From positions 9,152 to 73,151 of the forward strand of contig NZ_JAQUHV010000012.1 of assembly GCF_028681615.1 (NCBI RefSeq): DNA of 64,000 nt, in the 5' to 3' direction. Source of the DNA: Sulfuricurvum sp. (GTDB lineage: Bacteria > Campylobacterota > Campylobacteria > Campylobacterales > Sulfurimonadaceae). Numbering within the stretch: the first letter of the stretch is position 1; each line of letters begins with the position of its first letter. A model generated the notes under the pieces. That model was not told where the DNA came from, did not search any database, and saw only the letters and a program-made list of their open reading frames with translations. The translations under genes were made by a program, and so were the position numbers. This document shows, piece after piece, positions 1 to 64,000 of this stretch.

Positions 1-41
1 TGCATTTTTGCATCAAGAGATTAAGGATATAGAGGTCTATT

Positions 42-1871
42 ATGCATGAAGTTATCCGAAACGTCACCGACCGAATCATTGAACGCTCCGCACCCACGCG
101 AGCTCTTTATCTTGAACGAATAAGAGCTGCATCCGTCCACGGAGTCAATCGTCAGCGTTTGGGGTGCAGTAATCTCGCCCATGCGATGGCACCGATGAAT
201 GAGAGAGAAAAAAACGCACTTTCCCATATGACACAACCTAATATCGGGATTGTTACGGCATACAACGATATGCTCTCCGCGCATGAGCCGTACAAACTCT
301 ATCCGGCGTTGATCAAACGGACACTGATGGATTTGGGTGCTACCGCACAGGTAGCAGGAGGAGTTCCTGCAATGTGTGATGGAGTTACGCAGTCGCAACC
401 GGGAATGGAACTGAGTCTTTTCAGCCGCGATAATATTGCGATGGGGACTGCGATAGCCCTTTCGCATAACGTCTATGACGGAGCATTGTATCTGGGGATA
501 TGCGATAAAATCGTTCCCGGATTATTGATCGGAGCATTGGCGTTCGGTCATCTTCCCGCACTGTTTGTTCCGGCCGGTCCGATGCCCTCTGGGATCAGCA
601 ATGCCGAAAAAGCGAAAATCCGTCAAGGATATGCCATAGGGGCAGTGAGTGAAGATGCACTGCTCAAAGCCGAAGCGGCGTCGTACCACAGCAGCGGGAC
701 GTGTACGTTTTACGGTACTGCCAACTCCAATCAGATGTTGCTTGAGATGATGGGCCTTCAGCTCCCGAATGGCTCTTTTGTCAACACTAATACCCCTTTG
801 CGCGAAGCGCTCACCCAAGAAGCGGCTAGAACGCTCCTTACCCTCATTGAGGGGCGCGGCGAGTACAAACCGATCGGGGGACTGATCGATGAACGGAGTT
901 TTGTCAACGCGATCGTCGGGCTGATGGCGACGGGCGGCTCTACCAATCACACCATCCATTTGATCGCTATGGCCAAAGCGGCGGGAATATGGCTGAATTG
1001 GGACGATTTTGATGCGATCTCAAAAGTGACGCCGCTGTTGTGCCGTATGTATCCCAACGGCCAAGCCGACGTGAACCATTTTCGCGATGCCGGGGGGATG
1101 AGTGTCGTTATTTCGCAGCTTTTGGAGGGGGGACTCGTCCATTCGGATGTGGAAACGGTAGTCGGCAGAGGGCTTGAACGCTATATCGTGGAACCCTCTA
1201 TTTCAAACGGTGCCTTCGGATTTATGTCGGGGGCACGTTTGTCACGTAATAAGGAAGTCATTTCATCGGTTGCAGAGCCTTTTAGCGATGAAGGGGGCTT
1301 GAAACTCCTGTGCGGCAATCTCGGACGCAGTATCATCAAAACCTCTGCACTCAAACCCGCGGGATATCTGATCGAAGCCGATGCGATTGTATTTGAGTCT
1401 CAAGAAGAGCTGCAAAGTGCGTTCAAACGCGGAGAACTGGAACGCGACTTTATCGCTGTGGTCCGTTTTCAGGGGCCAAAAGCGAACGGTATGCCTGAAC
1501 TTCACGGCTTGATGCCTCCGTTGGGACTGTTGCAGGATCGCGGATTCCATGTGGCTGTTGTGACCGACGGCCGGATGTCGGGGGCTTCGGGAAAAGTCCC
1601 TTCGGCCATCCACCTTACGCCCGAAGCGGCGAAGGGGGGAATTTTGGCCAAAGTGATGAACGGTGATCGGATGCGGCTCGATGTCGAAAACGGCACATTG
1701 GAGTTGTTGGTTTCCGCAGAAGAACTGGAATCACGAACCTTGCTTCATCCTGATCTAAGCGGCAACCGTCACGGCTTCGGACGTGAATTGTTCAGTACGA
1801 TCCGCGCTTCGGTTTCGAGCGCGGAAGAGGGCGGATCGATATTTGATACCGTCGGAAAGGAGAGAGGATGA
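42..1871 (+). CDS. edd: phosphogluconate dehydratase (Entner-Doudoroff pathway)
   Basis: 609-aa ORF with IlvD/Edd family hallmarks (ICDKIVPG, SGTCTFYGTANSNQ, DGRMSGASGKVP). Its stop overlaps the eda start by 4 nt. Confidence 0.9.
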   Translation: MHEVIRNVTDRIIERSAPTRALYLERIRAASVHGVNRQRLGCSNLAHAMAPMNEREKNALSHMTQPNIGIVTAYNDMLSAHEPYKLYPALIKRTLMDLGATAQVAGGVPAMCDGVTQSQPGMELSLFSRDNIAMGTAIALSHNVYDGALYLGICDKIVPGLLIGALAFGHLPALFVPAGPMPSGISNAEKAKIRQGYAIGAVSEDALLKAEAASYHSSGTCTFYGTANSNQMLLEMMGLQLPNGSFVNTNTPLREALTQEAARTLLTLIEGRGEYKPIGGLIDERSFVNAIVGLMATGGSTNHTIHLIAMAKAAGIWLNWDDFDAISKVTPLLCRMYPNGQADVNHFRDAGGMSVVISQLLEGGLVHSDVETVVGRGLERYIVEPSISNGAFGFMSGARLSRNKEVISSVAEPFSDEGGLKLLCGNLGRSIIKTSALKPAGYLIEADAIVFESQEELQSAFKRGELERDFIAVVRFQGPKANGMPELHGLMPPLGLLQDRGFHVAVVTDGRMSGASGKVPSAIHLTPEAAKGGILAKVMNGDRMRLDVENGTLELLVSAEELESRTLLHPDLSGNRHGFGRELFSTIRASVSSAEEGGSIFDTVGKERG

Positions 1872-2491
1872 ATCCCCGTGACATTATGGGAATTTCCCCG
1901 ATCGTTCCCGTCATCGCACTGGAGAGGGCGGAAGATGCATTGCCTCTGGCGGATGCATTGATGGAAGGGGGGATATTTATCATGGAAATTACCCTCCGTA
2001 CCGATGCGGGGCTCGCAGCGATTGCAGCGATTGCAGCCGAGCGTCCGCAGATGCATGTCGGTGCGGGAACCGTGTTGAACCGTGCATCGTTCACCCAAGC
2101 GGTGGAGCATGGGGCGCAGTTCGTTTTTAGCCCCGGTATCAGCGAAGAGCTGATGCAGAGCTCCCGAGAGCTGAATACTCCGTTTATCCCCGGTGTCGCT
2201 ACCGCTTCGGAGGTAATGATGGCGTATAACGGAGGCTTCGAGCAATGTAAACTTTTTCCTGCCACGATTGCAGGGGGAATAGAGGCGCTTAAAGCGTTTG
2301 CGGGACCGTTTGGTTCCATGCAGTTTTGTCCGACGGGCGGAGTGAATGGTGAGAATTTTACCGATTTTTTAAAGCTCGGTAATGTACTATGTGTGGGAGG
2401 AAGCTGGATTGTTCCTAAAGATGCCATAGCGCACAAGGATTTTCAAGCAATCACCCGACTGTGCAAAGAGGCATTTGAGCGGTTAAGCTAA
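1868..2491 (+). CDS. eda: 2-dehydro-3-deoxyphosphogluconate (KDPG) aldolase
   Basis: 207 aa with KDPG/KHG aldolase motifs (EITLRT, GAGTV, FVFSPG, KLFPA). Translationally coupled to edd. Confidence 0.85.
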   Translation: MNPRDIMGISPIVPVIALERAEDALPLADALMEGGIFIMEITLRTDAGLAAIAAIAAERPQMHVGAGTVLNRASFTQAVEHGAQFVFSPGISEELMQSSRELNTPFIPGVATASEVMMAYNGGFEQCKLFPATIAGGIEALKAFAGPFGSMQFCPTGGVNGENFTDFLKLGNVLCVGGSWIVPKDAIAHKDFQAITRLCKEAFERLS

Positions 2492-2523
2492 GACGCAGTA
2501 GAAAACGGAGAAACAGACAATAG

Positions 2524-5500
2524 ATGAATGACGATGCAACCTACGCTTCATTAGAGAAGCATTTCCATACGATCGAGAAAATCATATTATCTCGCCAAGA
2601 TCCGATCACGGGATTATTGCCGGCGAGTACCGCGGTCAATGCCCACGGCGATTATACCGATGCGTGGGTGAGGGATAATGTCTACAGCATCCTTAGCGTA
2701 TGGGGGCTGGCTGTCTCGTATCGTAAATACTATCCGGAACATTGTCGCAGTTATGTCTTGAGTCAGAGTGTCGTTAAACTGATGCGCGGACTCCTTATGG
2801 CGATGATGCGCCAATCCCACCACGTCGAAGCGTTCAAATACTCACTCAATCCGATCGATGCACTGCATGCGAAGTACGGCACCCATACCGGGTTGCCAGT
2901 GGTCGGAAATGATGAGTGGGGGCATTTACAGCTCGATGCGACGTCGCTCTATGTGCTGATGATGGCGCAGATGATTGCGTCGGGATTGGAGCTTATCTAT
3001 ACGATCGATGAGGTAAATTTCGTCCAAAATCTTGTCCATTACATCAGCCGTACCTATTGTACCCCCGATTACGGAATCTGGGAAAGAGGGAATAAAATCA
3101 ATCACGGTGCAGCTGAGATCAACTGCAGCTCGGTCGGTATGGCAAAAGCGGCTCTCGAAGCGATTGACGGATTTAATCTTTTCGGTTCGGTAGAGAGTCA
3201 AGCCGGGGTTATCCATGTGGTATCGAGTGACATTGCCCGGTCTCGTTTTACTTTACAGGGGCTTCTTCCCCGTGAATCGAATTCGAAAGAGACCGACGCG
3301 GCATTGTTGAGTATCATCGGATATCCGGGGTATGCGGTTGAGGATGAAAAACTGGTTCAGCTGACGCGGGAGAAAATCATCAAAAAACTCTGTGGCCGCT
3401 ACGGCTGCAAACGATTTTTGCTCGATGGTCACCAAAGCGCTATCGAAGATGTTTCCCGACTCCACTACGAGCCTACAGAGCTGCGTGAATTTGAGCATAT
3501 CGAATCGGAATGGCCTCTGTTTTTCACCTATTTGCTTCTCGATGCGCTGATGCGTGAAAATTATGGTGAGGCGAGAGAGTGGCGTGAACGGCTTGCACCA
3601 TTGTTTGTCGAACACGATGGAGAAATGCTTTTGCCGGAGCTTTACATCGTCCCGAAAGAGCTGATTGCCGATGAAAAATTGAGACCCGGTTCTCAGATAC
3701 GCTATGCCAATGAAAATGTCCCGTTGGTCTGGGCGCAGAGTTTGTATATCCTTTCCGATATGATTTTCGACGGTGTTCTGCAACCGAGTGATATCGATCC
3801 GCTTCGCCGTCATAAACGGATAGGGCATAAACGCACAATCCATCCGATGGTGGCGATACTGGCTGAAAACGCTTCGATTAAAGAAAAACTATCTCATTCT
3901 GGAATCCAAAGCGAAACGCTCGATGAATTAAGACCGCTTCGTATTATGCATGCATCGCTCCTCTCAGAGGTACATACTCTTCTGGGAAAAAATGAGAAAC
4001 TCGGCTTAAGCGGCCGCCCTTTTGCGGTCATGCGGGTGATTGCAACGTCGCGGATTCATGCAATTGAGGATGAAGAGGTCGTTTTCCTCCCGTATTATTT
4101 CAATCCGCAAGGCTTTTATTTTAGTTACGATAACAAACTGCTGGTAGAACATTTTCGCTCCACCTTGAAATTTCTCTCCAGACACTGGGATCAGCCCGGA
4201 CAGCCTATCGTCGTCTTTTTGGTACGCGAAGATATGTTTGCGGAGAGTGAAAAAGAGGTCGTAGTTGAACTTTTACACCATTTGCAGAGCGGAAAGTATG
4301 ATTCACTAATGATCCAAACCGGGACAATGAGAGAATTATTGCAGCACACGGATAAAGAACGGATAAACCATTTGGACGGTTTCAATCCTAAAGAGATTGA
4401 GTTGAATGCCCTCAAAAAAGAGATTTGCTCTGCGGATAAGAATCTAAACCGTTATCATCCTCTAACGGCACAGGAGCTTCAGGATTTGGAGATGTTGAAC
4501 GACGAAGCATTGATTGCGGTTGTAGTGGACAGTGTAAATCCACAGCTCAAAGCCAATGCCGTCAAACTGTTATGGAGATCGAGAGGATCGGATTTTACCG
4601 TTCAGAGCGAGGGAGAAGAGGTTACACTCTTTAAGATTGCCGAGCGCTTATACGAGTCATCAGCGATCTGTCACGATTGGGCTGTGGTTCGTCGCATGGC
4701 CGATTTGATCGGAACGTATGATGATCGTATTGAAGATGCGCTGCTCGATATTGTCATCCGTCAAAAACGTCTCGCCGTCGGCCGTGCCTACAATGAAAAT
4801 GCAACGTTTTCGAAACCGCATGAGAGTACGGGCATTATTAAAATCATTGCCGAATTTTGCGGTAACAACCCAGCCGAGAGGGTTTTAACGCAAGAAATCC
4901 TTTTGCATCTGGGGCATCTTATCCGGAGTGAGCCGGAGCTGTTTACCAACATGATCACGTTGCGTACCTGGTATTTCGTACAGCTGCTTGTCGGACAGAT
5001 TACACGCGAATACAGAGTCTCTATGGGGGATGCATATGAGCTTTTGATCTCGTTGGCACCGCATGATATTTACGATCGCCTCCGAAGAATATTGAATGCC
5101 TTTACAATCGAAGTGAACCAGCTGATCGATCAGGAAAACCTTCAAGCCTCGGGTGCGGTGAGTTTGGACACACTCGGAGAGATCAGCATTGATACACACG
5201 GGCAGGATGTAGAGGATTGGGGTCACTGGCGCGAACAGATGGGGCTGATCGGTAAGCTGACTCCGAAGTTTTACAAGAACATCTGGCATTTGTTACAGCA
5301 ATGCAACGGTCTCGTCATCGGGGATAAATACAGCATCCAAAGCCGCATCGGTGCCGAGCTCACACTCGATTCGACCGCAGGCGAACACAATTTTGCTCTG
5401 TGTGTCGATACCCTGCTGCAAAGTATCCATGCACCCGATTACCGTCAGCTTAATCTGGAAGCGATCGAAAGCCTCTCGAGAATTTTGCATGAGAGCCCGG

Positions 5501-5718
5501 AACTCAGAGTTGAAAACGATTTAATCCTGGACGTTTTGATCGGACATGCAGTTCGAATTACATGGGAGAAGGATCACGGATCGGAAAATTATGATGATCA
5601 GCGTGCAGAGGCTTGGCATGCGTTTTACAAACTTTCCCCTAGAGAAACCGACAAAGCCTTTATCGAAGCATTTGTCTATTTGCTCACGCCCGATCATTCG
5701 CACGTCAACAATAGCTAA
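2524..5718 (+). CDS. large GH15 (glucoamylase)-like protein resembling the phosphorylase kinase alpha/beta regulatory subunit
   Basis: 1064 aa. The N-terminal LLPASTAVNAHGDYTDAWVRDNVYSILSVWGLAVSYRK and VKLMRGLLMAMMRQ closely resemble the conserved N-terminal GH15-like block of eukaryotic PHKA/PHKB as I recall it. It sits between eda and glk. Confidence 0.6.
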   Translation: MNDDATYASLEKHFHTIEKIILSRQDPITGLLPASTAVNAHGDYTDAWVRDNVYSILSVWGLAVSYRKYYPEHCRSYVLSQSVVKLMRGLLMAMMRQSHHVEAFKYSLNPIDALHAKYGTHTGLPVVGNDEWGHLQLDATSLYVLMMAQMIASGLELIYTIDEVNFVQNLVHYISRTYCTPDYGIWERGNKINHGAAEINCSSVGMAKAALEAIDGFNLFGSVESQAGVIHVVSSDIARSRFTLQGLLPRESNSKETDAALLSIIGYPGYAVEDEKLVQLTREKIIKKLCGRYGCKRFLLDGHQSAIEDVSRLHYEPTELREFEHIESEWPLFFTYLLLDALMRENYGEAREWRERLAPLFVEHDGEMLLPELYIVPKELIADEKLRPGSQIRYANENVPLVWAQSLYILSDMIFDGVLQPSDIDPLRRHKRIGHKRTIHPMVAILAENASIKEKLSHSGIQSETLDELRPLRIMHASLLSEVHTLLGKNEKLGLSGRPFAVMRVIATSRIHAIEDEEVVFLPYYFNPQGFYFSYDNKLLVEHFRSTLKFLSRHWDQPGQPIVVFLVREDMFAESEKEVVVELLHHLQSGKYDSLMIQTGTMRELLQHTDKERINHLDGFNPKEIELNALKKEICSADKNLNRYHPLTAQELQDLEMLNDEALIAVVVDSVNPQLKANAVKLLWRSRGSDFTVQSEGEEVTLFKIAERLYESSAICHDWAVVRRMADLIGTYDDRIEDALLDIVIRQKRLAVGRAYNENATFSKPHESTGIIKIIAEFCGNNPAERVLTQEILLHLGHLIRSEPELFTNMITLRTWYFVQLLVGQITREYRVSMGDAYELLISLAPHDIYDRLRRILNAFTIEVNQLIDQENLQASGAVSLDTLGEISIDTHGQDVEDWGHWREQMGLIGKLTPKFYKNIWHLLQQCNGLVIGDKYSIQSRIGAELTLDSTAGEHNFALCVDTLLQSIHAPDYRQLNLEAIESLSRILHESPELRVENDLILDVLIGHAVRITWEKDHGSENYDDQRAEAWHAFYKLSPRETDKAFIEAFVYLLTPDHSHVNNS

Positions 5719-5727
5719 GGGGGATAC

Positions 5728-6708
5728 ATGATACTCGCAGGTGACATCGGCGGAACCAAAACGAATCTGGCGCTGTTTGAAATGGTAGAAGGCACGCCGC
5801 GGATACAGGTTCGTCAGCAGTATGAGAGTCGCGCTTTTTCGAGTCTGAGTGATGTGATCACCGCATTTAAAGCGGATATAAAGGAGTGGACGGTCGATGC
5901 CGCGTGTTTCGGGATTGCAGGGCCGATAATCGCCGGAAACTGTAAAACGACGAATCTGCCGTGGGAGATCACGACAGCCGATCTGCAAACACAGCTTCAG
6001 ACCGATAAAGTCCGTCTCCTCAACGATCTCGAAGCGACGGCATACGGGATGCTCTATCTCAGGGATGAAGAGTTTGTCACGCTGAACACGGGAGAAAGTG
6101 TCAATGCCAACCGTGCCGTAATTGCCGCAGGTACGGGTCTTGGGGAAGCAATGCTGTTTTGGGACGGAGCAGGGTACTACCCCGTCGGATCAGAGGGTGG
6201 ACACACCGATTTTGCCCCTATGAACGAGCAACACGATGATTTGCTGCGATGGCTGCGAGTGCGTTATCTGAGTCATGTGAGCATTGAGCGGATTTTATCG
6301 GGTCCGGGGATTGCCGCCGTGTATTACTTTTTGCGGGAGAGCGGTTTCGCGCCGGAGCCCAAGGCGATGCTTGGCCTTTCCGAGGGGGAAGACCGCAGTG
6401 CGCTTATCAGCAGATGCGCATTGGAGGAGAACGATCCGTTGTGCGTTGAGACTTTGCGGCTGTTTGTCGAAATTTACGGTTCGGAAGCGGGAAATCTGGC
6501 TTTGAAAACGATGTCGCTTGGCGGAGTGTACATCGGTGGAGGGATCGCACCCAAAATATTGCCCGCTATCGTGAGCGGTACTTTTATGGAAGCGTTTGTG
6601 AAAAAAGGGCGCTTTGAAGCGCTTTTACGCAGTATGCCCGTCAAAATATCGCTGAACGCCGAAACGGCACTGCTCGGAGCCGCCCATTTCGCAGCGGACA
6701 GGCTTTAA
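5728..6708 (+). CDS. glk: glucokinase
   Basis: 326 aa with the N-terminal ATP-binding motif GDIGGTKTNLALFE and LLNDLEATAYG. Typical bacterial Glk length. Confidence 0.85.
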   Translation: MILAGDIGGTKTNLALFEMVEGTPRIQVRQQYESRAFSSLSDVITAFKADIKEWTVDAACFGIAGPIIAGNCKTTNLPWEITTADLQTQLQTDKVRLLNDLEATAYGMLYLRDEEFVTLNTGESVNANRAVIAAGTGLGEAMLFWDGAGYYPVGSEGGHTDFAPMNEQHDDLLRWLRVRYLSHVSIERILSGPGIAAVYYFLRESGFAPEPKAMLGLSEGEDRSALISRCALEENDPLCVETLRLFVEIYGSEAGNLALKTMSLGGVYIGGGIAPKILPAIVSGTFMEAFVKKGRFEALLRSMPVKISLNAETALLGAAHFAADRL

Positions 6709-6750
6709 GAGGGGTTGCTTTACACTGTTAGAAATGAAATATTTAGAGTA

Positions 6751-6759
6751 TGCTATAAT
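6751..6759 (+). promoter_or_regulatory. candidate extended -10 promoter element (TGcTATAAT)
   Basis: TGCTATAAT lies about 25 nt upstream of the 6785 ATG, followed by an AAGGAG Shine-Dalgarno at 6773-6778. Confidence 0.35.
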
Positions 6760-6784
6760 TTTGTATATTTAAAAAGGAGTGGAA

Positions 6785-6940
6785 ATGGCATATCTTATAA
6801 GAGATGGAAAGCTTGAAAAAGCTCAACCTATAACAAGTCTTACTCCTGAACAAAAAAAAGTTTTGAGAGTTAGCACTGCAAAACAGGCTTCTAAGCTAAA
6901 AGAACTTAAAGCTCAAAAAGAAGAGAAAAAAGCAAGTTGA
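6785..6940 (+). CDS. small hypothetical protein (51 aa, Lys/Glu-rich), possible antitoxin-like partner of the downstream GNAT-like gene
   Basis: ATG is preceded by AAGGAG at 6-nt spacing. Its TGA overlaps the TTG start of the next ORF (TTGA). Too short for the supplied ORF track; I translated it by hand. Confidence 0.35.
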   Translation: MAYLIRDGKLEKAQPITSLTPEQKKVLRVSTAKQASKLKELKAQKEEKKAS

Positions 6941-7448
6941 GTAATATTGGAATAAATCCATTAAATATTCAAGATTTAAAATCGTTTTTTGATAAATTTG
7001 ATTTTGAAAAAGACTCTGAACACATAAAACAATATATAGGTTTAGTTAAAGAGTTAGCTTTTTGTCAGCAAGTGATTATATATGAGGGCTATGATTTAAT
7101 CAAAGAAGATTCTTTTGGATTTTTTGCATTAAAACAACTCATGATGACATTGACAATGTTCCCGGTATTCTCGTTGAGTTTCTATATCTAAAAACTGAAT
7201 ACAGATCAAAAATAGAAGAATTTTCAAATACAAAATACAGTTTTTTATTACTTGATTATGTAATCAATGTTGCCATAGATGTTCAAAAGTTAGTGGCTAT
7301 AAATCATGTTTATTTAGTTCCCATCAGCGATAAAATGAGAACAATATATAATGAATACGGCTTTGTAAATATTCCGAGCTCTGGTAAGAATAAATATGAA
7401 GATTATATGGTATTTAACCTATTGGATGAAGACCCGACGTTGTTATAA
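6937..7448 (+). pseudogene. frameshifted gene resembling a GNAT-family acetyltransferase toxin (TacT/AtaT-like architecture)
   Basis: Frame 1 (6937-7191) reads ...GYDLIKEDSFGFFALKQL and then becomes nonsense. Frame 3 is open from 7095 to the TAA at 7446-7448 and reads HDDIDNVPGILVEFLYLKTEYRSK...VYLVPISDKMRTIYNEYGFVNIPSS, a GNAT-like C-terminal half. The frame switch falls near the T5/A4 runs at about 7120-7134. Total length is 512 nt, not a multiple of 3. Confidence 0.45.
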
Positions 7449-7507
7449 ACACTATCATTTATGGCAAGGAAATATCCTTACCGTTCACCCTGAGTTTGTC
7501 GAAGGGT

Positions 7508-8623
7508 TTATTTAAACCACCCTTTGACTTTTTCAAATGCCGATTCAAACAGGCTCTCATGAGGTTTTGATTCGATGCCGAAACTCTCTTGGAGTTTTTG
7601 GAGCAGCTCTTCCTGCTCGGCACTTAGACGGTTAGGGTAGGTGAGGTGGATTTGAGCGATCAAATCCCCTTTGCCGCGTCCGTGAACGTCCGCTATCCCC
7701 TCACCGCGGAAACGGTACTGTTGTCCGTCTTTGGTTCCCGTTTCGAGTTCGAGTGTTACTTCACCGTTGAGTGACGGGATCGTAATGTCTTCGCCGAGTA
7801 CCGCTTGGGTAAAGAAGACCGGAACTTCGAGATAGATGTCGTTCCCGTTACGGATAAAGTGGCTGTCTTCTTCTACTTCAAACGTGACATACAGATCGCC
7901 TCTTACACCGCTTTTACCGGTATTTCCGCGCCCCGATACGCGAAGTCGGTTACCCGTATCGATACCCGCAGGGACTTTGATCGTGACGCTCTCTTTTGAT
8001 TCCGTGTAGCTTTTGCCCTTACAATCGCCGCATTTCTCACTTGCCATCGTCCCTTCGCCGTGACACGCAGGGCAGGTTTGTGAGAAGGTCATAAACCCTT
8101 GGCGTACATACACCTGTCCTTTGCCGCCGCATTGGCTACAGGTGGTGACTTTACCGTCTTTGGCTCCGGTTCCTTTACAGGTTTTACACGATGTTTTGGT
8201 GGTAAATGTCACCTCTTTTTCGCACCCGAAAACCGCTTCTTTGAAGCTGACGCGCATTTCGACACCCATATCGAGCGGGAATTTATCGGACGGTGCACGT
8301 GATTGTCTGCGACCGCCGCCGCCGAAACCGTTGAACATCTCTTCGAAAATACTGCCCAAATCGTCAAACCCGCCGCTGCTTCTGCGACCGCCGCCCCCTT
8401 GAAGACCTTCTTTACCGTAACGGTCATAGATTGAGCGTTGTTGATCGTCGCTGAGGACTTGATACGCTTCATTACAGAGTTTGAACTTATGTTCCGCCGT
8501 CGGATCGCCCGGATTGCGGTCGGGATGGTAGAGTTTCGCCATTTTACGGTAGGCTTTTTTGATTTCGTCACCGTTGGCGCTTTTACTAACCTCTAAAATC
8601 TCATAATAGCTCATTTCTTCCAC
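7508..8623 (-). CDS. dnaJ: molecular chaperone DnaJ
   Basis: J-domain with HPD ([10 protein letters not shown]), a Gly-rich linker, and four CxxCxGxG zinc motifs ([32 protein letters not shown]). Confidence 0.95.
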
Positions 8624-8739
8624 GCATAGACTCCAAAAACATATTTTTCGCGCAATTATACCATGTCAAAAAGAGTGTTAGCTTAATTGAGTCATAAAGA
8701 CTAAACTATTTTTGGAACAACCTTTGCTACAATACGTCC

Positions 8740-9309
8740 ATGAAACGTTCCCTAGAGAAATTTAACCGCCTTGTTGATGCCCTGCAGCAACTCCCGACGA
8801 TCGGACAGAAATCGGCAACCCGTCTGGCGTATCATATGGTGATGCACGACAGTTTCGGTGCGCTCAAACTCGCCCATGCGATCGAAAATGCGATTACAAG
8901 CCTCAAAAAATGCCGATCGTGCGGCGGGCTGAGTGAAGACGAGTTATGCTCCATTTGCAGTGACGAACGCCGAAATCATGAAATCCTCTGTATCGTCGAA
9001 AACGCCAAAGATATTTTGACCTTTGAGGAAAACGCCCTGTTCGACGGACGCTATTTTGTCCTCGATTCCCTCGAAGAACTCGATCTCGCTCACTTGCGCG
9101 GTGTCGTGCAAAGCGGGATAAAAGAGATCATTTTTGCGCTGACCCCCTCTATCGCCAATCAAGGGGTCATGCTCTATATCGAAGACAAACTGAGCACGTG
9201 CGATGTCCGTTTCAGCCGTATCGCTCAGGGGGTTCCGACGGGGGTGAGTTTGGAGAATGTCGATATCCTCTCATTGACGAAGGCGATGGAAGATCGGGTC
9301 AGTATTTAA
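8740..9309 (+). CDS. recR: recombination protein RecR
   Basis: 189 aa with an N-terminal HhH (LPTIGQKSATRLAYH), a C4 zinc finger (CRSCGGLSEDELCSIC) and a Toprim-like C-terminal half. Confidence 0.9.
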   Translation: MKRSLEKFNRLVDALQQLPTIGQKSATRLAYHMVMHDSFGALKLAHAIENAITSLKKCRSCGGLSEDELCSICSDERRNHEILCIVENAKDILTFEENALFDGRYFVLDSLEELDLAHLRGVVQSGIKEIIFALTPSIANQGVMLYIEDKLSTCDVRFSRIAQGVPTGVSLENVDILSLTKAMEDRVSI

Positions 9310-11816
9310 CTCCCCATATATTTTTTCGTTCTGCTCGTCGCCTCTGCGGTGCGGGGATCATCCGGCCAATAGTGCTTCGGATAGCGCCCCTTGAGCTCTT
9401 TTTTGACATCTACGTACGAACCGTTCCAAAATCCGACTAAATCCCGCGTGACCTGTATCGGACGGCGTGCCGGAGAGAGCAGATGCACCAGAAGCGGAAT
9501 TTTTCCCTCCATGACGCTCGGATGCTCGCTCAGCCCGAAAACCTCCTGAATCCGTACCGCCAGTATAACCGCTTCGGGATCGGAATAATCGAGTGCGATA
9601 GTGCTTCCGGTAGGGGCGGTGAAATGGGTGGGCAGTAGTGTGTCCAATCGCTTCGTCTGCTCCCACGAAAGCTGTGATGATAGGATCGCGTAGAGATCGA
9701 GGGATTCGCAGTCGCGGAATGAACTTTGGGTAGTGATATGAGGCAATAGCCACATTTCGAGTGATGCTAAGAGTGCTTCGTCGCTGAAATCCCCGAAGGA
9801 ATTCTCCGCTGAGTGATGGTGCAGGGCTTGGAGACGATGGCGCAGCGAGAGTGCGGACGGCGACCAGACCAGAGCTTCTAAGCCGTGGGTGTGTATCGCT
9901 TCCAATAGTCTTTTCCTGACCTTGGCAGGATCGGGATTTTGCAGCGGGCGCGATTCGATGATGATGGCTCCGATGCGGCGTATCTCTCTGGCTTCGACCC
10001 GTTTTGACTCGTTGTTCCACACGATCGCTTCTTCGTTCTCAAAGAGTTCGGGCGTATGCGTTTCCAATAGATCGATATCCAAAGGTGCACACCGATAGAT
10101 GCGTGCCATCGTCGAATTTCCGTCGCTCTCGGTGACCACGAGCCACTCTTCGCCGCTCAGATCATCTTCATGCGGTAAAATCGCCTCTTTACCGTTGCTG
10201 AGGAGGTATTTTTCATCTTTGGCCGTACGCAGGCGGGCGATTCGGTCGGGATAGGTGAGGGCGAGCAGGAGGGCGATCATGGGGGAGGCAAAATCGCTCG
10301 ATAAGCGAAGCGATATCTTGAGCCGACTTGATAGTTCCCGTGCGGTTTTGAGGATCGTTTCGGCACTCTCTCTGAACTCGTGAGGGATCCCTTTGCCGTT
10401 CAGATAATCCGATAAAGCCCAAAAACGTTCTCGCATATCGGCGGACCGGCTGATACTTCGCGAAAAGAGATCGCGTTCGCCCAGCAGTGAGGCAAGGAGG
10501 ATCGCTTCGCTCTCACATCCCAAAGTTCGTCCGATAAGGATCATATGGGCCAAACGGGGATGTATCCCTAGCCCCATCATCGCTTTGCCGTGCGGGGTAA
10601 TAGAGCCTTTGGTATCGGTAGCGCCCAAACTGTGAAGCAATGCGGCGCCGTGTTCGATTGCTTTTGCAGGAGGAGGCGTAATCCATGAGAGATCCGTGTC
10701 ACCCCATGCACTCAGTTCCAAGGAAAGCGGCGTCAGGTCGCAAAGCCGAATTTCGGGTTCTTTGTGGGGGATGAGTGCATGGTGGCTAGCCGCCGTCCAC
10801 AGGCGGTAGCATTTCCCCGCACTCAGCCTCCCCGCTCGGCCGGCACGCTGATCCGCCGAGGCACGTGAGATTTTCTGGGTAATGAGACGTTCCATTCCGC
10901 TGAGGGGATCAAACATGAGCACTTTTTCGAGGCCTGAATCGACGACGATGGTGATTCCCTCGATGGTGAGACTCGTTTCGGCGATGTTGGTTGCGAGGAC
11001 GATTTTGCGGCTCTCAGATGGCGCTATGGCACGTTCTTGGGCCTCTTTGGAGAGTTCGCCGTACAGCGGAGAAATAGTGATCTGCATATTGCGGCAATGC
11101 TCTTTTAATGCCGCTTCTAACATTCTGATTTCGCGTGTTCCGGGTAAAAAGACGAGGATGTTGCCTCTCTCGTTTGCGATAATGTCCGGTAGAAGAGCCA
11201 TCAATGCAGGGACGATCTTTTTCGCCTCAACCGGAGGAGAATTCGGCGGCAAGTGCTCTATGGTAATCGGATAACTGCGCCCTTCGCTGGTAAGCAGCGG
11301 AGGATGGTTCAGCAACGATTGCAGAGCATCGGTATCGAGTGTCGCCGACATCACAACGATTTTCAGATCCTCGCGTAAAAACTCCTGAGTCTGGAGGGCA
11401 AAAGCGAGAGAAAGATCACTCTGCAGGTGGCGCTCATGGAACTCATCGAAGAGAATGAGGGCGACGTTTTCGAGGGAAGGATCGCGTTGGAGCATTCGGG
11501 TTAAAATCCCCTCGGTAACGACGAGGATTTTGGTCTGTTTACTGCTCTTTTTGTCGGCTCGGATGTGGTATCCGACCCGCATCCCGACCTTTTCGCCTAA
11601 GAGCTGTGCCATCCGTGCGGCGGAACTTCGTGCGGCAATACGGCGCGGTTCGAGCATGATGATCTGTTTACCCTCCAGCCACGGCTCATCCATGAGAGCG
11701 AGGGGGACGACGGTTGTTTTTCCCGCACCGGGTGGGGCTTGGAGGATGAGGCGGTTGTTGCATTTGAGGAGCGATTTGAGCTCCTCAATGACGTCGTGAA
11801 TCGGGAGTGTAGCCAT
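9306..11816 (-). CDS. hrpB: ATP-dependent DEAH-box helicase HrpB
   Basis: 836 aa with Walker A QAPPGAGKTT and DEFHERH (DEAH box). Length and C-terminal domain are typical of HrpB. Confidence 0.85.
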   Translation of the reverse strand: MATLPIHDVIEELKSLLKCNNRLILQAPPGAGKTTVVPLALMDEPWLEGKQIIMLEPRRIAARSSAARMAQLLGEKVGMRVGYHIRADKKSSKQTKILVVTEGILTRMLQRDPSLENVALILFDEFHERHLQSDLSLAFALQTQEFLREDLKIVVMSATLDTDALQSLLNHPPLLTSEGRSYPITIEHLPPNSPPVEAKKIVPALMALLPDIIANERGNILVFLPGTREIRMLEAALKEHCRNMQITISPLYGELSKEAQERAIAPSESRKIVLATNIAETSLTIEGITIVVDSGLEKVLMFDPLSGMERLITQKISRASADQRAGRAGRLSAGKCYRLWTAASHHALIPHKEPEIRLCDLTPLSLELSAWGDTDLSWITPPPAKAIEHGAALLHSLGATDTKGSITPHGKAMMGLGIHPRLAHMILIGRTLGCESEAILLASLLGERDLFSRSISRSADMRERFWALSDYLNGKGIPHEFRESAETILKTARELSSRLKISLRLSSDFASPMIALLLALTYPDRIARLRTAKDEKYLLSNGKEAILPHEDDLSGEEWLVVTESDGNSTMARIYRCAPLDIDLLETHTPELFENEEAIVWNNESKRVEAREIRRIGAIIIESRPLQNPDPAKVRKRLLEAIHTHGLEALVWSPSALSLRHRLQALHHHSAENSFGDFSDEALLASLEMWLLPHITTQSSFRDCESLDLYAILSSQLSWEQTKRLDTLLPTHFTAPTGSTIALDYSDPEAVILAVRIQEVFGLSEHPSVMEGKIPLLVHLLSPARRPIQVTRDLVGFWNGSYVDVKKELKGRYPKHYWPDDPRTAEATSRTKKYMGS

Positions 11817-13471
11817 TAAAAGGGGAGTTTAAACCGTCGCGCTTCGACACCGTGAATGACGTAGTAGAGTTCATAATAATGGTTGACTATGGTTTCGAAC
11901 TGCTCCAAACTCGGTCGGGTCGTAGCAAACAGCAATCGGTCGTTCGGTTGCAGAAGCGTATCTGCTTTCGGTAAAAGGATAAACTCTCCACTCGGACGTT
12001 CAAGCCCTAAAATGACGATTTCCAAATCTTTATCATCGCGGTAGGGGTTATTGATTAATTGGCCCAGCCTTACCGGAAACTCGCGTAAATAGCGGCTTAA
12101 TGCATACATATGGAGTTCATCGATCTCCATTTCAATCAGAGCCGGACGTTTGTTGACCCTGCTGGTGATAAGCATCAGAGTATCGACAAAGACCTCTTGA
12201 TTCTGTTCCGCAATCGCATCGATAAATTTGAATGTCATCGGACGGTCGATGTAGTTGTATCCGTCCAGCGCGGCGATTTGATCGAGGATAAAGATTTTAT
12301 CGACTTTGAGATTGCTAAAGAGGCTCCGTTCTTCGAGCTCATTTTCACGGACGATGGCAAAAATCTTAGGGTTCAGAGCCCGTGCGGTTGCAATGATAGA
12401 GAGGTTGATCGCATCGTCATTGGTTCCGGCGATGATACAGGCGGAGTCCATAATCCCAGCCTGAATGAAAAAATCCTGATCCGAGGAAACTTTTTCATTC
12501 GTCTCTTTGTTGATATCGAGATAGGTGTATTCGATATGATTATTGTCCAGCGTTTTTTGGAGGGTTTTCCCGAAACGCCCTTTACTGCACACGATGTACT
12601 TTCCGACGGGGAGAATATCGCTTTTGCTGACGTGGAGATTTCCCCCCTGTACCCAGCTGAGTAGATTAAACAAATAGGGGGAGAGGAAGGCAAAATCGAT
12701 ACGTCTGGCAATGATCGAAAACGCATCGATAACATGATCGACACCGATATTCGCTAAATTTTCGCCCCCTTGTTTAATCCCTGAACGGGCGATAATACGA
12801 AGTTTTTTATTCAAAATACGGGCACGAACCGAGATTTTGAGATTAAGCTGATCGTCATCGAAGAGGGTAACGAGAAATTTACAATGAGGAGATTCGATTC
12901 CCGAGGATTTCAGCACATCCGTCATGGATGCATCGGCAACAATCGCCGGGATAGAGGGGAGATACATTTCACTTTGCAGCGCTTCGATTTTCTCTATATT
13001 TTTGTCGATGACGATGATACGGTAGAGATTGTCTTTGTTGAGTCTGTCAATCAGCAATTTCCCTGCATCGGTATACCCGCAGACAATAATAAAGTCCTGT
13101 CCGATATGACGGACTTTGCGCCGAAACGTATTCATCTTTATCGCACTGGTAAAGGTTTTTTCCTGAAGCAATGCGATAATGGAACCCAACGCGTAAATCC
13201 AAGCCGGAACGGTTGCGTAAATAGTGAGAAAAACAACGATACGCTGGGCATAACTGAATGCGTAGGGGATTTCCCCGAATCCGATCGTCGTCGCCGTATA
13301 GGCAACCACATACATTGCATCAAAAAAACTGAGATGCGTAGGCTGCCCGTTATCGCCCGTTCCCGGAACGAGTGTGAGGAGGATAACAGGGATAGCATGG
13401 GCAAGATTGAGGACGATGAGGGGAACCCTCATCTTCCGTAAAAAAAGCCAAATGGTCGATTCGTTGCTCAT
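11816..13471 (-). CDS. potassium channel protein with tandem RCK/TrkA-N domains
   Basis: 551 aa. N-terminal 2-TM pore module with a selectivity-filter-like TTIGFGE, followed by two Rossmann-like RCK segments (IIVCGYTDAGK, IIAGTNDDAINL). Confidence 0.7.
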   Translation of the reverse strand: MSNESTIWLFLRKMRVPLIVLNLAHAIPVILLTLVPGTGDNGQPTHLSFFDAMYVVAYTATTIGFGEIPYAFSYAQRIVVFLTIYATVPAWIYALGSIIALLQEKTFTSAIKMNTFRRKVRHIGQDFIIVCGYTDAGKLLIDRLNKDNLYRIIVIDKNIEKIEALQSEMYLPSIPAIVADASMTDVLKSSGIESPHCKFLVTLFDDDQLNLKISVRARILNKKLRIIARSGIKQGGENLANIGVDHVIDAFSIIARRIDFAFLSPYLFNLLSWVQGGNLHVSKSDILPVGKYIVCSKGRFGKTLQKTLDNNHIEYTYLDINKETNEKVSSDQDFFIQAGIMDSACIIAGTNDDAINLSIIATARALNPKIFAIVRENELEERSLFSNLKVDKIFILDQIAALDGYNYIDRPMTFKFIDAIAEQNQEVFVDTLMLITSRVNKRPALIEMEIDELHMYALSRYLREFPVRLGQLINNPYRDDKDLEIVILGLERPSGEFILLPKADTLLQPNDRLLFATTRPSLEQFETIVNHYYELYYVIHGVEARRFKLPF

Positions 13472-13482
13472 TAATTGCCGTA

Positions 13483-13860
13483 TCAGCGTTTAAGCAGCAG
13501 GGTTTCACCGACGAAGAGGGTGACGGAAATGACATTGGCAACCAATGCACCAACGGCTAGAGAAACGACAATGGTAAAGAGTTCAGGAGTCATTACGCTT
13601 GTCATGTTGACGATTCCCCAAAACGAGGCGGCCGTGATGAGCTGCAGATCGGCAACAAAGCTGGTAGCAAGGAGGACGGAACCGGTTTGGGTTTTGTCAC
13701 CCAATTTCATGATCGTGGCAATAATATTGACGGTGATCGCCGCAACCAGCTCATATACGCTGTGATACGCTATAACGTCAAAATCACCATACACAAACCC
13801 GAAATTCAGGGTCAGGGCAAGGATGATAAAAAAACCGGAAATTACTTTTTCGGAATTCAT
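13483..13860 (-). CDS. small integral membrane protein, function unknown
   Basis: 125 aa, about four hydrophobic segments, 11-nt gap to the K+ channel gene downstream on the same strand. Confidence 0.5.
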   Translation of the reverse strand: MNSEKVISGFFIILALTLNFGFVYGDFDVIAYHSVYELVAAITVNIIATIMKLGDKTQTGSVLLATSFVADLQLITAASFWGIVNMTSVMTPELFTIVVSLAVGALVANVISVTLFVGETLLLKR

Positions 13861-13891
13861 AATACCTCTTTCTTTTTATTGTACATAATTT

Positions 13892-15100
13892 TTACTTTAA
13901 CCCTTGCTGAGTGTAGACATTACGGGGATTCCATAAAATCCATCCGCAGCTTCCGAATGCCTCGCTGGCAGCGATTTGTTCACGGATCTCTTTTTCTCCG
14001 TAAATGCGTCGGTCAAATGCGTAATCCCGAAACGCCTGAAGCCATGGACGATAGGCTTTTGATGAAGTACATGACTTTTTGAGAGCCTGATCCAGTGATT
14101 GTTTGACGATTTGGTAGTTTGCCGCTACCGGATTCGGATACCCCGGGATTCCCATATGAAACCCGCTCGGATAGAGCATCGGGGAGAGATAATCGACATA
14201 CGGTGCGAGAGCATCGACCCGTTGACCGATATCGATATCAGCGTCATTCCAGCTCACATAACCGAAAATATCGGCGGATAAAAAGACGTTATACGGAAGA
14301 AGAGTACGGCGTGCCTCTTCCAAAAATCCTGAAATGGCTTTGACCCGTTCCGCCTGAGTATTTTCAACAGCGAATTTTATCCCTTTGCGGTCAGGGAAAC
14401 GGACGTAGTCGAATTGGATCTCGTCAAAGCCGGCCGCTGCCGCTTCTTCGGCAATGGAGAGGATGTATTTACGAGGCTCTTTACGGGATGCATCGATCCA
14501 ATAAAGCCCCTCTTTGTCTTTGAAAAGCCCTCCCTCACTGGTGTGAACCCCGTATTGAGGATTGGCGGTGACGTATGGGGTGTCTTTAAACGAGACGATG
14601 CGGGCGATGACGTATACCCCTTCTTTGTGCAAATCGGCGACAAATTTTTTCATGTCTTTGAACAAGATAAGATCCTGTGCTCCGATTTTGTTTGCCATGG
14701 GATTGTCGGTTTTGAAAGCGACTTGTCCACGATCCATTTTTACATCGATAACAAAGGCATTGATCTCTGTCGTTTGGAGGAGATTTTTGGCATTGCCCAT
14801 GATTTTAGAGCTTGTAGCTCCGAAACTGGAGAGATAAAGGGCTTTCGGGGTGAACGGGTTTAGATACATTTTACCGCCGCTTTTATAAAACTTGCGGTCG
14901 TATCCGATAGCACGTACCCCTATAATGCCTGTTGAAGGGACGATAAAAGAACCGTTACAGTCGGTACGGTACTCTTTGTTATCCGCGATAACGATAGCAT
15001 CCGCAATCGGTTTGGATGTCGATTTGTCGTAAACTGTTCCGCTGACAAGCGCCCCCCATGATAATGTAAAAAAACCTACTAAAAGCGCCAATGCTTTCAC
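13892..15100 (-). CDS. secreted putative glycoside hydrolase (DUF4015/GHL-type TIM barrel) with an N-terminal carboxypeptidase-regulatory-like domain
   Basis: 402 aa with a signal peptide. It carries an EIQFDYVRFPD motif that I associate with the DUF4015 putative glycosyl hydrolase family. Confidence 0.5.
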   Translation of the reverse strand: MKALALLVGFFTLSWGALVSGTVYDKSTSKPIADAIVIADNKEYRTDCNGSFIVPSTGIIGVRAIGYDRKFYKSGGKMYLNPFTPKALYLSSFGATSSKIMGNAKNLLQTTEINAFVIDVKMDRGQVAFKTDNPMANKIGAQDLILFKDMKKFVADLHKEGVYVIARIVSFKDTPYVTANPQYGVHTSEGGLFKDKEGLYWIDASRKEPRKYILSIAEEAAAAGFDEIQFDYVRFPDRKGIKFAVENTQAERVKAISGFLEEARRTLLPYNVFLSADIFGYVSWNDADIDIGQRVDALAPYVDYLSPMLYPSGFHMGIPGYPNPVAANYQIVKQSLDQALKKSCTSSKAYRPWLQAFRDYAFDRRIYGEKEIREQIAASEAFGSCGWILWNPRNVYTQQGLK

Positions 15101-15218
15101 TCATACTCTCCCAAAAATTCAATTGCCGTATCCTAGCAAAAAAAATGCCAGAAATGGGAGGTTTGAAGCGATAAAATGTTAATATATATTAATAACATAC
15201 CAAAAAGGTACTTACCAT

Positions 15219-16595
15219 ATGTCATTTACGACTTTAGGGCTTAGCCCGCACCTCCTCGATACTCTTGAAGCAAAAGGGTACAGTGAGCCGACTCCGATTC
15301 AATCACAGGTTATTCCGCTCGTATTGCGCGGACGGGACATCCTCGGAGCCGCCCAAACCGGTACGGGTAAAACCGCCGCATTTGCCCTGCCGATCATCCA
15401 TAAACTCATCAGTGCAGGCGGTGCCAAACAAGCCAGTGCCAGAGCGTTGATCATCGTTCCGACACGTGAGCTTGCATCGCAGGTAGCCGAAGCGATCCGC
15501 TCGTACGCAGAGGGGCTTGAACTCACTACTATCTCCCTGTACGGGGGAGCCAATATGGCACGTCAGGCAAAAGAGCTGGGAGAAGGGGTCGATATCATCG
15601 TCGCGACTCCGGGGCGACTGATCGAGCTGAACAAACAGGGGCATGTCCCGTTGTCCCGCATCGAGTATCTGGTGTTTGACGAAGCCGATACGATCTTCGA
15701 TATGGGATTCATTCGTGAAGTGGGGCAGATCATCGATCTGCTCCCGCTTAAACGTCAAAATATGCTCTTTTCGGCAACCATGACGGGCGCGGTCAAACAG
15801 CTGAGCGAAAAGATTCTCAACAAACCTCTGTTGGTTGAGATCGATAACCTCAAAGCCGCCGATATGACACTGCGCCAAGTGGTCCATCCGGTCGAAAAAG
15901 AGCGTAAAAAAGAGCTGTTGTCGTACCTGATCGGTTCGAACAACTATCCGCAAGTCCTCGTATTTACCCGAACCAAAGCCGAAGCCGATGAAGTGAGTGC
16001 CGATCTCACCGCCAGCGGTCTGAAAAACGTTGTTATCCACGGCGATAAAAAACACGGAGCCAGAGATCGGGCACTCAACGAGTTTAGAGAAGGCAATACC
16101 CGTATCCTCGTCGCGACCGATATCGCCGCACGCGGGCTGGATATCGAGGGTCTGGACGTCGTTATTAACTACGACATCCCCCATGTCAGCACCGACTACC
16201 TCCATCGTATCGGACGTACGGGACGTGCGGGAAATGACGGATTGGCGATCACGCTTCTCTCATCCGCAGAGCATATCTCATGGTCAAAAATCATCACGAT
16301 GCTCGGGAAAAATGTCGAGACGATCTTGGTTCCCGGATTCGAACCGCCCGCCGATAATGCGCTGGTAAAAACACGCGGTAAGAGTCTCACCAAAGAGGCC
16401 GAGAAAAAGGGCAAAACAGCAGGTGCATTCGGAAACAAACGGAAAAAAGAGCCGGTACAGTCAAAGTTTGTCACGAAACGGGGACTGCGTGTAGCACGTG
16501 ACGACCTAGCCGGTAAAAGTAATTCCGGCAGAGACAGCGCCTTCGGCAACACCAAAAAACCTTCACCGAAAAAATCGGGCGGACGGGGGAGATAA
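15219..16595 (+). CDS. rhlE: DEAD-box ATP-dependent RNA helicase (RhlE-like) with a basic C-terminal tail
   Basis: Q-motif, AQTGTGKT, DEAD (VFDEADTIFD), SAT, HRIGRTGRAG, and a Lys/Arg/Gly-rich tail. Confidence 0.9.
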   Translation: MSFTTLGLSPHLLDTLEAKGYSEPTPIQSQVIPLVLRGRDILGAAQTGTGKTAAFALPIIHKLISAGGAKQASARALIIVPTRELASQVAEAIRSYAEGLELTTISLYGGANMARQAKELGEGVDIIVATPGRLIELNKQGHVPLSRIEYLVFDEADTIFDMGFIREVGQIIDLLPLKRQNMLFSATMTGAVKQLSEKILNKPLLVEIDNLKAADMTLRQVVHPVEKERKKELLSYLIGSNNYPQVLVFTRTKAEADEVSADLTASGLKNVVIHGDKKHGARDRALNEFREGNTRILVATDIAARGLDIEGLDVVINYDIPHVSTDYLHRIGRTGRAGNDGLAITLLSSAEHISWSKIITMLGKNVETILVPGFEPPADNALVKTRGKSLTKEAEKKGKTAGAFGNKRKKEPVQSKFVTKRGLRVARDDLAGKSNSGRDSAFGNTKKPSPKKSGGRGR

Positions 16596-16648
16596 TAGAT
16601 CGAGTAGATTATGTTACAATCACTCTATTTAAAATCAAAAGGACACGG

Positions 16649-16939
16649 ATGCAAAAAGATCAAGCGCTTGATATTCTAAAGCAGTTTAAAAACGATTTTG
16701 CCGATCATTTTGGGATCATCCGTATAGGGCTTTTTGGTTCAACCGTCCGTAATGAAGCAAAATCAAACAGTGATATAGATGTCGTAGTAGAAACTAAAAC
16801 ACCGGATATGTTTGCCATCGTTCATGCTAAAAACGTTCTAGAAAAGCTTTTTCATACCAATGTTGATGTAATCCGTTATCGTGAAAAAATGAATCCCTAC
16901 CTCAAACAAAATATTGAGAATGAGGCTGTTTTTGTCTAA
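16649..16939 (+). CDS. mntA: nucleotidyltransferase-domain antitoxin MntA (type VII TA)
   Basis: 96 aa with the minimal NTase motif GLFGSTVRNEAKSNSDIDVVVE. Overlaps the downstream HEPN gene. Confidence 0.8.
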   Translation: MQKDQALDILKQFKNDFADHFGIIRIGLFGSTVRNEAKSNSDIDVVVETKTPDMFAIVHAKNVLEKLFHTNVDVIRYREKMNPYLKQNIENEAVFV

Positions 16940-17318
16940 CCAAGTCCTCATCATCCTCGAACAAATCAATGAGGCACTTAAAACGGTTACTACACGCTTT
17001 GAACCTGTAATAAATAGCAACTATTTTACCGACTCCCCTGAAGGGAAAGAGAAACTTGACGGTATTTGTATGCAACTCATCGCTATTGGTGAAAGTCTCA
17101 AAAAAATTGATAAGCTCACTGATAAAAAATTACTGCAAGAATATTCTGAAATAGACTGGATCGGGGCAAAAGGGGTGAGAGATATTATTTCCCATCACTA
17201 TTTTGACATTGATGCCGATGAGATATATTGGATATGTGATCAGCAGATCATACCCATGCAGTTAACGGTAGAAAAAATAATTAGTGATATAAATGCTGCA
17301 GATTTCCCACACCGTTAG
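16914..17318 (+). CDS. hepT: HEPN-domain (DUF86) RNase toxin HepT
   Basis: 134 aa with the Rx4H HEPN motif in [12 protein letters not shown]. Classic NTase-HEPN overlapping gene pair. The start could be ATG 16914 or 16920. Confidence 0.75.
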
Positions 17319-17715
17319 TATCCCCGACTCCGAGATCGAGATAACCGCTATCCGCTCTCAGGGAGCAGGGGGACAAAATGTCAACAAAGTCTCCACCGCC
17401 ATCCATCTACGATTCGATATCAACGCCTCAACGCTTCCTGATTTCTACAAAGAACGCCTCCTGGAGATTACCGATCACCGTATCACCAAAGACGGGATCA
17501 TCAACATCAAATCCCAAGAATCGAGAAGTCAGGAAGAGAACAAAGAAGCGGCATTGGAACGGCTCAAAGAGCTGATCAAAAGCGTCACTGTCGTTCAGAA
17601 GAAACGAAGAGCGACCAAGCCGACGAAGAACTCTCAAAAACGGCGGATGGACAGCAAGACAAAGCACGGGAATATCAAGAAGATGCGGGGTAAAGTAGAT
17701 AAAGGTGAAGGATGA
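17293..17715 (+). CDS. arfB: alternative ribosome-rescue factor ArfB (peptidyl-tRNA hydrolase, YaeJ family)
   Basis: 140 aa with the GGQ motif ([22 protein letters not shown]) and a Lys/Arg-rich C-terminal tail. Its first 26 nt overlap the 3' end of hepT. Confidence 0.85.
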
Positions 17716-17741
17716 TTATAAAGAGGTTTTAGCGTATTAAA

Positions 17742-17765
17742 ATTCCCAACAAACATGTTGGGAAT
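17742..17765 (-). terminator. hairpin between convergent arfB and slyD; likely intrinsic terminator for slyD
   Basis: ATTCCCAAC-aaacat-GTTGGGAAT (9-bp stem). On the minus strand it is followed by TTTTAAT. Confidence 0.45.
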
Positions 17766-17778
17766 AGAGACCTGAATT

Positions 17779-18246
17779 TTAGTCATCGCTATTGAGAATC
17801 TCTTCGATTTCTTCTGCCGTTGCTGATTCTATATCCAAGATTTTTCCTTCGAAAACGAGATCTATACCCGCGAGTGGATGATTTCCATCGAGTGTGGCAC
17901 GATCACCTTCTATATCAGTGACCGTATAGATAATGACATCTTCGCCATCTTCATCGAGATAGCCGTCGACTTCCATGCCGATAGTTACCTCTGCGGGGAG
18001 TTCGCTGAGTGCTTCCGTGACAACCAACTCAGGATCATATTCACCGAATGCTTTGTCGGATGAGAGTTTGACGGTGAAGGTATCATCGACTTCTTTCCCT
18101 TCCAATGCCTCTTCGATGGCCTTAAAAATCTGACCGTAATCACCATGGAGATAAACAATCGGTTCATCTTCCTCGTGAAGGAGGTTACCCTCTGTGTCGA
18201 AAATCTGATAATCGACAGTGACAATAGAATTTTTAGTGACAGGCAT
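17779..18246 (-). CDS. slyD: FKBP-type peptidyl-prolyl isomerase SlyD (acidic C-terminus)
   Basis: Start chosen at MPVTKNSIVTVDY (GGAG 7 nt upstream). FKBP plus IF-domain layout. Paralogous to 30442-30915. Confidence 0.8.
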   Translation of the reverse strand: MPVTKNSIVTVDYQIFDTEGNLLHEEDEPIVYLHGDYGQIFKAIEEALEGKEVDDTFTVKLSSDKAFGEYDPELVVTEALSELPAEVTIGMEVDGYLDEDGEDVIIYTVTDIEGDRATLDGNHPLAGIDLVFEGKILDIESATAEEIEEILNSDD

Positions 18247-18338
18247 AGGGACTCCAATGGTGTAAGATTTGGATAATTCACTCTGCATTATAGATAGAAA
18301 TGGATACGATGCTTGTATCGAAACGGTAATATTGAGAG

Positions 18339-20138
18339 CTACTTACCGCTCAACTCCCGCGATAGCTTTAAAAATGCGTCTCCGTATCGTTCGAATTTCA
18401 CCTCCCCGATACCGCTGATGCCGAGCATCTCCTCTTTTGTACGCGGAAGCTGTTCGGCGAGTTCATAGAGGGTTTTGTCTCCGAAGACGATGTAGGCAGG
18501 GATGCGGTGTTCTTTGGCGATGGTGGCACGGAGGGTTTTGAAATCCTCGAAATGTATCGGTGCATGAAGATCGCGTGTTTTGGTTTTGACAGAGGCTTTT
18601 TTAGGGGAGAGACGATCTTGTCGGATGTGGACGCTCTGTTTGCCTTTGAGAATCTCTGCACCGCTCGCGGTAAGTTTCAGCGCTTTGTACTCGTCAGGCT
18701 CGATGGCGCCGAGTTCGATGAGCCGTTTGGCAACCGTGTTCCATGTGCTCTTACTCATATCTTTCCCTATCCCGAAAACACTGAGATTTTCATGTGCGTT
18801 GGAGAGGATTTTCTCTTTTTCCTCTCCGCAGAGCACTTCGGAAAGATAGGTTGCGCCGAAACGTTCCCCTGTTTTGTAGAGACACGAGAGGAATTTTTGG
18901 GCGGGGACGGTGATGTCGGTTTTGGGACTGCCTGAGTCTTTGCAGTTGTCGCACCGATCACCGCAGGGTTCTACGGTGTCGCTGAAATAAGAGGCGATCA
19001 GACGGTGACGACACTCTTCGGCGGTGGCATAATCCATCGCGGCACGGAGTTTGGCGAGGATCATCTCGCGATACTGAGGGTCGCTTCCCTCATCGATGAG
19101 TCTTTTTTTGTTGTAAAAATCGCTCCCTGAATAAAAGAGGACGGCTTCGGAGTCGATCCCGTCACGTCCCGCACGCCCGATCTCCTGATAGTAGTTCTCG
19201 ATCGTTTTAGGCAAAGAGGTGTGGATGACGAAGCGGATATCCCCCTTATCGATCCCCATCCCGAATGCGACGGTGGCGACGATGATCTGGGTCTCGTCGT
19301 TTAAGAATGCCTGATGGACGCTTTGGCGCTGCTCTGAACTCATCCCCGCATGGTAGGCCGCACAGCGCAGCGATTTTTTTGATAGAAAGTCGGCGACTTC
19401 TTCGGTCTCTTTGCGGGAAAAGGCGTAGATGATCCCGCTCTCCCCCTCGTGTTTGTTCAAAATGTTCATGAGTTCGGTTCGCCATCCGCTGTCGCGTTCA
19501 CGGACGGTGATCGTGATGTTTTTGCGCAGTACGGGTGCACGTAGTATCAGAGGATCGTTCAGTCCCAACTGGGAGAGGATGTCTTCACGTACTTTCGGGG
19601 TGGCAGTGGCGGTAAAGGCGGCGATAGGGGTATGCGGGAATGCGGAACGTAGCTCGCCGAGTCGTCGGTAGTCGTCGCGGAACTCATGCCCCCATTCACT
19701 GATACAGTGGGCTTCGTCGATGACGAAAAAGTTAATATCCAGTGTCGCCAGCCACGAGATGAATCCTCCGTTTGCCAACCGTTCAGGAGCGATGTAGAGG
19801 AACTTTAAGATGCCGTTTTTTGCTTTTGAAAAGCTCTCCTGCTGCTCTTGTGCCGATTGTGCGGATGAGATCATCGCCGCCTCGATGCCGAGCTCATGGA
19901 GGGCGAGTACCTGATCGTGCATGAGGGCTATAAGAGGAGAAACAACGATAGTTATCCCCTTCATCATTAGGGTAGGGAGCTGATAACAGAGCGATTTTCC
20001 CCCTCCGGTCGGGAGCAGCATCGCCAGATCGCGCCGGCTTAGAATCGCGTCCACCGCCTCTTCTTGCATCTCTCGAAAACCTGGGAATCCGAAGGTATGT
20101 TTGAGGACTTTGTATGTGTCGGTGAGAGGTTCGGACAA
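18339..20138 (-). CDS. recQ: ATP-dependent DNA helicase RecQ
   Basis: 599 aa with DEAH (VIDEAHCISEWGHEFR), the RecQ zinc-binding region (CRH...C..CDNC), and RQC and HRDC-like C-terminal parts. Confidence 0.9.
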   Translation of the reverse strand: MSEPLTDTYKVLKHTFGFPGFREMQEEAVDAILSRRDLAMLLPTGGGKSLCYQLPTLMMKGITIVVSPLIALMHDQVLALHELGIEAAMISSAQSAQEQQESFSKAKNGILKFLYIAPERLANGGFISWLATLDINFFVIDEAHCISEWGHEFRDDYRRLGELRSAFPHTPIAAFTATATPKVREDILSQLGLNDPLILRAPVLRKNITITVRERDSGWRTELMNILNKHEGESGIIYAFSRKETEEVADFLSKKSLRCAAYHAGMSSEQRQSVHQAFLNDETQIIVATVAFGMGIDKGDIRFVIHTSLPKTIENYYQEIGRAGRDGIDSEAVLFYSGSDFYNKKRLIDEGSDPQYREMILAKLRAAMDYATAEECRHRLIASYFSDTVEPCGDRCDNCKDSGSPKTDITVPAQKFLSCLYKTGERFGATYLSEVLCGEEKEKILSNAHENLSVFGIGKDMSKSTWNTVAKRLIELGAIEPDEYKALKLTASGAEILKGKQSVHIRQDRLSPKKASVKTKTRDLHAPIHFEDFKTLRATIAKEHRIPAYIVFGDKTLYELAEQLPRTKEEMLGISGIGEVKFERYGDAFLKLSRELSGK

Positions 20139-20353
20139 GAGGCGCCTTTTCAGGGATGAATTCCGCCATTATAGCATGCAGGTAAAAGATGAAGCAGTGC
20201 TATGCACTTTTAGATTTTATTCTATTCATTATTATCTGCTTCTCTAATAAAAATTCTGACTTTTGGCTCGATTATTGATACAATTGGAAATTCATCCGCT
20301 TCAATGAGTAGAGATTTATATGACATTTTTAGCGGATACGGATTGGGGAGTTA

Positions 20354-20977
20354 ATGAAGCAGATAAACGAGAGTATAAAAGAGCAGATCAAAGAAGCGAT
20401 TGAGAGTGCCGAACGTCAAAGCTCGTGTGAGTTTGTCGCCGTGATTACTCAAAAAAGCGGTAATTATCGAATATACGCTTTTTTCGTTGCGGCACTTAGT
20501 GCATTGCTAATACCCCATTTGATTTTTTGGCTAACCGATTGGTTTAGTATTGAAAAAATATTTCAGTTGCAGATTACTTCCTTTATTCTATTGATGATCC
20601 TCACCCAATTATCCGTAGTCACAAATGGATTAGTTCCTTCGGCGGTCAAACATCGTCAAGCGGCATTGGTTGCACAGCAGAGTTTCCGAAAGTTCGGATT
20701 GTACCGGACGTCGAAGCGGCGGGCAATTTTGTTTTTTGTCTCCATCGATGAGAAATATGCCGAGATCATCACCGATATCGGAATCGATGCGAAAATATCA
20801 ACTGAAACATGGCAAGCGGTTATCGAAGAGTTTCGTCAGAATTTAGAGACGAAAAATGTAGCACAAGGCTATTTGGAAGCGATCGAAGCGTGTGGTGCGA
20901 TTTTGAAGAGAGAATTTCCGGCCGAAGCTGGAGATGTGGACGAGTTGCCGAACGAGCTGATTATCGATCAAAATTGA
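20354..20977 (+). CDS. TPM-domain membrane protein
   Basis: 207 aa with TPM-like segments (CEFVAVITQKSG; ILFFVSIDEKYAEIITDIGIDAKI) interrupted by two TM helices. Confidence 0.55.
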   Translation: MKQINESIKEQIKEAIESAERQSSCEFVAVITQKSGNYRIYAFFVAALSALLIPHLIFWLTDWFSIEKIFQLQITSFILLMILTQLSVVTNGLVPSAVKHRQAALVAQQSFRKFGLYRTSKRRAILFFVSIDEKYAEIITDIGIDAKISTETWQAVIEEFRQNLETKNVAQGYLEAIEACGAILKREFPAEAGDVDELPNELIIDQN

Positions 20978-21040
20978 GAGTGTTTTTACACAAAATTTAT
21001 AGATGATGAGTATGCTTATGCAAAAATAGAAGGATACCCT

Positions 21041-21685
21041 ATGCGTCGTCTTTCCCTGTTATCGATTTTACTTCCGATGTATATGTTCGCCGCTTCAATC
21101 CCTGAAAAAGCCCTTTATCTCCAAGGTCAAAGCGATAAAGGGATCATTTTGGCACACGGTAAAGGGATGAACCCTGATTTTAAAGTCGTTAAGCCTCTGC
21201 GCTTGGCGCTCAATAAAGACATCGGTTTTCATACCTTATCGCTGCAAATGCCCAATCAATACGAAGGGTATGAAGAGTATGAGAAAGAGCAGCCGAAAGT
21301 CGATGCGATGATCGATCAGGCGATCGAGTTTTTACACAGTAAAGGGGTCAAAACGATCTATTTGATGGGGCATTCGCTGGGTGCGGGGATGACCAGCAGT
21401 TATCTGGTTTCTCATCCCAATGCTCCGATCGCGGGTTATATCGCTATTGGGTGCCGTGGAAATAAGAGCAAGCTGATTTCGTGTACCGACAACATGCCGA
21501 AAATTAAGATCAAAACACTCGATATCTGGGGCAGAGGCAACAGCGAAGATGAAAATTTTGCTGTACTGCGTGCGCCGCTTGTCGCAGAACATTATCAACA
21601 GTACGGTGTCGAAGGTGCGGATCATCTCTTGGACGGATCGATGGAATTTGTCGTTGAGGACGTTGAAGGGTGGTTGGAGCAGTAG
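21041..21685 (+). CDS. secreted alpha/beta hydrolase
   Basis: 214 aa with a signal peptide and a GHSLGAG nucleophile elbow. Confidence 0.6.
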   Translation: MRRLSLLSILLPMYMFAASIPEKALYLQGQSDKGIILAHGKGMNPDFKVVKPLRLALNKDIGFHTLSLQMPNQYEGYEEYEKEQPKVDAMIDQAIEFLHSKGVKTIYLMGHSLGAGMTSSYLVSHPNAPIAGYIAIGCRGNKSKLISCTDNMPKIKIKTLDIWGRGNSEDENFAVLRAPLVAEHYQQYGVEGADHLLDGSMEFVVEDVEGWLEQ

Positions 21686-21758
21686 AGATATTTGAATAAT
21701 AAATATGCTGCAAGCTTTTATGTTGTATTATATTTAAAAGAATTATGAGGTTCCAGGA

Positions 21759-22340
21759 ATGCAACGTAACACTATTCACTTTTTTATCATCATTATAGCG
21801 CTGGCAATGTTTGCAGGATGTGCACAGCATAGCGTCGAAAAAGATACGATACTTCCGGGACCTAAAGCCGACACCAATGCTTCGTCCGCACATCTGGCTA
21901 CTGTACCGGTAGAAAAGACGGCAGAGAATAAAAAAAGTCCGCCTAGTAAAATCGCTTCTAAAAAAGAGCTCTCTAAAAAATCCAATAAAACTTCCATGAG
22001 TACGGAAGCGGAAATCGAAGTCAATATTGATGAACTCAATCAAAAGGTCAAAGAGAATAAAACAAGGGAAGTTCGCGAAATCTTGCATGCAAATCCGAAA
22101 GCGTTCGAGATGATCGAAGAATCCGATAATAAACTTTTTTATGTCGGTCCGAGCGGCTGGAGAGTAATCAATATCATAGAAGGGTTACGGAACAAGCGAT
22201 TACATCAAAAAGAGATTATAAAACACATTCAAACAGCCAAATCACCCTATAAAATGTACACATACCATGAAATTCAAGTGTTGTTGAAAAATAAAATCCC
22301 ATTTCGAGTCATAAATACGATGATGACGGTCTCGAAGTAG
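21759..22340 (+). CDS. lipoprotein, function unknown
   Basis: 193 aa with a lipobox LAMFAGC followed by a Lys/Ser/Glu-rich low-complexity region. Confidence 0.5.
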   Translation: MQRNTIHFFIIIIALAMFAGCAQHSVEKDTILPGPKADTNASSAHLATVPVEKTAENKKSPPSKIASKKELSKKSNKTSMSTEAEIEVNIDELNQKVKENKTREVREILHANPKAFEMIEESDNKLFYVGPSGWRVINIIEGLRNKRLHQKEIIKHIQTAKSPYKMYTYHEIQVLLKNKIPFRVINTMMTVSK

Positions 22341-22344
22341 GGCA

Positions 22345-23850
22345 TTATTCCCAGATTACAGTATTACGTCCGCTCTCTTTTGCCCGATATAATTTTTGGT
22401 CTGCATCATTCAAGAATTCGGAAAAACTTTTAAACTGCGGCTGAAATTCAGAGACACCCAGACTGACGGTGCAGGATACCGATCCGTTTATGGACGGGAT
22501 AACCAACGATGCAATGCTCTCTTTGATCTCTTCAGCTAAAATTACCGCTTGTTCAACAGAGATACTTGGCAGTAAAAGGACAAATTCTTCCCCCCCGATA
22601 CGGGCAAAAATGTCATCTTTACGAATGCGTGTTTTGACGCTTTGGGTAATGCAGATCAGAACATTATCACCGCTTTGATGGCCATAAGTATCATTGATGA
22701 CTTTAAAAAAGTCGATATCGAATAAGATTAACGATAACGGAGTCCTATATCGTGCGGCATGGGCGATTTCCCTCGTTGCATTCTCTTCGAGATAGCGCCG
22801 GTTGTAAATGTGGGTGAGCGGATCGGTAATGGCCAACTGCATCAGCATCTCATTCGCTTTTTGAAGTTCTGCCGTTTTCTTTTGTATTTCGCTCTCAAGA
22901 TTTTGGGCCAATGACTCCAATGCATTGTTCGATTGCAAAAGCAAATCGTTCGTTTCATTGACCTGACGGAGCAAAACTCCGAAAAAGAGGGTTGATGTCA
23001 TAAGTGCCGCGATAAATTCCTGTATGTAGAGCGTATTCTGTACGGGGGTAAAAACCGAGAACGGACCCTGATGGTGAATGGTGTAATAAATAGCGATCAT
23101 ACTGATGATCATCCCCATCGTCATCCCTGAACGGAGTCCGTTACGATAGACGATCCATAGGGTAATCAAAACAAAAATCATGGGGGTTGTGGGTAGGACA
23201 CTCGGGGTAAATCCGATCGAAAAAAGGGAAAACGCAAGGGCAATAGTCGCGGTATCGGTAAAAATGGATTCGTAAAGATGCTGAGTGAAAAGAAATTTTT
23301 TCGGGTATTCCAACCAAGAAAGGATAAAAGGGGTTAGGAATAGTATACCGAGTGAATCGCCGAAAAACCGGATTCGCCAAGAAGCTATAAAGTCATCCAG
23401 TACGTCGATTTGAGTGTTATAGAAAAGCTCTACGAAGAGTGCGCTGAACGATGGGTTGATTGCAAGGGCGATAACGATGAACAAAAGGACAAAACGGATA
23501 TTGTTGAAACTTTGATGCGTCGTACAAAGGCGTTGCATAAGATAGGCGGAGAGCATGGTTTCTCCGAGATTGATCATCGCAAACCAAAATGCCTGAAGAG
23601 GAGTAAAAACGGAACTGTCGGCAATGACTTCAGCTGTAATGATCGATAATGCAATCCATATCCATTCTCGTACAGGGCGCAGGAGAAAAGCCGCTAATAA
23701 GATACCGTTTTGGAACCAAACGATCGACATCCCCTCACTCATGGTAGTAAAGGCAAGGCTAAACTTATTTGCAGCAATATAAGCAGCCATCAAAATGAGG
23801 AGAAAGAGCGGATAGTATTTAATTATATGGAAACGTTTATCGATATCCAT
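22345..23850 (-). CDS. diguanylate cyclase with an N-terminal MASE1-like membrane sensor domain
   Basis: 501 aa with about 8 TM segments, a coiled coil, and a GGDEF domain (RIGGEEFVLLL). Confidence 0.8.
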   Translation of the reverse strand: MDIDKRFHIIKYYPLFLLILMAAYIAANKFSLAFTTMSEGMSIVWFQNGILLAAFLLRPVREWIWIALSIITAEVIADSSVFTPLQAFWFAMINLGETMLSAYLMQRLCTTHQSFNNIRFVLLFIVIALAINPSFSALFVELFYNTQIDVLDDFIASWRIRFFGDSLGILFLTPFILSWLEYPKKFLFTQHLYESIFTDTATIALAFSLFSIGFTPSVLPTTPMIFVLITLWIVYRNGLRSGMTMGMIISMIAIYYTIHHQGPFSVFTPVQNTLYIQEFIAALMTSTLFFGVLLRQVNETNDLLLQSNNALESLAQNLESEIQKKTAELQKANEMLMQLAITDPLTHIYNRRYLEENATREIAHAARYRTPLSLILFDIDFFKVINDTYGHQSGDNVLICITQSVKTRIRKDDIFARIGGEEFVLLLPSISVEQAVILAEEIKESIASLVIPSINGSVSCTVSLGVSEFQPQFKSFSEFLNDADQKLYRAKESGRNTVIWE

Positions 23851-23920
23851 ACTGCTTCCTCCTTATCGGGAAAAGAATCATTATAGCTTATAAATGTAGC
23901 ACGAGTTGATTTTAAAACCT

Positions 23921-25090
23921 TTAAGGAGTTGTATTGAATCGGATATTAAAGGTTGTCCCTTCATGAAGATGCGATTCAACTGTGATCGGAAAATGGTATT
24001 CCTGACAAATCATATGGACGATATTGAGGCCGATTCCGAATCCTCCGTTTGCATCATCAAAACGGGTATAGCGTAAAAAAATATCGTTTAGTTTATCTTT
24101 GGGTATTCCGATACCTGTATCGCTAACGGATAAAAGGCCGTTTTTTAAAACGACTGTAATATGTCCGGAGCGTTTATTATATTTGATAGCATTGGAGAGG
24201 AGATTATCGAGAACTCGAATCAGTTTTTCCGAATGGGCTTTTACAAACGTGGGTTGAATATTCAACTCAAAAGTGATTTTTTTGGCATCGGCAAGTGGAC
24301 GAAAATAATGGATGCGTTCTTCGAGTATGGGGGCAAGATCGAGTGATTGTACGGCATAGGCAGTTTTTTGATAGAGTGTCAGAAACGTCAGGTCGTTGTA
24401 CAGATGCGAAATCGTCCGTAGTGCAACCGTTATGCGCCCAAGATGTTTGTCGATTTTCGGATCGGGTCCTTCTTCATACAAACGTTCGACACTCATTGTA
24501 ATAATCGAGAGAGGCGTATTGAGCTCGTGGGTCGTATCCCGAATAAAACGGTCGAGTTTACTGATATACACGCGCAACGGGCGAAGAAAAAGTTTGGAGA
24601 GCGTATAGATGACAAGCGTCATAAAGATGATTGAGAAGGTCAATACGATAAAAATACTTTTACGGGTTTTGGCAAGTTCTTTGTCAATGGAATCGGCACG
24701 GATGACTAAATATCGGCAGCGGTGGAGCTTTTCCATATCGATCGGTTCTATAGAATAGAAGTGATTGTTATATTCGAAAACGCCTAATTTAAAGGGGATT
24801 GCAAAAGGTTTGTCTGACGTATAGACGACTTTTTTTTTGTCATCCAGGATGGCTACTTCAAAACGGGGATCGCCGATCATCCAGTCTTTGATGTCCTGTA
24901 TGGAAGTGGCAGAGTAGATGTTTTCATCCACTTTATCCGCATAATAGCGTATTGAATTTTGGCGTATATCGAAATAGATGTTTTTTTGATAGTAATAATA
25001 GAGGATCGAGAGGGTCAATAAAAACAGGGTATTCAGGCCAACAAAGACCGATACGAACTGGATGAGTGGTTTGCGTTCAATGTTGAGCAA
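23921..25090 (-). CDS. sensor histidine kinase
   Basis: 389 aa with two TM segments, H-box THELNTPLS, N-box LLSNAIKYN, and G-boxes DTGIGIP and GFGIGLN. Overlaps the upstream response regulator gene. Confidence 0.8.
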   Translation of the reverse strand: MLNIERKPLIQFVSVFVGLNTLFLLTLSILYYYYQKNIYFDIRQNSIRYYADKVDENIYSATSIQDIKDWMIGDPRFEVAILDDKKKVVYTSDKPFAIPFKLGVFEYNNHFYSIEPIDMEKLHRCRYLVIRADSIDKELAKTRKSIFIVLTFSIIFMTLVIYTLSKLFLRPLRVYISKLDRFIRDTTHELNTPLSIITMSVERLYEEGPDPKIDKHLGRITVALRTISHLYNDLTFLTLYQKTAYAVQSLDLAPILEERIHYFRPLADAKKITFELNIQPTFVKAHSEKLIRVLDNLLSNAIKYNKRSGHITVVLKNGLLSVSDTGIGIPKDKLNDIFLRYTRFDDANGGFGIGLNIVHMICQEYHFPITVESHLHEGTTFNIRFNTTP

Positions 25091-25766
25091 GATAATAACC
25101 CTGACCCCGTATATTGACGATGGTCTCTTTCCCTAAGATCTTGCGGAGATTCTTGATGTGGGTTCGCAGACTTTCTTCTTTTGTGTCATCATCGTAGTCC
25201 CATGCGGCGGAAAAAAATTGCTCATTACTGATTATTTCTCCGGGATGGGTGAGGAGCATTTTGAGTATTTTCGACTCTTTTCTGGCTAGGGGTACCTCTT
25301 TATCATCTTCATAAAGCCGATTGAGCTGAGGGTTAAAATAGATATTTTTTGTAATGGTGATTTTATCGTTTGATTTATGGAAAAATTGTCGCTTCATAAG
25401 CGATTTGATCCTGATTTCCAGTTCTTTGAGCTCAAAAGGTTTGCGTAGAAAATCATCGCATCCCGAATCAAATGCTTTGGAAAGGTCATCGATGCTTGAG
25501 AGGGAACTGATAAAAATAGCAGGGTTCTCTTTTCCCTCGTGACGGAGTTGCTTTAATACATCGAAACCGTTTTGTAACGGCACTTTGATATCCAGTAAGT
25601 AGAGGTCAAATGCTTCATCGTAGGCGGTATCCACTGCTTCGAAACCGTCATAGACACAGACGACTTCATATCCGAGTTCTTCAAGGAACTCTTGAATGAT
25701 TTCAGAGAGGGTTTCATCGTCTTCTAGCAATAAAATTTTTTGGCGCGATATTGGATTGGTTTGCAT
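25077..25766 (-). CDS. OmpR-family response regulator
   Basis: 229 aa with a receiver domain (DLYLLDIKVP, KPF) and a winged-helix C-terminus (RGQGYYL). Confidence 0.85.
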   Translation of the reverse strand: MQTNPISRQKILLLEDDETLSEIIQEFLEELGYEVVCVYDGFEAVDTAYDEAFDLYLLDIKVPLQNGFDVLKQLRHEGKENPAIFISSLSSIDDLSKAFDSGCDDFLRKPFELKELEIRIKSLMKRQFFHKSNDKITITKNIYFNPQLNRLYEDDKEVPLARKESKILKMLLTHPGEIISNEQFFSAAWDYDDDTKEESLRTHIKNLRKILGKETIVNIRGQGYYLAQH

Positions 25767-25851
25767 AGTCGGATTATAGCATCGTTAGAAAATAGAACTC
25801 ATCCTTTATCAAAAAGTCTTACAATTTTTTAAGCAATTTATTCTATAATAA

Positions 25852-25875
25852 CGTTATATCATTTAAGATATAACG
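25852..25875. promoter_or_regulatory. perfect spaced palindrome CGTTATATC-ATTTAA-GATATAACG; candidate ModE-type operator (box 1)
   Basis: Perfect 9+9 inverted repeat with a 6-nt spacer, immediately downstream of a TATAAT at 25844-25849 and 20 nt upstream of ATG 25896. Confidence 0.5.
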
Positions 25876-25895
25876 TTTGAATGAAAGGGGTTGAT

Positions 25896-26411
25896 ATGAC
25901 AAAAATAATGAGTAGGGGGATAAAAAACATTACCCCTGAAATTCCCGCGTTGCCGTCACTCCATCTGTATATGATATGGGGAGAGGAGAAAATCCGTCAA
26001 ATGGTCCGTTATCACCACAATTTACTGCGTCTTAGTGAATTGGATAATTTCTTATCGAATGATCACGATAAGTTTGAACATGCTACTCGTAAAACTGCTG
26101 ATTTTTTTGTGGATGTTCTATCGAATGGTAGATTTTCAAAAACACAATACGCTTATCCGGCTCTAAAAATGCGTTATTTTCAAATAACCGTTGATGAACA
26201 TGCACGTGATGTATGGCTGGAGATGTATAAAAAAGCGATCAAAGATATGAAAATGCCATCTGAATGCATCGAAGATTTTTGGAATTGGATTGAACCTTTG
26301 TCACTTTGGATGATCAACCGTCGCACCATGGCACACGTACCCCGATATCCTTATAAAGATATTTGGATTGACTTTGTAGAGATGAAGATGTTTGGTTCGT
26401 GCAGTGGATAG
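25896..26411 (+). CDS. globin-like protein resembling group II truncated hemoglobin (paralogue A; proximal-His position is Tyr)
   Basis: Aligns by eye to the trHbO core (YPALKMRYFQITVDEHARDVWL against GHPRLRMRHAPFRI..RDAWL) and to paralogue B at 50456-51034. Start set at ATG 25896 (AAAGGGG SD); ATG 25881 is also possible. Confidence 0.6.
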   Translation: MTKIMSRGIKNITPEIPALPSLHLYMIWGEEKIRQMVRYHHNLLRLSELDNFLSNDHDKFEHATRKTADFFVDVLSNGRFSKTQYAYPALKMRYFQITVDEHARDVWLEMYKKAIKDMKMPSECIEDFWNWIEPLSLWMINRRTMAHVPRYPYKDIWIDFVEMKMFGSCSG

Positions 26412-26437
26412 GCATAGAGGAGGGGAGGATAGTCTTC

Positions 26438-26483
26438 TCAGTCAATTTCATTTAGATGGTATTGACTGAGGCGACTACGCCTC
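26438..26483 (+). terminator. two overlapping hairpins downstream of the globin-like gene
   Basis: TCAGTCAAT-N14-ATTGACTGA (26438-26469) and GAGGCG-acta-CGCCTC (26468-26483). No clear U-tract. Confidence 0.3.
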
Positions 26484-26499
26484 AAAGACATCGACAATA

Positions 26500-26604
26500 C
26501 CGTTTTATGTATCATTGGAATTTTTTTAGCTCCTGCTCTGCTCTTGCGTTAATTGCGAATTACCACTTCATAAATACGTAGATTCTAGATGATACATAAA
26601 ACGG
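26500..26604. repeat. 16-bp perfect inverted repeat flanking a 73-bp spacer
   Basis: CCGTTTTATGTATCAT (26500-26515) and ATGATACATAAAACGG (26589-26604), in a convergent intergenic region. Confidence 0.6.
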
Positions 26605-26626
26605 GGAGGTAAGACAATCGACCTCC
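26605..26626 (-). terminator. hairpin immediately after the stop of the 26628 gene
   Basis: GGAGGT-N10-ACCTCC. On the minus strand it is followed by CCGTTTTATG. Confidence 0.35.
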
Positions 26627-26627
26627 A

Positions 26628-27140
26628 TTACGCTGCAAAAATCAGGTTTCCGCTATAAAGTTCATGTGAAGATGTTTTCATTGGCTCTTTTTGAAGCATG
26701 ATCGAAAAGATTTTCATTGCATCGGTGCGGTTTTTGGAAGCGATGGTTTCAATCGCTTCTTCCATATCAATTACCATGATGTGTTCATGATGTAATTTGT
26801 CTCGAATAGCTATGGTATCCAAACCCAAAAAGCGGCAAAATTCTCCCAGACTCTTAGTGTGCAGAGCATTGGGCAAAAGTTGTGATGCGCATGAAGATGT
26901 TATTTCTCCCATCGATGCGAGAGACACTATCTGTTCTGAGAGTTTTTTCAGTTTTTGCCGCATCATATAAACATGCATCGGGATGACACCCAAAAAGAGA
27001 AATCCGGCACCCATATGATAACCCGTTACATCAAACGGATAAAGTCCGGATTGATTCAGAACGACAGTGATTACAATCATAAGGACACTGGCGATCATTA
27101 ACGAAATCGTTACCGCTTTTAATACTACTCTACTTTTCAT
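26628..27140 (-). CDS. membrane protein (2 TM plus a cytoplasmic Cys-containing domain), paralogue of 35340-35825
   Basis: Start set at MKSRVVLK (AAGGGG SD). Shares the HxYxxRxKLKKL juxtamembrane motif, L(G/R)E(F/L)C and IAxxNxxDxxKIF with the 35340 gene. Confidence 0.5.
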   Translation of the reverse strand: MKSRVVLKAVTISLMIASVLMIVITVVLNQSGLYPFDVTGYHMGAGFLFLGVIPMHVYMMRQKLKKLSEQIVSLASMGEITSSCASQLLPNALHTKSLGEFCRFLGLDTIAIRDKLHHEHIMVIDMEEAIETIASKNRTDAMKIFSIMLQKEPMKTSSHELYSGNLIFAA

Positions 27141-27164
27141 CTCTACCCCTTTTTGAAAAAAGTA

Positions 27165-27188
27165 CATTATATCTTTTTTGATATAATG
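27165..27188. promoter_or_regulatory. perfect spaced palindrome CATTATATC-TTTTTT-GATATAATG; candidate ModE-type operator (box 2)
   Basis: Perfect 9+9 inverted repeat with a 6-nt spacer in the divergent region between 27140 (-) and mop 27367 (+). Confidence 0.45.
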
Positions 27189-27272
27189 ATTGATGTTATG
27201 ATATATGCATAAAGTATTCACGATGAACGGGTAGATTATTTCGATTAATATTAAACAAAAATAAGTATGCGC

Positions 27273-27289
27273 TATATCATCATATACAT
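27273..27289. promoter_or_regulatory. TATAT-N7-TACAT element upstream of mop
   Basis: TATATcatcataTACAT matches the E. coli ModE descriptor TATAT-N7-TAYAT as I recall it. It lies 78 nt upstream of the mop ATG. Confidence 0.35.
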
Positions 27290-27366
27290 AAGCTAAAATT
27301 TAAGTTTATTTGCGTGATACTTTCGTCAACCGCAGACATTCATCCAAAATTTTTAAAGGATATGTC

Positions 27367-27783
27367 ATGAAAACAAGTGCACGTAACGAGATCAAAGGGA
27401 CCATTACCGAGATCAAAAAAGGTCAGATTAACAGTGAAGTTGTCCTCTCGGTAGGCGGCGATGTCGTTTTGAAATCTGTAATTACCAATGATTCTGTAGA
27501 TGAGATGGAATTAGTCGTCGGCGAAACGATTTGTGCCATCATCAAAGCTCCCTTTGTTATGGTTGCAAAAGAAAAACCGGGTAAAATCAGCACTCGAAAT
27601 ATCATTGAAACCAAAGTAACCGAAGTAAAAAAAGGGATCGTTAACGGCGAATTGAAACTCGCTATGGGTGATCAAACCCTCACTGCCGTAATCACGGAAG
27701 ATTCTGTCGAAGATTTGGATTTTAAAGTAGGCGATACCGTTTACGCCCTCATCAAAGCAAACTTCATCATCCTCGCTAAATAA
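27367..27783 (+). CDS. mop: molybdenum-pterin-binding protein Mop (tandem TOBE domains)
   Basis: 138 aa from MKTSARNEIKGTITEIK (AAAGGA SD). Two TOBE repeats, each beginning with SARN/STRN...G.V.E. Confidence 0.8.
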   Translation: MKTSARNEIKGTITEIKKGQINSEVVLSVGGDVVLKSVITNDSVDEMELVVGETICAIIKAPFVMVAKEKPGKISTRNIIETKVTEVKKGIVNGELKLAMGDQTLTAVITEDSVEDLDFKVGDTVYALIKANFIILAK

Positions 27784-27794
27784 TTCTCTCTTTT

Positions 27795-27809
27795 CCGGGC
27801 ATTGCCCGG
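27795..27809. terminator. GC hairpin between convergent mop and the M48 peptidase gene
   Basis: CCGGGC-att-GCCCGG, preceded by CTCTTTT on the plus strand. Confidence 0.35.
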
Positions 27810-27834
27810 TATGTAATCAGCACTGTTTATTTCT

Positions 27835-29766
27835 CTATTTAGGTATGTCGAGTGAAGAGAGCGGGATAAGCAACAATGAACCCAATGCATGGATCATTTC
27901 TATGTCGTCATCAAAATGTGTACCGTCACTGCCCAGTAAATGAATCGCTTGTTCTAGGACCATAGTACGAATTGCAGTCGAGGCACACTGAATCTGATCG
28001 ATAGCCTTGCTCAATGAGCTGAGTGAAACATCGGAGTGGTAGGAAAGTGTCGGAAGGATTAGAGCCGTTCTCAGGGCTTCTATCGACTCATTAATACGTT
28101 TTTCATTGCCAAATTGAGTTTGGATCAGCAGCGAAAAGAGGACACTGAGCGGCTCTTGAATCTCTTCTATTTTTCTATAACGCTCTCTTGGTGCTTTGGA
28201 GAGTCCAAACTCCCGATCCAGCGGGGTCAAAACGATTGCATGCAGCGACCATTCCCAGATCGAAACAACCTGATCCATCTCTATCAAGTCGATAACGGTT
28301 TGACGAAAAACACGGTATTGCTGTTCAGACATCATTTTAAGCGACGGGATTGAGAGATTGATGAGATCGAGATGGGCACCGCGCGGCAGATCAAGCATCT
28401 TAGTATAGGTACTGGTGATATTTTTGTACAACATCGGAGAGATATTTTTGAGATATTTTTCTTGTTTTAGGAGGGTAATATTCTCTGTGCTTAGAAGTAA
28501 TGTCAATATAATCCACTGGGCACTCAGTGCGTTCGCACACATTGTATGTAACGAGTCGGGCAGGGCATCAATACGGGTACGGGCATATTTGAGATTTTGA
28601 TTACCGGGTTGCTGGGCGATACGTGAGAGGGTATCGATCACTATCGGACTTGTTAACACCGAAGCGGCTGAGGAAGGGATGAATTCAGATTCGGATACGT
28701 TAGAGGTGGATTTTGAACGTATCGGTGATTTCGTCTCTTTTAGAACAAACTTCCCGTTCCATGACGGGTCTATTCGACGGATTCGGTCTTGGAGTTTCGG
28801 ATGTGTTGAGAAAAAATGATCCCAAAAATTGGTAATACCGTCGGCAAAAAAGAGGTGAGCATAGGTTCCTCCGGCAGAAGATCGGATGGAAGCGCCTTCC
28901 GAAGAGGCTCCTATTTTGATAAGGGCGTTGGCGATTCCCTGAGGGTAGCGTGTATATTGAACGGCTGAAGCGTCTGCGAGATATTCTCTTTGGCGCGAAA
29001 TCATTGCTTTGATCCATTCGCCGATAAAGGTACCGATCCATCCCAACACCATCAATCCTAACCCTAACAGGTAGAGGGCAACGATAGGATTCCCCCCTTT
29101 TTTAGTATCGGAACTGCGTGATACGTATCTGTCCAGATGGGAATCATGGAGTGCATCGACGATAAATCTGCCGACGGCACCGATAAAAACGATTCCGTAT
29201 ACCATACCGCTAAGATGGAGATTGATGCGCATATCGCCGTTAAAAATATGGCTGAACTCATGGGCTATCACCCCTTGAAGCTCTTCACGGTTTAGTTGGT
29301 CCAATGCCCCTTGTGTAACTCCGATCACGGCGTCATTGTAGGTAAATCCGGCTGCAAAAGCGTTGATCCCACTATCCGATAACAGATAGACACTCGGCGG
29401 GGAAATTCCTGAGGCAATGGACATCTCTTCGACGACATTAAGGAGAACCTGATGCGATTTCTCTTGGGATAACGCCGTAATAAGTCTCCCGCCGAGAGAG
29501 AGGGCAACAACTTTTCCTCCATCTTTGAGCATAAAGTATTGAAAAAATGAAGCCATACCAACGATAAAAATGACTGAAATAAATGATCGTATAAATAGAG
29601 CTTCTTCAAAGTGTTTTGGGATAAATTTTCCGGTTAATAGATAGTGATCAATACTAAGTATCAACATCGAGATAGAGGCTGCAAAACCGCCAACACCTAG
29701 TATAAATACAATAATCAGACGGCTAGTGGATGCTTTTGCTTGCTGTTGTGCATCAAAAAAATTCAT
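27835..29766 (-). CDS. M48-family (HtpX-like) zinc metallopeptidase with a long C-terminal extension
   Basis: 643 aa with N-terminal TM segments and the HExxH motif (AHEFSHIFNGD). About 330 further residues have no motif I recognise. Confidence 0.75.
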   Translation of the reverse strand: MNFFDAQQQAKASTSRLIIVFILGVGGFAASISMLILSIDHYLLTGKFIPKHFEEALFIRSFISVIFIVGMASFFQYFMLKDGGKVVALSLGGRLITALSQEKSHQVLLNVVEEMSIASGISPPSVYLLSDSGINAFAAGFTYNDAVIGVTQGALDQLNREELQGVIAHEFSHIFNGDMRINLHLSGMVYGIVFIGAVGRFIVDALHDSHLDRYVSRSSDTKKGGNPIVALYLLGLGLMVLGWIGTFIGEWIKAMISRQREYLADASAVQYTRYPQGIANALIKIGASSEGASIRSSAGGTYAHLFFADGITNFWDHFFSTHPKLQDRIRRIDPSWNGKFVLKETKSPIRSKSTSNVSESEFIPSSAASVLTSPIVIDTLSRIAQQPGNQNLKYARTRIDALPDSLHTMCANALSAQWIILTLLLSTENITLLKQEKYLKNISPMLYKNITSTYTKMLDLPRGAHLDLINLSIPSLKMMSEQQYRVFRQTVIDLIEMDQVVSIWEWSLHAIVLTPLDREFGLSKAPRERYRKIEEIQEPLSVLFSLLIQTQFGNEKRINESIEALRTALILPTLSYHSDVSLSSLSKAIDQIQCASTAIRTMVLEQAIHLLGSDGTHFDDDIEMIHALGSLLLIPLSSLDIPK

Positions 29767-29775
29767 GCCGAACCG

Positions 29776-30366
29776 CTAAAATGCCATTTTTGGAGGATTC
29801 TGAATCTCTTTCGCATCCTCAAACTCGATCATGGCAGCATCACTCGTATGTCCGAATAGGGTGGCAAACAGGGTTTGCGGAAAAGATTGACGATAGATAT
29901 TGTATTCCATGACCGAATCATTATAAAACTGTCGGGCGAAGGCGATTTTGTTTTCGGTGGTGGCAAGCTCTTCTTGGAGGTTTTGCATCGTCGTATCGGC
30001 TTTGATCTGAGGATAATTTTCCATCACCATACTAAAATGCGAAATTGCACCGCGAAGTGTGTTTTCGGCTTCAGACATTTGGCGGATGGCAGTAGGATCG
30101 GCAGGGTTATTATGCGCTTCACGCAATTGTTTTGATGCTCCGTTACGTGCGGCAATTACCCGTTCAAGGGTACTCTGTTCGTGCTCCATGTACCGTTTTG
30201 CCACTTCGACCAAGGAAGGGATCAGATCGTAGCGGCGTTTGAGCTGTACATCGATTTGGGAAAAGGCATTGATGTATCGGTTCTTGGTAACAACGAGACG
30301 GTTAAAAATCGAAATAATATAAAAAATTACCCCGAAAATAACTATCCCGACAAAGTATTTTCCCAT
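29776..30366 (-). CDS. lemA: LemA family protein
   Basis: 196 aa with an N-terminal TM segment plus RRYDLIPSLVEVAKRY and ENKIAFARQFYNDSV. Confidence 0.85.
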   Translation of the reverse strand: MGKYFVGIVIFGVIFYIISIFNRLVVTKNRYINAFSQIDVQLKRRYDLIPSLVEVAKRYMEHEQSTLERVIAARNGASKQLREAHNNPADPTAIRQMSEAENTLRGAISHFSMVMENYPQIKADTTMQNLQEELATTENKIAFARQFYNDSVMEYNIYRQSFPQTLFATLFGHTSDAAMIEFEDAKEIQNPPKMAF

Positions 30367-30441
30367 TTAAACTATCTCCCTATTTTTTTGTAAAGACAGT
30401 ATACAAAAAAATATTTTATTTTGATAGATTAAATGATCGAA

Positions 30442-30915
30442 TCAGTGATGGTGATGAAACTCCAAGACTTCTTTGATCTCTTCCGGAGTCGCTTCATGAA
30501 TATCCAGAACCGTCCCCTCAAAAATGAGATCCATTCCTGCTAGCGGGTGATTTCCGTCCATAGTGGCATGATCTCCATTGATTTCAGTGACGGTATAAAT
30601 GATGACGTCATCGGAATCTTCTTCGAAATATCCGTCGAGTTCCATCCCGACACTTACCTCTACCGGCAACTCGCTGAGAGCTTCTGTGATCACGAGAGAG
30701 GGATCATATTTTCCGAATGCTTTATCCGATGTAAGGGTGATTTTGAACGTTTCTCCGATGCTTTTGCCTTCCAACGCTTGTTCGACCGTAGGGAAGATGT
30801 GGCCGTAATTACCGTGGAGATAGACAAGAGACTCCTCTTCTTCGTGGAGAAGGTTTCCCTCCGTGTCGTTGATATGGTAATCGATGGTAACGAGACAATT
30901 TTTGGTGATGGTCAT
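30442..30915 (-). CDS. slyD: FKBP-type peptidyl-prolyl isomerase SlyD paralogue with a C-terminal His4 tail
   Basis: 157 aa, collinear with 17779-18246 (for example TIDYHINDTEGNLLHEE, DGNHPLAGMDLIFEG) and ending ...EFHHHH. Lies 8 nt downstream of modC. Confidence 0.8.
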   Translation of the reverse strand: MTITKNCLVTIDYHINDTEGNLLHEEEESLVYLHGNYGHIFPTVEQALEGKSIGETFKITLTSDKAFGKYDPSLVITEALSELPVEVSVGMELDGYFEEDSDDVIIYTVTEINGDHATMDGNHPLAGMDLIFEGTVLDIHEATPEEIKEVLEFHHHH

Positions 30916-30923
30916 AAGGTTCC

Positions 30924-31799
30924 TTAGGGTAGCGGTATGAGGATAGGGTTAAACGCTTTGGTCGAGATTATAGCGTGTCCGCCCACACGTAGTTCTGAAG
31001 CCTCAGTGGAGCTAAGAACGGTACGAACGACGGAGGAGCCTACGAGCAGTGTTACGATCACGGCTGGAGAGTCCTCTTCGATTTTGAGAACCTCGCCGAT
31101 GAGCTGCAGTTTTCCGCTGAGGGCTTGCGGACTAAAGAACTCCATTGGGGGGCAGATCGATTTGATCCGTCCCGATTCGACGGAAGCGAGACGGTCGGAG
31201 AGCTTGACGGTTTCGGCGATGTCGTGGCTGACCAGAAGGGTCGTAACACCGAGACGTTGATGGATCAGGGTAAGTTCGTCCTGGAGTTTCTGGCGCATAA
31301 GAGGATCAAGCGCCGAGAGCGGTTCATCGAGGAGGAGAATTTTAGGACGGCGCACTAATGCACGGGCAAGGGCAACCCGCTGTTTCTGTCCGCCCGAGAG
31401 CGTGGAGGGGAGACGATCGGAGAGTGCGGTCAGCTCGACGAGTTCGATCAGCTCATCAATATTGGAACGTTGTTCACTGTTGTCCGCGGCAAACAGGAGA
31501 TTCTCACGTACGCTCATCGTAGGGAATAGGGCATAGTCTTGGAATACAAATCCGATGCTCCGTTTCTGGGGAGGGAGATTGATTTTTTTCGTACTGTCGA
31601 ACCACACTTCTCCGTCTACTTCGATCACTCCGCTATCGGGTTTTTCGAGACCTGCAATCATCCGCATCAACGTCGTTTTTCCCGCACCTGAGGGACCGAA
31701 GAGGGTTATAAATTCCCCATCCTCGATTTTTAGCTCAAAATGGGCTTGAAGTATCCCCTCTGCGGTGTCGAGCCGCTTTGTAATATTAAGAAATATCAT
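30924..31799 (-). CDS. modC: molybdate ABC transporter ATP-binding protein
   Basis: 291 aa with GPSGAGKTT, LSGGQKQRVALARAL, LLLDEPLSALD and a short TOBE-like C-terminus. Overlaps modB by 4 nt. Confidence 0.85.
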   Translation of the reverse strand: MIFLNITKRLDTAEGILQAHFELKIEDGEFITLFGPSGAGKTTLMRMIAGLEKPDSGVIEVDGEVWFDSTKKINLPPQKRSIGFVFQDYALFPTMSVRENLLFAADNSEQRSNIDELIELVELTALSDRLPSTLSGGQKQRVALARALVRRPKILLLDEPLSALDPLMRQKLQDELTLIHQRLGVTTLLVSHDIAETVKLSDRLASVESGRIKSICPPMEFFSPQALSGKLQLIGEVLKIEEDSPAVIVTLLVGSSVVRTVLSSTEASELRVGGHAIISTKAFNPILIPLP

Positions 31800-32470
31800 C
31801 GAATACCGCCCAACGATTTTTTATTGAGGGTGTAGACGAGAAGCAGTATCGCAAAGGTAACCGCAAAAAGGGTGAGGGCGTATTGGTGCGCCAGTGCGTA
31901 GTTGAGCGATTCGACCTCGTCATAGATGGCGATGGAAGCGACGCGGGTTTCACCCGGAATGTTTCCGCCTATCATGAGGATCACCCCGAACTCTCCGACC
32001 GTGTGGGCAAATGCGAGGACGATTCCGGAGATAAGACCGTGACGGATTGAGGGGAGGATGACACGCACCATCGTCTGGAGTTTTGATTTACCGAGGGTAT
32101 AGGCGGCTTCAAAAATCGAAGGCGGTACTTGGGAAAGGGCCGATTGGATCGGATGTACCATAAACGGTAAACTAAAGAGGACAGAGCCGACGACGAGCCC
32201 GTCAAAACTGAATGCAAGGCGGATGCCGTGTTCGGTCAAAAATTTTCCGATAAATGATGAGGGGGTAAAGGCGAGGAGGAGATAAAACCCTAAAACGGAC
32301 GGAGGCAGGACAAGCGGCATGGAAACGATTGTCTCTACGATACTTTTAAACCGCATGCGGCTAAAGACCAAGAACGATGCAAGGGGAATCGCAATCACAA
32401 GCAGTATCAGTGTCGTAACGGAGGCGAGTTTAAAGGTCAGCACCATCGTGCTGATGAATTCAGATTCCAT
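31796..32470 (-). CDS. modB: molybdate ABC transporter permease
   Basis: 224 aa, about 5 TM segments, with the EAA loop FEAAYTLGKSKLQTMVRVILP. Confidence 0.85.
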   Translation of the reverse strand: MESEFISTMVLTFKLASVTTLILLVIAIPLASFLVFSRMRFKSIVETIVSMPLVLPPSVLGFYLLLAFTPSSFIGKFLTEHGIRLAFSFDGLVVGSVLFSLPFMVHPIQSALSQVPPSIFEAAYTLGKSKLQTMVRVILPSIRHGLISGIVLAFAHTVGEFGVILMIGGNIPGETRVASIAIYDEVESLNYALAHQYALTLFAVTFAILLLVYTLNKKSLGGIR

Positions 32471-32861
32471 GGGTCTCTCTCAATAAGGATATTTCGCTCG
32501 GTTGAACCATCCAGCACACCTCGTCGCCTTCACGTATAGAGAGGGTGTTGAACGTCACTGTCGGCACGAGTGCCATGATCGTCGTCTCATGATAGGTGAG
32601 AGTGACTTGTGAGAGGATGATTCCGCGCTCTATGGTCTGAACCGACGCACGCTGCATGTTTGCGGTGGCGGCAGAGAGTGTGTCGGAAAGGATAACCTCG
32701 GTCTCTTTAAATGCCAGAGTCACAGGGGTATTGAGCAAATTTTTTTCATTTGACGCTTCGGCGAGGAGAAGATAAAACGTATCTTCCCCGACGGCAACCC
32801 CTAAACAGGAGAGGTGTTCGGATGAGGTGACGGAGGTAATGGAGGCTTTTAAAATATTCAT
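32460..32861 (-). CDS. TOBE-domain protein
   Basis: 133 aa with two TOBE-like half repeats. Overlaps both modD and modB. Confidence 0.55.
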   Translation of the reverse strand: MNILKASITSVTSSEHLSCLGVAVGEDTFYLLLAEASNEKNLLNTPVTLAFKETEVILSDTLSAATANMQRASVQTIERGIILSQVTLTYHETTIMALVPTVTFNTLSIREGDEVCWMVQPSEISLLRETHGI

Positions 32862-33706
32862 AGCGGCTCAATTTTCACTTTGATATCGGCAGGCTGCGCG
32901 TTGTAGGGCGATGAGGTGACGATCATATCGACTCCCGTACTTGCATATTCGGCGATATTTTTAGTACTGATCCCTCCGGTCGCGATCAGGGTGATGTGAG
33001 GATAGTCGGCGCGCAATATACGGACGGCATCGGAGAGTTTGGTGAGAGGGAATTTCTCCAGTTGTAGAATATCGGCTCCCATACTGGCAAATTTCAACGC
33101 CTGAGCGATGTCTTCGGCTTCCATGACGATCTTTTTCTCGGGGTTCGATTTTTTGGTTTTATTGAGCGCTTCTGCGAATGCTTCATCTGCCGGAAAAAAG
33201 ACGCGGTGGTAGTCGAAGATGAGGATGCTTTCTGAGAGTCCCAAACGGTGAGCGACACCGCCACCCGATTCGACGGCTTTGATCGCAATCTTTTTTGTAA
33301 ACGGGGTCGTTTTGCGGGTAGTGGCGACGACGATATCGGGGTTGATCGAACGGGCTAAGAGGACCGCTTCGCGGGTATAGGTGGCGATACCGCTGGCGTA
33401 GTCGATCAGGTTTTGGACAGACTTCCAGATGCGGTGGATGTTTCCCGCTTCGCCGTGGGCTTCGAGAAAGACGCTTTTAGGGGGGATAAGGGTTCCGGAT
33501 TTCACAAATCCGTCGATCTCCAAACCATACAATCCGCACAGGCGTACGGCCTCTTCCATGCAGGAGACGACGAGAGGGCGTTCACGGGTGGCAAAGGTGA
33601 TGCGGGCACGCTGCTCACCGATCCCGAGCGATGCGGTTGTCAGATCGCCGTAGGGGACGTCTTCGCTCAAAAATGCTTCAAGTTCATGGTCATTGAGGAT
33701 AATCAT
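32858..33706 (-). CDS. modD: ModD protein (family resembling nicotinate-nucleotide pyrophosphorylase)
   Basis: Start at MIILNDHELEAFLSEDVPYGDLTT, which forms an ATGA overlap with the upstream methyltransferase stop. QPRTase-like fold motifs. Confidence 0.75.
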   Translation of the reverse strand: MIILNDHELEAFLSEDVPYGDLTTASLGIGEQRARITFATRERPLVVSCMEEAVRLCGLYGLEIDGFVKSGTLIPPKSVFLEAHGEAGNIHRIWKSVQNLIDYASGIATYTREAVLLARSINPDIVVATTRKTTPFTKKIAIKAVESGGGVAHRLGLSESILIFDYHRVFFPADEAFAEALNKTKKSNPEKKIVMEAEDIAQALKFASMGADILQLEKFPLTKLSDAVRILRADYPHITLIATGGISTKNIAEYASTGVDMIVTSSPYNAQPADIKVKIEPL

Positions 33707-34497
33707 ACCGATGTCTCCCATCCGATAAATGCCCAGTTGACGGCACGTGGAGGACGCTTTTGTCCAACGATCACCTCACGGTAATATTCGCGTGCTTTGA
33801 GTTTTTGCTCTTCGCTCAGCTCGTGTACGCTCCAGATCAACGATTCGACGAATTCATCTTCGGTGTTGCTTCGGACACTGCCTCTGCCTGTTTCGATGTA
33901 ATCGACGCGGGGGAGATAGCCTTGTGAATAGAGGAGGATAGGGATGTACCAATAGTCGGGTTTGGTTTTGACCTTTTTGCCGATGTAATCGAGGATGCTC
34001 ATGTCGACGAAACTCCCTCCTACTTTGTAGGTGAGATAGCACCGTTTACGCGCATGCGCAGACATTTTGGAGAGGGCGGCATCGACGTCGGAGACCTCCA
34101 TGGATCGGGAAGCGACAACGATATCGATCTGCGGCAACCGGCTCCAGTCATCTTCCCATCCGATATGATATGTTTTAATATTAGTGACCCCTTCGCGCGC
34201 GGCGTAGGCTTTCAGCTCTTCGAGCATTTGTGCGGAGAAGTCGATAGCAATGACCTCTTTGACCCGTTTTGCCAGCGGGATGGCCAATGTTCCCGGCCCG
34301 CATCCAATATCGAGAACGACCTCGTCACCGCTAATGTTCATGCGGGAAATAAAGTCGTCGACATACGGGCTGTTGATGACGGATGCCGCCATATCGGCAG
34401 ATTTTTCGTCCCAGTCACTGCTGGTTTTGCCTTTGAAATCGGTAGTGGCTTTGTGCTCTTTGTACATTGCCGCAAAATCGATCGGTTCTAAAAACAT
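33703..34497 (-). CDS. class I SAM-dependent methyltransferase
   Basis: 264 aa with motif I VLDIGCGPGTL. First gene of the modD-TOBE-modBC-slyD string. Confidence 0.7.
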   Translation of the reverse strand: MFLEPIDFAAMYKEHKATTDFKGKTSSDWDEKSADMAASVINSPYVDDFISRMNISGDEVVLDIGCGPGTLAIPLAKRVKEVIAIDFSAQMLEELKAYAAREGVTNIKTYHIGWEDDWSRLPQIDIVVASRSMEVSDVDAALSKMSAHARKRCYLTYKVGGSFVDMSILDYIGKKVKTKPDYWYIPILLYSQGYLPRVDYIETGRGSVRSNTEDEFVESLIWSVHELSEEQKLKAREYYREVIVGQKRPPRAVNWAFIGWETSV

Positions 34498-34521
34498 TGG
34501 GTGTCCTTTATAAACTGGATT

Positions 34522-34545
34522 AATTGTATCCTATTTGATCTAACG
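34522..34545. promoter_or_regulatory. candidate ModE-type operator (box 3)
   Basis: On the gene-sense (minus) strand it reads CGTTAGATC-AAATAG-GATACAATT, 24 nt upstream of ATG 34497. Confidence 0.4.
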
Positions 34546-34570
34546 AATAGTTTTTTTCTAAGTATTTTAT

Positions 34571-35347
34571 TCACTGGGAACTAGCCCCTTTTTTATAGAG
34601 TTTGAATGCAGAGAGGGTCAAAATTACTGCTAGCAAGAGTTGCAACATAGAACTGGGAATGCTTCCCAACATACTTTTACCGACCCATGCCCCGATAATC
34701 GATCCTGCAGCCATCCATGCAATAAAACGGAGATTGGGTTTGACGATTCGGAACGGTTCTTTTTTCCGGTAGCGGTATAAACCGATCATGATTGTAGGGA
34801 GGCTGATCATCAGACTGAGTGTTCCTGCGATTTTAATATCCACACCGTACAATAGGGCAATGGTTGGGATAATCAGTTCACCTCCCGCAACCCCTAGCAT
34901 ACTGCTAAAAAGTCCGATGATGATCCCTGCACTAAATCCCAAAAACGTCAATGCGCTTTGACCCAGTTCCAAGGGATTGAAATGGACTCTGGATTCGATG
35001 ATCATAACAATCGCCAATCCTCCAAGCAATACGGCGACAATCTTGTCTAGGCGTTTTTCGTCGATGCGTGATGCGATTCCTACTCCCATTGATGCTCCGA
35101 TAAGAGAACCTGACAACAAGGTAGCGACGATCGGTAAAAAAGAGGATACGGCACTCCATGATTCCCATCTGAAACTAAGCGATGATGCGACGGTAATCCA
35201 AGAAATGATCAGATTGATGATTATCGCGTGAACGGTAGAAAATTGGAAGATGAACGTGAGCAGCGGAAGACGAAATTCTGCTCCGCCAAGCCCTATCAAT
35301 CCCCCTAAGATACCGATGAGGGCACCGTACAAAAACGGTTTAAACAT
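34571..35347 (-). CDS. TauE/SafE (DUF81) family anion permease
   Basis: About 258 aa from MFKPFLYG, multi-TM, with a Gly-rich GGLIGLGGAEFRLPLL motif typical of the family. Confidence 0.75.
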   Translation of the reverse strand: MFKPFLYGALIGILGGLIGLGGAEFRLPLLTFIFQFSTVHAIIINLIISWITVASSLSFRWESWSAVSSFLPIVATLLSGSLIGASMGVGIASRIDEKRLDKIVAVLLGGLAIVMIIESRVHFNPLELGQSALTFLGFSAGIIIGLFSSMLGVAGGELIIPTIALLYGVDIKIAGTLSLMISLPTIMIGLYRYRKKEPFRIVKPNLRFIAWMAAGSIIGAWVGKSMLGSIPSSMLQLLLAVILTLSAFKLYKKGASSQ

Positions 35348-35825
35348 GATCATCCTTCTGAATTCTAATCTGATTTTCACTGATCAGTGCAAAGATTTTT
35401 AACGGATCATTTTTGTTGTCGTTCGCAATCTTTTCTAACGTATGTTCGAGATTGTATATCACAATCCCTTTTCGATCTAAAAATTCGCCTGCACTGTCGA
35501 TACAAATGTTTAATCCCTCGCACAGTTCTCGAAGCGACCTTTGTTTAAACGTTTTGAGATGTGCATGATTGGTGCACGGCTGTTTTGCACCGCCCGTTGT
35601 GACGATCGAGAAGAACTCTTTGAGGAGTTTTTTTAATTTTTCCCGTCTCAAATAAATATGGACCGGAAGAATCGTCATGACGAGTACCCCGGCAATCACA
35701 TGGTATCTCATGATGTTTTGGTTGTAGGCTCTATCGAACGTGATGAAAGCAGTTGAACTCAAGGTCAGCATCAGTATGAGCATCACAAGGATGACAACAA
35801 CTTTGAGAAAGGTTTCAGTTTGCAT
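35340..35825 (-). CDS. membrane protein (2 TM plus a cytoplasmic Cys-containing domain), paralogue of 26628-27140
   Basis: 161 aa with the shared motifs HIYLRREKLKKL, LRELCEGL and EKIANDNKNDPLKIF. Confidence 0.5.
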   Translation of the reverse strand: MQTETFLKVVVILVMLILMLTLSSTAFITFDRAYNQNIMRYHVIAGVLVMTILPVHIYLRREKLKKLLKEFFSIVTTGGAKQPCTNHAHLKTFKQRSLRELCEGLNICIDSAGEFLDRKGIVIYNLEHTLEKIANDNKNDPLKIFALISENQIRIQKDDHV

Positions 35826-36027
35826 AAGTCCCCTTTTTCATACAGATAAAGCTTTCTCGTGTCCATCGACGGTAAAGACAGTTATAGCAAGAATTGTGTG
35901 CCGTAGTGGTGATCAATTCGTCCTCGTCTTTATCAAGTTTAAACGCTTCACATGCCGCTTCAATCGCTTTTTCGTAAGAATCTTTGCCGTATCGAAAGAT
36001 AACATTTCCATTTTCTAGTATAAACAT
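35815..36027 (-). CDS. small Cys-containing protein (CxxC...C), function unknown
   Basis: 70 aa containing HNSCYNCLYRRWTRESFIC. Overlaps the downstream gene by 11 nt and lies 9 nt after the upstream one. Confidence 0.4.
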   Translation of the reverse strand: MFILENGNVIFRYGKDSYEKAIEAACEAFKLDKDEDELITTTAHNSCYNCLYRRWTRESFICMKKGTYAN

Positions 36028-36036
36028 GGTTTTACC

Positions 36037-36771
36037 TCAGTAATTTTTGAGTTTTTCTTTGCCGAGTGGGCGATAATTATCGCCGTCCGGTTCGACCAGT
36101 AAAACACATTTATGATTGAGATAGACGATTTTGAGCTCCTCTTCTGTGAGGATAAGGGCATTCTCAGAAATCAATGCTCCGTTACTCAGTTGAATCTCGT
36201 CGATAAGATCATTATTTAGAAGCGTTTGAACCTCGATCGTTTGGGTATCGAGGCGAAATTTGCCTTTAATACGTCCATCACTACCGTATGCACGCAGGGC
36301 GATTCCCGCTACTGCACCTATGACCCCTTGTCCGGTGTTTTTGAGTTCGCGTAAAAAGAGGTTATGCTTTTCTGCAATAGCATAGGCACTCTCTTTACTC
36401 AGCACTTTAACTTTGGCATCAAAACCATAGGCGATTAATGCTTCCATATCACCGATCTCGTCTTCAAATGCAATACATACCCCCGGATCGGAGGTCGGAG
36501 CGCTGATATTTTCAACATGTTCGAGAATAAATCGTGTGACCTCTTCTCGCTCTTTTTTACTCAGATAGGTTGTAAAACACATCGAACTGTTGTGCGATGT
36601 GTAGGGAATGTCCTCATGAAGATAGAGCTGGTGACGTGTGATGGGCGCCGCCAAAACGGAGTAATGTTTCATGATATGTTCCCGAATCGCTTCGCAAATC
36701 TCTCCTGTCGAGGTATGGTAACCGATCTCATCCGTATCGTCGATACTGATATAAGTCTTTTTTCGTATCAT
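36037..36771 (-). CDS. stand-alone protein resembling the N-terminal kinase domain of archaeal TiaS (DUF1743-like)
   Basis: 244 aa. ISIDDTDEIGYHTSTGE, DIPYTSHNSSMCF, DPGVCIAFEDE and GQGVIGAVAGIALRA parallel the GIDDTDS..GMCTTY, IPYKTRGNGAVSF, NPGAVF and GRGLIGALAAVGA blocks I recall from A. fulgidus TiaS. No OB-fold or zinc-ribbon part is present. Confidence 0.45.
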   Translation of the reverse strand: MIRKKTYISIDDTDEIGYHTSTGEICEAIREHIMKHYSVLAAPITRHQLYLHEDIPYTSHNSSMCFTTYLSKKEREEVTRFILEHVENISAPTSDPGVCIAFEDEIGDMEALIAYGFDAKVKVLSKESAYAIAEKHNLFLRELKNTGQGVIGAVAGIALRAYGSDGRIKGKFRLDTQTIEVQTLLNNDLIDEIQLSNGALISENALILTEEELKIVYLNHKCVLLVEPDGDNYRPLGKEKLKNY

Positions 36772-36774
36772 CGA

Positions 36775-38751
36775 TTAAAACGTGTATCTGAGATTGGCAA
36801 AAAATTCTCGGCCTGCCATCGGGAAGCCCAAATCGTATGCATAAAGTTTGTCAGTGAGGTTTTTAACGCCTATTTCGGCTGTAATAGCTTCTGTGGCTTT
36901 ATAGACACCTTTGATATCAAAGGTAGTAAAGGTCGGATTGATTACATACGATTTATCGGCTTTTTGCTCATACGCCCCTTTGCGAAATTTCATATCCCCA
37001 TAGAGTGAAAATCCGCATCCCAACTCTTTTTGTGCAAAAGCAAAAATTTGATGTTTAGGTACGTCAATTTGTTTGATAGTTTCGTTCGTACGGTTTTTGA
37101 CTGAAATGTAGGTGTAATTTCCGCCGGCTTCAAGTCCGTCAGATTTATAATTTAACTCGGTTTCAACACCGCGATGATCGAAACTGCCTACGTTTTGGTT
37201 TTGCGTATAGGCTGGATTTGGTGCATATACGACACTTTGAATAGCGTCATCTTGGCGTGTAAAGAACCCATTGAGGCGAGCGGTAAATTCTCCAAGTTGT
37301 TTTTGATAGCTTAGCTCATAGTGGGTTGCTACTTCATTTTGGAGATCGACATTCGGAACTGAACTGTTGAATTTGCGAGAATAGCGGTCTTTCATAGAAG
37401 GCATATACGTCTTTTTAGAGACACTCGCACGTATTTTTGAGGTTGTATCCGGTGTGAAAATAACTGCGGCTTGCGGATTGATCGAACTTTGTGTTTTGAG
37501 TGCGAGCATATTGATATAGGCGGTATTGGTATCAAATATCTTATCGCCTTCGCGACGATCGTAACTGACTCCGCCGAGCAGCTGCCATTGGGTATTGACC
37601 GTGTAGGTATCTTCAAGACCTAATGAAATACTATGATCTTCATAGTTTTCACTCATGCTATCAACACCGGTGGTTTTGCTGATGTCATATCCTTTATGGG
37701 AATCTTTTTTGTAATTTGCCGCCGCAGTTAGGAAGTTTTTTTCCAGTTCAACACCGTATTCCAGTCGTCCGCCGTAGCTATAGTCATCGTATTTGCTTTT
37801 AAATGACTTGCCTGTGTTCATTGTCGAATAGGAGACATTGTCATAGGCATAGAGTGAATTTTTAGACGTATCGTAGTAGGCCAGCGCTTTGATATAGCCG
37901 GCAGCAAGATTTTTTTGTCCTGAGATAAAGAGAGTTTCTTTATCCCAATAAGGCCAATCCCAATATTTTGATTGACTGTAAGCCGGGTCACTTACCGGAG
38001 GCTGTTGCTTCTGGCCATTTTGGTTTGAATAGCCGATAGCAACTTCACTGCCGTCGTCGGCGATATATCCTCCCTTAAGACTGATCTTATAGTCTTCGGA
38101 TTGTGAATGCAAACGATCGCCTTTGGGTTGTACACTTCCGCTGGGTGGTGTATAGTTGTCACTGAGCCGGAAATGGCTTTGATCGCTGTATACGGCACCG
38201 AGCTGTGCATAAAGGTGATCTTGACGTGTACCGAGGTTCAGTGAGGCTGTCTTGCGGGAGAATGCCGTATCACTGTCAAGTACCATTCCTACTTTCATAT
38301 CTCCTTCCAGTGCTTTTGTAGGACGTTTAGAAACGATATTGACAACTCCGCCCATTGTATTGGCACCGTAAACTATGGATGAATATCCTTTTTCAACATC
38401 GATTTCGGCAATATCGTTCGTGAGGAAACGGTCATAGTCGAAGTTGCCGTCATAGGGGACATAAATAGGGATACCATCGATAAAAACACCGATTCGTCGT
38501 GCATCAAAACCGCGAATGTAGAGAGTAGATTCCCCGCGCCCCCCTTGGACATCTTGATTGATACCGCTTATATTATCCAGTGCATCGGAAACCGTTTCGC
38601 TGTTTTGCGTCGCGATTGTGTCGGATGTTATTACTTGCTCAAAAGGGCTCTCATCAAGAGGAACATTTAGGACATTGATCTGTCCTAACGTAAAGGTATC
38701 GGCCAGTACCGTAGAGGCGGCGAGTGATATGAGTAGTAAGTGTTTTTTCAT
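36775..38751 (-). CDS. TonB-dependent outer-membrane receptor 1
   Basis: 658 aa with a signal peptide, a plug domain (TLYIRGFDARRIGVFIDGIP, GGVVNIVSKRP) and a beta-barrel ending ...NLRYTF. Confidence 0.85.
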   Translation of the reverse strand: MKKHLLLISLAASTVLADTFTLGQINVLNVPLDESPFEQVITSDTIATQNSETVSDALDNISGINQDVQGGRGESTLYIRGFDARRIGVFIDGIPIYVPYDGNFDYDRFLTNDIAEIDVEKGYSSIVYGANTMGGVVNIVSKRPTKALEGDMKVGMVLDSDTAFSRKTASLNLGTRQDHLYAQLGAVYSDQSHFRLSDNYTPPSGSVQPKGDRLHSQSEDYKISLKGGYIADDGSEVAIGYSNQNGQKQQPPVSDPAYSQSKYWDWPYWDKETLFISGQKNLAAGYIKALAYYDTSKNSLYAYDNVSYSTMNTGKSFKSKYDDYSYGGRLEYGVELEKNFLTAAANYKKDSHKGYDISKTTGVDSMSENYEDHSISLGLEDTYTVNTQWQLLGGVSYDRREGDKIFDTNTAYINMLALKTQSSINPQAAVIFTPDTTSKIRASVSKKTYMPSMKDRYSRKFNSSVPNVDLQNEVATHYELSYQKQLGEFTARLNGFFTRQDDAIQSVVYAPNPAYTQNQNVGSFDHRGVETELNYKSDGLEAGGNYTYISVKNRTNETIKQIDVPKHQIFAFAQKELGCGFSLYGDMKFRKGAYEQKADKSYVINPTFTTFDIKGVYKATEAITAEIGVKNLTDKLYAYDLGFPMAGREFFANLRYTF

Positions 38752-38766
38752 TGCATTTCCTTTAGA

Positions 38767-39774
38767 TTAAATATGGGGTCTGATGTGGGTGTTGAAGACA
38801 TTGAGCATCGTTCGATTTTGACTCGGATCGGACGATGAGGGTTTGAGAACGAGATGAATGTCCGGCAGTGCGTTTTGGATGGTTTGAATTGTTTTTAGGC
38901 ACTCTCTGTAGGTTCCGATAATGGCATTGTCAAAAAACTTTTGACCGTCGAAAAAAGCTTCGCGCTCCAACAAAATAGCGTTGTATTTTTCGCGGTTCCA
39001 TTTTGGAGCGGGAATTTCGGAAGATGCGGCGCGCATCGATTTGACAAAATGATCGATAGAAGGGCGGGCGATGCGGTAGGCATCGTCATAGCTGTCGGCG
39101 ACACAAAATACCCGCATCAAAACGATCTCCGGATTCACTCCGGCAATAGAGCGGTAAAGTTTTTGGGCTTCCAAACACTCATCCAAACTGGCCCCCTGTG
39201 ACATCAGCAGCCCGTATCCCTGACGTGCGGCAAAACGGATCGTATCGGGATTGGCAAACGTAGCGACAAAAAACGGGATCCTTTTTTGGAGCGGTTTAGG
39301 CTGAAGGGTTGTATTCTCGAATGAGACAAATGCGCCGTTATACGAGGTGGTTTTGGTATGAAGCAGCGCGTCGACCGCTTCGGTGGTCTCAAACATGGCA
39401 TTGCGCAGATTATCGGGATCACGGCTGAAATGTTTGGTGTCGGGTGCGAATCCCCCCTTGGCAAATCCTGCGTTGATCCGTCCGCCGGAGAGGTTGTCCA
39501 ATACGGCGATACTCTCGGCCAAACGGACCGGATGGTAAAAAGGGGCGAGAAATCCGGCAGTCCCCAGTCGGATACATCCGGTTCGGGCTGCTGCGAAAGC
39601 GATCATAGAGCAGGGATCGGGGATAACGCTAAAACCGTTGAAATGGTGTTCACCGAACCATGCCTCGTCAAATCCGAGCTGATCGGCAAGTTCGACCAGA
39701 CGAAGCTGTTCCATTATGCTCTCTTGAACGCTCCCCTCAAAATGTTCGGTAAGACAAAAAAGTCCTATTTTCAT
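38767..39774 (-). CDS. LLM-class (luciferase-like) flavin-dependent oxidoreductase
   Basis: Start at MKIGLFCLTEHF (GGAGAGAG SD). Contains FDEAWFGEHHF and a TIM-barrel LLM pattern. Confidence 0.8.
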   Translation of the reverse strand: MKIGLFCLTEHFEGSVQESIMEQLRLVELADQLGFDEAWFGEHHFNGFSVIPDPCSMIAFAAARTGCIRLGTAGFLAPFYHPVRLAESIAVLDNLSGGRINAGFAKGGFAPDTKHFSRDPDNLRNAMFETTEAVDALLHTKTTSYNGAFVSFENTTLQPKPLQKRIPFFVATFANPDTIRFAARQGYGLLMSQGASLDECLEAQKLYRSIAGVNPEIVLMRVFCVADSYDDAYRIARPSIDHFVKSMRAASSEIPAPKWNREKYNAILLEREAFFDGQKFFDNAIIGTYRECLKTIQTIQNALPDIHLVLKPSSSDPSQNRTMLNVFNTHIRPHI

Positions 39775-39784
39775 GGCTCTCTCC

Positions 39785-40402
39785 TCATTTGGTGATAACA
39801 GCCCAAAAGCCGCTTTCATCGTCGATAATATTAAACTTGGACGGTCTGAGCGAAGCAAGAATCCCAGGAAGTGCTTCGCGTTCCGGTTTTATCCGGTCTT
39901 TGAATGAGTTACGCCAATCGGGATTGTTATCGCTCATCGTTTTGACGATACTGTCGCGAAGAGCCGCATTACCGAATCCGCCTCCGATGTAGGCCATTCC
40001 TCCCGGTTTTAGAATCCGAATGATTTCGCTGTAGGCTTTATGCCAATCGTCCCAAAACGGTGAAGATCCTCGGCTGATGACGAGATGGACATCCTCGTCG
40101 ATCAACGGTATGGCATGAATGTCCCCTCGGATAAACGTACTGCGATCATTCAAATTATGAGATGACGCATAATCCGATGCCAGATTGAGCATCTCTTCGG
40201 ATTGGTCAAAAAAACTCATATGTAAATCGGTGATATTGGCCAGAGCGATTCCCAGAGCACCCGTTCCGCATCCTGCGTCGAGGCATCGACCGGAAGTGAT
40301 TGCCGTTCGATTTACGATTTGTTCCGCAATCACGGGATAGATCGGTGCGAAGACGTTACGGACGATGTGATCGAAACTTTGCGGATTGGTTGAGTGTTTC
40401 AC
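39785..40402 (-). CDS. class I SAM-dependent methyltransferase
   Basis: Start reassigned to GTG 40402, which forms a GTGA overlap with the stop of the upstream binding-protein gene. Motif I LDAGCGTGALG. Confidence 0.7.
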   Translation of the reverse strand: MKHSTNPQSFDHIVRNVFAPIYPVIAEQIVNRTAITSGRCLDAGCGTGALGIALANITDLHMSFFDQSEEMLNLASDYASSHNLNDRSTFIRGDIHAIPLIDEDVHLVISRGSSPFWDDWHKAYSEIIRILKPGGMAYIGGGFGNAALRDSIVKTMSDNNPDWRNSFKDRIKPEREALPGILASLRPSKFNIIDDESGFWAVITK

Positions 40403-41472
40403 GGTTTTGCTCCCATAGGTGTTTTTCGGTATTCGATCGTCGGATGCAGAACTTCTTGCAACTGATCGTTTGTCAGATCCACATTCATAAACAGACGATA
40501 AAACTCTTTGGTCTCTTTTTTGAGATCGATTTTGTACTCTTTCGGATAGAGGGCATTCATCAACCATTTGAGACCCATAATCCGCATGAACGACGGCGGA
40601 CGGTCAAACCAGTTGAACGGTGCTTTCGGTATTAAAAAGACCCGCTTGTTTCTGACGGCGTTGATATTGGCCCAGATCGGGGTAGTGTAGACGATGTCGT
40701 AAAACATCTTTTCCTGAACGATCATGACATCGGGGTTATAGGCAAGTACGGTTTCCATCGACATCTTCTCAAAGCCTTTGTGGTTTGAGGTGTGACATCG
40801 GTGTACGTCGACGTCTCCGGCGAGTTTGAGCAGCTGAACATGGATGGAATCGTCGCACTCGGTACTAAGACCGTCTAATCCTTCGGCATAATAGACCTTC
40901 GGACGTTTTTCGGGTGGGACTTTGGCTACGGTATTACGGACGTAGGCAAACGTTTTTTCGGTATAGGCGGCGAGTTTGTTGCCCCGTTCTTCTTTGTTTA
41001 GCGCTTTGCCTAAGAATTTGAATATATTGGTGTAATCCTCGATACTCTCATCGACGGCATAGACGAACGGAGTATTCAGAATTTTGAGTTTCTCGGCTTC
41101 TTTTGCGTTGAATTCGTTTTGGTGCGCCCACATGAGAATCAAATCCGGCTTGGCTGCAAGCAGCACTTCAAGATTGGCACTTTGACCGGCACCGAATACC
41201 CGTCCGATGGTTGGAAGGGTCTGCATCCGTTTATTCAGATAGGGATAATTCGCCTCATCGATCTCAAAAATCCAACCTGCGAGTAAAGACGGATCCATAG
41301 CGTATAGGGCATACGAACCGTACGGAGAGGGTGCGTATACTTTTTTTGGATTTTCCGGAACATCGACTTTGCGCCCTTGCATATCGGTGATTTCACGTGC
41401 AGAGGCTACGAAGCTGATCGAGAGGATCAAAAATCCCATCAGGAGCGGTAAAAAGGGTCTCATCTCTCTCAT
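40399..41472 (-). CDS. periplasmic binding protein, class III (BtuF/FhuD/MolA-type), copy 1
   Basis: 357 aa with a signal peptide. Shares YYAEGLDGLSTECDDSIH and FNWFDRPPSFMRIMGLKWL with copies 2 and 3. Confidence 0.8.
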   Translation of the reverse strand: MREMRPFLPLLMGFLILSISFVASAREITDMQGRKVDVPENPKKVYAPSPYGSYALYAMDPSLLAGWIFEIDEANYPYLNKRMQTLPTIGRVFGAGQSANLEVLLAAKPDLILMWAHQNEFNAKEAEKLKILNTPFVYAVDESIEDYTNIFKFLGKALNKEERGNKLAAYTEKTFAYVRNTVAKVPPEKRPKVYYAEGLDGLSTECDDSIHVQLLKLAGDVDVHRCHTSNHKGFEKMSMETVLAYNPDVMIVQEKMFYDIVYTTPIWANINAVRNKRVFLIPKAPFNWFDRPPSFMRIMGLKWLMNALYPKEYKIDLKKETKEFYRLFMNVDLTNDQLQEVLHPTIEYRKTPMGAKP

Positions 41473-41474
41473 CC

Positions 41475-43538
41475 TTAAAATTCCATCGTGATTTCAGCAC
41501 CGAACGTACGTCCGCGATCGTAGTAGTATCCTGTGGTATATCGGGTCGCATATTGCTCATTCGTGAGGTTGCGTCCGTAGAAAGTGAGTCGGGCGTCGAT
41601 ACTGCCGAGTTTGAGTTCTCGAATGAGGTTCGCATCAAACCGTGTAAAATCTCCTAACGGAACATTGGTAGCGGTTCCCATAGCGGATGTGGAACTGGTC
41701 CATAAGCTCTCTTTTTTAGCGGAGAGGTTGGCGCGGTATTGATCCCATTCATGGCTTAGGGCGAGGGTATAGAGGTTTACCGGATTGGAAAGGGCGTTAT
41801 TATCGGTTACGACGCCGGTACTGCTGACCGATTCGTTGGTAACCATATGAGTCCAGCTTGCTTTATACGAGGTACCGAAATCGAATTTCCCTTTTAGAAG
41901 AAGCTCTATTCCTTGGCGATGAAGGTCAGACTGGGTGTAATAGTACAGTGTCTCACCGTTTTGTACATAGGTGTTGGTTGTCGCCGTTTTATAATTATCG
42001 ATTTTGATATCAAACCATGTCAGCATCGGGGTAAATGCTTTGGAAAAATTTGCTTCGAGTGAGGTTTCGAGCCGCTTTTGGGTCTCAGGATCGAGCGTTC
42101 CGGTTTGCGATCTGACATCGAAATCTCCCATCGTTCCTTGTGATCCGTGGTAGTAACGGCCCGTAAGGTTATAGGTCGGAGTGACATACCATTTTGCCCC
42201 GAGTGCGTAGATTTTGGCAGGAGCCATATCGACGTCATTATTGGCACTGTTATTTGCGGCAGAGGTGCTTGAATTGGTAATATGTTTGGTGTCTTGGCGA
42301 TATCCGCCATCGAGGATGACATTCCCCTCAAAGAGCTTTTGTTCGACCGAAGCCGAGTAGCCTTTGACCGTAGTATCAAAACGTCTGTAATTGCTATTGG
42401 TTTCAGGACCGAATCCTGCATCGTTAGCTCTTTGGAAACCTAACATCACTTTTGTATCGCCATAATGGATGTTATGTCGGAAACTGGAACCGGAAGTGTC
42501 TTCGTAATAGTGTTTTGCAGCGGTTACGGTAGCTGAGGCAAAACTGTCGTCATGTTCGGTTTGGTCATAGTTTGTGCGAAAGTAGGAGAGGATGGACGTA
42601 TGGTGCTCATCCCACTGCACAGTCGCATCGGTGGTGAAAATATGGGTAGTGATCGGGTCGTAATACCACTTGGAGGTATCAAGGGAACCGTCAATTTTGA
42701 CTCCTCTTTGCATCTCAAAACGCCCTGAATCGTCATAGATCATCGCTTTAGCACTGAAACGCCCGGCATTGATTCCGGCATTGACCATTTTAGCTTGGGC
42801 ATTTTGACCGTCAAACCATGTCTCTTTGCTCGGACGCTCCATCCCTGACATCATCCCCCCGATGTAACCGTTGAAATCGGACGAACCGAATACAAAGCTG
42901 GTATAGATACTCTCGTGGTTTGCAGTGGGTTGATCGACGGCTTTTTCAGCTCCTCCTGTGAGGATCAGAGAGGTTTTTTTCGGCTGTTTGGTACGGATAA
43001 CGATAAATCCGGTATTCAGTCCCGATCCGGAGTTGGATGATCCGATATTGATCGAAGGGCCTATAGGGAGTGAAGTGGAACCACGGACGATGTCGATTTG
43101 CTCAATAGCCGACATAGGAATCTTTTGGAGGATACGGTTACTGGTAGAGGGCAAAATGGCGCCGTCGATGATATAGGTAAAGCTTCCGCCGCCTCGGTCA
43201 TTGACAAAAAACGGACTTTTGCGCCCTTGATAGGTGATGTCTAGACCGACCGCTTTTTCTAAGAGATCGAAAACATCTTTCGGTGCGAGGTTCTGAATAT
43301 CTTTTTCGGTAAAAATTTCGGTCCCAGCCTGTGCCGTCGTTTCGACGCGGTAAGGATTGCTTGGGCTTTGCGGATCGAGATAATCGTGTTCGAGTATCGT
43401 CGATGCGGTGACGTTAACCGGATCGAGTGAACTGGCAGTCGTATCGGCAGCAGCAAGAGCCGATAGCGGTGAGAGAACCAATGCAGCCACAAAGCTGATG
43501 GCAACAGTTTTTGTATTTGAATTTTTACTCATTTTCAT
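41475..43538 (-). CDS. TonB-dependent outer-membrane receptor 2
   Basis: 687 aa with a signal peptide, a plug domain and a barrel ending ...EITMEF. Confidence 0.85.
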   Translation of the reverse strand: MKMSKNSNTKTVAISFVAALVLSPLSALAAADTTASSLDPVNVTASTILEHDYLDPQSPSNPYRVETTAQAGTEIFTEKDIQNLAPKDVFDLLEKAVGLDITYQGRKSPFFVNDRGGGSFTYIIDGAILPSTSNRILQKIPMSAIEQIDIVRGSTSLPIGPSINIGSSNSGSGLNTGFIVIRTKQPKKTSLILTGGAEKAVDQPTANHESIYTSFVFGSSDFNGYIGGMMSGMERPSKETWFDGQNAQAKMVNAGINAGRFSAKAMIYDDSGRFEMQRGVKIDGSLDTSKWYYDPITTHIFTTDATVQWDEHHTSILSYFRTNYDQTEHDDSFASATVTAAKHYYEDTSGSSFRHNIHYGDTKVMLGFQRANDAGFGPETNSNYRRFDTTVKGYSASVEQKLFEGNVILDGGYRQDTKHITNSSTSAANNSANNDVDMAPAKIYALGAKWYVTPTYNLTGRYYHGSQGTMGDFDVRSQTGTLDPETQKRLETSLEANFSKAFTPMLTWFDIKIDNYKTATTNTYVQNGETLYYYTQSDLHRQGIELLLKGKFDFGTSYKASWTHMVTNESVSSTGVVTDNNALSNPVNLYTLALSHEWDQYRANLSAKKESLWTSSTSAMGTATNVPLGDFTRFDANLIRELKLGSIDARLTFYGRNLTNEQYATRYTTGYYYDRGRTFGAEITMEF

Positions 43539-43570
43539 CTTTTTTCCTTAAGTTTGAATGCTTAGACACT

Positions 43571-43594
43571 TTTTATATCATAATTGATATAATG
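43571..43594. promoter_or_regulatory. candidate ModE-type operator (box 4)
   Basis: On the gene-sense strand it reads CATTATATC-AATTAT-GATATAAAA, 32 nt upstream of ATG 43538. Confidence 0.4.
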
Positions 43595-43618
43595 TTATAT
43601 AAATTTTTTTCCTCCCTT

Positions 43619-44596
43619 TTACTGTTTGTATTGGGGAAAGAAGAGTTTAATAAACCGTTTTTCCTCTTGATCGATCGGTTTGATTAGGTCGGGATAAAAC
43701 GAGTGGATAAGCCACCGTATCCCCATCAGACGCATGAGTGAAGGGGGACGGCTGATATAGTTGAACGGAACGGTAGGGACGGTGAGAACGTGTCCTGTTT
43801 TGACCGCACGCAGGTTTTGCCATTGCGGATTCGTTTTGACCGAGGATGCGAATGATCCCTCCATTGCTACGATAACATCGGGGTCGGCTATGAGGATCGT
43901 TTCCATCGAGATTTTTTCCATCCCGTAGTTGGAAGACATTTTACAGTTGAGGGCATTTTTGGCTCCGCTGTAGGTGAAAGGTTCGAGGTGAAACGACCCG
44001 TCGCATTCACTGGCAAAACCGTCCGGACTTTCAGCAAAGTAATATCGGACATCTTTTCGTGCATTGACTTTCGTTTGCAATGATTGGATCAGTCCAAGCG
44101 TCTCTTTGGTGTAGTTCATAAGCTCCGAAGCACGTTTCGTATTTCCGGTGAGTTTGCCTAAAAGTTCGAATTGGACTATGAGGTCGTTGATCGATTCGTT
44201 ATGAACCATGAGTACAGGGATACCGAGTAAGGAGAGTTTTTTTAATTCATTGTCGGCACCCGTCGCTTTTCCCCACATGAGGATGACATCGGGCTTGATT
44301 GCTGCGATGTTTTCGAAATTCGGGGTTTGCCCCTGACCGAAATATCCGCCCGCCACCGGCTTGGATGCGGCGACACCGACGTAGGGTTTTTGATCCTCTT
44401 TGAACGGAAAGTTCAAAGCTGCGACGAGAGACGGATCGAATGCCGTTACACTGATAGTAATGGGCGGGGATACCGAATAAATTTTAGTGATTTTATCGGG
44501 GATGGTAACGACCCGTCCAAAATCATCGGTAAGGGTACGCGCTTCTATAATATTAGAAAATATCAATAAAGAAATGAAGAGGGTTAAAAGTTTCAT
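43619..44596 (-). CDS. periplasmic binding protein, class III, copy 2
   Basis: 325 aa with a signal peptide, YYFAESPDGFASECDGSFH and FNYISRPPSLMRLMGIRWL. Confidence 0.8.
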   Translation of the reverse strand: MKLLTLFISLLIFSNIIEARTLTDDFGRVVTIPDKITKIYSVSPPITISVTAFDPSLVAALNFPFKEDQKPYVGVAASKPVAGGYFGQGQTPNFENIAAIKPDVILMWGKATGADNELKKLSLLGIPVLMVHNESINDLIVQFELLGKLTGNTKRASELMNYTKETLGLIQSLQTKVNARKDVRYYFAESPDGFASECDGSFHLEPFTYSGAKNALNCKMSSNYGMEKISMETILIADPDVIVAMEGSFASSVKTNPQWQNLRAVKTGHVLTVPTVPFNYISRPPSLMRLMGIRWLIHSFYPDLIKPIDQEEKRFIKLFFPQYKQ

Positions 44597-45384
44597 AGGG
44601 TTCCTTTATTGAAGATTGGGAGACAGCGGGTGTGGGTATCGTGGACGATGAGGTCGGCCTCGATTCCGTAGACGTTACGGATCATTTCAGGGGTTATTAC
44701 CTCTTCAGGAATACCATCGGCGATGATTTTACCTTTGTTCATTACCGCGACTCGACTGGAGACGAGCAGGGCATGGTCGGGGTAATGGGTCGTTTTTAGA
44801 AAAGTATACCCTTGCGTACTGAGTGAGACGATCAACTCCAAAAGACGGATTTGATTGCCGTAATCCAGACCCGAAACCGGCTCGTCCATAATAAATGTAT
44901 TGACCCCCTGAGAGAGCGCGCGTGCGAGAAGCACCATCTGTTTTTGCCCGCCGCTGAGCTGACCGAAGGGACGCGATGCCAAATCAGGAATCCCGACTCT
45001 CTCCAGTGATTCACGGGCAATGACGTAATCCTGCGCGGAGGGGGCGGCAAAAAAACCGAGTTTGGAAACTCTCCCCATAAGAACCATCTCCAGAACGCTG
45101 TAGTTGAACGGTACGTTGTTGTATTGCGGGATGTATGCGATATGTTCTGCAATCTCTCGGTGCGAGTAGCGGTGGAGAGTTTTTTCATTGAGCCATATTT
45201 CACCCTGTTGTGCATGGATCAGTTTGAGGATGAGGCGGATGAGGGTGCTTTTACCGCATCCGTTCGGTCCTAGCAAGCTTACGACTTCGCCGCGGCGGAG
45301 GGTGAAATCAATCCCCTCTAATACCGGACGTTTAGGATAAGAGAAATGGAGGTCGTTGACCGCTATTATAGGTTTTAGTTCCAT
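44593..45384 (-). CDS. ABC transporter ATP-binding protein (FecE/BtuD/MolC type)
   Basis: 263 aa with GPNGCGKST, LSGGQKQMVLLARAL and FIMDEPVSGLD. Confidence 0.85.
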   Translation of the reverse strand: MELKPIIAVNDLHFSYPKRPVLEGIDFTLRRGEVVSLLGPNGCGKSTLIRLILKLIHAQQGEIWLNEKTLHRYSHREIAEHIAYIPQYNNVPFNYSVLEMVLMGRVSKLGFFAAPSAQDYVIARESLERVGIPDLASRPFGQLSGGQKQMVLLARALSQGVNTFIMDEPVSGLDYGNQIRLLELIVSLSTQGYTFLKTTHYPDHALLVSSRVAVMNKGKIIADGIPEEVITPEMIRNVYGIEADLIVHDTHTRCLPIFNKGTL

Positions 45385-46397
45385 GCTGCCCTCGCGTTTT
45401 TAAGTACGATGATAAAGACGGGGATACCGATGAGCGATGTAAGGATTCCGATCGGGACTTCGACGCTGAATGCCAATCTGGAGATCGTATCGGCGAGAAG
45501 CAAAAACGCTCCGCCCACTATCGCTGAGAGCGGCATCAGCAAACGGTGCGAAGGGCCGACCGCCATACGGATGATATGGGGGATAATCAGCCCTATCCAT
45601 CCGATTATTCCTGCCATAACGACGGAGAGGGAACTGGCGATCGTCGCCAAAATGATAGCTCCCAGCCGAACCATCGTGACATTGATCCCCAATGCCTTCG
45701 CCTCTTCGTCTCCCAAACTCATTAGATCGAAATATTTCCCTAAAACAATCAGACCGATGACACTGGCGAGCATCGGAACAGATATGAGCAACACGCCGTG
45801 CAGATCCGCCATCGTCAGACTTCCCATCAGCCAATAGACGATTGCAGGGAGGGTACTGTAAGGATCGGCGAGGTATTTGATGATCGAGAGCAACGAGGTA
45901 AAGAGGGCACTGCTGATCACACCGCCGAGTACCAGCATGACGGTGGAACGTGAGTTGGTCACCATTGTGCCGATGAGTACGGCGACCCCGACCGCGACAA
46001 AACCGAATGCGAATGCGAGCAATTGGACGACAAACCATTGGTCAGAAATAAGCATCCCCATCGCCGCACCGAACGATGCCCCCGCGAGTACCCCTAAAAT
46101 CCCGGGAGATACGAGGGGATTGACGAACATCGCCTGAAACGCGGCACCTGATGTAGCGAGGGCAGATCCGATGAGTATGGCGAGCAGAACGCGCGGAAGA
46201 CGAATCTGCAAGATGATGTTATCGAGCATCGTAAAGGTATCGTTCCCCACCCCTCCGAAGACTTTAAACTGCAGGTAGCTGATCAACGTATCGAGTGTGA
46301 TCGGATATTGCCCCCAGAGTAGGGATAATGTGGCGACAACGAGTAAAAGCACGCTAGCGCCGATTATCCAACTGATCGGTTTGAACTTTTTCATCAT
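45375..46397 (-). CDS. FecCD/BtuC-family (type II importer) permease
   Basis: 340 aa, about 10 TM segments, with the typical LPRVLLAILIGSALATSGAAFQ segment. Confidence 0.85.
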   Translation of the reverse strand: MMKKFKPISWIIGASVLLLVVATLSLLWGQYPITLDTLISYLQFKVFGGVGNDTFTMLDNIILQIRLPRVLLAILIGSALATSGAAFQAMFVNPLVSPGILGVLAGASFGAAMGMLISDQWFVVQLLAFAFGFVAVGVAVLIGTMVTNSRSTVMLVLGGVISSALFTSLLSIIKYLADPYSTLPAIVYWLMGSLTMADLHGVLLISVPMLASVIGLIVLGKYFDLMSLGDEEAKALGINVTMVRLGAIILATIASSLSVVMAGIIGWIGLIIPHIIRMAVGPSHRLLMPLSAIVGGAFLLLADTISRLAFSVEVPIGILTSLIGIPVFIIVLKNARAAWN

Positions 46398-46402
46398 AGC
46401 CC

Positions 46403-48643
46403 TTAAAACTTCAGATTGATACTGCCATAAAGTCCGAACGGTGCACCCGTATTATAGGTACTTGCCGTTCCGGTCGCTGCCAAGAAGTTATCGGCGGCAT
46501 TGATCGTAGCGATGTATTTTTCGTTCGTCAGGTTGGTAGCCGTCAGACGGAAAAGGGCGTTATGTGAACCCATAAACTGTGCCATACGATAGGCGACATC
46601 GAAATCGATCAGGGTAAAGGCGTCTATTTTTTGGGTATTGGCGACATCTCCCCATCGGCTGGAGGTATATCGGGCGCTTGGGGTGAGCGTCCAGTCGCCT
46701 AGGTGATATGAAAGTGCCGCTTTTGCCATGTATTTCGGAGCGTCAGGGAGCTGTTTACCGTCGGTTTCAACGGTAGAAGAAGCGCCACTTTGGAAGTTTT
46801 GGGTGAATTGATAGCGGTTGTACGAGAGACCGAGCAAGAGTTCCAAATTTTCGCTGATCGGTCCGTATGCCGAGAATTCCGCTCCGTATCCGAGGGCATC
46901 TCCAACATTGGCAGGATAATTGACGCCGTAGGCAGGATCATAGATATTAGCCTGTTTGTTTTTGACGAACGAAACATAAAGACTTGGATTGAGAGTGAGC
47001 CCTCCAAGCGTTGTTTTGACTCCGAGATCAATATTATCGGAGAGTTCCAAATCGAGTTTATCCCACAGCTGTTGCAAGGTGACGTTTTGAGCTACAAAAC
47101 TCGAACGACTGGAAATATAGGTCGGGAATAGATTGACGTCGAATCCGTAGGTACGGGAATAATCGAGATATGCCATGGTCGATGGTGAAATCGTATATCC
47201 GAGGTAGAGCGACGGAATGAACGTATTAAAGGTTTTAGCCTCTACGCTTGCCCACGGATCAATGGCAGTCGATGCGATCGCAGCGTCATAGTCAGGATTG
47301 GCAGCGGATGTTTGATTTCCGTTGGTATGGCTTTTAAGCGAGCCGAGTTTGAATGTTTGGTACTGTGCTCCTGCCACATAGGTGAAACGATCAATCGTAC
47401 CGCTGATTTGGGCAAACGGTGCTTGGAGTGTATGGTAGTCGTTATTGGCGAGAACCGCATAGCCATCAAAGACCAAAGCACCGTTGACCACTTTGTATTT
47501 GATCTGGTCGCTCGGAGGCCCCGGAGGGAGCTGTTTGTGGTACCAATACCCGATTTTGGTTTTTAAAGCTTCGGAAAACTCATGGTCGTACGCAGCGGTT
47601 GCACCGTAGAGATCATGCTCCATACGCCAGTTCATGACACGCTGTTTTGCCGCAGCGGTATCGAATTTAGAAAACCAGTAATCTCCCTCATCTTTTTTAT
47701 AATACGGTTTGACCGTGATCGTATCACTCGTGGTTGGCTTGTATTCGAATTCTCCCAACAGAGCCGTTGTCAGGAAACTTTGTTTGTTCCAGTCGTAATA
47801 GTTGACATCATTGGAGGCGGTCGGCTGAGTCGTGGCAAAATCTTTGTTGAAATTTGCCCCTAAATTATTGGCTTCATTAAACGAGAGATTATAGTAGTTG
47901 TGGTGATCATCCGAGTTACGGATAGCCGTGACTTTGGCTTTGAACGTATTAGTAGGGGTGTAGGTAAGGCCCAAAGTACCGTTGAGACGTTTGAGATCCC
48001 CTTCACCTTTGGTTTTGTCATTGGAGAGATGAGAGAATGAGCCGAATACCGCTATATCGCCGACTTTGCCCGAATCGAATCGTACAAAAGTACGCTGAAA
48101 GTTATCCGAACCGAATGATTGAGAGACTTCCGCTCCGGCTTTTGATTTAGCCGTAAGGAGATTCAAATCGACTTTTCCGATGAGACTCGAGAAACCGAGG
48201 TTCTTATCGGCCGGTAGATACCCTTTGAGCAAATCGATCGAACTGACGTTTTCCATATCCACGAGCTGTTTTCCGCCTCCGGGATTACTGGAGATCGGCA
48301 TTCCGTCGATCATATAGACACCGCCGGGGCCGCTTTGGCTTTTTCCTCGTATACGGATCGGATCATGATACGAGGGTTCGTTGGAACCGGCCTGATCGAC
48401 GGGGGTAAAGTTGACCGATGGGGAATAAGCGATCACGCTGTAGGGATTCATATTCGCCTGAGTCGAGAGGGTTGCGATACTTTTGCCCGTGAAGGTTTGA
48501 TTCGCACTGCTTTGATTGGTATCAGCGATCATACTGTCACCATCGTCAACCGAGTCGGTTACAACGATCCGTTCGATCCCCAGAGGATCGGCGGCAAGAA
48601 TCGCACATGCGGCAAGGGAGAGGAAAATAGGGGAAAGTTTCAT
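46403..48643 (-). CDS. TonB-dependent outer-membrane receptor 3
   Basis: 746 aa with a signal peptide, a plug domain (IRIRGKSQSGPGGVYMIDGMP) and a barrel ending ...SINLKF. Confidence 0.8.
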   Translation of the reverse strand: MKLSPIFLSLAACAILAADPLGIERIVVTDSVDDGDSMIADTNQSSANQTFTGKSIATLSTQANMNPYSVIAYSPSVNFTPVDQAGSNEPSYHDPIRIRGKSQSGPGGVYMIDGMPISSNPGGGKQLVDMENVSSIDLLKGYLPADKNLGFSSLIGKVDLNLLTAKSKAGAEVSQSFGSDNFQRTFVRFDSGKVGDIAVFGSFSHLSNDKTKGEGDLKRLNGTLGLTYTPTNTFKAKVTAIRNSDDHHNYYNLSFNEANNLGANFNKDFATTQPTASNDVNYYDWNKQSFLTTALLGEFEYKPTTSDTITVKPYYKKDEGDYWFSKFDTAAAKQRVMNWRMEHDLYGATAAYDHEFSEALKTKIGYWYHKQLPPGPPSDQIKYKVVNGALVFDGYAVLANNDYHTLQAPFAQISGTIDRFTYVAGAQYQTFKLGSLKSHTNGNQTSAANPDYDAAIASTAIDPWASVEAKTFNTFIPSLYLGYTISPSTMAYLDYSRTYGFDVNLFPTYISSRSSFVAQNVTLQQLWDKLDLELSDNIDLGVKTTLGGLTLNPSLYVSFVKNKQANIYDPAYGVNYPANVGDALGYGAEFSAYGPISENLELLLGLSYNRYQFTQNFQSGASSTVETDGKQLPDAPKYMAKAALSYHLGDWTLTPSARYTSSRWGDVANTQKIDAFTLIDFDVAYRMAQFMGSHNALFRLTATNLTNEKYIATINAADNFLAATGTASTYNTGAPFGLYGSINLKF

Positions 48644-49662
48644 TGGTTGGCTCCTAATAGATTTTTAACTTGTTCATCACTCAGTTTTACATGTAAGAAA
48701 AGTTCATAGAACTCTTTGGTGCGGACACTCAGGTCGGGTTTAAACTCTTTCGGATGGAATAAATGGGCCAGCCATTGGATTCCGATCACCCGCATAAACG
48801 ATGGCGGACGGTCGATCCAGTTAAACGGCTGGATCGGTACGAGATAGATACGGCCGGATTTGAGTGCTTTTAGATTTTTCCAAAGGGGATCGTCGATCAG
48901 ATCATTATAGACAGCCCGGTTTTGGACGATAATGACATCCGGATTGTAGGTCATGAGTTTTTCAAAATTGATTTTTTCCAGACCGAGTAGACCGCTTTGT
49001 TGGCATTTATGGACGTTCTCACCTCCGGCAAAATTGAGCGCTTCGACATGAAACGACGTATCGCATTCGGTAGAGAGGCCATCGGTCCCTTCCGCGTAGT
49101 AGTAGCGTGTCGGTTTGACTTTGGAGACACTGGTGTGGACTTCATCGATTATTTTTTGAGAGTAATTGGCCAAAATATTTGCCTGTTTACTCTCACCGAT
49201 TGCCGCTCCGGCCAGACGAAATGCACGTGGCATGTCGTTCACTTCACGAAACGGGATCATAAAAGTCGGGAGATGGGTTTTTTCGATTTCACGTTGTACG
49301 GTTTGGACCATCATGTCGTCTTGCCACAGTAATACCAGCTGGGGTTTATAGGCCATCAACGTTTCAAGATTGATACTCTGACCCCCTCCGTGAAACGATC
49401 CGATCACCGGTAGTGAAAGAAATTTTGGGTTGAGAAAGCTTTCATTCGCTCCGTTATTGCCATTTTTTGCCGAAAAGTTCAATCCGATCATCTTATTCGG
49501 ATTGAGTGCATAGATGAGATAGTTCATTGGCGGAGATGAACCGAAAACCCGATCGGTTTGATCCGGGAGTATGACGGGATGTCCATCCATATCTGTTACT
49601 GTTTTCGCATGTGCAGCGAGAACAATCACCGATAAGAGGAGGAGTTTTGAGAGCGTATTCAT
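48640..49662 (-). CDS. periplasmic binding protein, class III, copy 3
   Basis: 340 aa with a signal peptide, YYYAEGTDGLSTECDTSFH and FNWIDRPPSFMRVIGIQWL. Confidence 0.8.
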   Translation of the reverse strand: MNTLSKLLLLSVIVLAAHAKTVTDMDGHPVILPDQTDRVFGSSPPMNYLIYALNPNKMIGLNFSAKNGNNGANESFLNPKFLSLPVIGSFHGGGQSINLETLMAYKPQLVLLWQDDMMVQTVQREIEKTHLPTFMIPFREVNDMPRAFRLAGAAIGESKQANILANYSQKIIDEVHTSVSKVKPTRYYYAEGTDGLSTECDTSFHVEALNFAGGENVHKCQQSGLLGLEKINFEKLMTYNPDVIIVQNRAVYNDLIDDPLWKNLKALKSGRIYLVPIQPFNWIDRPPSFMRVIGIQWLAHLFHPKEFKPDLSVRTKEFYELFLHVKLSDEQVKNLLGANQ

Positions 49663-49671
49663 GGGATTCCT

Positions 49672-50454
49672 TTAGGATTTGTGTAAATTAAATGCGATAG
49701 GGATACTCAGTTCAAAGGTCTTTCCCAATGCGGGGTAATCACCGCTGAGGCTGAAAATCGTTTGAATCGCTTTATTGTCCAGAAGTGTACTGCCGCTGGT
49801 CGTGATCACTTTTGCGGCTTCAACAATTCCGTTAGGTTTAAGTACAAACGATACCACCACAATCCCCTCGATACGAAGTTTACGAGCGATTGCGGGGTAG
49901 GTGATTGCATGTTCGATCATAGCCCGTATATTTCCCAACGCCGCTCCGCCGATTTCGTTGCTGGAAACTAGGTTTCTTGGTAATTCGTTTTCAGAGTCGG
50001 AGGAAACACTCTTATGAGGAGAATCAATGAGTGATGATGGCGGAGCCGAAATGACGGGAACAGGTGGAGCTAGAGGCGCGGACGCCTCAGAGGACACCGA
50101 AGGAGTTAATGACGGCATCCTCTCAGGGGTCGTTTTTGCAATGGTGTGCACTTCATTCGGTACACTCGGTGTGGTTTTCGCTTTGGGAACGGTAATGGAT
50201 TTCGGTGTCTGCTTTTGGACGATAGAGTGTTCGAGCATATTTCGATCCCCCGTAGTGGAGGCAAACTCCGAAAGGGAGATGATAACTCTCTCTTCTTGGG
50301 GTTCCATCAGGACCGGGTGGGTTGACATAAAATAGACGATTCCCGCCAACACGGCACTGTGAACCCCAAATGATGCGCCGAAAGATTTGAATTTTAATAA
50401 GAAATTCTTATATTGTATCTTTTCTGATATAACGATTGAGCTTAAAAAATACAT
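49672..50454 (-). CDS. tonB: TonB-family energy transducer
   Basis: Start taken at MYFLSS. One TM segment, a Pro/Ser-rich linker and a TonB C-terminal domain (YPAIARKLRIEGIVVVSFVLKPNG). Confidence 0.7.
   Translation of the reverse strand: MYFLSSIVISEKIQYKNFLLKFKSFGASFGVHSAVLAGIVYFMSTHPVLMEPQEERVIISLSEFASTTGDRNMLEHSIVQKQTPKSITVPKAKTTPSVPNEVHTIAKTTPERMPSLTPSVSSEASAPLAPPVPVISAPPSSLIDSPHKSVSSDSENELPRNLVSSNEIGGAALGNIRAMIEHAITYPAIARKLRIEGIVVVSFVLKPNGIVEAAKVITTSGSTLLDNKAIQTIFSLSGDYPALGKTFELSIPIAFNLHKS
50411..50434. promoter_or_regulatory. ModE-type box lying inside the first about 15 codons of tonB (box 5)
   Basis: On the gene-sense strand it reads CGTTATATC-AGAAAA-GATACAATA. It lies 22 nt downstream of the stop of globin-like gene B. 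Confidence 0.3.
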
Positions 50455-50455
50455 T

Positions 50456-51034
50456 TTAATTTTCCTCAATTTTATTTTTATTCCATATCGATGCATACGG
50501 ATAACGTTCGATCGGTGCGACTGTTGTTCGTCGGTTGATCATCCGGATTGATAGCGGCTCGATCCAGTTCCAGAACTCTTCGATACGCTCTTTGGGCATC
50601 CCGAGGTCATTGATCGTTTTTTTATACATCATCAGCCAGATTTCACGACCTTTTTCATCGATCGTGATATGAAAATGGCGCATCCGAAGAGCAGGGTGGC
50701 CGTGTACCGGAGTGTACGCTTTTTCACCGCCGAGTGCTTCGACGAAAAAATCAGCCGTTTTTTCCGTTGCAAAGGCAAACGCCGCATCGTCTGCAGGAAA
50801 CAAATTCCCGATGGTACTTTTTCTCAATAATCCATGATGGTAACGGACCATTCTGCGAATGTTGTCTTCTCCCCATTGTTGGTAGAGGAGAATCGAGGGA
50901 AAAGGGACTTCGGGATAAACAAAGTCGATTTTGGCTTCAGCGGTATTGGGTGTCATACTCGCTGGTTCAAACGGTTTGGTCCCGCAGGAACTAAACATCG
51001 ATACCGGTTTTCCATCAGACATTAAGAGATTCAT
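50456..51034 (-). CDS. globin-like protein resembling group II truncated hemoglobin (paralogue B; proximal His retained)
   Basis: 192 aa. GHPALRMRHFHITIDEKGREIWL matches the trHbO GHPRLRMRHAPFRI..RDAWL core. An N-terminal extension of about 45 aa is present. Confidence 0.65.
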   Translation of the reverse strand: MNLLMSDGKPVSMFSSCGTKPFEPASMTPNTAEAKIDFVYPEVPFPSILLYQQWGEDNIRRMVRYHHGLLRKSTIGNLFPADDAAFAFATEKTADFFVEALGGEKAYTPVHGHPALRMRHFHITIDEKGREIWLMMYKKTINDLGMPKERIEEFWNWIEPLSIRMINRRTTVAPIERYPYASIWNKNKIEEN

Positions 51035-51230
51035 TGCATTTCCTTTTATAAAAGATCAACTTCTGCCTCGACAGAGGCAAGCTTTAGTGCCATAGCGGCA
51101 AGCGCAGCGAAAGGGATTTTATTCCTTTCGCGTTCAAATCAAATAGAACATCAGGGGAGACGACAGGTTTTATTGAATAACCGCAGACAAACCTTCCTGT
51201 CGTCTCTGCTCATGCCCCGGAGGGCATAGA
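51035..51230 (-). promoter_or_regulatory. GC-rich intergenic region with several hairpins (candidate terminator plus structured 5' leader)
   Basis: Four hairpins: 51212-51227 (ATGCCC/GGGCAT), 51157-51206 (11-bp stem GAGACGACAGG/CCTGTCGTCTC, 28-nt loop), 51107-51131 (GCGAAAGG/CCTTTCGC) and 51064-51079 (TGCCTC/GAGGCA). Confidence 0.35.
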
Positions 51231-52601
51231 TTAAAAACGGTAGTTCGCTTCCAAACGCATTTCGCGGTTAGAAGTTTCAGCCGTTGCCAATGTTGATTTT
51301 TCATTGTTTTGATCCATCAGACGGGCTTTGAGTTCCGTCCCTTTCCAACTGCCGGATAGTTTGTAAATTACGTCCAAATTCCATTGACGGGTATCGCCGT
51401 TTCCGTAGGCTCTATCTGTCATGCTTTGGTAGGGTTTTTTACTCGGGTCGCGGTTATAATACGCGTAGCTGAGCATCGTACTGACACCCGGTACGATCGC
51501 ATCACAGTCGTAATCAAATTCTGCTTTATACGAGGTAGTATTGGCATTCCAGTCGGTTTGCGTCATACTGCGGGTATAACCCTGTGTCGGGAATCCGCGC
51601 CATGGAGCGATCATATCTCCGCCGCCGTCCGTATGCGATGTCGCAAGCAGGAATTTAGCCGCACGATAGTTAGCGGTTGCACGCAATGCATAGAGATAGG
51701 TGTCCACACTGTTGTCGCTGTCGTAATTGTTTGCTTTCGGCAGGATAATATTTCCGGCACCTTGATCGTATTGTTTCATGTACAACCCGCCGAATCCGAG
51801 GATGACATCCCCCGCTTCAAGAGCATAATTCGCTTCAAGACGGAGATGATCGATCAAATCAGGCCAATGCATAACCCACCCTTGGAGTTCGAGATTGTCA
51901 ATCGATTTATTGGTTACACCGACGACACTGACATTGGGCGCGTCTCCGTGTCTAACCGTAGCGGTACCGTATCCGGTATCATAATAGTTACTGATTTTTG
52001 TCGGTGTATCGAGTGTTTCGGCCATATTTCCGAAATAGTCCATACCGCGCTCTTTGATCTTTTCGATGTAGTCCAGTTGAATAGTCGTGTTGAGAACATC
52101 ATTGGAAACGAAATCGACCCCTTCATATGCGATCGGGATCATTTTAGTATCGTTGGGTGACATCCATGGGTTCGTTACGAGCATACGGCCCGCTCTGATT
52201 TTGCTTTTGGCGATATCGTATTGCAGATACGCTTGCGCTAAAACAGCATATCCGTCTCCATAGTTGTACGCCGATCCCGGACCACGTGCAAAGAGATCTT
52301 TTGAAGTATTGGCATATTTTCCATCCTCTGCTTCGGTCCATCCGCCCGGATTTTGAGTAGTATACAGACCGGTTCCGAAACTAAATCCGTACAACGGTGC
52401 CGTTTTGTAGATCAAACTCCCCCCTACAGCAAAGCCGGTTGCGCTGTATTTGCTATCATCATCCCAATCGGTTACAAAATATTGGGCTCTGAGACGACCG
52501 TCCAGTTTCCCTTCTTTAAACGCCGAAGCCAAATCATCTGCCGCTTGGGCAAAGAGACAGGTTCCCAGAACAAGTGCGGTTGCAATACTTAATTTTGTCA
52601 T
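51231..52601 (-). CDS. outer-membrane porin (resembles the OprD family)
   Basis: 456 aa with a signal peptide (CLFAQA), alternating beta-strand pattern and a C-terminal ...EANYRF. Confidence 0.6.
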   Translation of the reverse strand: MTKLSIATALVLGTCLFAQAADDLASAFKEGKLDGRLRAQYFVTDWDDDSKYSATGFAVGGSLIYKTAPLYGFSFGTGLYTTQNPGGWTEAEDGKYANTSKDLFARGPGSAYNYGDGYAVLAQAYLQYDIAKSKIRAGRMLVTNPWMSPNDTKMIPIAYEGVDFVSNDVLNTTIQLDYIEKIKERGMDYFGNMAETLDTPTKISNYYDTGYGTATVRHGDAPNVSVVGVTNKSIDNLELQGWVMHWPDLIDHLRLEANYALEAGDVILGFGGLYMKQYDQGAGNIILPKANNYDSDNSVDTYLYALRATANYRAAKFLLATSHTDGGGDMIAPWRGFPTQGYTRSMTQTDWNANTTSYKAEFDYDCDAIVPGVSTMLSYAYYNRDPSKKPYQSMTDRAYGNGDTRQWNLDVIYKLSGSWKGTELKARLMDQNNEKSTLATAETSNREMRLEANYRF

Positions 52602-52609
52602 TTTTTTAT

Positions 52610-52633
52610 CCTTATTTATTTTTTGATATAACG
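52610..52633. promoter_or_regulatory. candidate ModE-type operator (box 6)
   Basis: On the gene-sense strand it reads CGTTATATC-AAAAAA-TAAATAAGG and ends 8 nt before the porin ATG. Confidence 0.35.
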
Positions 52634-52684
52634 TGTATCAAGCAACGTAAATTGCTGATGCTCGCCTCATTCGAGGCTGAACGA

Positions 52685-53440
52685 TTATTTTTTTGGCAAG
52701 CCGTAGCCGCTCGCTTTTAAAATTTCTAACGCTTTTGCAGAGGACATAAATCGGAGGAATTTTTTGGCAGCGATCTGATTTTCAGGTGAGCCGTTTTTGA
52801 GTCCTACCATCGCCTGATCGATCGTGTTGTACGATTTAGGATCGATTTCAATCCATTGACCGACATTTTTCATTTCAGGTGAGAGGACGATAGATTTAGC
52901 GATAAATCCTAGGTCAACCGCTTTTGTTGATACATAGTTTCCAACTTGAGAAATGGATTCGGCCGTGATGATCTTCGGTGCGATAGCCCCGTCGACTTTG
53001 TAATAGTGCATCGTATTCATTGCTTCGATACCGTACGGGGCAGTTTTAGGATTTGCAACCGCAATTTTCGAAACTTTTGGGTCAGTAACAGCGGCTACCC
53101 CTTTAGAGAGATCAACACCCGTATTGCTCCATAGGACGAGTGACCCGTAAGCATAGACTTGAGACGGTGTTGTCGTATAGCCGCCAAGTGCCAGTTTTGC
53201 AGGATATTCGACATCCGCAGAGAGAAATACATCATACGGTGCACCGCTCATGATTTGTTGAGTCAATTTACCAGAAGAGCCGGTGATGATTTTTACACCG
53301 ATTCCGCTCTCTTCAGTAAATGCTTTTGCAATGTCGTTTGCAGCGTATTTCATGTTGGCGGCAGTAGCAACGGTGATCGTTTGTGCAGCGAGTGCGGAGG
53401 CAAACGCGAGGGATGCCAATACAATTTTAATCAGTTTCAT
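52685..53440 (-). CDS. modA: molybdate ABC transporter substrate-binding protein
   Basis: 251 aa with a signal peptide and ITVATAANMKYA...TGSSGKLTQQIMSGAPYDVFLSAD, typical of ModA. Confidence 0.85.
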   Translation of the reverse strand: MKLIKIVLASLAFASALAAQTITVATAANMKYAANDIAKAFTEESGIGVKIITGSSGKLTQQIMSGAPYDVFLSADVEYPAKLALGGYTTTPSQVYAYGSLVLWSNTGVDLSKGVAAVTDPKVSKIAVANPKTAPYGIEAMNTMHYYKVDGAIAPKIITAESISQVGNYVSTKAVDLGFIAKSIVLSPEMKNVGQWIEIDPKSYNTIDQAMVGLKNGSPENQIAAKKFLRFMSSAKALEILKASGYGLPKK

Positions 53441-53448
53441 GGAAACTC

Positions 53449-53472
53449 CTTAGTATCTGTTTTGATATAACG
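53449..53472. promoter_or_regulatory. candidate ModE-type operator (box 7), proximal to modA
   Basis: On the gene-sense strand it reads CGTTATATC-AAAACA-GATACTAAG and ends 8 nt before the modA ATG. The right arm overlaps the AAGGAG SD. Confidence 0.5.
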
Positions 53473-53525
53473 AAAATTACAAATTTACTTGTGCAAAAAC
53501 GGTTCGCAAAAAAACGTGACATTTT

Positions 53526-53549
53526 CGTTGTGTTTTGTAAGATATAACG
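53526..53549. promoter_or_regulatory. candidate ModE-type operator (box 8), distal to modA
   Basis: On the gene-sense strand it reads CGTTATATC-TTACAA-AACACAACG, 85 nt upstream of the modA ATG. Confidence 0.4.
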
Positions 53550-53599
53550 GCATTATAAAATAAAAGGCTTAAACTAGTCCGATTTTTGTTAATAAAGTG

Positions 53600-54376
53600 T
53601 TAGAGCCCGATAATAATGTGAAGAGGAGAGATAATAGCGTAAGCAGTCATTCCGACTTTGAGATTTTGGAGAGAGTCCTGTTTATCCAAGGCGATGAGGA
53701 GGGTGCCTCCGCTGAGACGCAATCCGATCTCGATATTGTCTCCCGAAGTTTCGAGGGTTTCGATCGTACCGGAGAGGATATTATCATCGGTGTCGGAAGA
53801 GGGCTCTGTAGAGACGATACTAATATCACTCGATTTAATAATCGCGTAGGTGTCGCATCCGACGCTCAGCCCCATATTAAGTACCGATTTTGCGGTGATG
53901 GTTGAGCGCATGACGTCCGAACCGCTGAGGGCGAGGGTGAGGGTGGAATGCAGGCCGTTCGTATGGATCTCTTTGAGAACACTCGGGAGCTGATTGCGTG
54001 CGCTGGTGGTGAGGAACGTACGGCTGAGGATTCGTGCCAGACGTTCGGGATCGTTGCCCGCTTCCGAAAATCGGTCGATAAACTGTCGGTGAAGCTCGTT
54101 AAATCGGTGGAATGTTGCGATAAGTTCACGGGCATAGGGGGTGAGTTTCGTCCCACCGCCCCCTTTGCCTCCGGTAGTCCGTTCGATGAGGGGCTGATCG
54201 GCGAGGGCATTCATGCCGTTGATACGTTCCCACGCCGCCTTGTAGCTCATTTTCATCTCTTTGGCGGCGGCGTGGATCGATCCGATCTTATCGATACGCT
54301 CCAGCAGCTCTATCCGCCCGCTCCCTAAAAAACTTTGCCCATCTTTGGTGAGCCAAAAACGTCCGTCGATCTTCAT
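53600..54376 (-). CDS. modE: molybdate-responsive transcriptional regulator ModE (full length: HTH plus di-TOBE/Mop domain)
   Basis: 258 aa. SIHAAAKEMKMSYKAAWERINGMN, TTGGKGGGGTKLT and TSARNQ align with E. coli ModE (SISQGAKDAGISYKSAWDAINEMN, ATGGKGGGGAVLT, TSARNQ). Confidence 0.85.
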   Translation of the reverse strand: MKIDGRFWLTKDGQSFLGSGRIELLERIDKIGSIHAAAKEMKMSYKAAWERINGMNALADQPLIERTTGGKGGGGTKLTPYARELIATFHRFNELHRQFIDRFSEAGNDPERLARILSRTFLTTSARNQLPSVLKEIHTNGLHSTLTLALSGSDVMRSTITAKSVLNMGLSVGCDTYAIIKSSDISIVSTEPSSDTDDNILSGTIETLETSGDNIEIGLRLSGGTLLIALDKQDSLQNLKVGMTAYAIISPLHIIIGL

Positions 54377-55167
54377 TAGAGGCTAAAACTGTGCTGCATA
54401 GGCACTTCGATGGTTTTGAGGGAAAATTCCCCGCCGAGAAAGAGGTAGGAAGCCAAAACACCTTGCGCTAAAAGCATATCGGAACCGTCTTTGTAGGGGA
54501 GGCCGCTGATTTTGATTTCACGTAAAAAGGGGGTCTCTTTGCCGTAGATGACATCGACAGCCCCTTTTGAACGCGATAGGAGTTCTATAAGCAGCGGTCG
54601 TGGGATCGGTAATTCGTTATCACTCAGCCCTGCCGAAGTAGTGTTGATGATAAGATCATAATCATCGGCGGTAAAGCCGTCCCAGCAGTATGCTTTTATC
54701 CCTTCCTGGATAAAAAAGTCCAAACGACCGGAGGAGCGGTTGAGGACGGTCGGAGTGATCTCACCTTGGCGCAATGCGATGGAGAGGGCTCGCGCCGTCC
54801 CGCCGCCGCCTAAAATCAATGCATTTTTGATAGGTCCGAATGACTGGATAGCACTCATGAAACCGTCTGCATCGGTGTTATAGCCGATCAGCTTCCCTTT
54901 TTCATAGACGAGTGTATTGACGGCTTTGATCGTTTTGGCGATTCCGCGTACTTCGTCGCACTGAGCATAGGCCGCTTCTTTATGGGGAACGGTAACGTTG
55001 GCGCCGCTGAGTTTTTTGGATTCAAAAACATTGCGTAATTGTGTGCCGTCACTAAGATGGGTTCGTGAGTAGCAAGCACTGACGCCCAGTCTTTTAAAGA
55101 CGCTGTTATGCATCAACGGTGAGCGTGAATGGTGTACCGGATCACCGAAGATGCTAAAGAGTTTCAT
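54376..55167 (-). CDS. aroE: shikimate dehydrogenase
   Basis: 263 aa with FGDPVHHSRSPLMHN, NVTVPHKE, NTDADGF and LGGGGTARA. Its TAA overlaps the modE ATG (TAATG). Confidence 0.85.
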   Translation of the reverse strand: MKLFSIFGDPVHHSRSPLMHNSVFKRLGVSACYSRTHLSDGTQLRNVFESKKLSGANVTVPHKEAAYAQCDEVRGIAKTIKAVNTLVYEKGKLIGYNTDADGFMSAIQSFGPIKNALILGGGGTARALSIALRQGEITPTVLNRSSGRLDFFIQEGIKAYCWDGFTADDYDLIINTTSAGLSDNELPIPRPLLIELLSRSKGAVDVIYGKETPFLREIKISGLPYKDGSDMLLAQGVLASYLFLGGEFSLKTIEVPMQHSFSL

Positions 55168-56654
55168 AGGGGATCGACCAGATCATCCAGCGTGCTTGTA
55201 AGTGCGCCGAGTTTGTTGGTGACTTCGAGGTATTCGAGTTCGTGAACGGAGTCGGCAACGACACCGGCACCCGCTTGCAAAATCACGTAGTCAGGCTTGA
55301 TAAGGGCGGTGCGGATCGTGATCGCACTGTCCATATTGCCATCGAATCCGAAATAGCCGATCGTACCGCTGTAAAAGCCTCGTTTTACCCCTTCAAACTG
55401 GGCGATTAACTCCATCGCACGGATTTTAGGCGCACCGGTCATGGTTCCGGCGGTAAAAGTCGCGGCGAGAAGATCAAACATATCTTTATCGTCGGCGATT
55501 TGGGCATGTACGTCCGAGACGATATGCATAACGTGCGAATAGCGCTCTACGTGCATCATCTCTTCGACTTTAACCGTTCCGGTCTTTGCGACTCGCCCGA
55601 CATCGTTACGCCCCAAATCGATCAGCATCAAATGCTCTGCGAGCTCTTTCGGATCGGAGAGGAGTTCCTCTTCGAGTTCCAAATCCCGTTTTTTATTGAT
55701 TCCTCGTTTACGGGTTCCTGCGATCGGTCGGAGCAAGATATCGCCGTCGCTCAAACGAACCATCACTTCAGGAGAACTGCCGACGATACTGAAATCCTCA
55801 TACTCCATTAAATACATATACGGAGAAGGGTTTTTAAGTCTCAAAATACGGTAAAAACTAAATGGATCTACCTTGGCATGACGGATATAGCGGTTTGTCA
55901 TCAGGATTTGGAAAACATCCCCGCTTTTAATCATCTCTTTGGATTCATCCACCATAGAGAAAAATTTCTCTTTGGTATGGATAAATTCGCCCCCTTTATC
56001 GTCGGCTATTGCTTTGAGAGGCGTGTAGTGATAAGGGGCTTTGAGTGTCGTTTCGATCTCTTCGAAACGGCTTATCATTGTATCGAGACAGCTCATCAAA
56101 GTGATCGTCGCATTTTTATGCGAAACGACGAGGGTAAGTTTCGGAAGAATCAAATCCATATCCGGCGTTTGTGTCTGATCGACAAGCCCACTCATATAAT
56201 CTTCGAGAACATGCTCGAAAACTTGCACCATATCGTATCCGATAAATCCGATAAATCCGTCGATATACCCCACTTTCAAGGCACGTGCACGTTCGCGATA
56301 TGCATTCTGGTCGAGTTTGCGATAATACTCTTTCAAAAATTCAAACGGAGAAACATCGAGCTGATGCGTTAATCCTTCTGCATCGATGTAGGAAGTTTTT
56401 CTGTCGGCATAGGTGAGACGTTCACGTGCACCGATTACGATAATCGTATAATTGCCTTCACTGTTTCCGGCACTCTCAAATAAAAAACTTACTTCACCGG
56501 GGAAAAGGGTTTTAGCCTTTTCATACACGGCAATAGGGGCAAATTGATCGAGAGAAAAATGGCGCGATGTAATCACATTATTTCCCTGTAATATATGCGC
56601 CGGCTTCGATGTTCTTACGAACGGTTCCGAGTACGTCGCGTGCTGCTTTTTCAC
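55164..56654 (-). CDS. trpE: chorismate-utilising enzyme, most likely anthranilate synthase component I
   Basis: Contains LRPIAGTRKRG, GAPKIRAMELI and GYFGFDGNMDSAITIRT. The longest ORF overlaps the SPOR gene by 77 nt. A GTG at 56576, 2 nt after the SPOR stop, is a plausible true start. Confidence 0.7.
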   Translation of the reverse strand: MKKQHATYSEPFVRTSKPAHILQGNNVITSRHFSLDQFAPIAVYEKAKTLFPGEVSFLFESAGNSEGNYTIIVIGARERLTYADRKTSYIDAEGLTHQLDVSPFEFLKEYYRKLDQNAYRERARALKVGYIDGFIGFIGYDMVQVFEHVLEDYMSGLVDQTQTPDMDLILPKLTLVVSHKNATITLMSCLDTMISRFEEIETTLKAPYHYTPLKAIADDKGGEFIHTKEKFFSMVDESKEMIKSGDVFQILMTNRYIRHAKVDPFSFYRILRLKNPSPYMYLMEYEDFSIVGSSPEVMVRLSDGDILLRPIAGTRKRGINKKRDLELEEELLSDPKELAEHLMLIDLGRNDVGRVAKTGTVKVEEMMHVERYSHVMHIVSDVHAQIADDKDMFDLLAATFTAGTMTGAPKIRAMELIAQFEGVKRGFYSGTIGYFGFDGNMDSAITIRTALIKPDYVILQAGAGVVADSVHELEYLEVTNKLGALTSTLDDLVDPL

Positions 56655-57450
56655 CTTGGAAAGGTCCGACCATAACTTTGGTTGCTGAACCGCTCGGTAC
56701 GGTAATATATTTCAATCCGCTTGCATTGAGACGATCGAACAATGCTTTATTCGGTTCTTTAGAGAAAGATCCCACTTGGATGAAATACGTTCCCTCAGTA
56801 TCTGCAGTTGCTTTCGCAGCCGGCTTTTCAGCCGGTTTTGGAGTAACTGCGGCAGATGGTTTTGTTTCAGGTACGGCTGTTTTTTTAGTTTCTGTCACTT
56901 TTTTCGGTTCAACCGGTTTGGCATTTTTAATCGTTGGGGTATTGATTACCGGTTCTGCAGCTTTAGGTGCACTTTTTACAACAGTCGGTTTCGGTTCTGC
57001 TTTTGGGGCAGGGGAAGGCTTGACTTCAGCTTTCGGTGCTGCAGCTACAGGAGCAGGGGTACTTGGTGCCGGAGTTTTAGCTTGAGGAGCCGGAGTATTC
57101 GGTGTTTCAGCTTTCGGTTGTTCTGCCGGAGTGTTTTGAAATGACTCCTGTTTGATTTTTTGTGCTATTTTCCCCAAGTCTTGAGCAGAGGTTTCATTGC
57201 CCCCTTCTTGGATTACTTCTACCGGCTCAAAGAGAGGATCATCAACGATTTCAGTCGGTGCAGACGGTGTCGGCGGAACTGCTGCATGCGGAGGCTGCTC
57301 TTCGGTTTGGGTTTTGAGCGAATTCATAATCACCAATACAATGATGAGAATTAGAGTTAATGCCGCAATTGCCAACAACAGCTTTTTACTGTTTGATCCT
57401 GATCCGCTTTTATTGAGGATAATATCGTTGAGTTCGTTTTTTTCTTCCAT
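56578..57450 (-). CDS. SPOR-domain membrane protein (DedD-like)
   Basis: 290 aa with one TM segment, a long Pro/Ala/Lys-rich linker and a C-terminal SPOR domain (YFIQVGSFSKEPNKA...VMVGPFQGEKAARD). Confidence 0.75.
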   Translation of the reverse strand: MEEKNELNDIILNKSGSGSNSKKLLLAIAALTLILIIVLVIMNSLKTQTEEQPPHAAVPPTPSAPTEIVDDPLFEPVEVIQEGGNETSAQDLGKIAQKIKQESFQNTPAEQPKAETPNTPAPQAKTPAPSTPAPVAAAPKAEVKPSPAPKAEPKPTVVKSAPKAAEPVINTPTIKNAKPVEPKKVTETKKTAVPETKPSAAVTPKPAEKPAAKATADTEGTYFIQVGSFSKEPNKALFDRLNASGLKYITVPSGSATKVMVGPFQGEKAARDVLGTVRKNIEAGAYITGK

Positions 57451-57492
57451 CTTTGTCCCATTCCTTAGGTGTAATAGTTATAGATTGTCGAG

Positions 57493-58035
57493 TTACATAT
57501 GCTTCGACCATGAAGCACCGCGCTCTTTAGCGTAGACTTCATAGGGAAGGTTGAGAATATTGTATTCCGATGGCAAGTCGAGTGTCGGAAACATTCTCCA
57601 CTGTTTCGGTTGTTTTGCGGCCAATTTCATAGAAATCATTTTACCCAGTTGGTTGGCTTCTTGTAAAGTCGTATGTCCTTTGTGGATATAGACATGAAGA
57701 TGCCCGGGGGTCTTGGTCTCAAAAGCGGTAAAGTTGATAAATCCCTCTTCACGTAACAAAAGCTGCGCTTTGTGGTAAAAACGTTGAGGGTCGGTACCGT
57801 TATAATCGATAACGATATTTTCGACTTTGTCAAATTTATTGATCAGTGAATGGGCAACGGTGATCTGCCCTTTTAAGTGCTGGTCAATAATTGCCTGCGT
57901 CAGGGATTTGTCGATTTTTTCATATTTGTTAAAAAAAGTGCGCCCCTTGAAATCGATTTTATTGACGACGTTGTCATGTTTCAGCCAATAATGGTCCGAA
58001 ATCATTTTAATCAGTTTCATATCCATCGATGTCAT
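57493..58035 (-). CDS. conserved epsilonproteobacterial protein (DUF1882-like)
   Basis: 180 aa. Its position between glyA and the SPOR gene mirrors the C. jejuni lysS-glyA-Cj0403-Cj0404-aroE order as I recall it. Confidence 0.55.
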   Translation of the reverse strand: MTSMDMKLIKMISDHYWLKHDNVVNKIDFKGRTFFNKYEKIDKSLTQAIIDQHLKGQITVAHSLINKFDKVENIVIDYNGTDPQRFYHKAQLLLREEGFINFTAFETKTPGHLHVYIHKGHTTLQEANQLGKMISMKLAAKQPKQWRMFPTLDLPSEYNILNLPYEVYAKERGASWSKHM

Positions 58036-58046
58036 GGGCGGACTCC

Positions 58047-59294
58047 TTAATACGTTGGTTGTTTATAGATAATAAATCCGCGTGCTAAAGCTTGAAGCTC
58101 TTCTTTGATCGCGGCTTGTTTCTCGATATTTTCAATATCGTCCAAAACATCGGCAATTTTATTGGCAATAATTTCGAATTCTTTTTCTTTCATCCCGCGT
58201 GAAGTCAAAGCCGGGCTTCCGATACGGACACCGGATGTAACAAACGGAGAACGAGTTTCACCCGGAACCGTATTTTTGTTAACGGTGATACCTGCACGTC
58301 CGAGTGCCGCATCGGCCTCTTTTCCGCTGAACGGTTTGTTCAGGAAGGAAACGAGGATAAGGTGGTTATCGGTACCGCCGCTGACGATATCATAGCCGCG
58401 TTTCATTAACACGTCAGCAAGGACTGCCGCATTTGCTTTCACTTGTTTGGCATAGACTTTCCACTCAGGTGATAGGTTGTATTTGAATCCTACCGCTTTT
58501 GCCGCGATAACATGTACCAACGGTCCGCCTTGAAGTGCAGGGAAAATTGCAGAATTGATTTTTTTAGCAATTTCTTCATCGTTGGTCATGATCATACCGC
58601 CGCGAGGGCCTGCAAGCGTTTTGTGCGTCGTTGTTGTGACAACATCCGCATACGGGAACGGGCTTGGATGCTCGCCTGCAACGACAAGACCTGCGATGTG
58701 GGCGATATCGGCAAACAAGATTGCTCCGACCGCATCGGCGATTTCACGGAATTTGGCGAAATCGATCTCACGGGCATAGGCAGATGCACCGCACACGATG
58801 ATTTTCGGTTGAACGATTTTCGCGATGTCCATGACACGATCGTAATTGATGCGTCCGTCAAGCTCTACACCGTAGGAAAAACTGTGGTAATTTTTTCCTG
58901 AAAAGCTTACTTTTGAACCGTGTGTCAAATGTCCGCCGTGGCTGAGATCCATACCGAGGAGCTTGTCTCCCGCTTGGAGAAGCGCTGCATACACGGCACC
59001 GTTTGCGGAAGAACCGGAATGAGGTTGAACATTCGCAAATTTACATCCGAACAATTCACATGCACGATCAATCGCAAGCTGTTCGACACCGTCAGCGTAT
59101 TCGCATCCGCCGTAGTAACGTTTTGCCGGGTAGCCTTCCGCATATTTGTTGGTAAATACCGAACCCATCGCTTCCATTACGGCCGGAAGGGTAAAGTTTT
59201 CTGAAGCGATCATCTCCAAATGGTCGCTTTGACGTTCGAGCTCTTGCTCACATAGGGTGTAAATTTCGTTATCGAATTCTTTAAGGAAACTCAT
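58047..59294 (-). CDS. glyA: serine hydroxymethyltransferase
   Basis: 415 aa with SHGGHLTHG and the PLP-lysine motif [14 protein letters not shown]. Confidence 0.95.
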
Positions 59295-60808
59295 TCTTCT
59301 TCTCCGTTGTTGATTTGGTTGTGTTGTATCGGTTTCATTGCCGGGAAGAGCAATACATCCCGGATAGAGTGTTGGTTGGTCAGCATCATGACGAGGCGAT
59401 CGATACCGATCCCTTGTCCTGCAGTCGGAGCCATACCGTAGCTAAGTGCCGTGACGAAATCTTCGTCCATCTCATGGGCTTCATCATCGCCCGAGTCTTT
59501 AGCGGCCATTTGTCCTTCAAATCGTTCCAATTGATCTACAGGATCATTTAATTCGCTAAAAGCGTTTGCAATTTCACGTCCAGCGATAAAAAGCTCAAAG
59601 CGGTCGGTCAACTCAGGACGCTCATCATTGCGGCGTGCAAGAGGTGAAATCTCAACCGGGTAATGGGTGATGAACGTCGGATTGATCAGTTTGGCTTCAA
59701 CGAATTCATCAAATAATTCCCCTTGGAGCTGACCGAGATTCATCGCCGCATTGGCTTCTAGATTTTTCGATTTCAAGAATGCCAAAATGGCTTCTTTATC
59801 ATTGACGATATTTTCAGGAACGCCGCCGATAACACTGAGACTTTTAACCAATTCGATCTCGGTAAATTGATCAAAATCGACTTCAAGTTCACCGTACGGG
59901 AGGCGTTTCGGCAAATCAAGATGATCGAAGAGATATTCAAAATACTCTTTAGTAATCTCAATTAAATCTTTGTAGGTTTTATATGCCCAGTAAAACTCGA
60001 TAGAGGTAAATTCAGGATTATGCGTCGCATCCATCCCCTCATTTCGGAAGTTGCGATTGATCTCAAATACCGCTTCAAATCCCCCTACAATAAGACGTTT
60101 GAGGTAAAGCTCAGGAGCAATACGAAGATAGCGATCGACTCCGAGGGCATTATGATGCGTTACAAACGGTTTTGCATTGGCTCCGCCTGCGATGGGGTGC
60201 ATCATCGGTGTTTCAACTTCCAAAAACCCTTTGTCCTCAAAAAAGCGTCGGGTAAGACTGATTACTTTCGAACGGATATGAAATGTCTTTCGCACTTCGG
60301 AGTTCATGATCAGATCAAGGTAGCGTTGGCGGTAGCGCATCTCCTTATCCTGAATCCCGTGGAATTTTTCCGGCAGGGGAGAGATGGCTTTGGTCAATAT
60401 TTTCAGGGTGTCTGCATGCAAAGAGAGTTCACCGTGCTGTGTGATAAACGGATAGCCGCTTACTTCAATGATATCACCGACTTCGATCAGTTTTTTAAAC
60501 ACATCGTTATAAAAATTCTCAGGGAGATTGTCACGTGCGACGTAAATTTGGAGCATGCCGCTTTCATCTTCGATTTTAAGAAAACTCGCTTTTCCCATTA
60601 AACGATAGAGCTTGATCCGACCGGCTACGGTGTAATGACGGTGTTCATCACGTTTCTCTTCACTCTGAAACAAATCGGAGTTAACGTTATGAAATTTATC
60701 GATCGTCGTATTTCGGTTAGAATTGTTTGCATAAGGGTCGATTCCGAGAGCTCTGAGTGCTTCAGCTTTTTCGATCCGTTGTTGAACGTATTGGTTTTCA
60801 AATGCCAA
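59291..60808 (-). CDS. lysS: lysine--tRNA ligase (class II)
   Basis: 505 aa with an OB anticodon-binding N-domain and class II motifs ([24 protein letters not shown]). Confidence 0.95.
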
Positions 60809-60827
60809 TGTATTTCCTTGTCTTTGT

Positions 60828-61310
60828 TTATTTTTTGGATTTTTCTTGGCAATTTTTGCAAATGCCGTATATCTGCATAGAGTGCTCTTGCATGATAAAA
60901 CCTAATTCTTCGGCGATCTTTTGTTGACGCTCTTCGATTGCTTCATCCACAAACTCGGTGATGCTGCCGCAAGTGGTACAAATGATATGGTCATGATGAT
61001 CTTTTGCCCCCAATTCATATTTTTTACCTTGTGCTCCGAAAGAGAGCGAAGTGACCATGTCGGACTCTTCTAATAGGGATAACGTCCGATAAACCGTTGC
61101 GATCCCGGTATTAAGATCGGGGTGTTTCTCTTGAATCAGATGATGGAGCCCCTCAGGGGTGAGATGCTCATCCGAGTTATAAAGCATTTCCAGAATGACT
61201 TCACGCTGGATAGTAAATTTGAGACCATTAACTTTTAGTAACTGTTTGAAGTCACTTAAAAGCTTGTTATATTCAATGGTTCTTTCAGTGAAATCGGTAT
61301 AAGAGTTCAT
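60828..61310 (-). CDS. fur: Fur-family transcriptional regulator
   Basis: 160 aa with a winged helix ([11 protein letters not shown]), [11 protein letters not shown] and a C-terminal CKNC. Confidence 0.8.
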
Positions 61311-61313
61311 AAA

Positions 61314-61931
61314 CTATTGTTCCTTTTTCGATCCGTGTTTTGTATGTTTTTCTTTGGCAGCATCTTTCTTGGTTTCATCTTTTGACTCTACACTGGAATC
61401 ATTGTGCTTGGTTTGATTTTCATCCCCCACGAGTGATTTGACATCATTTGTCTCGATATGAAGAATAAAATCTCCTGTCGCAAACATCGGTTTGTAAAAA
61501 ATACTATTTGCCATTTTCGGCTCAAAATTCTCTTTAATTGCGGTAACGCTAAATAGAGCATAAACGATAATAGAGATAATAAAGAAAAATTTACTGCTTC
61601 CAACAAGAAAACCGAGTACTCGATCGAGTGGCCCTAAACCGCTAAGTGTACTTAATTTTTTAAACCCGGCGCCGAGAGCAACCATGAGCAACCAAAATAT
61701 CCCTAAGGCAAAAACAAAACCGACCAGATTGATCGCAGTCGACGTTTCAAAGTGGAAAAGATTGTCACTTAAAAATCTCCCCATGAATCCGCCGATATGG
61801 GAAGCGACATAGACGCCTCCCACAATACCGACCATCCCAAAAACCTCTTTGGAAAAACCGTTGAGCAACCCTTTGAGCCCTAACAGTAAAATAACTGAAC
61901 CAACAGCAACGTCAAAATAATTCATATCCAT
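61314..61931 (-). CDS. cvpA: CvpA-family membrane protein
   Basis: 205 aa, 4 TM segments, with an N-terminal FDVAVGSVILLLGLKGLLNGFSKE typical of CvpA. Confidence 0.75.
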   Translation of the reverse strand: MDMNYFDVAVGSVILLLGLKGLLNGFSKEVFGMVGIVGGVYVASHIGGFMGRFLSDNLFHFETSTAINLVGFVFALGIFWLLMVALGAGFKKLSTLSGLGPLDRVLGFLVGSSKFFFIISIIVYALFSVTAIKENFEPKMANSIFYKPMFATGDFILHIETNDVKSLVGDENQTKHNDSSVESKDETKKDAAKEKHTKHGSKKEQ

Positions 61932-62860
61932 TAAAACTCCATTTCGAGACGGTCTTTACCGTTCTTTTTTGCCCGGTATAAGGCAACATCCGAACGATTG
62001 ATAATTGCATCGATCGTGTCGCCTTCGATGATTTTAGTAAGCCCGATGCTTAGTGTCACCGGAATTTGTTGATTTTGAAACAACGGTTTATTGTTGCGGC
62101 AGAGATTTAACAGCCGTTCCGCTACCAGTTGAGCACCCGCTGAGTCGGTACGATTGAGGAGAATAATAAATTCTTCCCCGCCGAATCGATACACACGATC
62201 ACCGTCGCGTAATGCTTTTTTGAAAAGTTTCACGATAAAAATAAGGACTTTATCTCCGGCAATATGGCCGAACCGGTCATTAATAAATTTAAAGTCATCT
62301 ACATCGATCATAAGTGCAAAAATATCGTAATCCAGCTTTTCCTTTTCAAGGACGGCTCTTAAATATTCATGAAGAGCATAACGGTTATATGCTTTCGTCA
62401 GCGGATCGAGAGAAGTCTTTATTTCTAACGTTTTGACTTGTTCCATCAGGGTATGTATCACATCATTGGCACGGGAAACTTCATCATTTAAATGATCTTG
62501 AATGGCATTGAATTTTTCGGAAATTGTACCAAAATCAATCAACTTGGATGTAGCAGTTTCATTCAGTAACTGTGCATGTTTGTCGGTAATTTCACCGATT
62601 TTTGTGTTACTGGCTGAATATGAATCAATACTTCTTCGTGCAAGTTCCTTGTACTCTTCCGACCCGGTGCCGCGATAGGCCAGCAAATCAAACTCTCCTG
62701 ACGTGTACGATTCTAAAACTTCGTGGGTGGCATTAGAAATGAGCTCAGAAAATTCTGTAGGGGTAATGCTTTCTTGTAAGTTACTGAGTGACTCAAGTTG
62801 TATCGTGAGTTCTTTGCAAAAAAGGATAAGTAAAGGGTTGACTTGGTTGGTTTCCACCAT
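61931..62860 (-). CDS. diguanylate cyclase (GGDEF) with an uncharacterised N-terminal domain
   Basis: 309 aa with RFGGEEFIILL and an RxxD-like I-site region upstream. Confidence 0.8.
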   Translation of the reverse strand: MVETNQVNPLLILFCKELTIQLESLSNLQESITPTEFSELISNATHEVLESYTSGEFDLLAYRGTGSEEYKELARRSIDSYSASNTKIGEITDKHAQLLNETATSKLIDFGTISEKFNAIQDHLNDEVSRANDVIHTLMEQVKTLEIKTSLDPLTKAYNRYALHEYLRAVLEKEKLDYDIFALMIDVDDFKFINDRFGHIAGDKVLIFIVKLFKKALRDGDRVYRFGGEEFIILLNRTDSAGAQLVAERLLNLCRNNKPLFQNQQIPVTLSIGLTKIIEGDTIDAIINRSDVALYRAKKNGKDRLEMEF

Positions 62861-63063
62861 TTGACCTTATATGTGTTTTGAATGTTCAAATACTTCATTA
62901 ATCAATGAAGGAAAAGGTGAGTATTTAACTTTCTAAAAGTAATGCCATTATACTTTTTCTAACATAAATATAACTTTTGATCCTCTCAATCAGTCCTCTT
63001 TTAGGATAAAAGGATAAAATTCGTGAACTAATAATTATGGTGCGAGAGCACACAGGAGATGAT

Positions 63064-64000
63064 ATGAGTACATGGAGCCGATCCAGCTGGAGAGAAAAAC
63101 CGATTAAACAGCAACCGACGTATCCGGATACGGCAGCTTTGGAGCAGATCGAATCACAGCTTCGCAATTATCCTCCTCTTGTTTTTGCAGGCGAAGCCCG
63201 TATCCTCAAGAAAAACTTTGCCGAAGTATGTGAAGGAAAAGCATTTCTTCTTCAAGGGGGCGATTGTGCAGAGAGTTTTTCAGAATTTCATGCGCACAAC
63301 ATTCGTGATACATTTAAAGTAATGATGCAAATGGCCGTAGTCATGACATTTGCAGGGGGAGTTCCCGTTGTCAAAGTAGGGCGTTTAGGCGGACAATTCG
63401 CCAAACCTCGTTCATCCGATTTTGAAACGATTGACGGAATTAGTCTTCCGAGCTATCGCGGCGATATCATTAATGGGGTCGATTTCACTGAAACTGCCCG
63501 TGTTCCTGATCCGTATCGTATGGTTCAAGCATATAACCAATCAGCGGCAACCCTTAATCTGCTTCGTGCATTTGCATCGGGCGGATTAGCCGATTTACAT
63601 CAGGTCCATGCGTGGAACCTCGGTTTCGTCGGACAAAACGAGATGACCAAAAAATACGATGAACTCTCACGTCAAATCGATGATTCTCTCCGTTTTATGG
63701 CAGCATGCGGTATTACTTCGGATACTTACCGAACGCTACGAGAGACCGATTTTTATACCTCTCATGAAGCATTGCTTCTAAATTATGAAGAGGCGTTTAC
63801 CCGACAAGATTCCCTTACAGGAGAATGGTACGATGTATCGTCTCATATGTTGTGGATCGGTGACCGTACCCGTCAACTTGACGGTGCCCATGTTGAGTTT
63901 ATGCGCGGTATCAAAAATCCGATAGGGGTAAAAGCAGGTCCGTCCATGGATCCGGAAGATTTGGTCCGTTTATGCGATATATTGAATCCTAATAACGAAG
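63064..64000 (+). CDS. 3-deoxy-7-phosphoheptulonate (DAHP) synthase, class II; 3' end beyond the window
   Basis: ATG 63064 has AGGAG 7 nt upstream. [22 protein letters not shown]...[10 protein letters not shown]...[13 protein letters not shown] is typical of class II DAHP synthases. The frame is open to the window end. Confidence 0.85.

Follow-up and report, generated by a model that had tools for sequence, protein, structure and literature searches.

The question raised by this stretch of Sulfuricurvum sp. DNA (the window, 64 kb in full) is which regulator reads a spaced palindrome that recurs across 28 kb of it, and what that says of the genes behind it. The palindromes, or boxes, stand ahead of each operon in a metal-uptake island of 28 kb, with a predicted regulon of modA, an OprD-family porin, two globin-like genes, modD-modBC, mop, and three TonB-dependent receptors plus an ABC importer (Table 1). 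We consider it very probable that the ModE protein encoded at 53600–54376, as a dimer loaded with molybdate or tungstate, has these boxes as its operators.

Table 1. Boxes and genes of the island, with scores from the weight matrix.
Feature	Position	Strand	Sequence or basis	Remarks
Globin box	25852–25875	+	perfect consensus	36.0 bits
Globin-like gene A	25896–26411	+	Pfam Bac_globin	
Small membrane protein, unknown family	26628–27140	-	no Pfam family above cutoff	paralog of hyp161 (35340–35825; BLASTP 28% identity, E 4e-24)
Palindrome box	27165–27188	.	perfect CATTATATC-N6-GATATAATG	29.6 bits; small membrane-protein ATG 24 nt away
Ninth, weak box	27270–27293	+	CGCTATATCATCATATACATAAGC	10.0 bits; 73 nt ahead of likely mop ATG (27367)
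mop	27367–27783	+	Pfam two TOBE, TIGR00638	cytoplasmic molybdate-binding protein, two Mop domains
Methyltransferase, modD, hyp133, modB, modC	30924–34497	-	Pfam	gene order kept in related loci
Methyltransferase-operon box	34522–34545	-	CGTTAGATCAAATAGGATACAATT	weak, 15.5 bits; ATG 24 nt on
TonB-dependent receptor 2, binding protein 1, methyltransferase, luciferase-like monooxygenase, TonB-dependent receptor 1, hyp244, hyp161, TauE-family permease	34571–43538	-	Pfam, NCBIfam	
Receptor-2 box	43571–43594	-	CATTATATCAATTATGATATAAAA	27.2 bits; ATG of TonB-dependent receptor 2 32 nt on
tonB, binding protein 3, TonB-dependent receptor 3, FecCD-type permease, ABC ATPase, binding protein 2	43619–50454	-	Pfam	
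tonB box	50411–50434	-	CGTTATATCAGAAAAGATACAATA	26.8 bits
Globin-like gene B	50456–51034	-	Pfam Bac_globin	9.4e-47 to PDB 4nk1
OprD-family porin	51231–52601	-	Pfam OprD	
Porin box	52610–52633	-	CGTTATATCAAAAAATAAATAAGG	23.8 bits
modA	52685–53440	-	TIGR01256 165.8 bits (cutoff 62.5); Pfam SBP_bac_11	periplasmic molybdate-binding protein
Proximal modA box	53449–53472	-	CGTTATATCAAAACAGATACTAAG	25.3 bits
Distal modA box	53526–53549	-	CGTTATATCTTACAAAACACAACG (gene orientation)	27.0 bits
modE	53600–54376	-	winged helix-turn-helix, two Mop/TOBE domains	full-length molybdate-responsive regulator

The repeated box in the window and in relatives

The repeated spaced palindrome described in the earlier note is real: CGTTATATC-N6-GATATAACG, allowing up to three mismatches, has seven matches, against 0.03 in shuffles, with no mismatch at 25852, two at 27165 and three each at 43571, 50411, 52610, 53449 and 53526. 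As claimed there, 25852 and 27165 are perfect 9+9 palindromes, the second departing from the consensus at its second and second-to-last base, and the exact 9-mer, put at six or more copies where about 0.5 are expected, occurs six times (0.51 expected). With a weight matrix whose training sites all came from more distant genomes, the seven boxes score 23.8–36 bits, compared with 19.5 for the best shuffle. Box 34522, with four mismatches, is marginal by score (5 of 30 shuffles match it), and is accepted as a weak site because the same CGTTAGATC variant is kept upstream of the orthologous methyltransferase in related loci L049 and L028. To the eight boxes first listed we add a ninth, at 27270, which by score alone is at chance level; orthologous mop genes in L016, L040 and L043 have weak boxes at an identical offset (−94). 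Besides these nine, the weight-matrix scan returned nothing above 10 bits anywhere in the 64 kb. Seven of the first eight are intergenic, as had been stated, the exception being 50411, within the tonB coding sequence. The gene identities proposed earlier for the island likewise all hold in Pfam and NCBIfam, modD for instance scoring 281.6 bits against TIGR01334 (cutoff 178.85).

The comparison set comprised 80 related Sulfuricurvum and Sulfurimonas loci around modE, in which sites of at least 20 bits number 132 in the 599 kb downstream of modE versus 0 in the 585 kb upstream. Boxes occupy orthologous positions across the two genera and their presence tracks the target genes: in the 22 loci without such a site, mod and receptor genes are likewise missing on the downstream side of modE, with the sole exception of L028, where the target genes are present and the boxes are sub-threshold. 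A matrix-free search of the 260 nt past the modE stop ranked CGTTAT-N12-ATAACG first among inverted repeats in 22 of 77 loci, and in no controls. When metagenomes were scanned independently with the perfect palindrome, the commonest neighbours were modE (20), modA (17), modC (17) and modB (14), followed by TonB-dependent receptors (7), with Pfam counts of 14 for SBP_bac_11 and 7 for Plug, and the carriers span 32–73% GC. Fourteen of the 80 metagenome matches are one luxS/yidD locus without Mo genes, so that a perfect palindrome alone is no proof of a ModE site.

ModE as candidate reader of the box

The modE product was described earlier as full length, and this is borne out by Pfam (HTH_1 and two TOBE), by NCBIfam (PRK10676, ModE_repress and Mop) and by its match to E. 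coli ModE (1o7l, 3e-30 over residues 15–250), relative to which the helix-turn-helix region and the molybdate-binding residues (SARN, ITxxS [T/S], K) are conserved. At its start, the modE gene overlaps the stop of an aroE-like gene lying upstream. The E. coli regulator has the same architecture, and its consensus operator is ATCGCTATATA-N6-TATATAACGAT (PMC545781, PMC2700814). The E. coli K-12 modA operator, CGTTATATTGTCGCCTACATAACG, lies some 20 nt ahead of the modA ATG. It shares its 24-bp frame and 15 of 16 outer bases with the box here, the inverted repeat being CGTTATAT-N8-ACATAACG in E. coli and CGTTATAT-N8-ATATAACG here. Next to the spacer, which is AT-rich in these boxes, stand C and G where E. 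coli has T and T (consensus A and T). Also unlike E. coli, modA here has two boxes, 71 or 76–77 bp apart, a near-invariant 5′ arm is paired with a degenerate 3′ arm that also serves as the Shine-Dalgarno sequence, and the regulon forms a single 28-kb island with TonB-dependent receptors, a porin and globins. The earlier reading of the box as the local ModE operator draws its support from comparison: the E. coli operator match, the full-length ModE nearby, conservation, and the metagenome neighbours. We infer ModE binding and the direction of regulation; in E. coli, repression of molybdate uptake by Mo-ModE is established (PMC11672702).

Other ModE-type systems share parts of this arrangement. 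The Methanosarcina acetivorans ModE motif, RTTATGT-N8-RCATAAY, which is EMSA-verified (PMC12327845), has the same 7-N8-7 geometry, and that regulon also extends past modABC, to annotated Fe ABC systems (PMC12327845). This archaeal ModE has one Mop domain and alternative nitrogenases as its main targets, and M. acetivorans, having no outer membrane, is without a TonB system. In Rhodobacter capsulatus the ModE-like MopA and MopB bind Mo-boxes at mopA-modABC, anfA and morAB with molybdate (PMC6925177) and, like the ModE proposed here, are repressors acting on such boxes; unlike here, there are two paralogous regulators, and the same account (PMC6925177) makes no mention of a TonB-dependent receptor. 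Within the same phylum as Sulfuricurvum, a ModE-like regulator of Campylobacter jejuni represses the mod and tup oxyanion uptake operons (PMC3417520); it is without a metal-binding domain, whereas the ModE here is full length with ligand residues.

Box anatomy and proposed mode of action

Box anatomy points to repression: a box follows a TATAAT by 2 nt, overlaps a Shine-Dalgarno sequence, or falls in tonB codons 7–14. The distal modA box begins 2 nt past TATAAT at 53552–53557 (minus strand), and almost all Sulfuricurvum loci have TATAAT or a one-base variant within 12 nt upstream of the orthologous box; the 25852 box follows TATAAT (25844–25849) by 2 nt and stands 20 nt ahead of the likely globin-like gene A ATG (25896), its L040 ortholog scoring 31.1 bits. 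These promoter positions are putative, a sigma-70 scan, which covers the promoters of this phylum poorly, giving counts at chance level. The last three bases of the proximal modA box are the start of the Shine-Dalgarno AAGGAG, and the porin box overlaps one as well, the ATG lying 8 nt beyond the box in both cases; the gap from boxes of this type to the ATG is fixed, at 7–8 nt. Of 24 orthologous porin genes, 9 carry a box scoring 18 bits or more; among the 10 orthologous porin boxes listed, 9 stand 7 nt ahead of the ATG. The tonB box forms nt 21–44 of the coding sequence (ATG 50454), just past the globin gene B stop, and third-codon-position identity in tonB across 19 genomes is 0.91 within the box versus 0.54 downstream, suggesting that constraint inside the box acts at the DNA level. 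No clear −10 element was found for the porin and tonB boxes, which may therefore act on read-through transcription rather than on promoters of their own. Orthologs of the receptor-2 box follow binding protein 2 in L004, L006, L039, L045 and L069.

We propose that, when oxyanion is plentiful, ModE would occupy the 24-bp inverted repeat and shut off contiguous Mo/W-acquisition units: modA; the OprD-type porin with globin B; tonB with its receptor and a MolBC-A-like type II ABC importer; the second receptor operon; the methyltransferase-modD-modBC operon, which may continue via FKBP-like, LemA and M48 genes to 27835; the small membrane protein; and globin A, in which Tyr replaces the proximal His (KMRY, versus RARH in 4nk1 and RMRH in globin B, by alignment). 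Repression would result from occupation of the transcription start, at boxes that begin 2 nt after TATAAT, or of the DNA at the ribosome-binding site, and at tonB ModE would form a roadblock within the first codons. The weak far-upstream mop box may instead mediate activation of the Mo-buffering mop, the product of which has a SARN motif at its N-terminus. Its position parallels that in R. capsulatus, where Wiethaus et al. in 2006 reportedly placed the Mo-box of the activated mop farther upstream than those of repressed genes.

Cargo of the TonB-dependent branch and alternative readings

The unit headed by tonB is predicted to specify a TonB-dependent receptor plus type II ABC importer. The best PDB match of its FecCD-type permease is HI1471 MolB (8.6e-59) and that of its ATPase HI1470 MolC (7.4e-41), while binding proteins 3 and 2 have HI_1472 MolA as best named match, a distant one (E about 1e-12 to 1e-14), and are much nearer to the uncharacterised structure 4pag. 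The nearest named structural relatives of the importer's three protein types are the parts of Haemophilus influenzae MolBC-A (HI1470, HI1471, HI1472), a type II molybdate/tungstate importer of low affinity, of which MolA binds molybdate and tungstate and the regulation has been termed 'poorly understood' (PMC4031551). Unlike MolBC-A, the system here has three binding proteins, tonB and TonB-dependent receptors, and ModE boxes in front. We infer that Mo or W is the substrate of this branch.

The boxes might be ModE operators and the receptors and FecCD-type importer nonetheless carry iron, siderophore, haem or corrinoid, co-regulation then supplying Mo-independent backup enzymes or nitrogenase cofactors. 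We regard such a cargo as unlikely, if deserving of serious weight: the receptor and binding-protein families mostly serve Fe-siderophore, haem or B12 uptake, two globin-like genes are in the regulon, and operons with an Fe ABC transporter annotation belong to the M. acetivorans regulon (PMC12327845). In addition, Acidithiobacillus ferrooxidans has TonB-dependent receptors, TonB and ABC transporters with ModA-like binding proteins next to an OprD-like gene, co-located as here, in a cluster read as dual Fe/Mo supply for nitrogenase and described with Fur boxes and no reported ModE operator (PMC2631029). Against this stand the closeness of permease and ATPase to MolBC, MolA as the best named binding-protein relative, and modD, which in Sulfurimonas loci without modA downstream of modE sits inside the receptor-FecCD operon. 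Searches found no cobalamin riboswitch and no Fur box above chance: the best E. coli-type Fur match has 6 mismatches in 19, and matches of that quality occur about as often as chance predicts.

It is very improbable that another regulator, the OmpR-type response regulator (25077–25766) or the Fur homolog (60828–61310), reads the palindrome. Both genes lie within the window and the 25852 box has the response-regulator gene on one side and globin gene A on the other, but OmpR-family regulators are known to use direct repeats rather than palindromes, and the motif is unlike a Fur box, the chance-level matches giving Fur no support as its reader; moreover, across 55 genome loci and unrelated metagenome contigs the boxes go with modE, not with OmpR or Fur genes, and their sequence is that of known ModE operators. 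A dispersed non-regulatory element (a REP- or MITE-like repeat or duplicated promoter DNA) might leave nine AT-rich, −10-like copies within 28 kb, but is scarcely credible, as only 24 bp are common to the copies while their flanks differ, positions relative to start codons are orthologous in genomes with ModE 56–94% identical, and neither the other 36 kb of the window nor the 585 kb on the upstream side of modE in the relatives contains a copy.

Read as a ModE operator, the box is of a known kind, and the TonB-dependent branch of the predicted regulon is the new part. TonB-dependent receptors behind ModE boxes offer a testable candidate route for molybdate/tungstate across the outer membrane.

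Palindromic boxes and the adjacent ModE

Searching the window for CGTTATATC-N6-GATATAACG with up to three mismatches returns seven matches, namely every box in the table except those at 34522 and 27270, against 0.03 expected from dinucleotide-preserving shuffles. The earlier note had claimed that at least eight such boxes mark operon fronts as a candidate ModE regulon; this is confirmed with minor corrections, the eighth box, at 34522, having four mismatches and a score that shuffled sequence also reaches. Its further claim, that an exact 9-mer recurs at least six times where about 0.5 occurrences are expected, is reproduced (six found versus 0.51 expected). A matrix made from the eight sites yields no further site above 10 bits in the 64-kb window. 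With a second matrix, trained on only 77 sites from genomes in which ModE is less than 85% identical to that of the window, the seven sites score 23.8–36 bits versus 19.5 for the best of 30 shuffles, while box 34522 scores 15.5 bits, attained in 5 of the 30 shuffles, and an additional site at 27270 scores 10.0 bits. The latter, CGCTATATCATCATATACATAAGC, is a ninth, weak box ahead of the likely mop ATG that is absent from the earlier list. Boxes 34522 and 27270 gain support because they are conserved at orthologous positions, a CGTTAGATC variant being found upstream of the orthologous methyltransferase gene in two related loci (L049 and L028) and weak boxes being found at −94 from orthologous mop in three more (L016, L040 and L043), with the window site at −97.

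The consensus of 129 orthologous sites, tTCGTTATATC-(A/T-rich N6)-GATATAACGAa, carries the Mo-box inverted repeat CGnTATAT-N8-ATATAnCG in its 24-bp frame, and boxes are found at promoters of molybdate transport genes, with two ahead of modA and one ahead of the modD-modBC operon. The E. coli ModE consensus is reported as ATCGNTATATA-N6-TATATANCGAT (PMC545781) and, in a second version, as ATCGCTATATA-N6-TATATAACGAT (PMC2700814), and the window boxes share the frame of this published consensus. In the modE-modA region of E. coli K-12 the best match to the window matrix is CGTTATATTGTCGCCTACATAACG, 20 nt ahead of the modA ATG, and this modA operator has the same 24-bp frame as the window box, with 15 of 16 outer bases identical to the window consensus. 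The EMSA-verified M. acetivorans motif RTTATGT-N8-RCATAAY shares the 7-N8-7 geometry with the window box (PMC12327845).

The product of modE, described in the earlier note as a full-length ModE, indeed aligns as a whole protein to E. coli ModE (residues 15–250, E 3e-30), with a highly similar helix-turn-helix region and a conserved SARN segment. Both the N-terminal winged helix-turn-helix and the Mop domains expected of a ModE are encoded, the ModE_repress domain scoring 95.4 bits, slightly below the cutoff of 98.5, and the Mop domain 65.4 bits versus a cutoff of 55. The Thr, Ser and Lys residues that serve as molybdate ligands (PMC11672702) are kept. Motif identity, a ModE gene next door and conservation of the sites support, at the level of sequence comparison, the assignment of the boxes as predicted ModE operators, that is, an ordinary canonical Mo-box of a well-known kind.

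Conservation in related and unrelated loci

A ModE scan retaining one genome per species gave 80 related loci, from Sulfuricurvum (94–70% ModE identity), Sulfurimonas (about 56–64%) or relatives from the same order. In a matrix-free search of the 260 nt past the modE stop in 77 loci, CGTTAT-N12-ATAACG leads the inverted 6-mer pairs, being present in 22 loci, and nested registers of the same palindrome come next; neither the pair nor its registers occur in 30 control regions. Over the 80 loci, 132 sites of at least 20 bits lie in 599 kb downstream of modE versus none in 585 kb upstream, and the gene nearest downstream is most commonly modA (41), then tonB (17), mop (15), the porin gene (9), binding protein 3 (9) and globin B (6). 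At least one such site is present downstream of modE in 55 of 77 loci; the remaining 22 also lack mod and receptor genes there, with the exception of L028, in which the boxes are sub-threshold. In these loci the sites are conserved at orthologous promoters and absent upstream of modE, and their presence tracks that of the target genes.

A metagenome scan with the perfect palindrome as query listed 80 loci of 32–73% GC. BLAST against the window proteins gives matches to modE in 20 loci, modA in 17, modC in 17, modB in 14 and a TonB-dependent receptor in 7, with modA again the most frequent gene downstream of a box, and among 115 non-redundant flanking ORFs the leading Pfam family is SBP_bac_11 (ModA family, 14), with SBP_bac_1 at 9 and the receptor Plug domain at 7. 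One locus of 69% GC (L133) has the order box, receptor, binding protein, FecCD permease and ATPase, two others (L097 and L117) have modE, box and receptor, and a fourth (L126) has modE, box and an OprD-like porin gene. A note of caution is that fourteen of the 80 loci (L082, L087, L088, L095, L102, L106, L112, L116, L122, L131, L151, L154, L157 and L160) represent one luxS/yidD intergenic site of a low-GC organism recurring in many metagenomes, with no Mo genes nearby; there the palindrome may have arisen by chance or serve an unrelated purpose, or else ModE has an unexpected target at this site.

Gene content, box placement and proposed control

Pfam and NCBIfam agree with the gene map of the earlier note. 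After modE come modA, an OprD-family porin gene and globin-like gene B, followed by tonB, binding protein 3, TonB-dependent receptor 3, a FecCD-type permease, an ABC ATPase and binding protein 2. A further stretch holds receptor 2, binding protein 1, a methyltransferase, a luciferase-like monooxygenase, receptor 1, two small proteins and a TauE-family permease, and beyond it lie a methyltransferase, modD, hyp133, modB and modC. Last in the order are a small membrane protein, mop (with two Mop domains) and globin-like gene A. Housekeeping genes flank the island: lysS, glyA, trpE and aroE lie upstream of modE, and the opposite flank holds helicase genes, dnaJ and genes of sugar metabolism. No Moco biosynthesis or molybdoenzyme genes (moa, dms, nap, fdh) are present in the window.

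Boxes and selected genes in the window, with the gap from box to start codon
Feature	Position	Strand	Gap (nt)
Box, globin A	25852		20
Globin-like gene A	25896-26411
Small membrane protein gene	26628-27140
Box, small membrane protein	27165		24
Weak box, mop	27270-27293		73
hyp133 (133 aa)	32460-32861
Box, methyltransferase (modD-modBC operon)	34522		24
TauE/SafE-family permease gene	34571-35380
Small protein gene, paralog of 26628-27140	35340-35825
Luciferase-like monooxygenase gene	38767-39858
Methyltransferase gene	39785-40567
Box, receptor 2	43571		32
Box, tonB	50411-50434	minus
tonB start	50454	minus
Globin-like gene B	50456-51034
Box, porin	52610		8
Box, modA proximal	53449-53472	minus	8
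Box, modA distal	53526-53549	minus	85
modE	53600-54376	minus
Fur-family regulator gene	60828-61310

The two globin-like proteins, predicted members of the Mo regulon, both match Bac_globin, with 4nk1 (hemoglobin-like protein) as closest PDB entry, and an obvious signal peptide is lacking in both. As to a possible group II truncated haemoglobin identity, which calls for a Bac_globin fold with a proximal His, globin B retains RMRH with that His and globin A has KMRY, with Tyr replacing it. The small proteins at 26628 and 35340, both in the putatively box-controlled island, are paralogs (28% identity, E 4e-24), each with a membrane hairpin at its N-terminus and a C-terminal domain that is conserved. 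Pfam assigns no family above cutoff to either, and a relaxed search gives a sub-threshold DUF4405/cytochrome b561 hint. Hyp133, lying between modD and modB in a position kept in many loci, has only a sub-threshold TOBE match (E 0.03) in a relaxed Pfam search and may be a divergent Mop-like domain. The luciferase-like monooxygenase, methyltransferase and TauE/SafE-family permease genes are predicted to be co-transcribed with the receptors, and a TauE-family gene is also present in Sulfurimonas operons, a hint that the imported species is chemically processed.

The boxes have an orientation, with on average 0.22 mismatches in the 5′ arm (relative to the downstream gene) versus 2.4 in the 3′ arm. 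In the proximal modA/mop boxes and the porin boxes AAG or AGG closes the 3′ arm and leads into the Shine-Dalgarno sequence, a merger that partly accounts for the degeneracy of this arm; in nearly all of some 40 orthologous cases the ATG follows 7–8 nt past the box. A TATAAT precedes both the distal modA box and the globin A box, which start 2 nt after it, and nearly every Sulfuricurvum locus has TATAAT or a one-base variant no more than 12 nt ahead of the distal box. Spacing of the two modA boxes is bimodal, at 71 bp in 10 loci and 76–77 bp in 24. The DNA between them (53473–53525 in the window, and the orthologous stretches of 34 loci) holds a conserved block, AAAWTGTC...GAAC...TTTTTGCA; a hairpin or attenuator there was rejected, RNAalifold on 35 sequences giving no consensus pairs, and the block is conserved as sequence only. 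The tonB box occupies nt 21–44 of the coding sequence, within the first 14 codons. In 19 genomes its 5′ arm is invariant apart from one substitution, and third codon positions are 91% identical in the box versus 54% downstream; this pattern points to selection acting both on the encoded N-terminal peptide, xVISxKIQ, which is conserved, and on the DNA itself.

These are repressor-type positions, the boxes lying over the predicted transcription start, on leader or ribosome-binding-site DNA, or just inside a gene. Given such positions, and given that Mo binding raises the DNA affinity of ModE, which then represses modABC (PMC11672702), the most likely reading is that ModE would switch off the whole acquisition island when Mo or W is abundant. 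Porin and tonB boxes may act at dedicated promoters or may stop transcription that reads in from upstream genes; a sigma-70 promoter and terminator scan of 43400–54500 gave chance-level counts and is uninformative for this phylum. At mop, where the weak box is far upstream, ModE could instead activate the gene for this Mo-buffering protein. In R. capsulatus, a far-upstream box arrangement at mop serves activation.

The TonB-dependent branch and its substrate

The FecCD-type permease has HI1471 MolB as best PDB relative (2nq2_A, 8.6e-59), ahead of FhuB, HmuU and BtuC, and the ATPase has HI1470 MolC as top match (2nq2_C, 7.4e-41), so that both are most similar to components of MolBC-A. This system imports molybdate, its MolA also binds tungstate, and its regulation has been called poorly understood (PMC4031551). 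Binding proteins 3 and 2 have HI_1472 MolA as their best named PDB relative, a distant one (6e-14 and 8.8e-12); two uncharacterised structures outrank it, with 4pag far closer. Receptor 1 has no PDB relative at 1e-10, receptor 3 has weak C-terminal PDB matches only (CntO, FoxA), and none of receptors 1–3 scores above an NCBIfam family cutoff. In Sulfurimonas loci, modE and its two boxes lead straight into tonB or binding protein 3, then receptor 3, the FecCD permease, the ATPase and modD, with no modA found downstream of modE. In L058, L060, L063, L064, L066, L071 and L072, modD lies inside the permease/ATPase operon, which comes directly after modE and its boxes and in most of these seven loci also includes binding protein and receptor genes. 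Taken together, these observations favour Mo or W, or a complexed form, as substrate of the TonB-dependent branch.

We tentatively propose, as a reading that is quite possible if short of probable, that ModE controls a dedicated energised Mo/W route over both membranes, in which a type II importer resembling MolBC-A, with three binding proteins, works beside ModABC and receives its substrate from three TonB-dependent receptors and an OprD-type porin. The arrangement is conserved in Sulfurimonadaceae, and boxes paired with receptors are seen again in unrelated bacteria of high GC content. Searches of the open-access literature turned up no TonB-dependent receptor characterised as ModE-regulated or Mo-specific, the nearest precedent being a genomic note on an Acidithiobacillus ferrooxidans cluster that combines receptors with ModA-like proteins and an OprD-like gene (PMC2631029).

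That the TonB-dependent branch carries iron, haem or corrinoid instead of Mo or W is a real rival, which we consider rather unlikely. A Fur-family regulator gene lies 6.5 kb from modE. Fur control of the receptor promoters is not supported: the best matches to a 19-bp GATAATGATAATCATTATC-like site differ from it at 6 of 19 positions and number 13 in the window versus 4–15 in shuffles, with none at an operon front, the box searched being of the E. coli type, from which a phylum-specific Fur motif may diverge. Sigma-54 promoters (15 matches versus 22.7 expected, none at an operon front) and a Moco or cobalamin riboswitch (no Rfam match over the whole window) were also rejected, and an origin as dispersed repeats does not fit, since the copies have no more than the 24 bp in common and all lie within the island.

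The operator kind being already known, the interest lies in the unusual operator placements and in the conserved reach of the predicted regulon, which takes in a porin, TonB-dependent receptors, a Mol-type importer and globin-like genes. The locus provides a natural set of predicted ModE operators of graded strength and fixed position (transcription start, ribosome-binding site, coding sequence), suited to work on the tuning of several promoters by a single repressor. Passage of molybdate and tungstate over the outer membrane is largely unsettled, a C. jejuni review only presuming passage via porins (PMC3417520), and the locus offers concrete, conserved candidates with a predicted ModE operator in the OprD-family porin and the TonB-dependent receptors tied to a Mol-type importer; an outer-membrane Mo/W route is therefore directly testable in Sulfuricurvum, Sulfurimonas or heterologously. 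If true, no outer-membrane transporter would have been assigned earlier to molybdate, tungstate or a chelated or thiolated form of them relevant in sulfidic habitats, and handling of that form would involve the co-regulated globin-like, luciferase-like, methyltransferase and TauE-family genes.

Follow-up and report, generated by a model that had tools for sequence, protein, structure and literature searches.

A probable ModE-controlled molybdenum or tungsten acquisition locus in Sulfuricurvum, combining classical and TonB-dependent routes

The locus described here raises the question of what is taken up by a TonB-dependent transport system whose genes lie between modA and modBC. It was found in a stretch of 64,000 nucleotides from Sulfuricurvum sp. 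(contig NZ_JAQUHV010000012.1, positions 9,152 to 73,151 of the forward strand; hereafter the window, to which all coordinates refer). A system for acquiring molybdenum or tungsten (Mo/W) in response to their availability had been put forward in the original prediction. This was supported by operators, gene linkage, homology and occurrence in other phyla, although the form of the cargo could only be inferred.

Between modE and a slyD-like gene, both included, 25 ORFs were found (30442-54376, ORF coordinates), all on the minus strand, as are all genes below unless stated otherwise. The family assignments agreed with the labels first given to these ORFs, and most junctions were tight as claimed (19 of 24 being overlaps or gaps of at most 15 nt), the remaining five gaps measuring 73, 80, 196, 83 and 159 nt. 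The co-directional run is real but is not peculiar to the cluster; minus-strand genes extend from approximately 27.8 kb to 62.9 kb, so that co-orientation carries little weight. The start of modE overlaps the stop of aroE. Long overlaps between the LLM oxidoreductase and methyltransferase B genes, and between the latter and the PBP1 gene (all described below), probably reflect over-extended predicted starts, as the orthologues in Sulfuricurvum have lengths of 336 and 205 amino acids.

The gene order confirmed that modA is separated from modBC by the uptake cluster. On one side lie modE (53600..54376), encoding a full-length molybdate-responsive regulator with a helix-turn-helix and two Mop/TOBE domains (PRK10676, 1.3e-44; TIGR00637; TIGR00638), modA (52685..53440; molybdate-binding protein, TIGR01256, 165.8 bits against a cutoff of 62.5) and a gene assigned by family match to the OprD porins (51231..52601); the modA-porin pair is kept in relatives L086, L087 and L088. 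On the other side are modD (32858..33721; TIGR01334, 281.6 bits against a cutoff of 178.85), which in L088 and L089 lies beside the TBDR3 core, a weakly matched 133-amino acid TOBE/Mop-like protein gene (32460..32861), modB (31796..32470; TIGR02141, 235.9 bits against a cutoff of 182.6) and a modC-like ATPase gene (30924..31799), the 291-amino acid product of which matched positions 12-226 of the 353 in the modC profile and lacks the C-terminal TOBE domain. A SlyD-like FKBP (30442..30915; family match) is of uncertain membership, while a TauE/SafE-family anion permease (34571..35380; family match) adjoins genes of mod or of the cluster in L005, L017 and L088.

Between these flanks lie genes for TonB, three TonB-dependent receptors (TBDRs), three class III binding proteins (PBPs), a permease, an ATPase and several enzymes. 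The tonB gene (49672..50496; TonB_C) likely starts, judging by its ribosome-binding site, at the ATG at 50454; neither exbB nor exbD was found in the window. All three receptors carry plug and barrel domains: TBDR3 (46403..48643) travels with the permease and ATPase, TBDR1 (36775..38751) travels with the TiaS-like gene described below, and TBDR2 lies at 41475..43538. The closest solved homologues of the FecCD-family permease (45375..46397) and the ABC ATPase (44593..45384) are Haemophilus influenzae MolB and MolC (2NQ2; HI1471, 8.6e-59 and HI1470, 7.4e-41, respectively), the permease having FhuB as its second PDB match (7.9e-47), in support of the MolBC-like label originally given to this importer. 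PBP1 (40399..41472), PBP2 (43619..44596) and PBP3 (48640..49662) all belong to Peripla_BP_2 and gave the same order of PDB matches, namely 4PAG, 4OVK and, third, MolA (3PSA; for PBP3, 5.8e-83 to 4PAG and 6e-14 to MolA). For all three, MolA outranked every siderophore, heme and B12 binding protein, but the likeness is remote (E 1e-12 to 1e-18) and partial for two of the three. No cluster protein reached the cutoff of a siderophore, heme or B12 equivalog model.

The enzymes of the cluster include a 244-amino acid TiaS-like TCKD enzyme (36037..36771) with an invariant N-terminal IDDTD motif, whose gene was used as the marker of a widespread core. Its TiaS-N-like label was upheld by Foldseek, in which the top matches were TiaS (E 3e-9), by a profile search that aligned the DDTD motif with TiaS (1.7e-8) and by Pfam TiaS_TCKD. 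A 70-amino acid CxxC protein (35815..36027) is its conserved partner, present in 40 of 80 TiaS-like loci, and an ORF for a 161-amino acid membrane protein follows (35340..35825). SAM methyltransferase A (33703..34497; family match) is, on gene neighbourhood, part of the cluster and not of mod, because genomes that have no mod genes at this place encode it behind the TiaS-like/CxxC pair. The others are SAM methyltransferase B (39785..40567; true start probably near 40402) and a flavin oxidoreductase of the luciferase-like monooxygenase (LLM) family (38767..39858).

Control by ModE was suggested by operator-like sites. The E. coli modA operator, taken directly from the K-12 sequence, is CGTTATAT-TGTCGCCT-ACATAACG, and the derived pattern CGTTATAT-N8-ATATAACG (at most 4 mismatches) occurred at 11 sites in the window against 3.8 expected, with a maximum of 8 in 200 shuffles. 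TTATATC-N6-GATATAA (at most 3 mismatches) occurred at 16 sites against 3.7 expected, a count reached in none of 100 shuffles. The cluster boxes share both the 8-N8-8 architecture and a half-site with the E. coli operator. It had been claimed that such boxes sit at sub-operon breaks, and this held for four of the five large gaps but not for the one of 196 nt, which precedes the globin gene and in which no box was found. Two putative operators precede modA (53449-53472 and 53526-53549; same position in L086 and L087), one precedes the porin gene (52610-52633; pattern scan), one precedes TBDR2 (43571-43594; TTATATC-N6-GATATAA core perfect at all 14 positions, and position kept in L003, L005, L006, L007 and L086) and one precedes methyltransferase A-modD-TOBE-modB-modC (34522-34545; same position in L005 and L006). 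A fifth such box position, also from the pattern scan, lies in the first codons of tonB (50411-50434); it holds the sole box of the globin-tonB-PBP3-TBDR3-FecCD-ATPase-PBP2 sub-operon, and the arrangement recurs in L087 and L090. A search of the whole window gave no Fur box at 4 or fewer mismatches, the Fur-like sites in the cluster having 6 mismatches and being all intragenic, and no riboswitch of any kind, including cobalamin/B12, was detected in the window.

Relatives in Sulfuricurvum, Sulfurimonas and Sulfurovaceae likewise have such boxes, conserved at the starts of operons. Six relatives were sampled around the TBDR3 gene and all had them at matching operon starts, including the two without nearby mod genes; the box-bearing loci that lack a nearby mod gene are L090, L091 and L003. 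Examples are CGTTATATCTTAACAAACATAACG before the PBP-TBDR3 operon of L089, CGTTATGT-TTAAAAAG-ACATAACG before tonB in L090, which has no mod genes at the locus, and a box before exbB in L087. Absence of the mod flanks from relatives, which had been named as a possible refutation, did not occur. Mod genes recur beside the TBDR3-FecCD-ATPase-PBP core in differing arrangements, as modE|PBP-TBDR3-FecCD-ATPase-modD in L089 and, unsplit and directly upstream, as modA-porin-TOBE-modB-modC-TauE-globin-TonB-PBP-TBDR3-FecCD-ATPase-TBDR-...-MTase-modD in L088. In L021 the order is modABC-PBP-FecCD-ATPase...TiaS-like...Mop-modD, and a Mop gene lies immediately 5' of TBDR1-TiaS-like in L010, L011 and L025. 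Mod genes are not, however, adjacent in every relative (L003 on its downstream side, L008, L090 and L091). Bracketing by a split mod system is real here but is specific to the Sulfuricurvum-like lineage and is not a defining feature. In Poseidonibacter (Arcobacteraceae; L018), moeA-wtpA-tupA-tupB-tupC lies directly 5' of FecCD-ATPase-PBP-TiaS-like-CxxC, and three further Arcobacteraceae loci gave similar upstream matches.

The core extends beyond the Campylobacterota. TiaS-like relatives were identified in 552 species genomes, the recurrent unit being FecCD-ATPase-PBP-TiaS-like-CxxC. The Moco/Tuco riboswitch (RF01055) was on the same strand and upstream in 22 of 23 riboswitch-bearing loci. In Firmicutes and one Desulfurellales MAG the core, or the TiaS-like gene itself, was observed behind Moco riboswitches lacking the P3 stem (the tungsten-cofactor type); the riboswitch is immediately 5' of the TiaS-like gene in L035, L046 and L052, and of a TBDR followed by the TiaS-like gene in L019, the Desulfurellales MAG. 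The P3-less form correlates with tungsten-cofactor metabolism (Regulski et al. 2008, PMC2408646), a published correlation and not a biochemical result. A detectable Mo/W marker lay within 10 kb of only 38 of 80 TiaS-like loci. Shewanella loci have a TBDR and an ECF transporter, behind which come the TiaS-like gene and one for a small protein, and no ModE box was found at them.

Taken together, a locus for ModE-controlled Mo/W acquisition that combines classical and TonB-dependent routes is considered the probable reading, supported by four independent lines of sequence evidence (operators, MolB/MolC/MolA homology, riboswitches and the moeA-wtpA-tupABC linkage). With sufficient Mo or W, oxyanion-loaded ModE would repress the sub-operons by binding the CGTTATAT-N8-ATATAACG operators at their starts. 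The classical route would consist of the OprD-like porin, ModA and ModBC. Under scarcity, the three TBDRs and their dedicated TonB would take up Mo/W species whose scarcity, size or tight complexation bars them from the porin and which in sulfidic habitats could be thio-, poly- or ligand-bound forms, and three MolA-related PBPs would feed one MolB/MolC-type importer (type II, BtuCD-like). In the cytoplasm the ATP-using TiaS-like enzyme and its small CxxC partner, ModD, the two methyltransferases and the LLM flavoenzyme may release or convert the cargo for cofactor synthesis. ModE binding and repression, the presence of Mo/W in the cargo, its chemical form and the enzyme roles are all inferred, without experiment. 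In the literature, MolA is described as binding molybdate and tungstate, and MolBC-A as making a measurable contribution to the molybdate uptake of H. influenzae, in which molybdate represses molB via an unidentified factor (PMC4031551). As MolBC-A is reported to be a low-affinity molybdate importer (PMC4031551), an energised scavenging route fits poorly with free oxyanion as the cargo. That unrelated bacteria have tungsten-cofactor-type riboswitches or tungstate transporters ahead of the core genes points to an undescribed Mo/W scavenging route, and no account of such a system was found in the literature.

The low molybdate affinity of MolA also leaves room for an unlikely but not negligible alternative, in which the system imports and reactivates an organic compound from the Moco/Wco pathway (for example a dinucleotide cofactor, molybdopterin or some breakdown product) and not the metal. 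Vitamin-sized organics are the usual cargo of TBDRs, of class III PBPs with type II importers and of ECF transporters, one of which replaces the type II importer in Shewanella; the riboswitch ligand is the cofactor and not the oxyanion; and a cytidine nucleotide is the substrate of TiaS. The TiaS-like model also has weak fold tails to the pterin pyrophosphokinase HPPK (E 1e-3 to 1e-2), but this similarity is only to a generic ferredoxin-like fold. Against cofactor salvage, Moco is very labile outside proteins, MolA binds the oxyanions and MolBC-A contributes to molybdate uptake, Campylobacterota control is via ModE, an oxyanion sensor, and in Poseidonibacter the system is fused to the oxyanion transporters tupABC and wtpA.

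Less plausible still is a Mo-starvation backup, in which ModE would control import of iron, heme, vanadium or another metal chelate for Mo-independent replacement enzymes. Alternative nitrogenases under ModE control are a precedent, and the operators speak only for Mo/W-responsive regulation and not for the cargo. The best NCBIfam match of TBDR1 was a heme/hemoglobin receptor subfamily, but well under the cutoff (158.5 against 316.85), and globin-like proteins are encoded within the cluster. The closest solved homologues are nevertheless MolB, MolC and MolA and not iron, heme or B12 systems, the core is joined to the tup, wtp and moeA genes and linked to ModD and molbindins, and the Fur search was negative. 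That an ordinary iron-siderophore, heme or B12 island was inserted by chance between modA and modBC, with the AT-rich boxes being chance or promoter elements, can be largely set aside, for although databases label TBDR3 homologues 'iron complex outermembrane receptor protein', the FecCD, Peripla_BP_2 and TonB matches are generic and co-orientation is weak evidence, the box counts exceeded all shuffles with a half-site common to E. coli, box positions are kept across several genera, also where mod genes are lacking, other phyla show linkage to riboswitches and to tup/wtp, neither a Fur box nor a cobalamin riboswitch was found in the window and all siderophore, heme and B12 equivalog models stayed under cutoff.

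Returning to the probable Mo/W acquisition locus, the 196-nt gap is a strongly structured leader or spacer (51035..51230; z = -4.5) with no Rfam family match. It precedes the gene for Bac_globin-like protein B (50456..51034), which recurs within the cluster in L003, L088, L090 and L091. Its paralogue, globin-like A (25881-26411, plus strand), is encoded outside the cluster, and the interval separating that gene from a response-regulator gene holds a perfect ModE operator (25852-25875). Two further operators, at 27165-27188 (strong) and 27270-27293, precede a di-TOBE molbindin gene (27310-27783, plus strand), and the genes and boxes of this region (25852..27783) were also observed in L001/L006.

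The cluster at 30442-54376 was mapped as 25 consecutive genes on the minus strand, running from modE (53600-54376) down to a gene for a SlyD-like FKBP (30442-30915). The tight junctions claimed in the original prediction were found at 19 of the 24 boundaries, which overlap or are separated by no more than 15 nt, while the other five are real gaps of 73, 80, 196, 83 and 159 nt. Two of the overlaps are long and are probably only apparent, the product of ORF starts called too early, judging from the lengths of orthologues. The co-directional run extends past the cluster (about 27.8 to 62.9 kb) and, because it goes on well outside, co-orientation alone was considered weak evidence. A scan of positions 34450-54400 for sigma-70 promoters and intrinsic terminators gave results at shuffle level.

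Pfam and NCBIfam searches supported essentially all of the gene labels that had been assigned from the sequence. ModE is full-length, with an HTH_1 domain and two TOBE/Mop domains (PRK10676, 1.3e-44), ModA is a class II binding protein scoring above its equivalog cutoff (TIGR01256, 165.8 bits vs 62.5) whose gene is paired with that of an OprD-family porin, and the ModB permease (TIGR02141, 235.9 bits vs a cutoff of 182.6) and ModD also exceed their NCBIfam cutoffs. Between these mod genes the cluster encodes a Bac_globin-like protein, a TonB protein with its C-terminal domain (PF03544, 1.3e-14; TIGR01352), three TonB-dependent receptors (TBDR1-3), all with a Plug domain and a 22-strand barrel (PF07715, PF00593), three Peripla_BP_2 binding proteins (PBP1, PBP2 and PBP3), one FecCD permease, one ABC ATPase, two SAM methyltransferases, one luciferase-like oxidoreductase (LLM) and a TauE protein. 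The ModC-like ATPase (291 aa) matches positions 12-226 of the 353 in the modC profile and remains below the cutoff (224.7 vs 285.05); the C-terminal TOBE regulatory domain is absent from this match, and a separate 133-aa ORF, weakly TOBE-like, is located upstream of modB, between modD and modB. Full-length ModE, modA, modB and a modC-like gene are thus common to the window and to the ModABC/ModE systems of E. coli and other Proteobacteria, whereas in the window modA has a porin gene as its partner and lies apart from modBC, ModC has no TOBE tail and a small TOBE-like ORF stands on its own. At 30924-32861 of the window, loss of the TOBE trans-inhibition domain from the ATPase is accompanied by a TOBE-modB-modC gene order that is also seen in three related loci (L001, L005 and L088). 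At the other end of the cluster the modE start codon (54376) overlaps the stop codon of aroE, which is preceded in the same orientation by genes for a chorismate-binding enzyme and a SPOR-domain protein; as the synteny SPOR-pabB/trpE-like-aroE-(x)-modE is retained in the relative L087, modE may be co-transcribed with these aromatic-pathway genes.

Intergenic sequences of the cluster were observed to have CGTTATATC in common. The palindrome TTATATC-N6-GATATAA, with up to 3 mismatches, occurs at 16 sites in the window compared to 3.7 expected (0/100 shuffles reached 16). The upstream region of E. coli K-12 modA, read directly, contains CGTTATAT-TGTCGCCT-ACATAACG, and a perfect site in the window (25852-25875) reads CGTTATAT-CATTTAAG-ATATAACG, with the same 8-N8-8 layout and half-site; the predicted operator form is therefore CGTTATAT-N8-ATATAACG in the window and CGTTATAT-N8-ACATAACG in E. 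coli. A search with the E. coli-derived pattern (up to 4 mismatches) returned 11 sites against 3.8 expected, with a maximum of 8 in 200 shuffles, and 9 of the 11 fall at gene starts between 25.8 and 53.6 kb. Within the cluster there are two boxes before modA and one each before the porin gene, TBDR2 (with a perfect core) and the operon which runs from the methyltransferase gene MTase-A through modD and TOBE to modBC. A further box sits inside the first codons of tonB, the likely start of which is the ATG at 50454. Judged by sequence, these boxes are ModE-type operators and not chance matches; that ModE binds them in a Mo-dependent manner and represses is inferred, as there are no binding data. 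The earlier placement of boxes at the breaks between sub-operons held for the modA, porin, TBDR2 and MTase-A gaps but not for the 196-nt gap before the globin gene, which has no ModE box, and a first sub-operon without a clean upstream box is a weak point of the model. In half-site and spacing the operator agrees with that of E. coli modA, whereas the regulon in the window appears to reach beyond the ModE regulon of E. coli, taking in TonB-dependent receptors and a type II importer, along with globin-like proteins, a two-component system and a molbindin.

The strongest ModE-type boxes fall outside the cluster (25852-25875, 27165-27188 and 27270-27293). The first, a perfect CGTTATATCATTTAAGATATAACG, is situated between a response-regulator/histidine-kinase pair (23921-25766, minus strand) and a second globin-like gene (25881-26411, plus strand), while the other two precede a di-TOBE molbindin gene (27310-27783, plus strand) and overlap the start of a 197-aa membrane ORF (26628-27221, minus strand). 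Genes and boxes of the 23921-27783 region are also present in a Sulfuricurvum MAG (L001/L006). The globin-like proteins encoded at 25881-26411 and 50456-51034 are paralogues sharing the motifs MVRYHH, KTADFFV and FWNWIEPLS..MINRRT; neither has a signal peptide, and for both there is a link either with ModE boxes or with the cluster itself. In Sulfurimonas and Sulfurovaceae (L003, L088, L090 and L091) the cluster has a globin-like gene among its conserved members. The 196-nt spacer between the porin gene and the cluster's globin-like gene (51035-51230, minus strand) contains four or five strong hairpins, one with an 11-bp perfect stem, and folds with an MFE of -69 kcal/mol (z = -4.5). No Rfam family matched this spacer, an E-value search giving only chance-level similarity (AniS, E 0.044); a terminator/REP-like array and an unknown leader RNA are both possible readings of it.

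When the importer was compared to proteins of known structure, the best PDB match of the permease was H. influenzae HI1471 MolB (2NQ2_A, 8.6e-59), followed by FhuB (7.9e-47), with HmuU and BtuC weaker, and that of the ATPase was HI1470 MolC (2NQ2_C, 7.4e-41). The three binding proteins matched first the structural-genomics entries 4PAG and 4OVK, both without an assigned function, and then MolA (3PSA/3PSH), which outranked every siderophore, heme and B12 binding protein in all three cases and was the best functionally characterised match. These MolA matches (E 5e-18, 8.8e-12 and 6e-14) are remote and partly confined to the C-lobe, so PBP1-3 are predicted to be remotely MolA-related class III proteins; neither oxyanion-pocket residues nor Mo/W transport is established. 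MolBC-A (HI1470/HI1471/HI1472) is a type II importer whose binding protein takes molybdate and tungstate (PMC4031551, PMC4245157); it is described as an accessory importer with low affinity for molybdate, is encoded in the mol cluster HI1469-HI1473, and molB is repressed by molybdate via an unidentified factor (PMC4031551). The two systems have class III binding proteins and linkage to modD in common (modD adjoins the core genes in L088, L089 and L042), and the window permease and ATPase are nearest to MolB and MolC. They differ in that the identity of the window binding proteins to MolA is low, and in that the window has three such proteins, three receptors and a TonB of its own, whereas MolBC-A has no outer-membrane partner; predicted ModE operators are present where the Haemophilus regulator was unknown, and the methyltransferases, the LLM and a pair formed by a TiaS-like protein and a CxxC mini-protein are additional to the window. 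The binding protein encoded beside modD and a TiaS-like gene in a Pasteurellaceae genome (Glaesserella, L042) was considered as a close MolA orthologue and rejected; it is only a distant, partial match (3PSA, 5e-21), and for this reason the locus is not claimed as a mol locus.

The closest relatives of the cluster are found in Sulfuricurvum and Campylobacterales MAGs. Both the Sulfuricurvum MAG (L001/L006) and L005 have MTase-A-modD-TOBE-modB-modC after the cluster, with boxes before TBDR2 and MTase-A. Among the loci located through TBDR3 homologues, L086 (94% identical) mirrors the window layout, L087 has the order SPOR-pabB-aroE-modE ... modA-porin-TonB-PBP-TBDR3-FecCD-ATPase-ExbB-ExbD-globin-TBDR-PBP, L088 (Sulfurovaceae) has an unsplit modA-porin-TOBE-modB-modC immediately upstream and MTase-modD at the end, L089 is a minimal modE|PBP-TBDR3-FecCD-ATPase-modD, and L090 and L091 have no mod genes in the neighbourhood. 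Boxes were found at operon starts in all six (L086-L091), including CGTTATATCTTAACAAACATAACG between modE and the PBP gene of L089 and CGTTATGT-TTAAAAAG-ACATAACG immediately before tonB in L090. Sulfurimonas marina (L003) has no mod genes downstream of the cluster and retains the box before TBDR2, while in five further Campylobacterota loci (L010, L011, L017, L021 and L025) molbindin (Mop) genes or modD adjoin TBDR1 and the TiaS-like gene. It had been stated beforehand that an absence of mod flanks in relatives would refute a Mo/W-acquisition role; this did not come about, the flanks being frequent, if not universal, and the boxes persisting where flanks are missing. The bracketing of the uptake genes by a split mod system, also part of the original prediction, applies to the Sulfuricurvum-like lineage but only there, other mod layouts being found elsewhere.

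Outside this lineage, a tblastn map of 80 loci with TiaS-like genes showed one unit again and again: FecCD-ATPase-PBP, then one to three copies of the TiaS-like gene, then the gene for the CxxC mini-protein. Syntrophomonas, Desulfotomaculia, Bacillus, Desulfitobacterium and Deltaproteobacteria have this unit, which is augmented by TonB-dependent receptors and MTase-A in Campylobacterota and in one Pasteurellaceae genome. A Mo/W marker was detectable within 10 kb in 38 of the 80 loci. Rfam identified Moco-motif riboswitches (RF01055) among them, and a profile built from these located 35 elements in 23/80 loci, in other phyla; in 22 of the 23 the element is upstream of the TiaS-like gene on the same strand, and 13/13 profile-found elements in seven re-checked loci passed the Rfam gathering score. 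The P3 stem is absent in the one element for which the Rfam alignment was inspected, and all others have a matching short core of 80-89 nt; the P3-less form correlates with tungsten-cofactor metabolism, a correlation and not a demonstrated specificity (Regulski et al., PMC2408646). Riboswitches precede operons of the form [SLH/Big_5 surface protein]-Big_5-FecCD-ATPase-PBP-TiaS-like-CxxC, lie immediately 5' of the TiaS-like gene in L035, L046 and L052, and in a Desulfurellales MAG (L019) are followed by a TonB-dependent receptor and then the TiaS-like gene. In Desulfoscipio and Pelotomaculum loci (L041, L062 and L065) the riboswitch leads into a gene for an HdrD-like CCG/4Fe-4S protein of about 680 aa, an 83-aa ORF and the TiaS-like gene, an arrangement which hints that the TiaS-like step may be redox-coupled. 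The window itself differs from the Moco/Tuco riboswitch regulon in having no riboswitch: no Rfam family reached its gathering threshold anywhere in the window, and hence neither RF01055 nor a cobalamin riboswitch was detected.

In four Syntrophomonas- and Desulfotomaculum-type loci (L028, L033, L035 and L059) the riboswitch-controlled operon starts with an S-layer-homology/Big_5 surface protein of 900-1400 aa, and a 280-aa Big_5 (weakly CopC-like) protein also precedes FecCD-ATPase-PBP; the surface protein appears to be the equivalent, in Gram-positives, of the TonB-dependent receptor. One of these loci (L028, 12681-17572) has a second P3-less riboswitch right after the TiaS-like/CxxC genes, preceding genes for a molybdopterin oxidoreductase, XdhC, a TrmO-like protein and a DUF364 'heavy-metal chelation' protein, and a third riboswitch with another class III binding protein downstream.

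Tungstate importer genes were also encountered. In Poseidonibacter (L018) moeA-wtpA-tupA-tupB-tupC is immediately upstream of the core, and TupB/TupC-like matches are upstream in the other Arcobacteraceae loci too. Relatives of the core are therefore co-located with tupABC, wtpA and moeA, and P3-less RF01055 elements precede both them and Tup-type operons; TupABC and WtpABC, in contrast, belong to the type I importers, use class II binding proteins and lack a receptor in the outer membrane or at the surface. In two Shewanella loci (L004 and L037) a TonB-dependent receptor and an ECF-type transporter (a fused double ATPase, CbiQ/EcfT and a 180-aa putative S component) are followed by the TiaS-like and small-protein genes, with no FecCD importer, and a ModE box could not be recognised ahead of the receptor gene.

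For the TiaS-like protein of the window (36037-36771, minus strand; 244 aa) a search of the protein collection gave about 1000 homologues, relatives occur in 552 species-level genomes, and its invariant motifs are IDDTD, TRHQL, YTSHNSSMCF and a glycine-rich GxxxGxxLRxxGxDGRxxG. An AlphaFold model (pLDDT 92.5) matched only TiaS structures in Foldseek (3AMU/3AMT/5XOB, E 3e-9), and a profile search returned 3U02 (1.7e-8) with the DDTD motif aligned to that of TiaS. A TCKD kinase-like fold and an N-terminal DDTD motif are thus shared with archaeal TiaS (tRNA-Ile2 agmatidine synthetase), but the C-terminal OB-fold and zinc-ribbon tRNA-binding domains are not: full-length TiaS chains have 402-440 residues (3U02 is a shorter construct), sequence alignments end near TiaS residue 160, and Foldseek alignments span 159-239 columns, compared to 355-420 residues in the full-length TiaS chains matched. 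As the tRNA-binding domains are missing, the protein is classed as a TCKD enzyme resembling TiaS and not as a true TiaS. It is, furthermore, bacterial and always encoded in transporter operons, and the CxxC mini-protein is a separate ORF of 70 aa (35815-36027, minus strand).

The following model is proposed. Mo- or W-loaded ModE would repress at least five transcription units, and under Mo/W limitation a porin-ModA-ModBC route and a TonB-dependent route would both be expressed, the latter taking Mo or W species via TBDR1-3 to the three MolA-related binding proteins and on to a single MolBC-type importer. An ATP-using TiaS-like enzyme and its CxxC partner, with ModD, the two methyltransferases and the LLM, would then process the cargo, these enzyme roles being guesses. 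Most likely the cargo is not the free oxyanion at ordinary concentrations, since the affinity of MolBC-A for molybdate is low, and the dedicated surface receptors (TonB-dependent receptors, or S-layer-anchored Big_5 proteins in Firmicutes) suggest one that is scarce or complexed; it could be metallophore-bound, thiolated or polymeric. We tentatively suggest, as a possibility that remains some way from probable, that the core (a surface receptor, a MolA-like binding protein, a MolBC-type importer, the TiaS-like ATP-dependent enzyme and the CxxC mini-protein) is an unrecognised, phylum-spanning pathway which scavenges complexed or non-oxyanion W or Mo. In Gram-negatives a TonB-dependent protein would serve as the receptor, in Firmicutes an SLH/Big_5 surface protein would do so, and the new ATP-dependent TiaS-like step would free or activate the metal for cofactor synthesis. 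If so, the real physiological cargo of MolBC-type importers would not be free molybdate. The whole interpretation rests on no experiment. Import of a cofactor or pterin for salvage, in place of the metal, is an unlikely explanation for the same receptors, importer and enzymes. It is improbable, too, that the system imports some other resource for Mo-independent enzymes, a reading under which ModE would still control the cluster.

A coincidental iron, heme or B12 island is very unlikely: no siderophore, heme or B12 equivalog model reached its cutoff, and no Fur box with up to 4 mismatches was found in the window. Fur-type sites with up to 6 mismatches were not enriched (31 vs 18.5 expected; shuffle maximum 34), a weak negative, as the classical Fur-box pattern was used and Campylobacterota Fur sites may differ. 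Heme uptake (globin-like genes; best NCBIfam match of TBDR1 to a hemin subfamily) and corrinoid uptake (weak CpaM and BtuF matches) were rejected because these matches fall far short of their cutoffs and are outranked by those to MolB, MolC and MolA. ExbB and ExbD had no match in the window; both are encoded inside the cluster of L087, and those of the window's genome presumably lie outside the window.

TonB-dependent uptake of metals other than iron is known, with receptors for nickel, zinc, copper and lanthanides, and the cluster, like these systems, couples a dedicated receptor and TonB to a regulator specific for the metal and to an ABC importer of the inner membrane. Targeted literature searches found no description of a TonB-dependent Mo or W receptor, in line with an earlier remark that no such system was known to have been described in Campylobacterota, and a 2024 review of TBDT substrates mentions neither molybdenum nor tungsten. 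Searches for a link between Moco riboswitches and TonB, or between TiaS-like proteins and Mo, returned nothing relevant. MolBC-A, ModE operators and the Moco/Tuco riboswitch are already known; an outer-membrane TonB-dependent Mo/W step, control of TonB-dependent receptors by ModE or a riboswitch, and a TiaS-like/CxxC pair in Mo/W systems are undescribed in the literature searched, which left subscription journals mostly uncovered, so prior description of each is possible. That the cluster represents a categorically new acquisition pathway is offered as a conjecture, with a substantial chance of being right though rather less than probable. The passage of Mo and W over the outer membrane is poorly understood, as is the way in which bacteria obtain them where sulfide or a low metal supply leaves few free oxyanions, and the physiological role of MolBC-A is puzzling because of its low molybdate affinity. 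The locus and its relatives make both questions testable, since the receptors, the binding proteins and the predicted ModE operators can now be named, and the riboswitch-linked core, present in hundreds of species, is open to knockout; an uncharacterised TiaS-like enzyme family also gains a physiological context. If confirmed, Mo and W would be added to the TonB-dependent cargos, along with a new cytoplasmic Mo/W-handling step in syntrophs, sulfate reducers, Campylobacterota and some pathogens (Campylobacter, Pasteurellaceae).

The segment of the window which carries the TiaS-like and CxxC genes, together with its neighbour (34571-36771 and 36775-38751), resembles a swapped module. TBDR1 of the window is 60-67% identical to Sulfurimonas TBDR1 and 32% identical to the receptor in the same position in the closest relatives (L001, L005 and L006), L086 runs from the receptor directly to MTase-A without TiaS-like-CxxC-membrane-TauE, and the GC content drops to 42% at 36-38 kb of the window.
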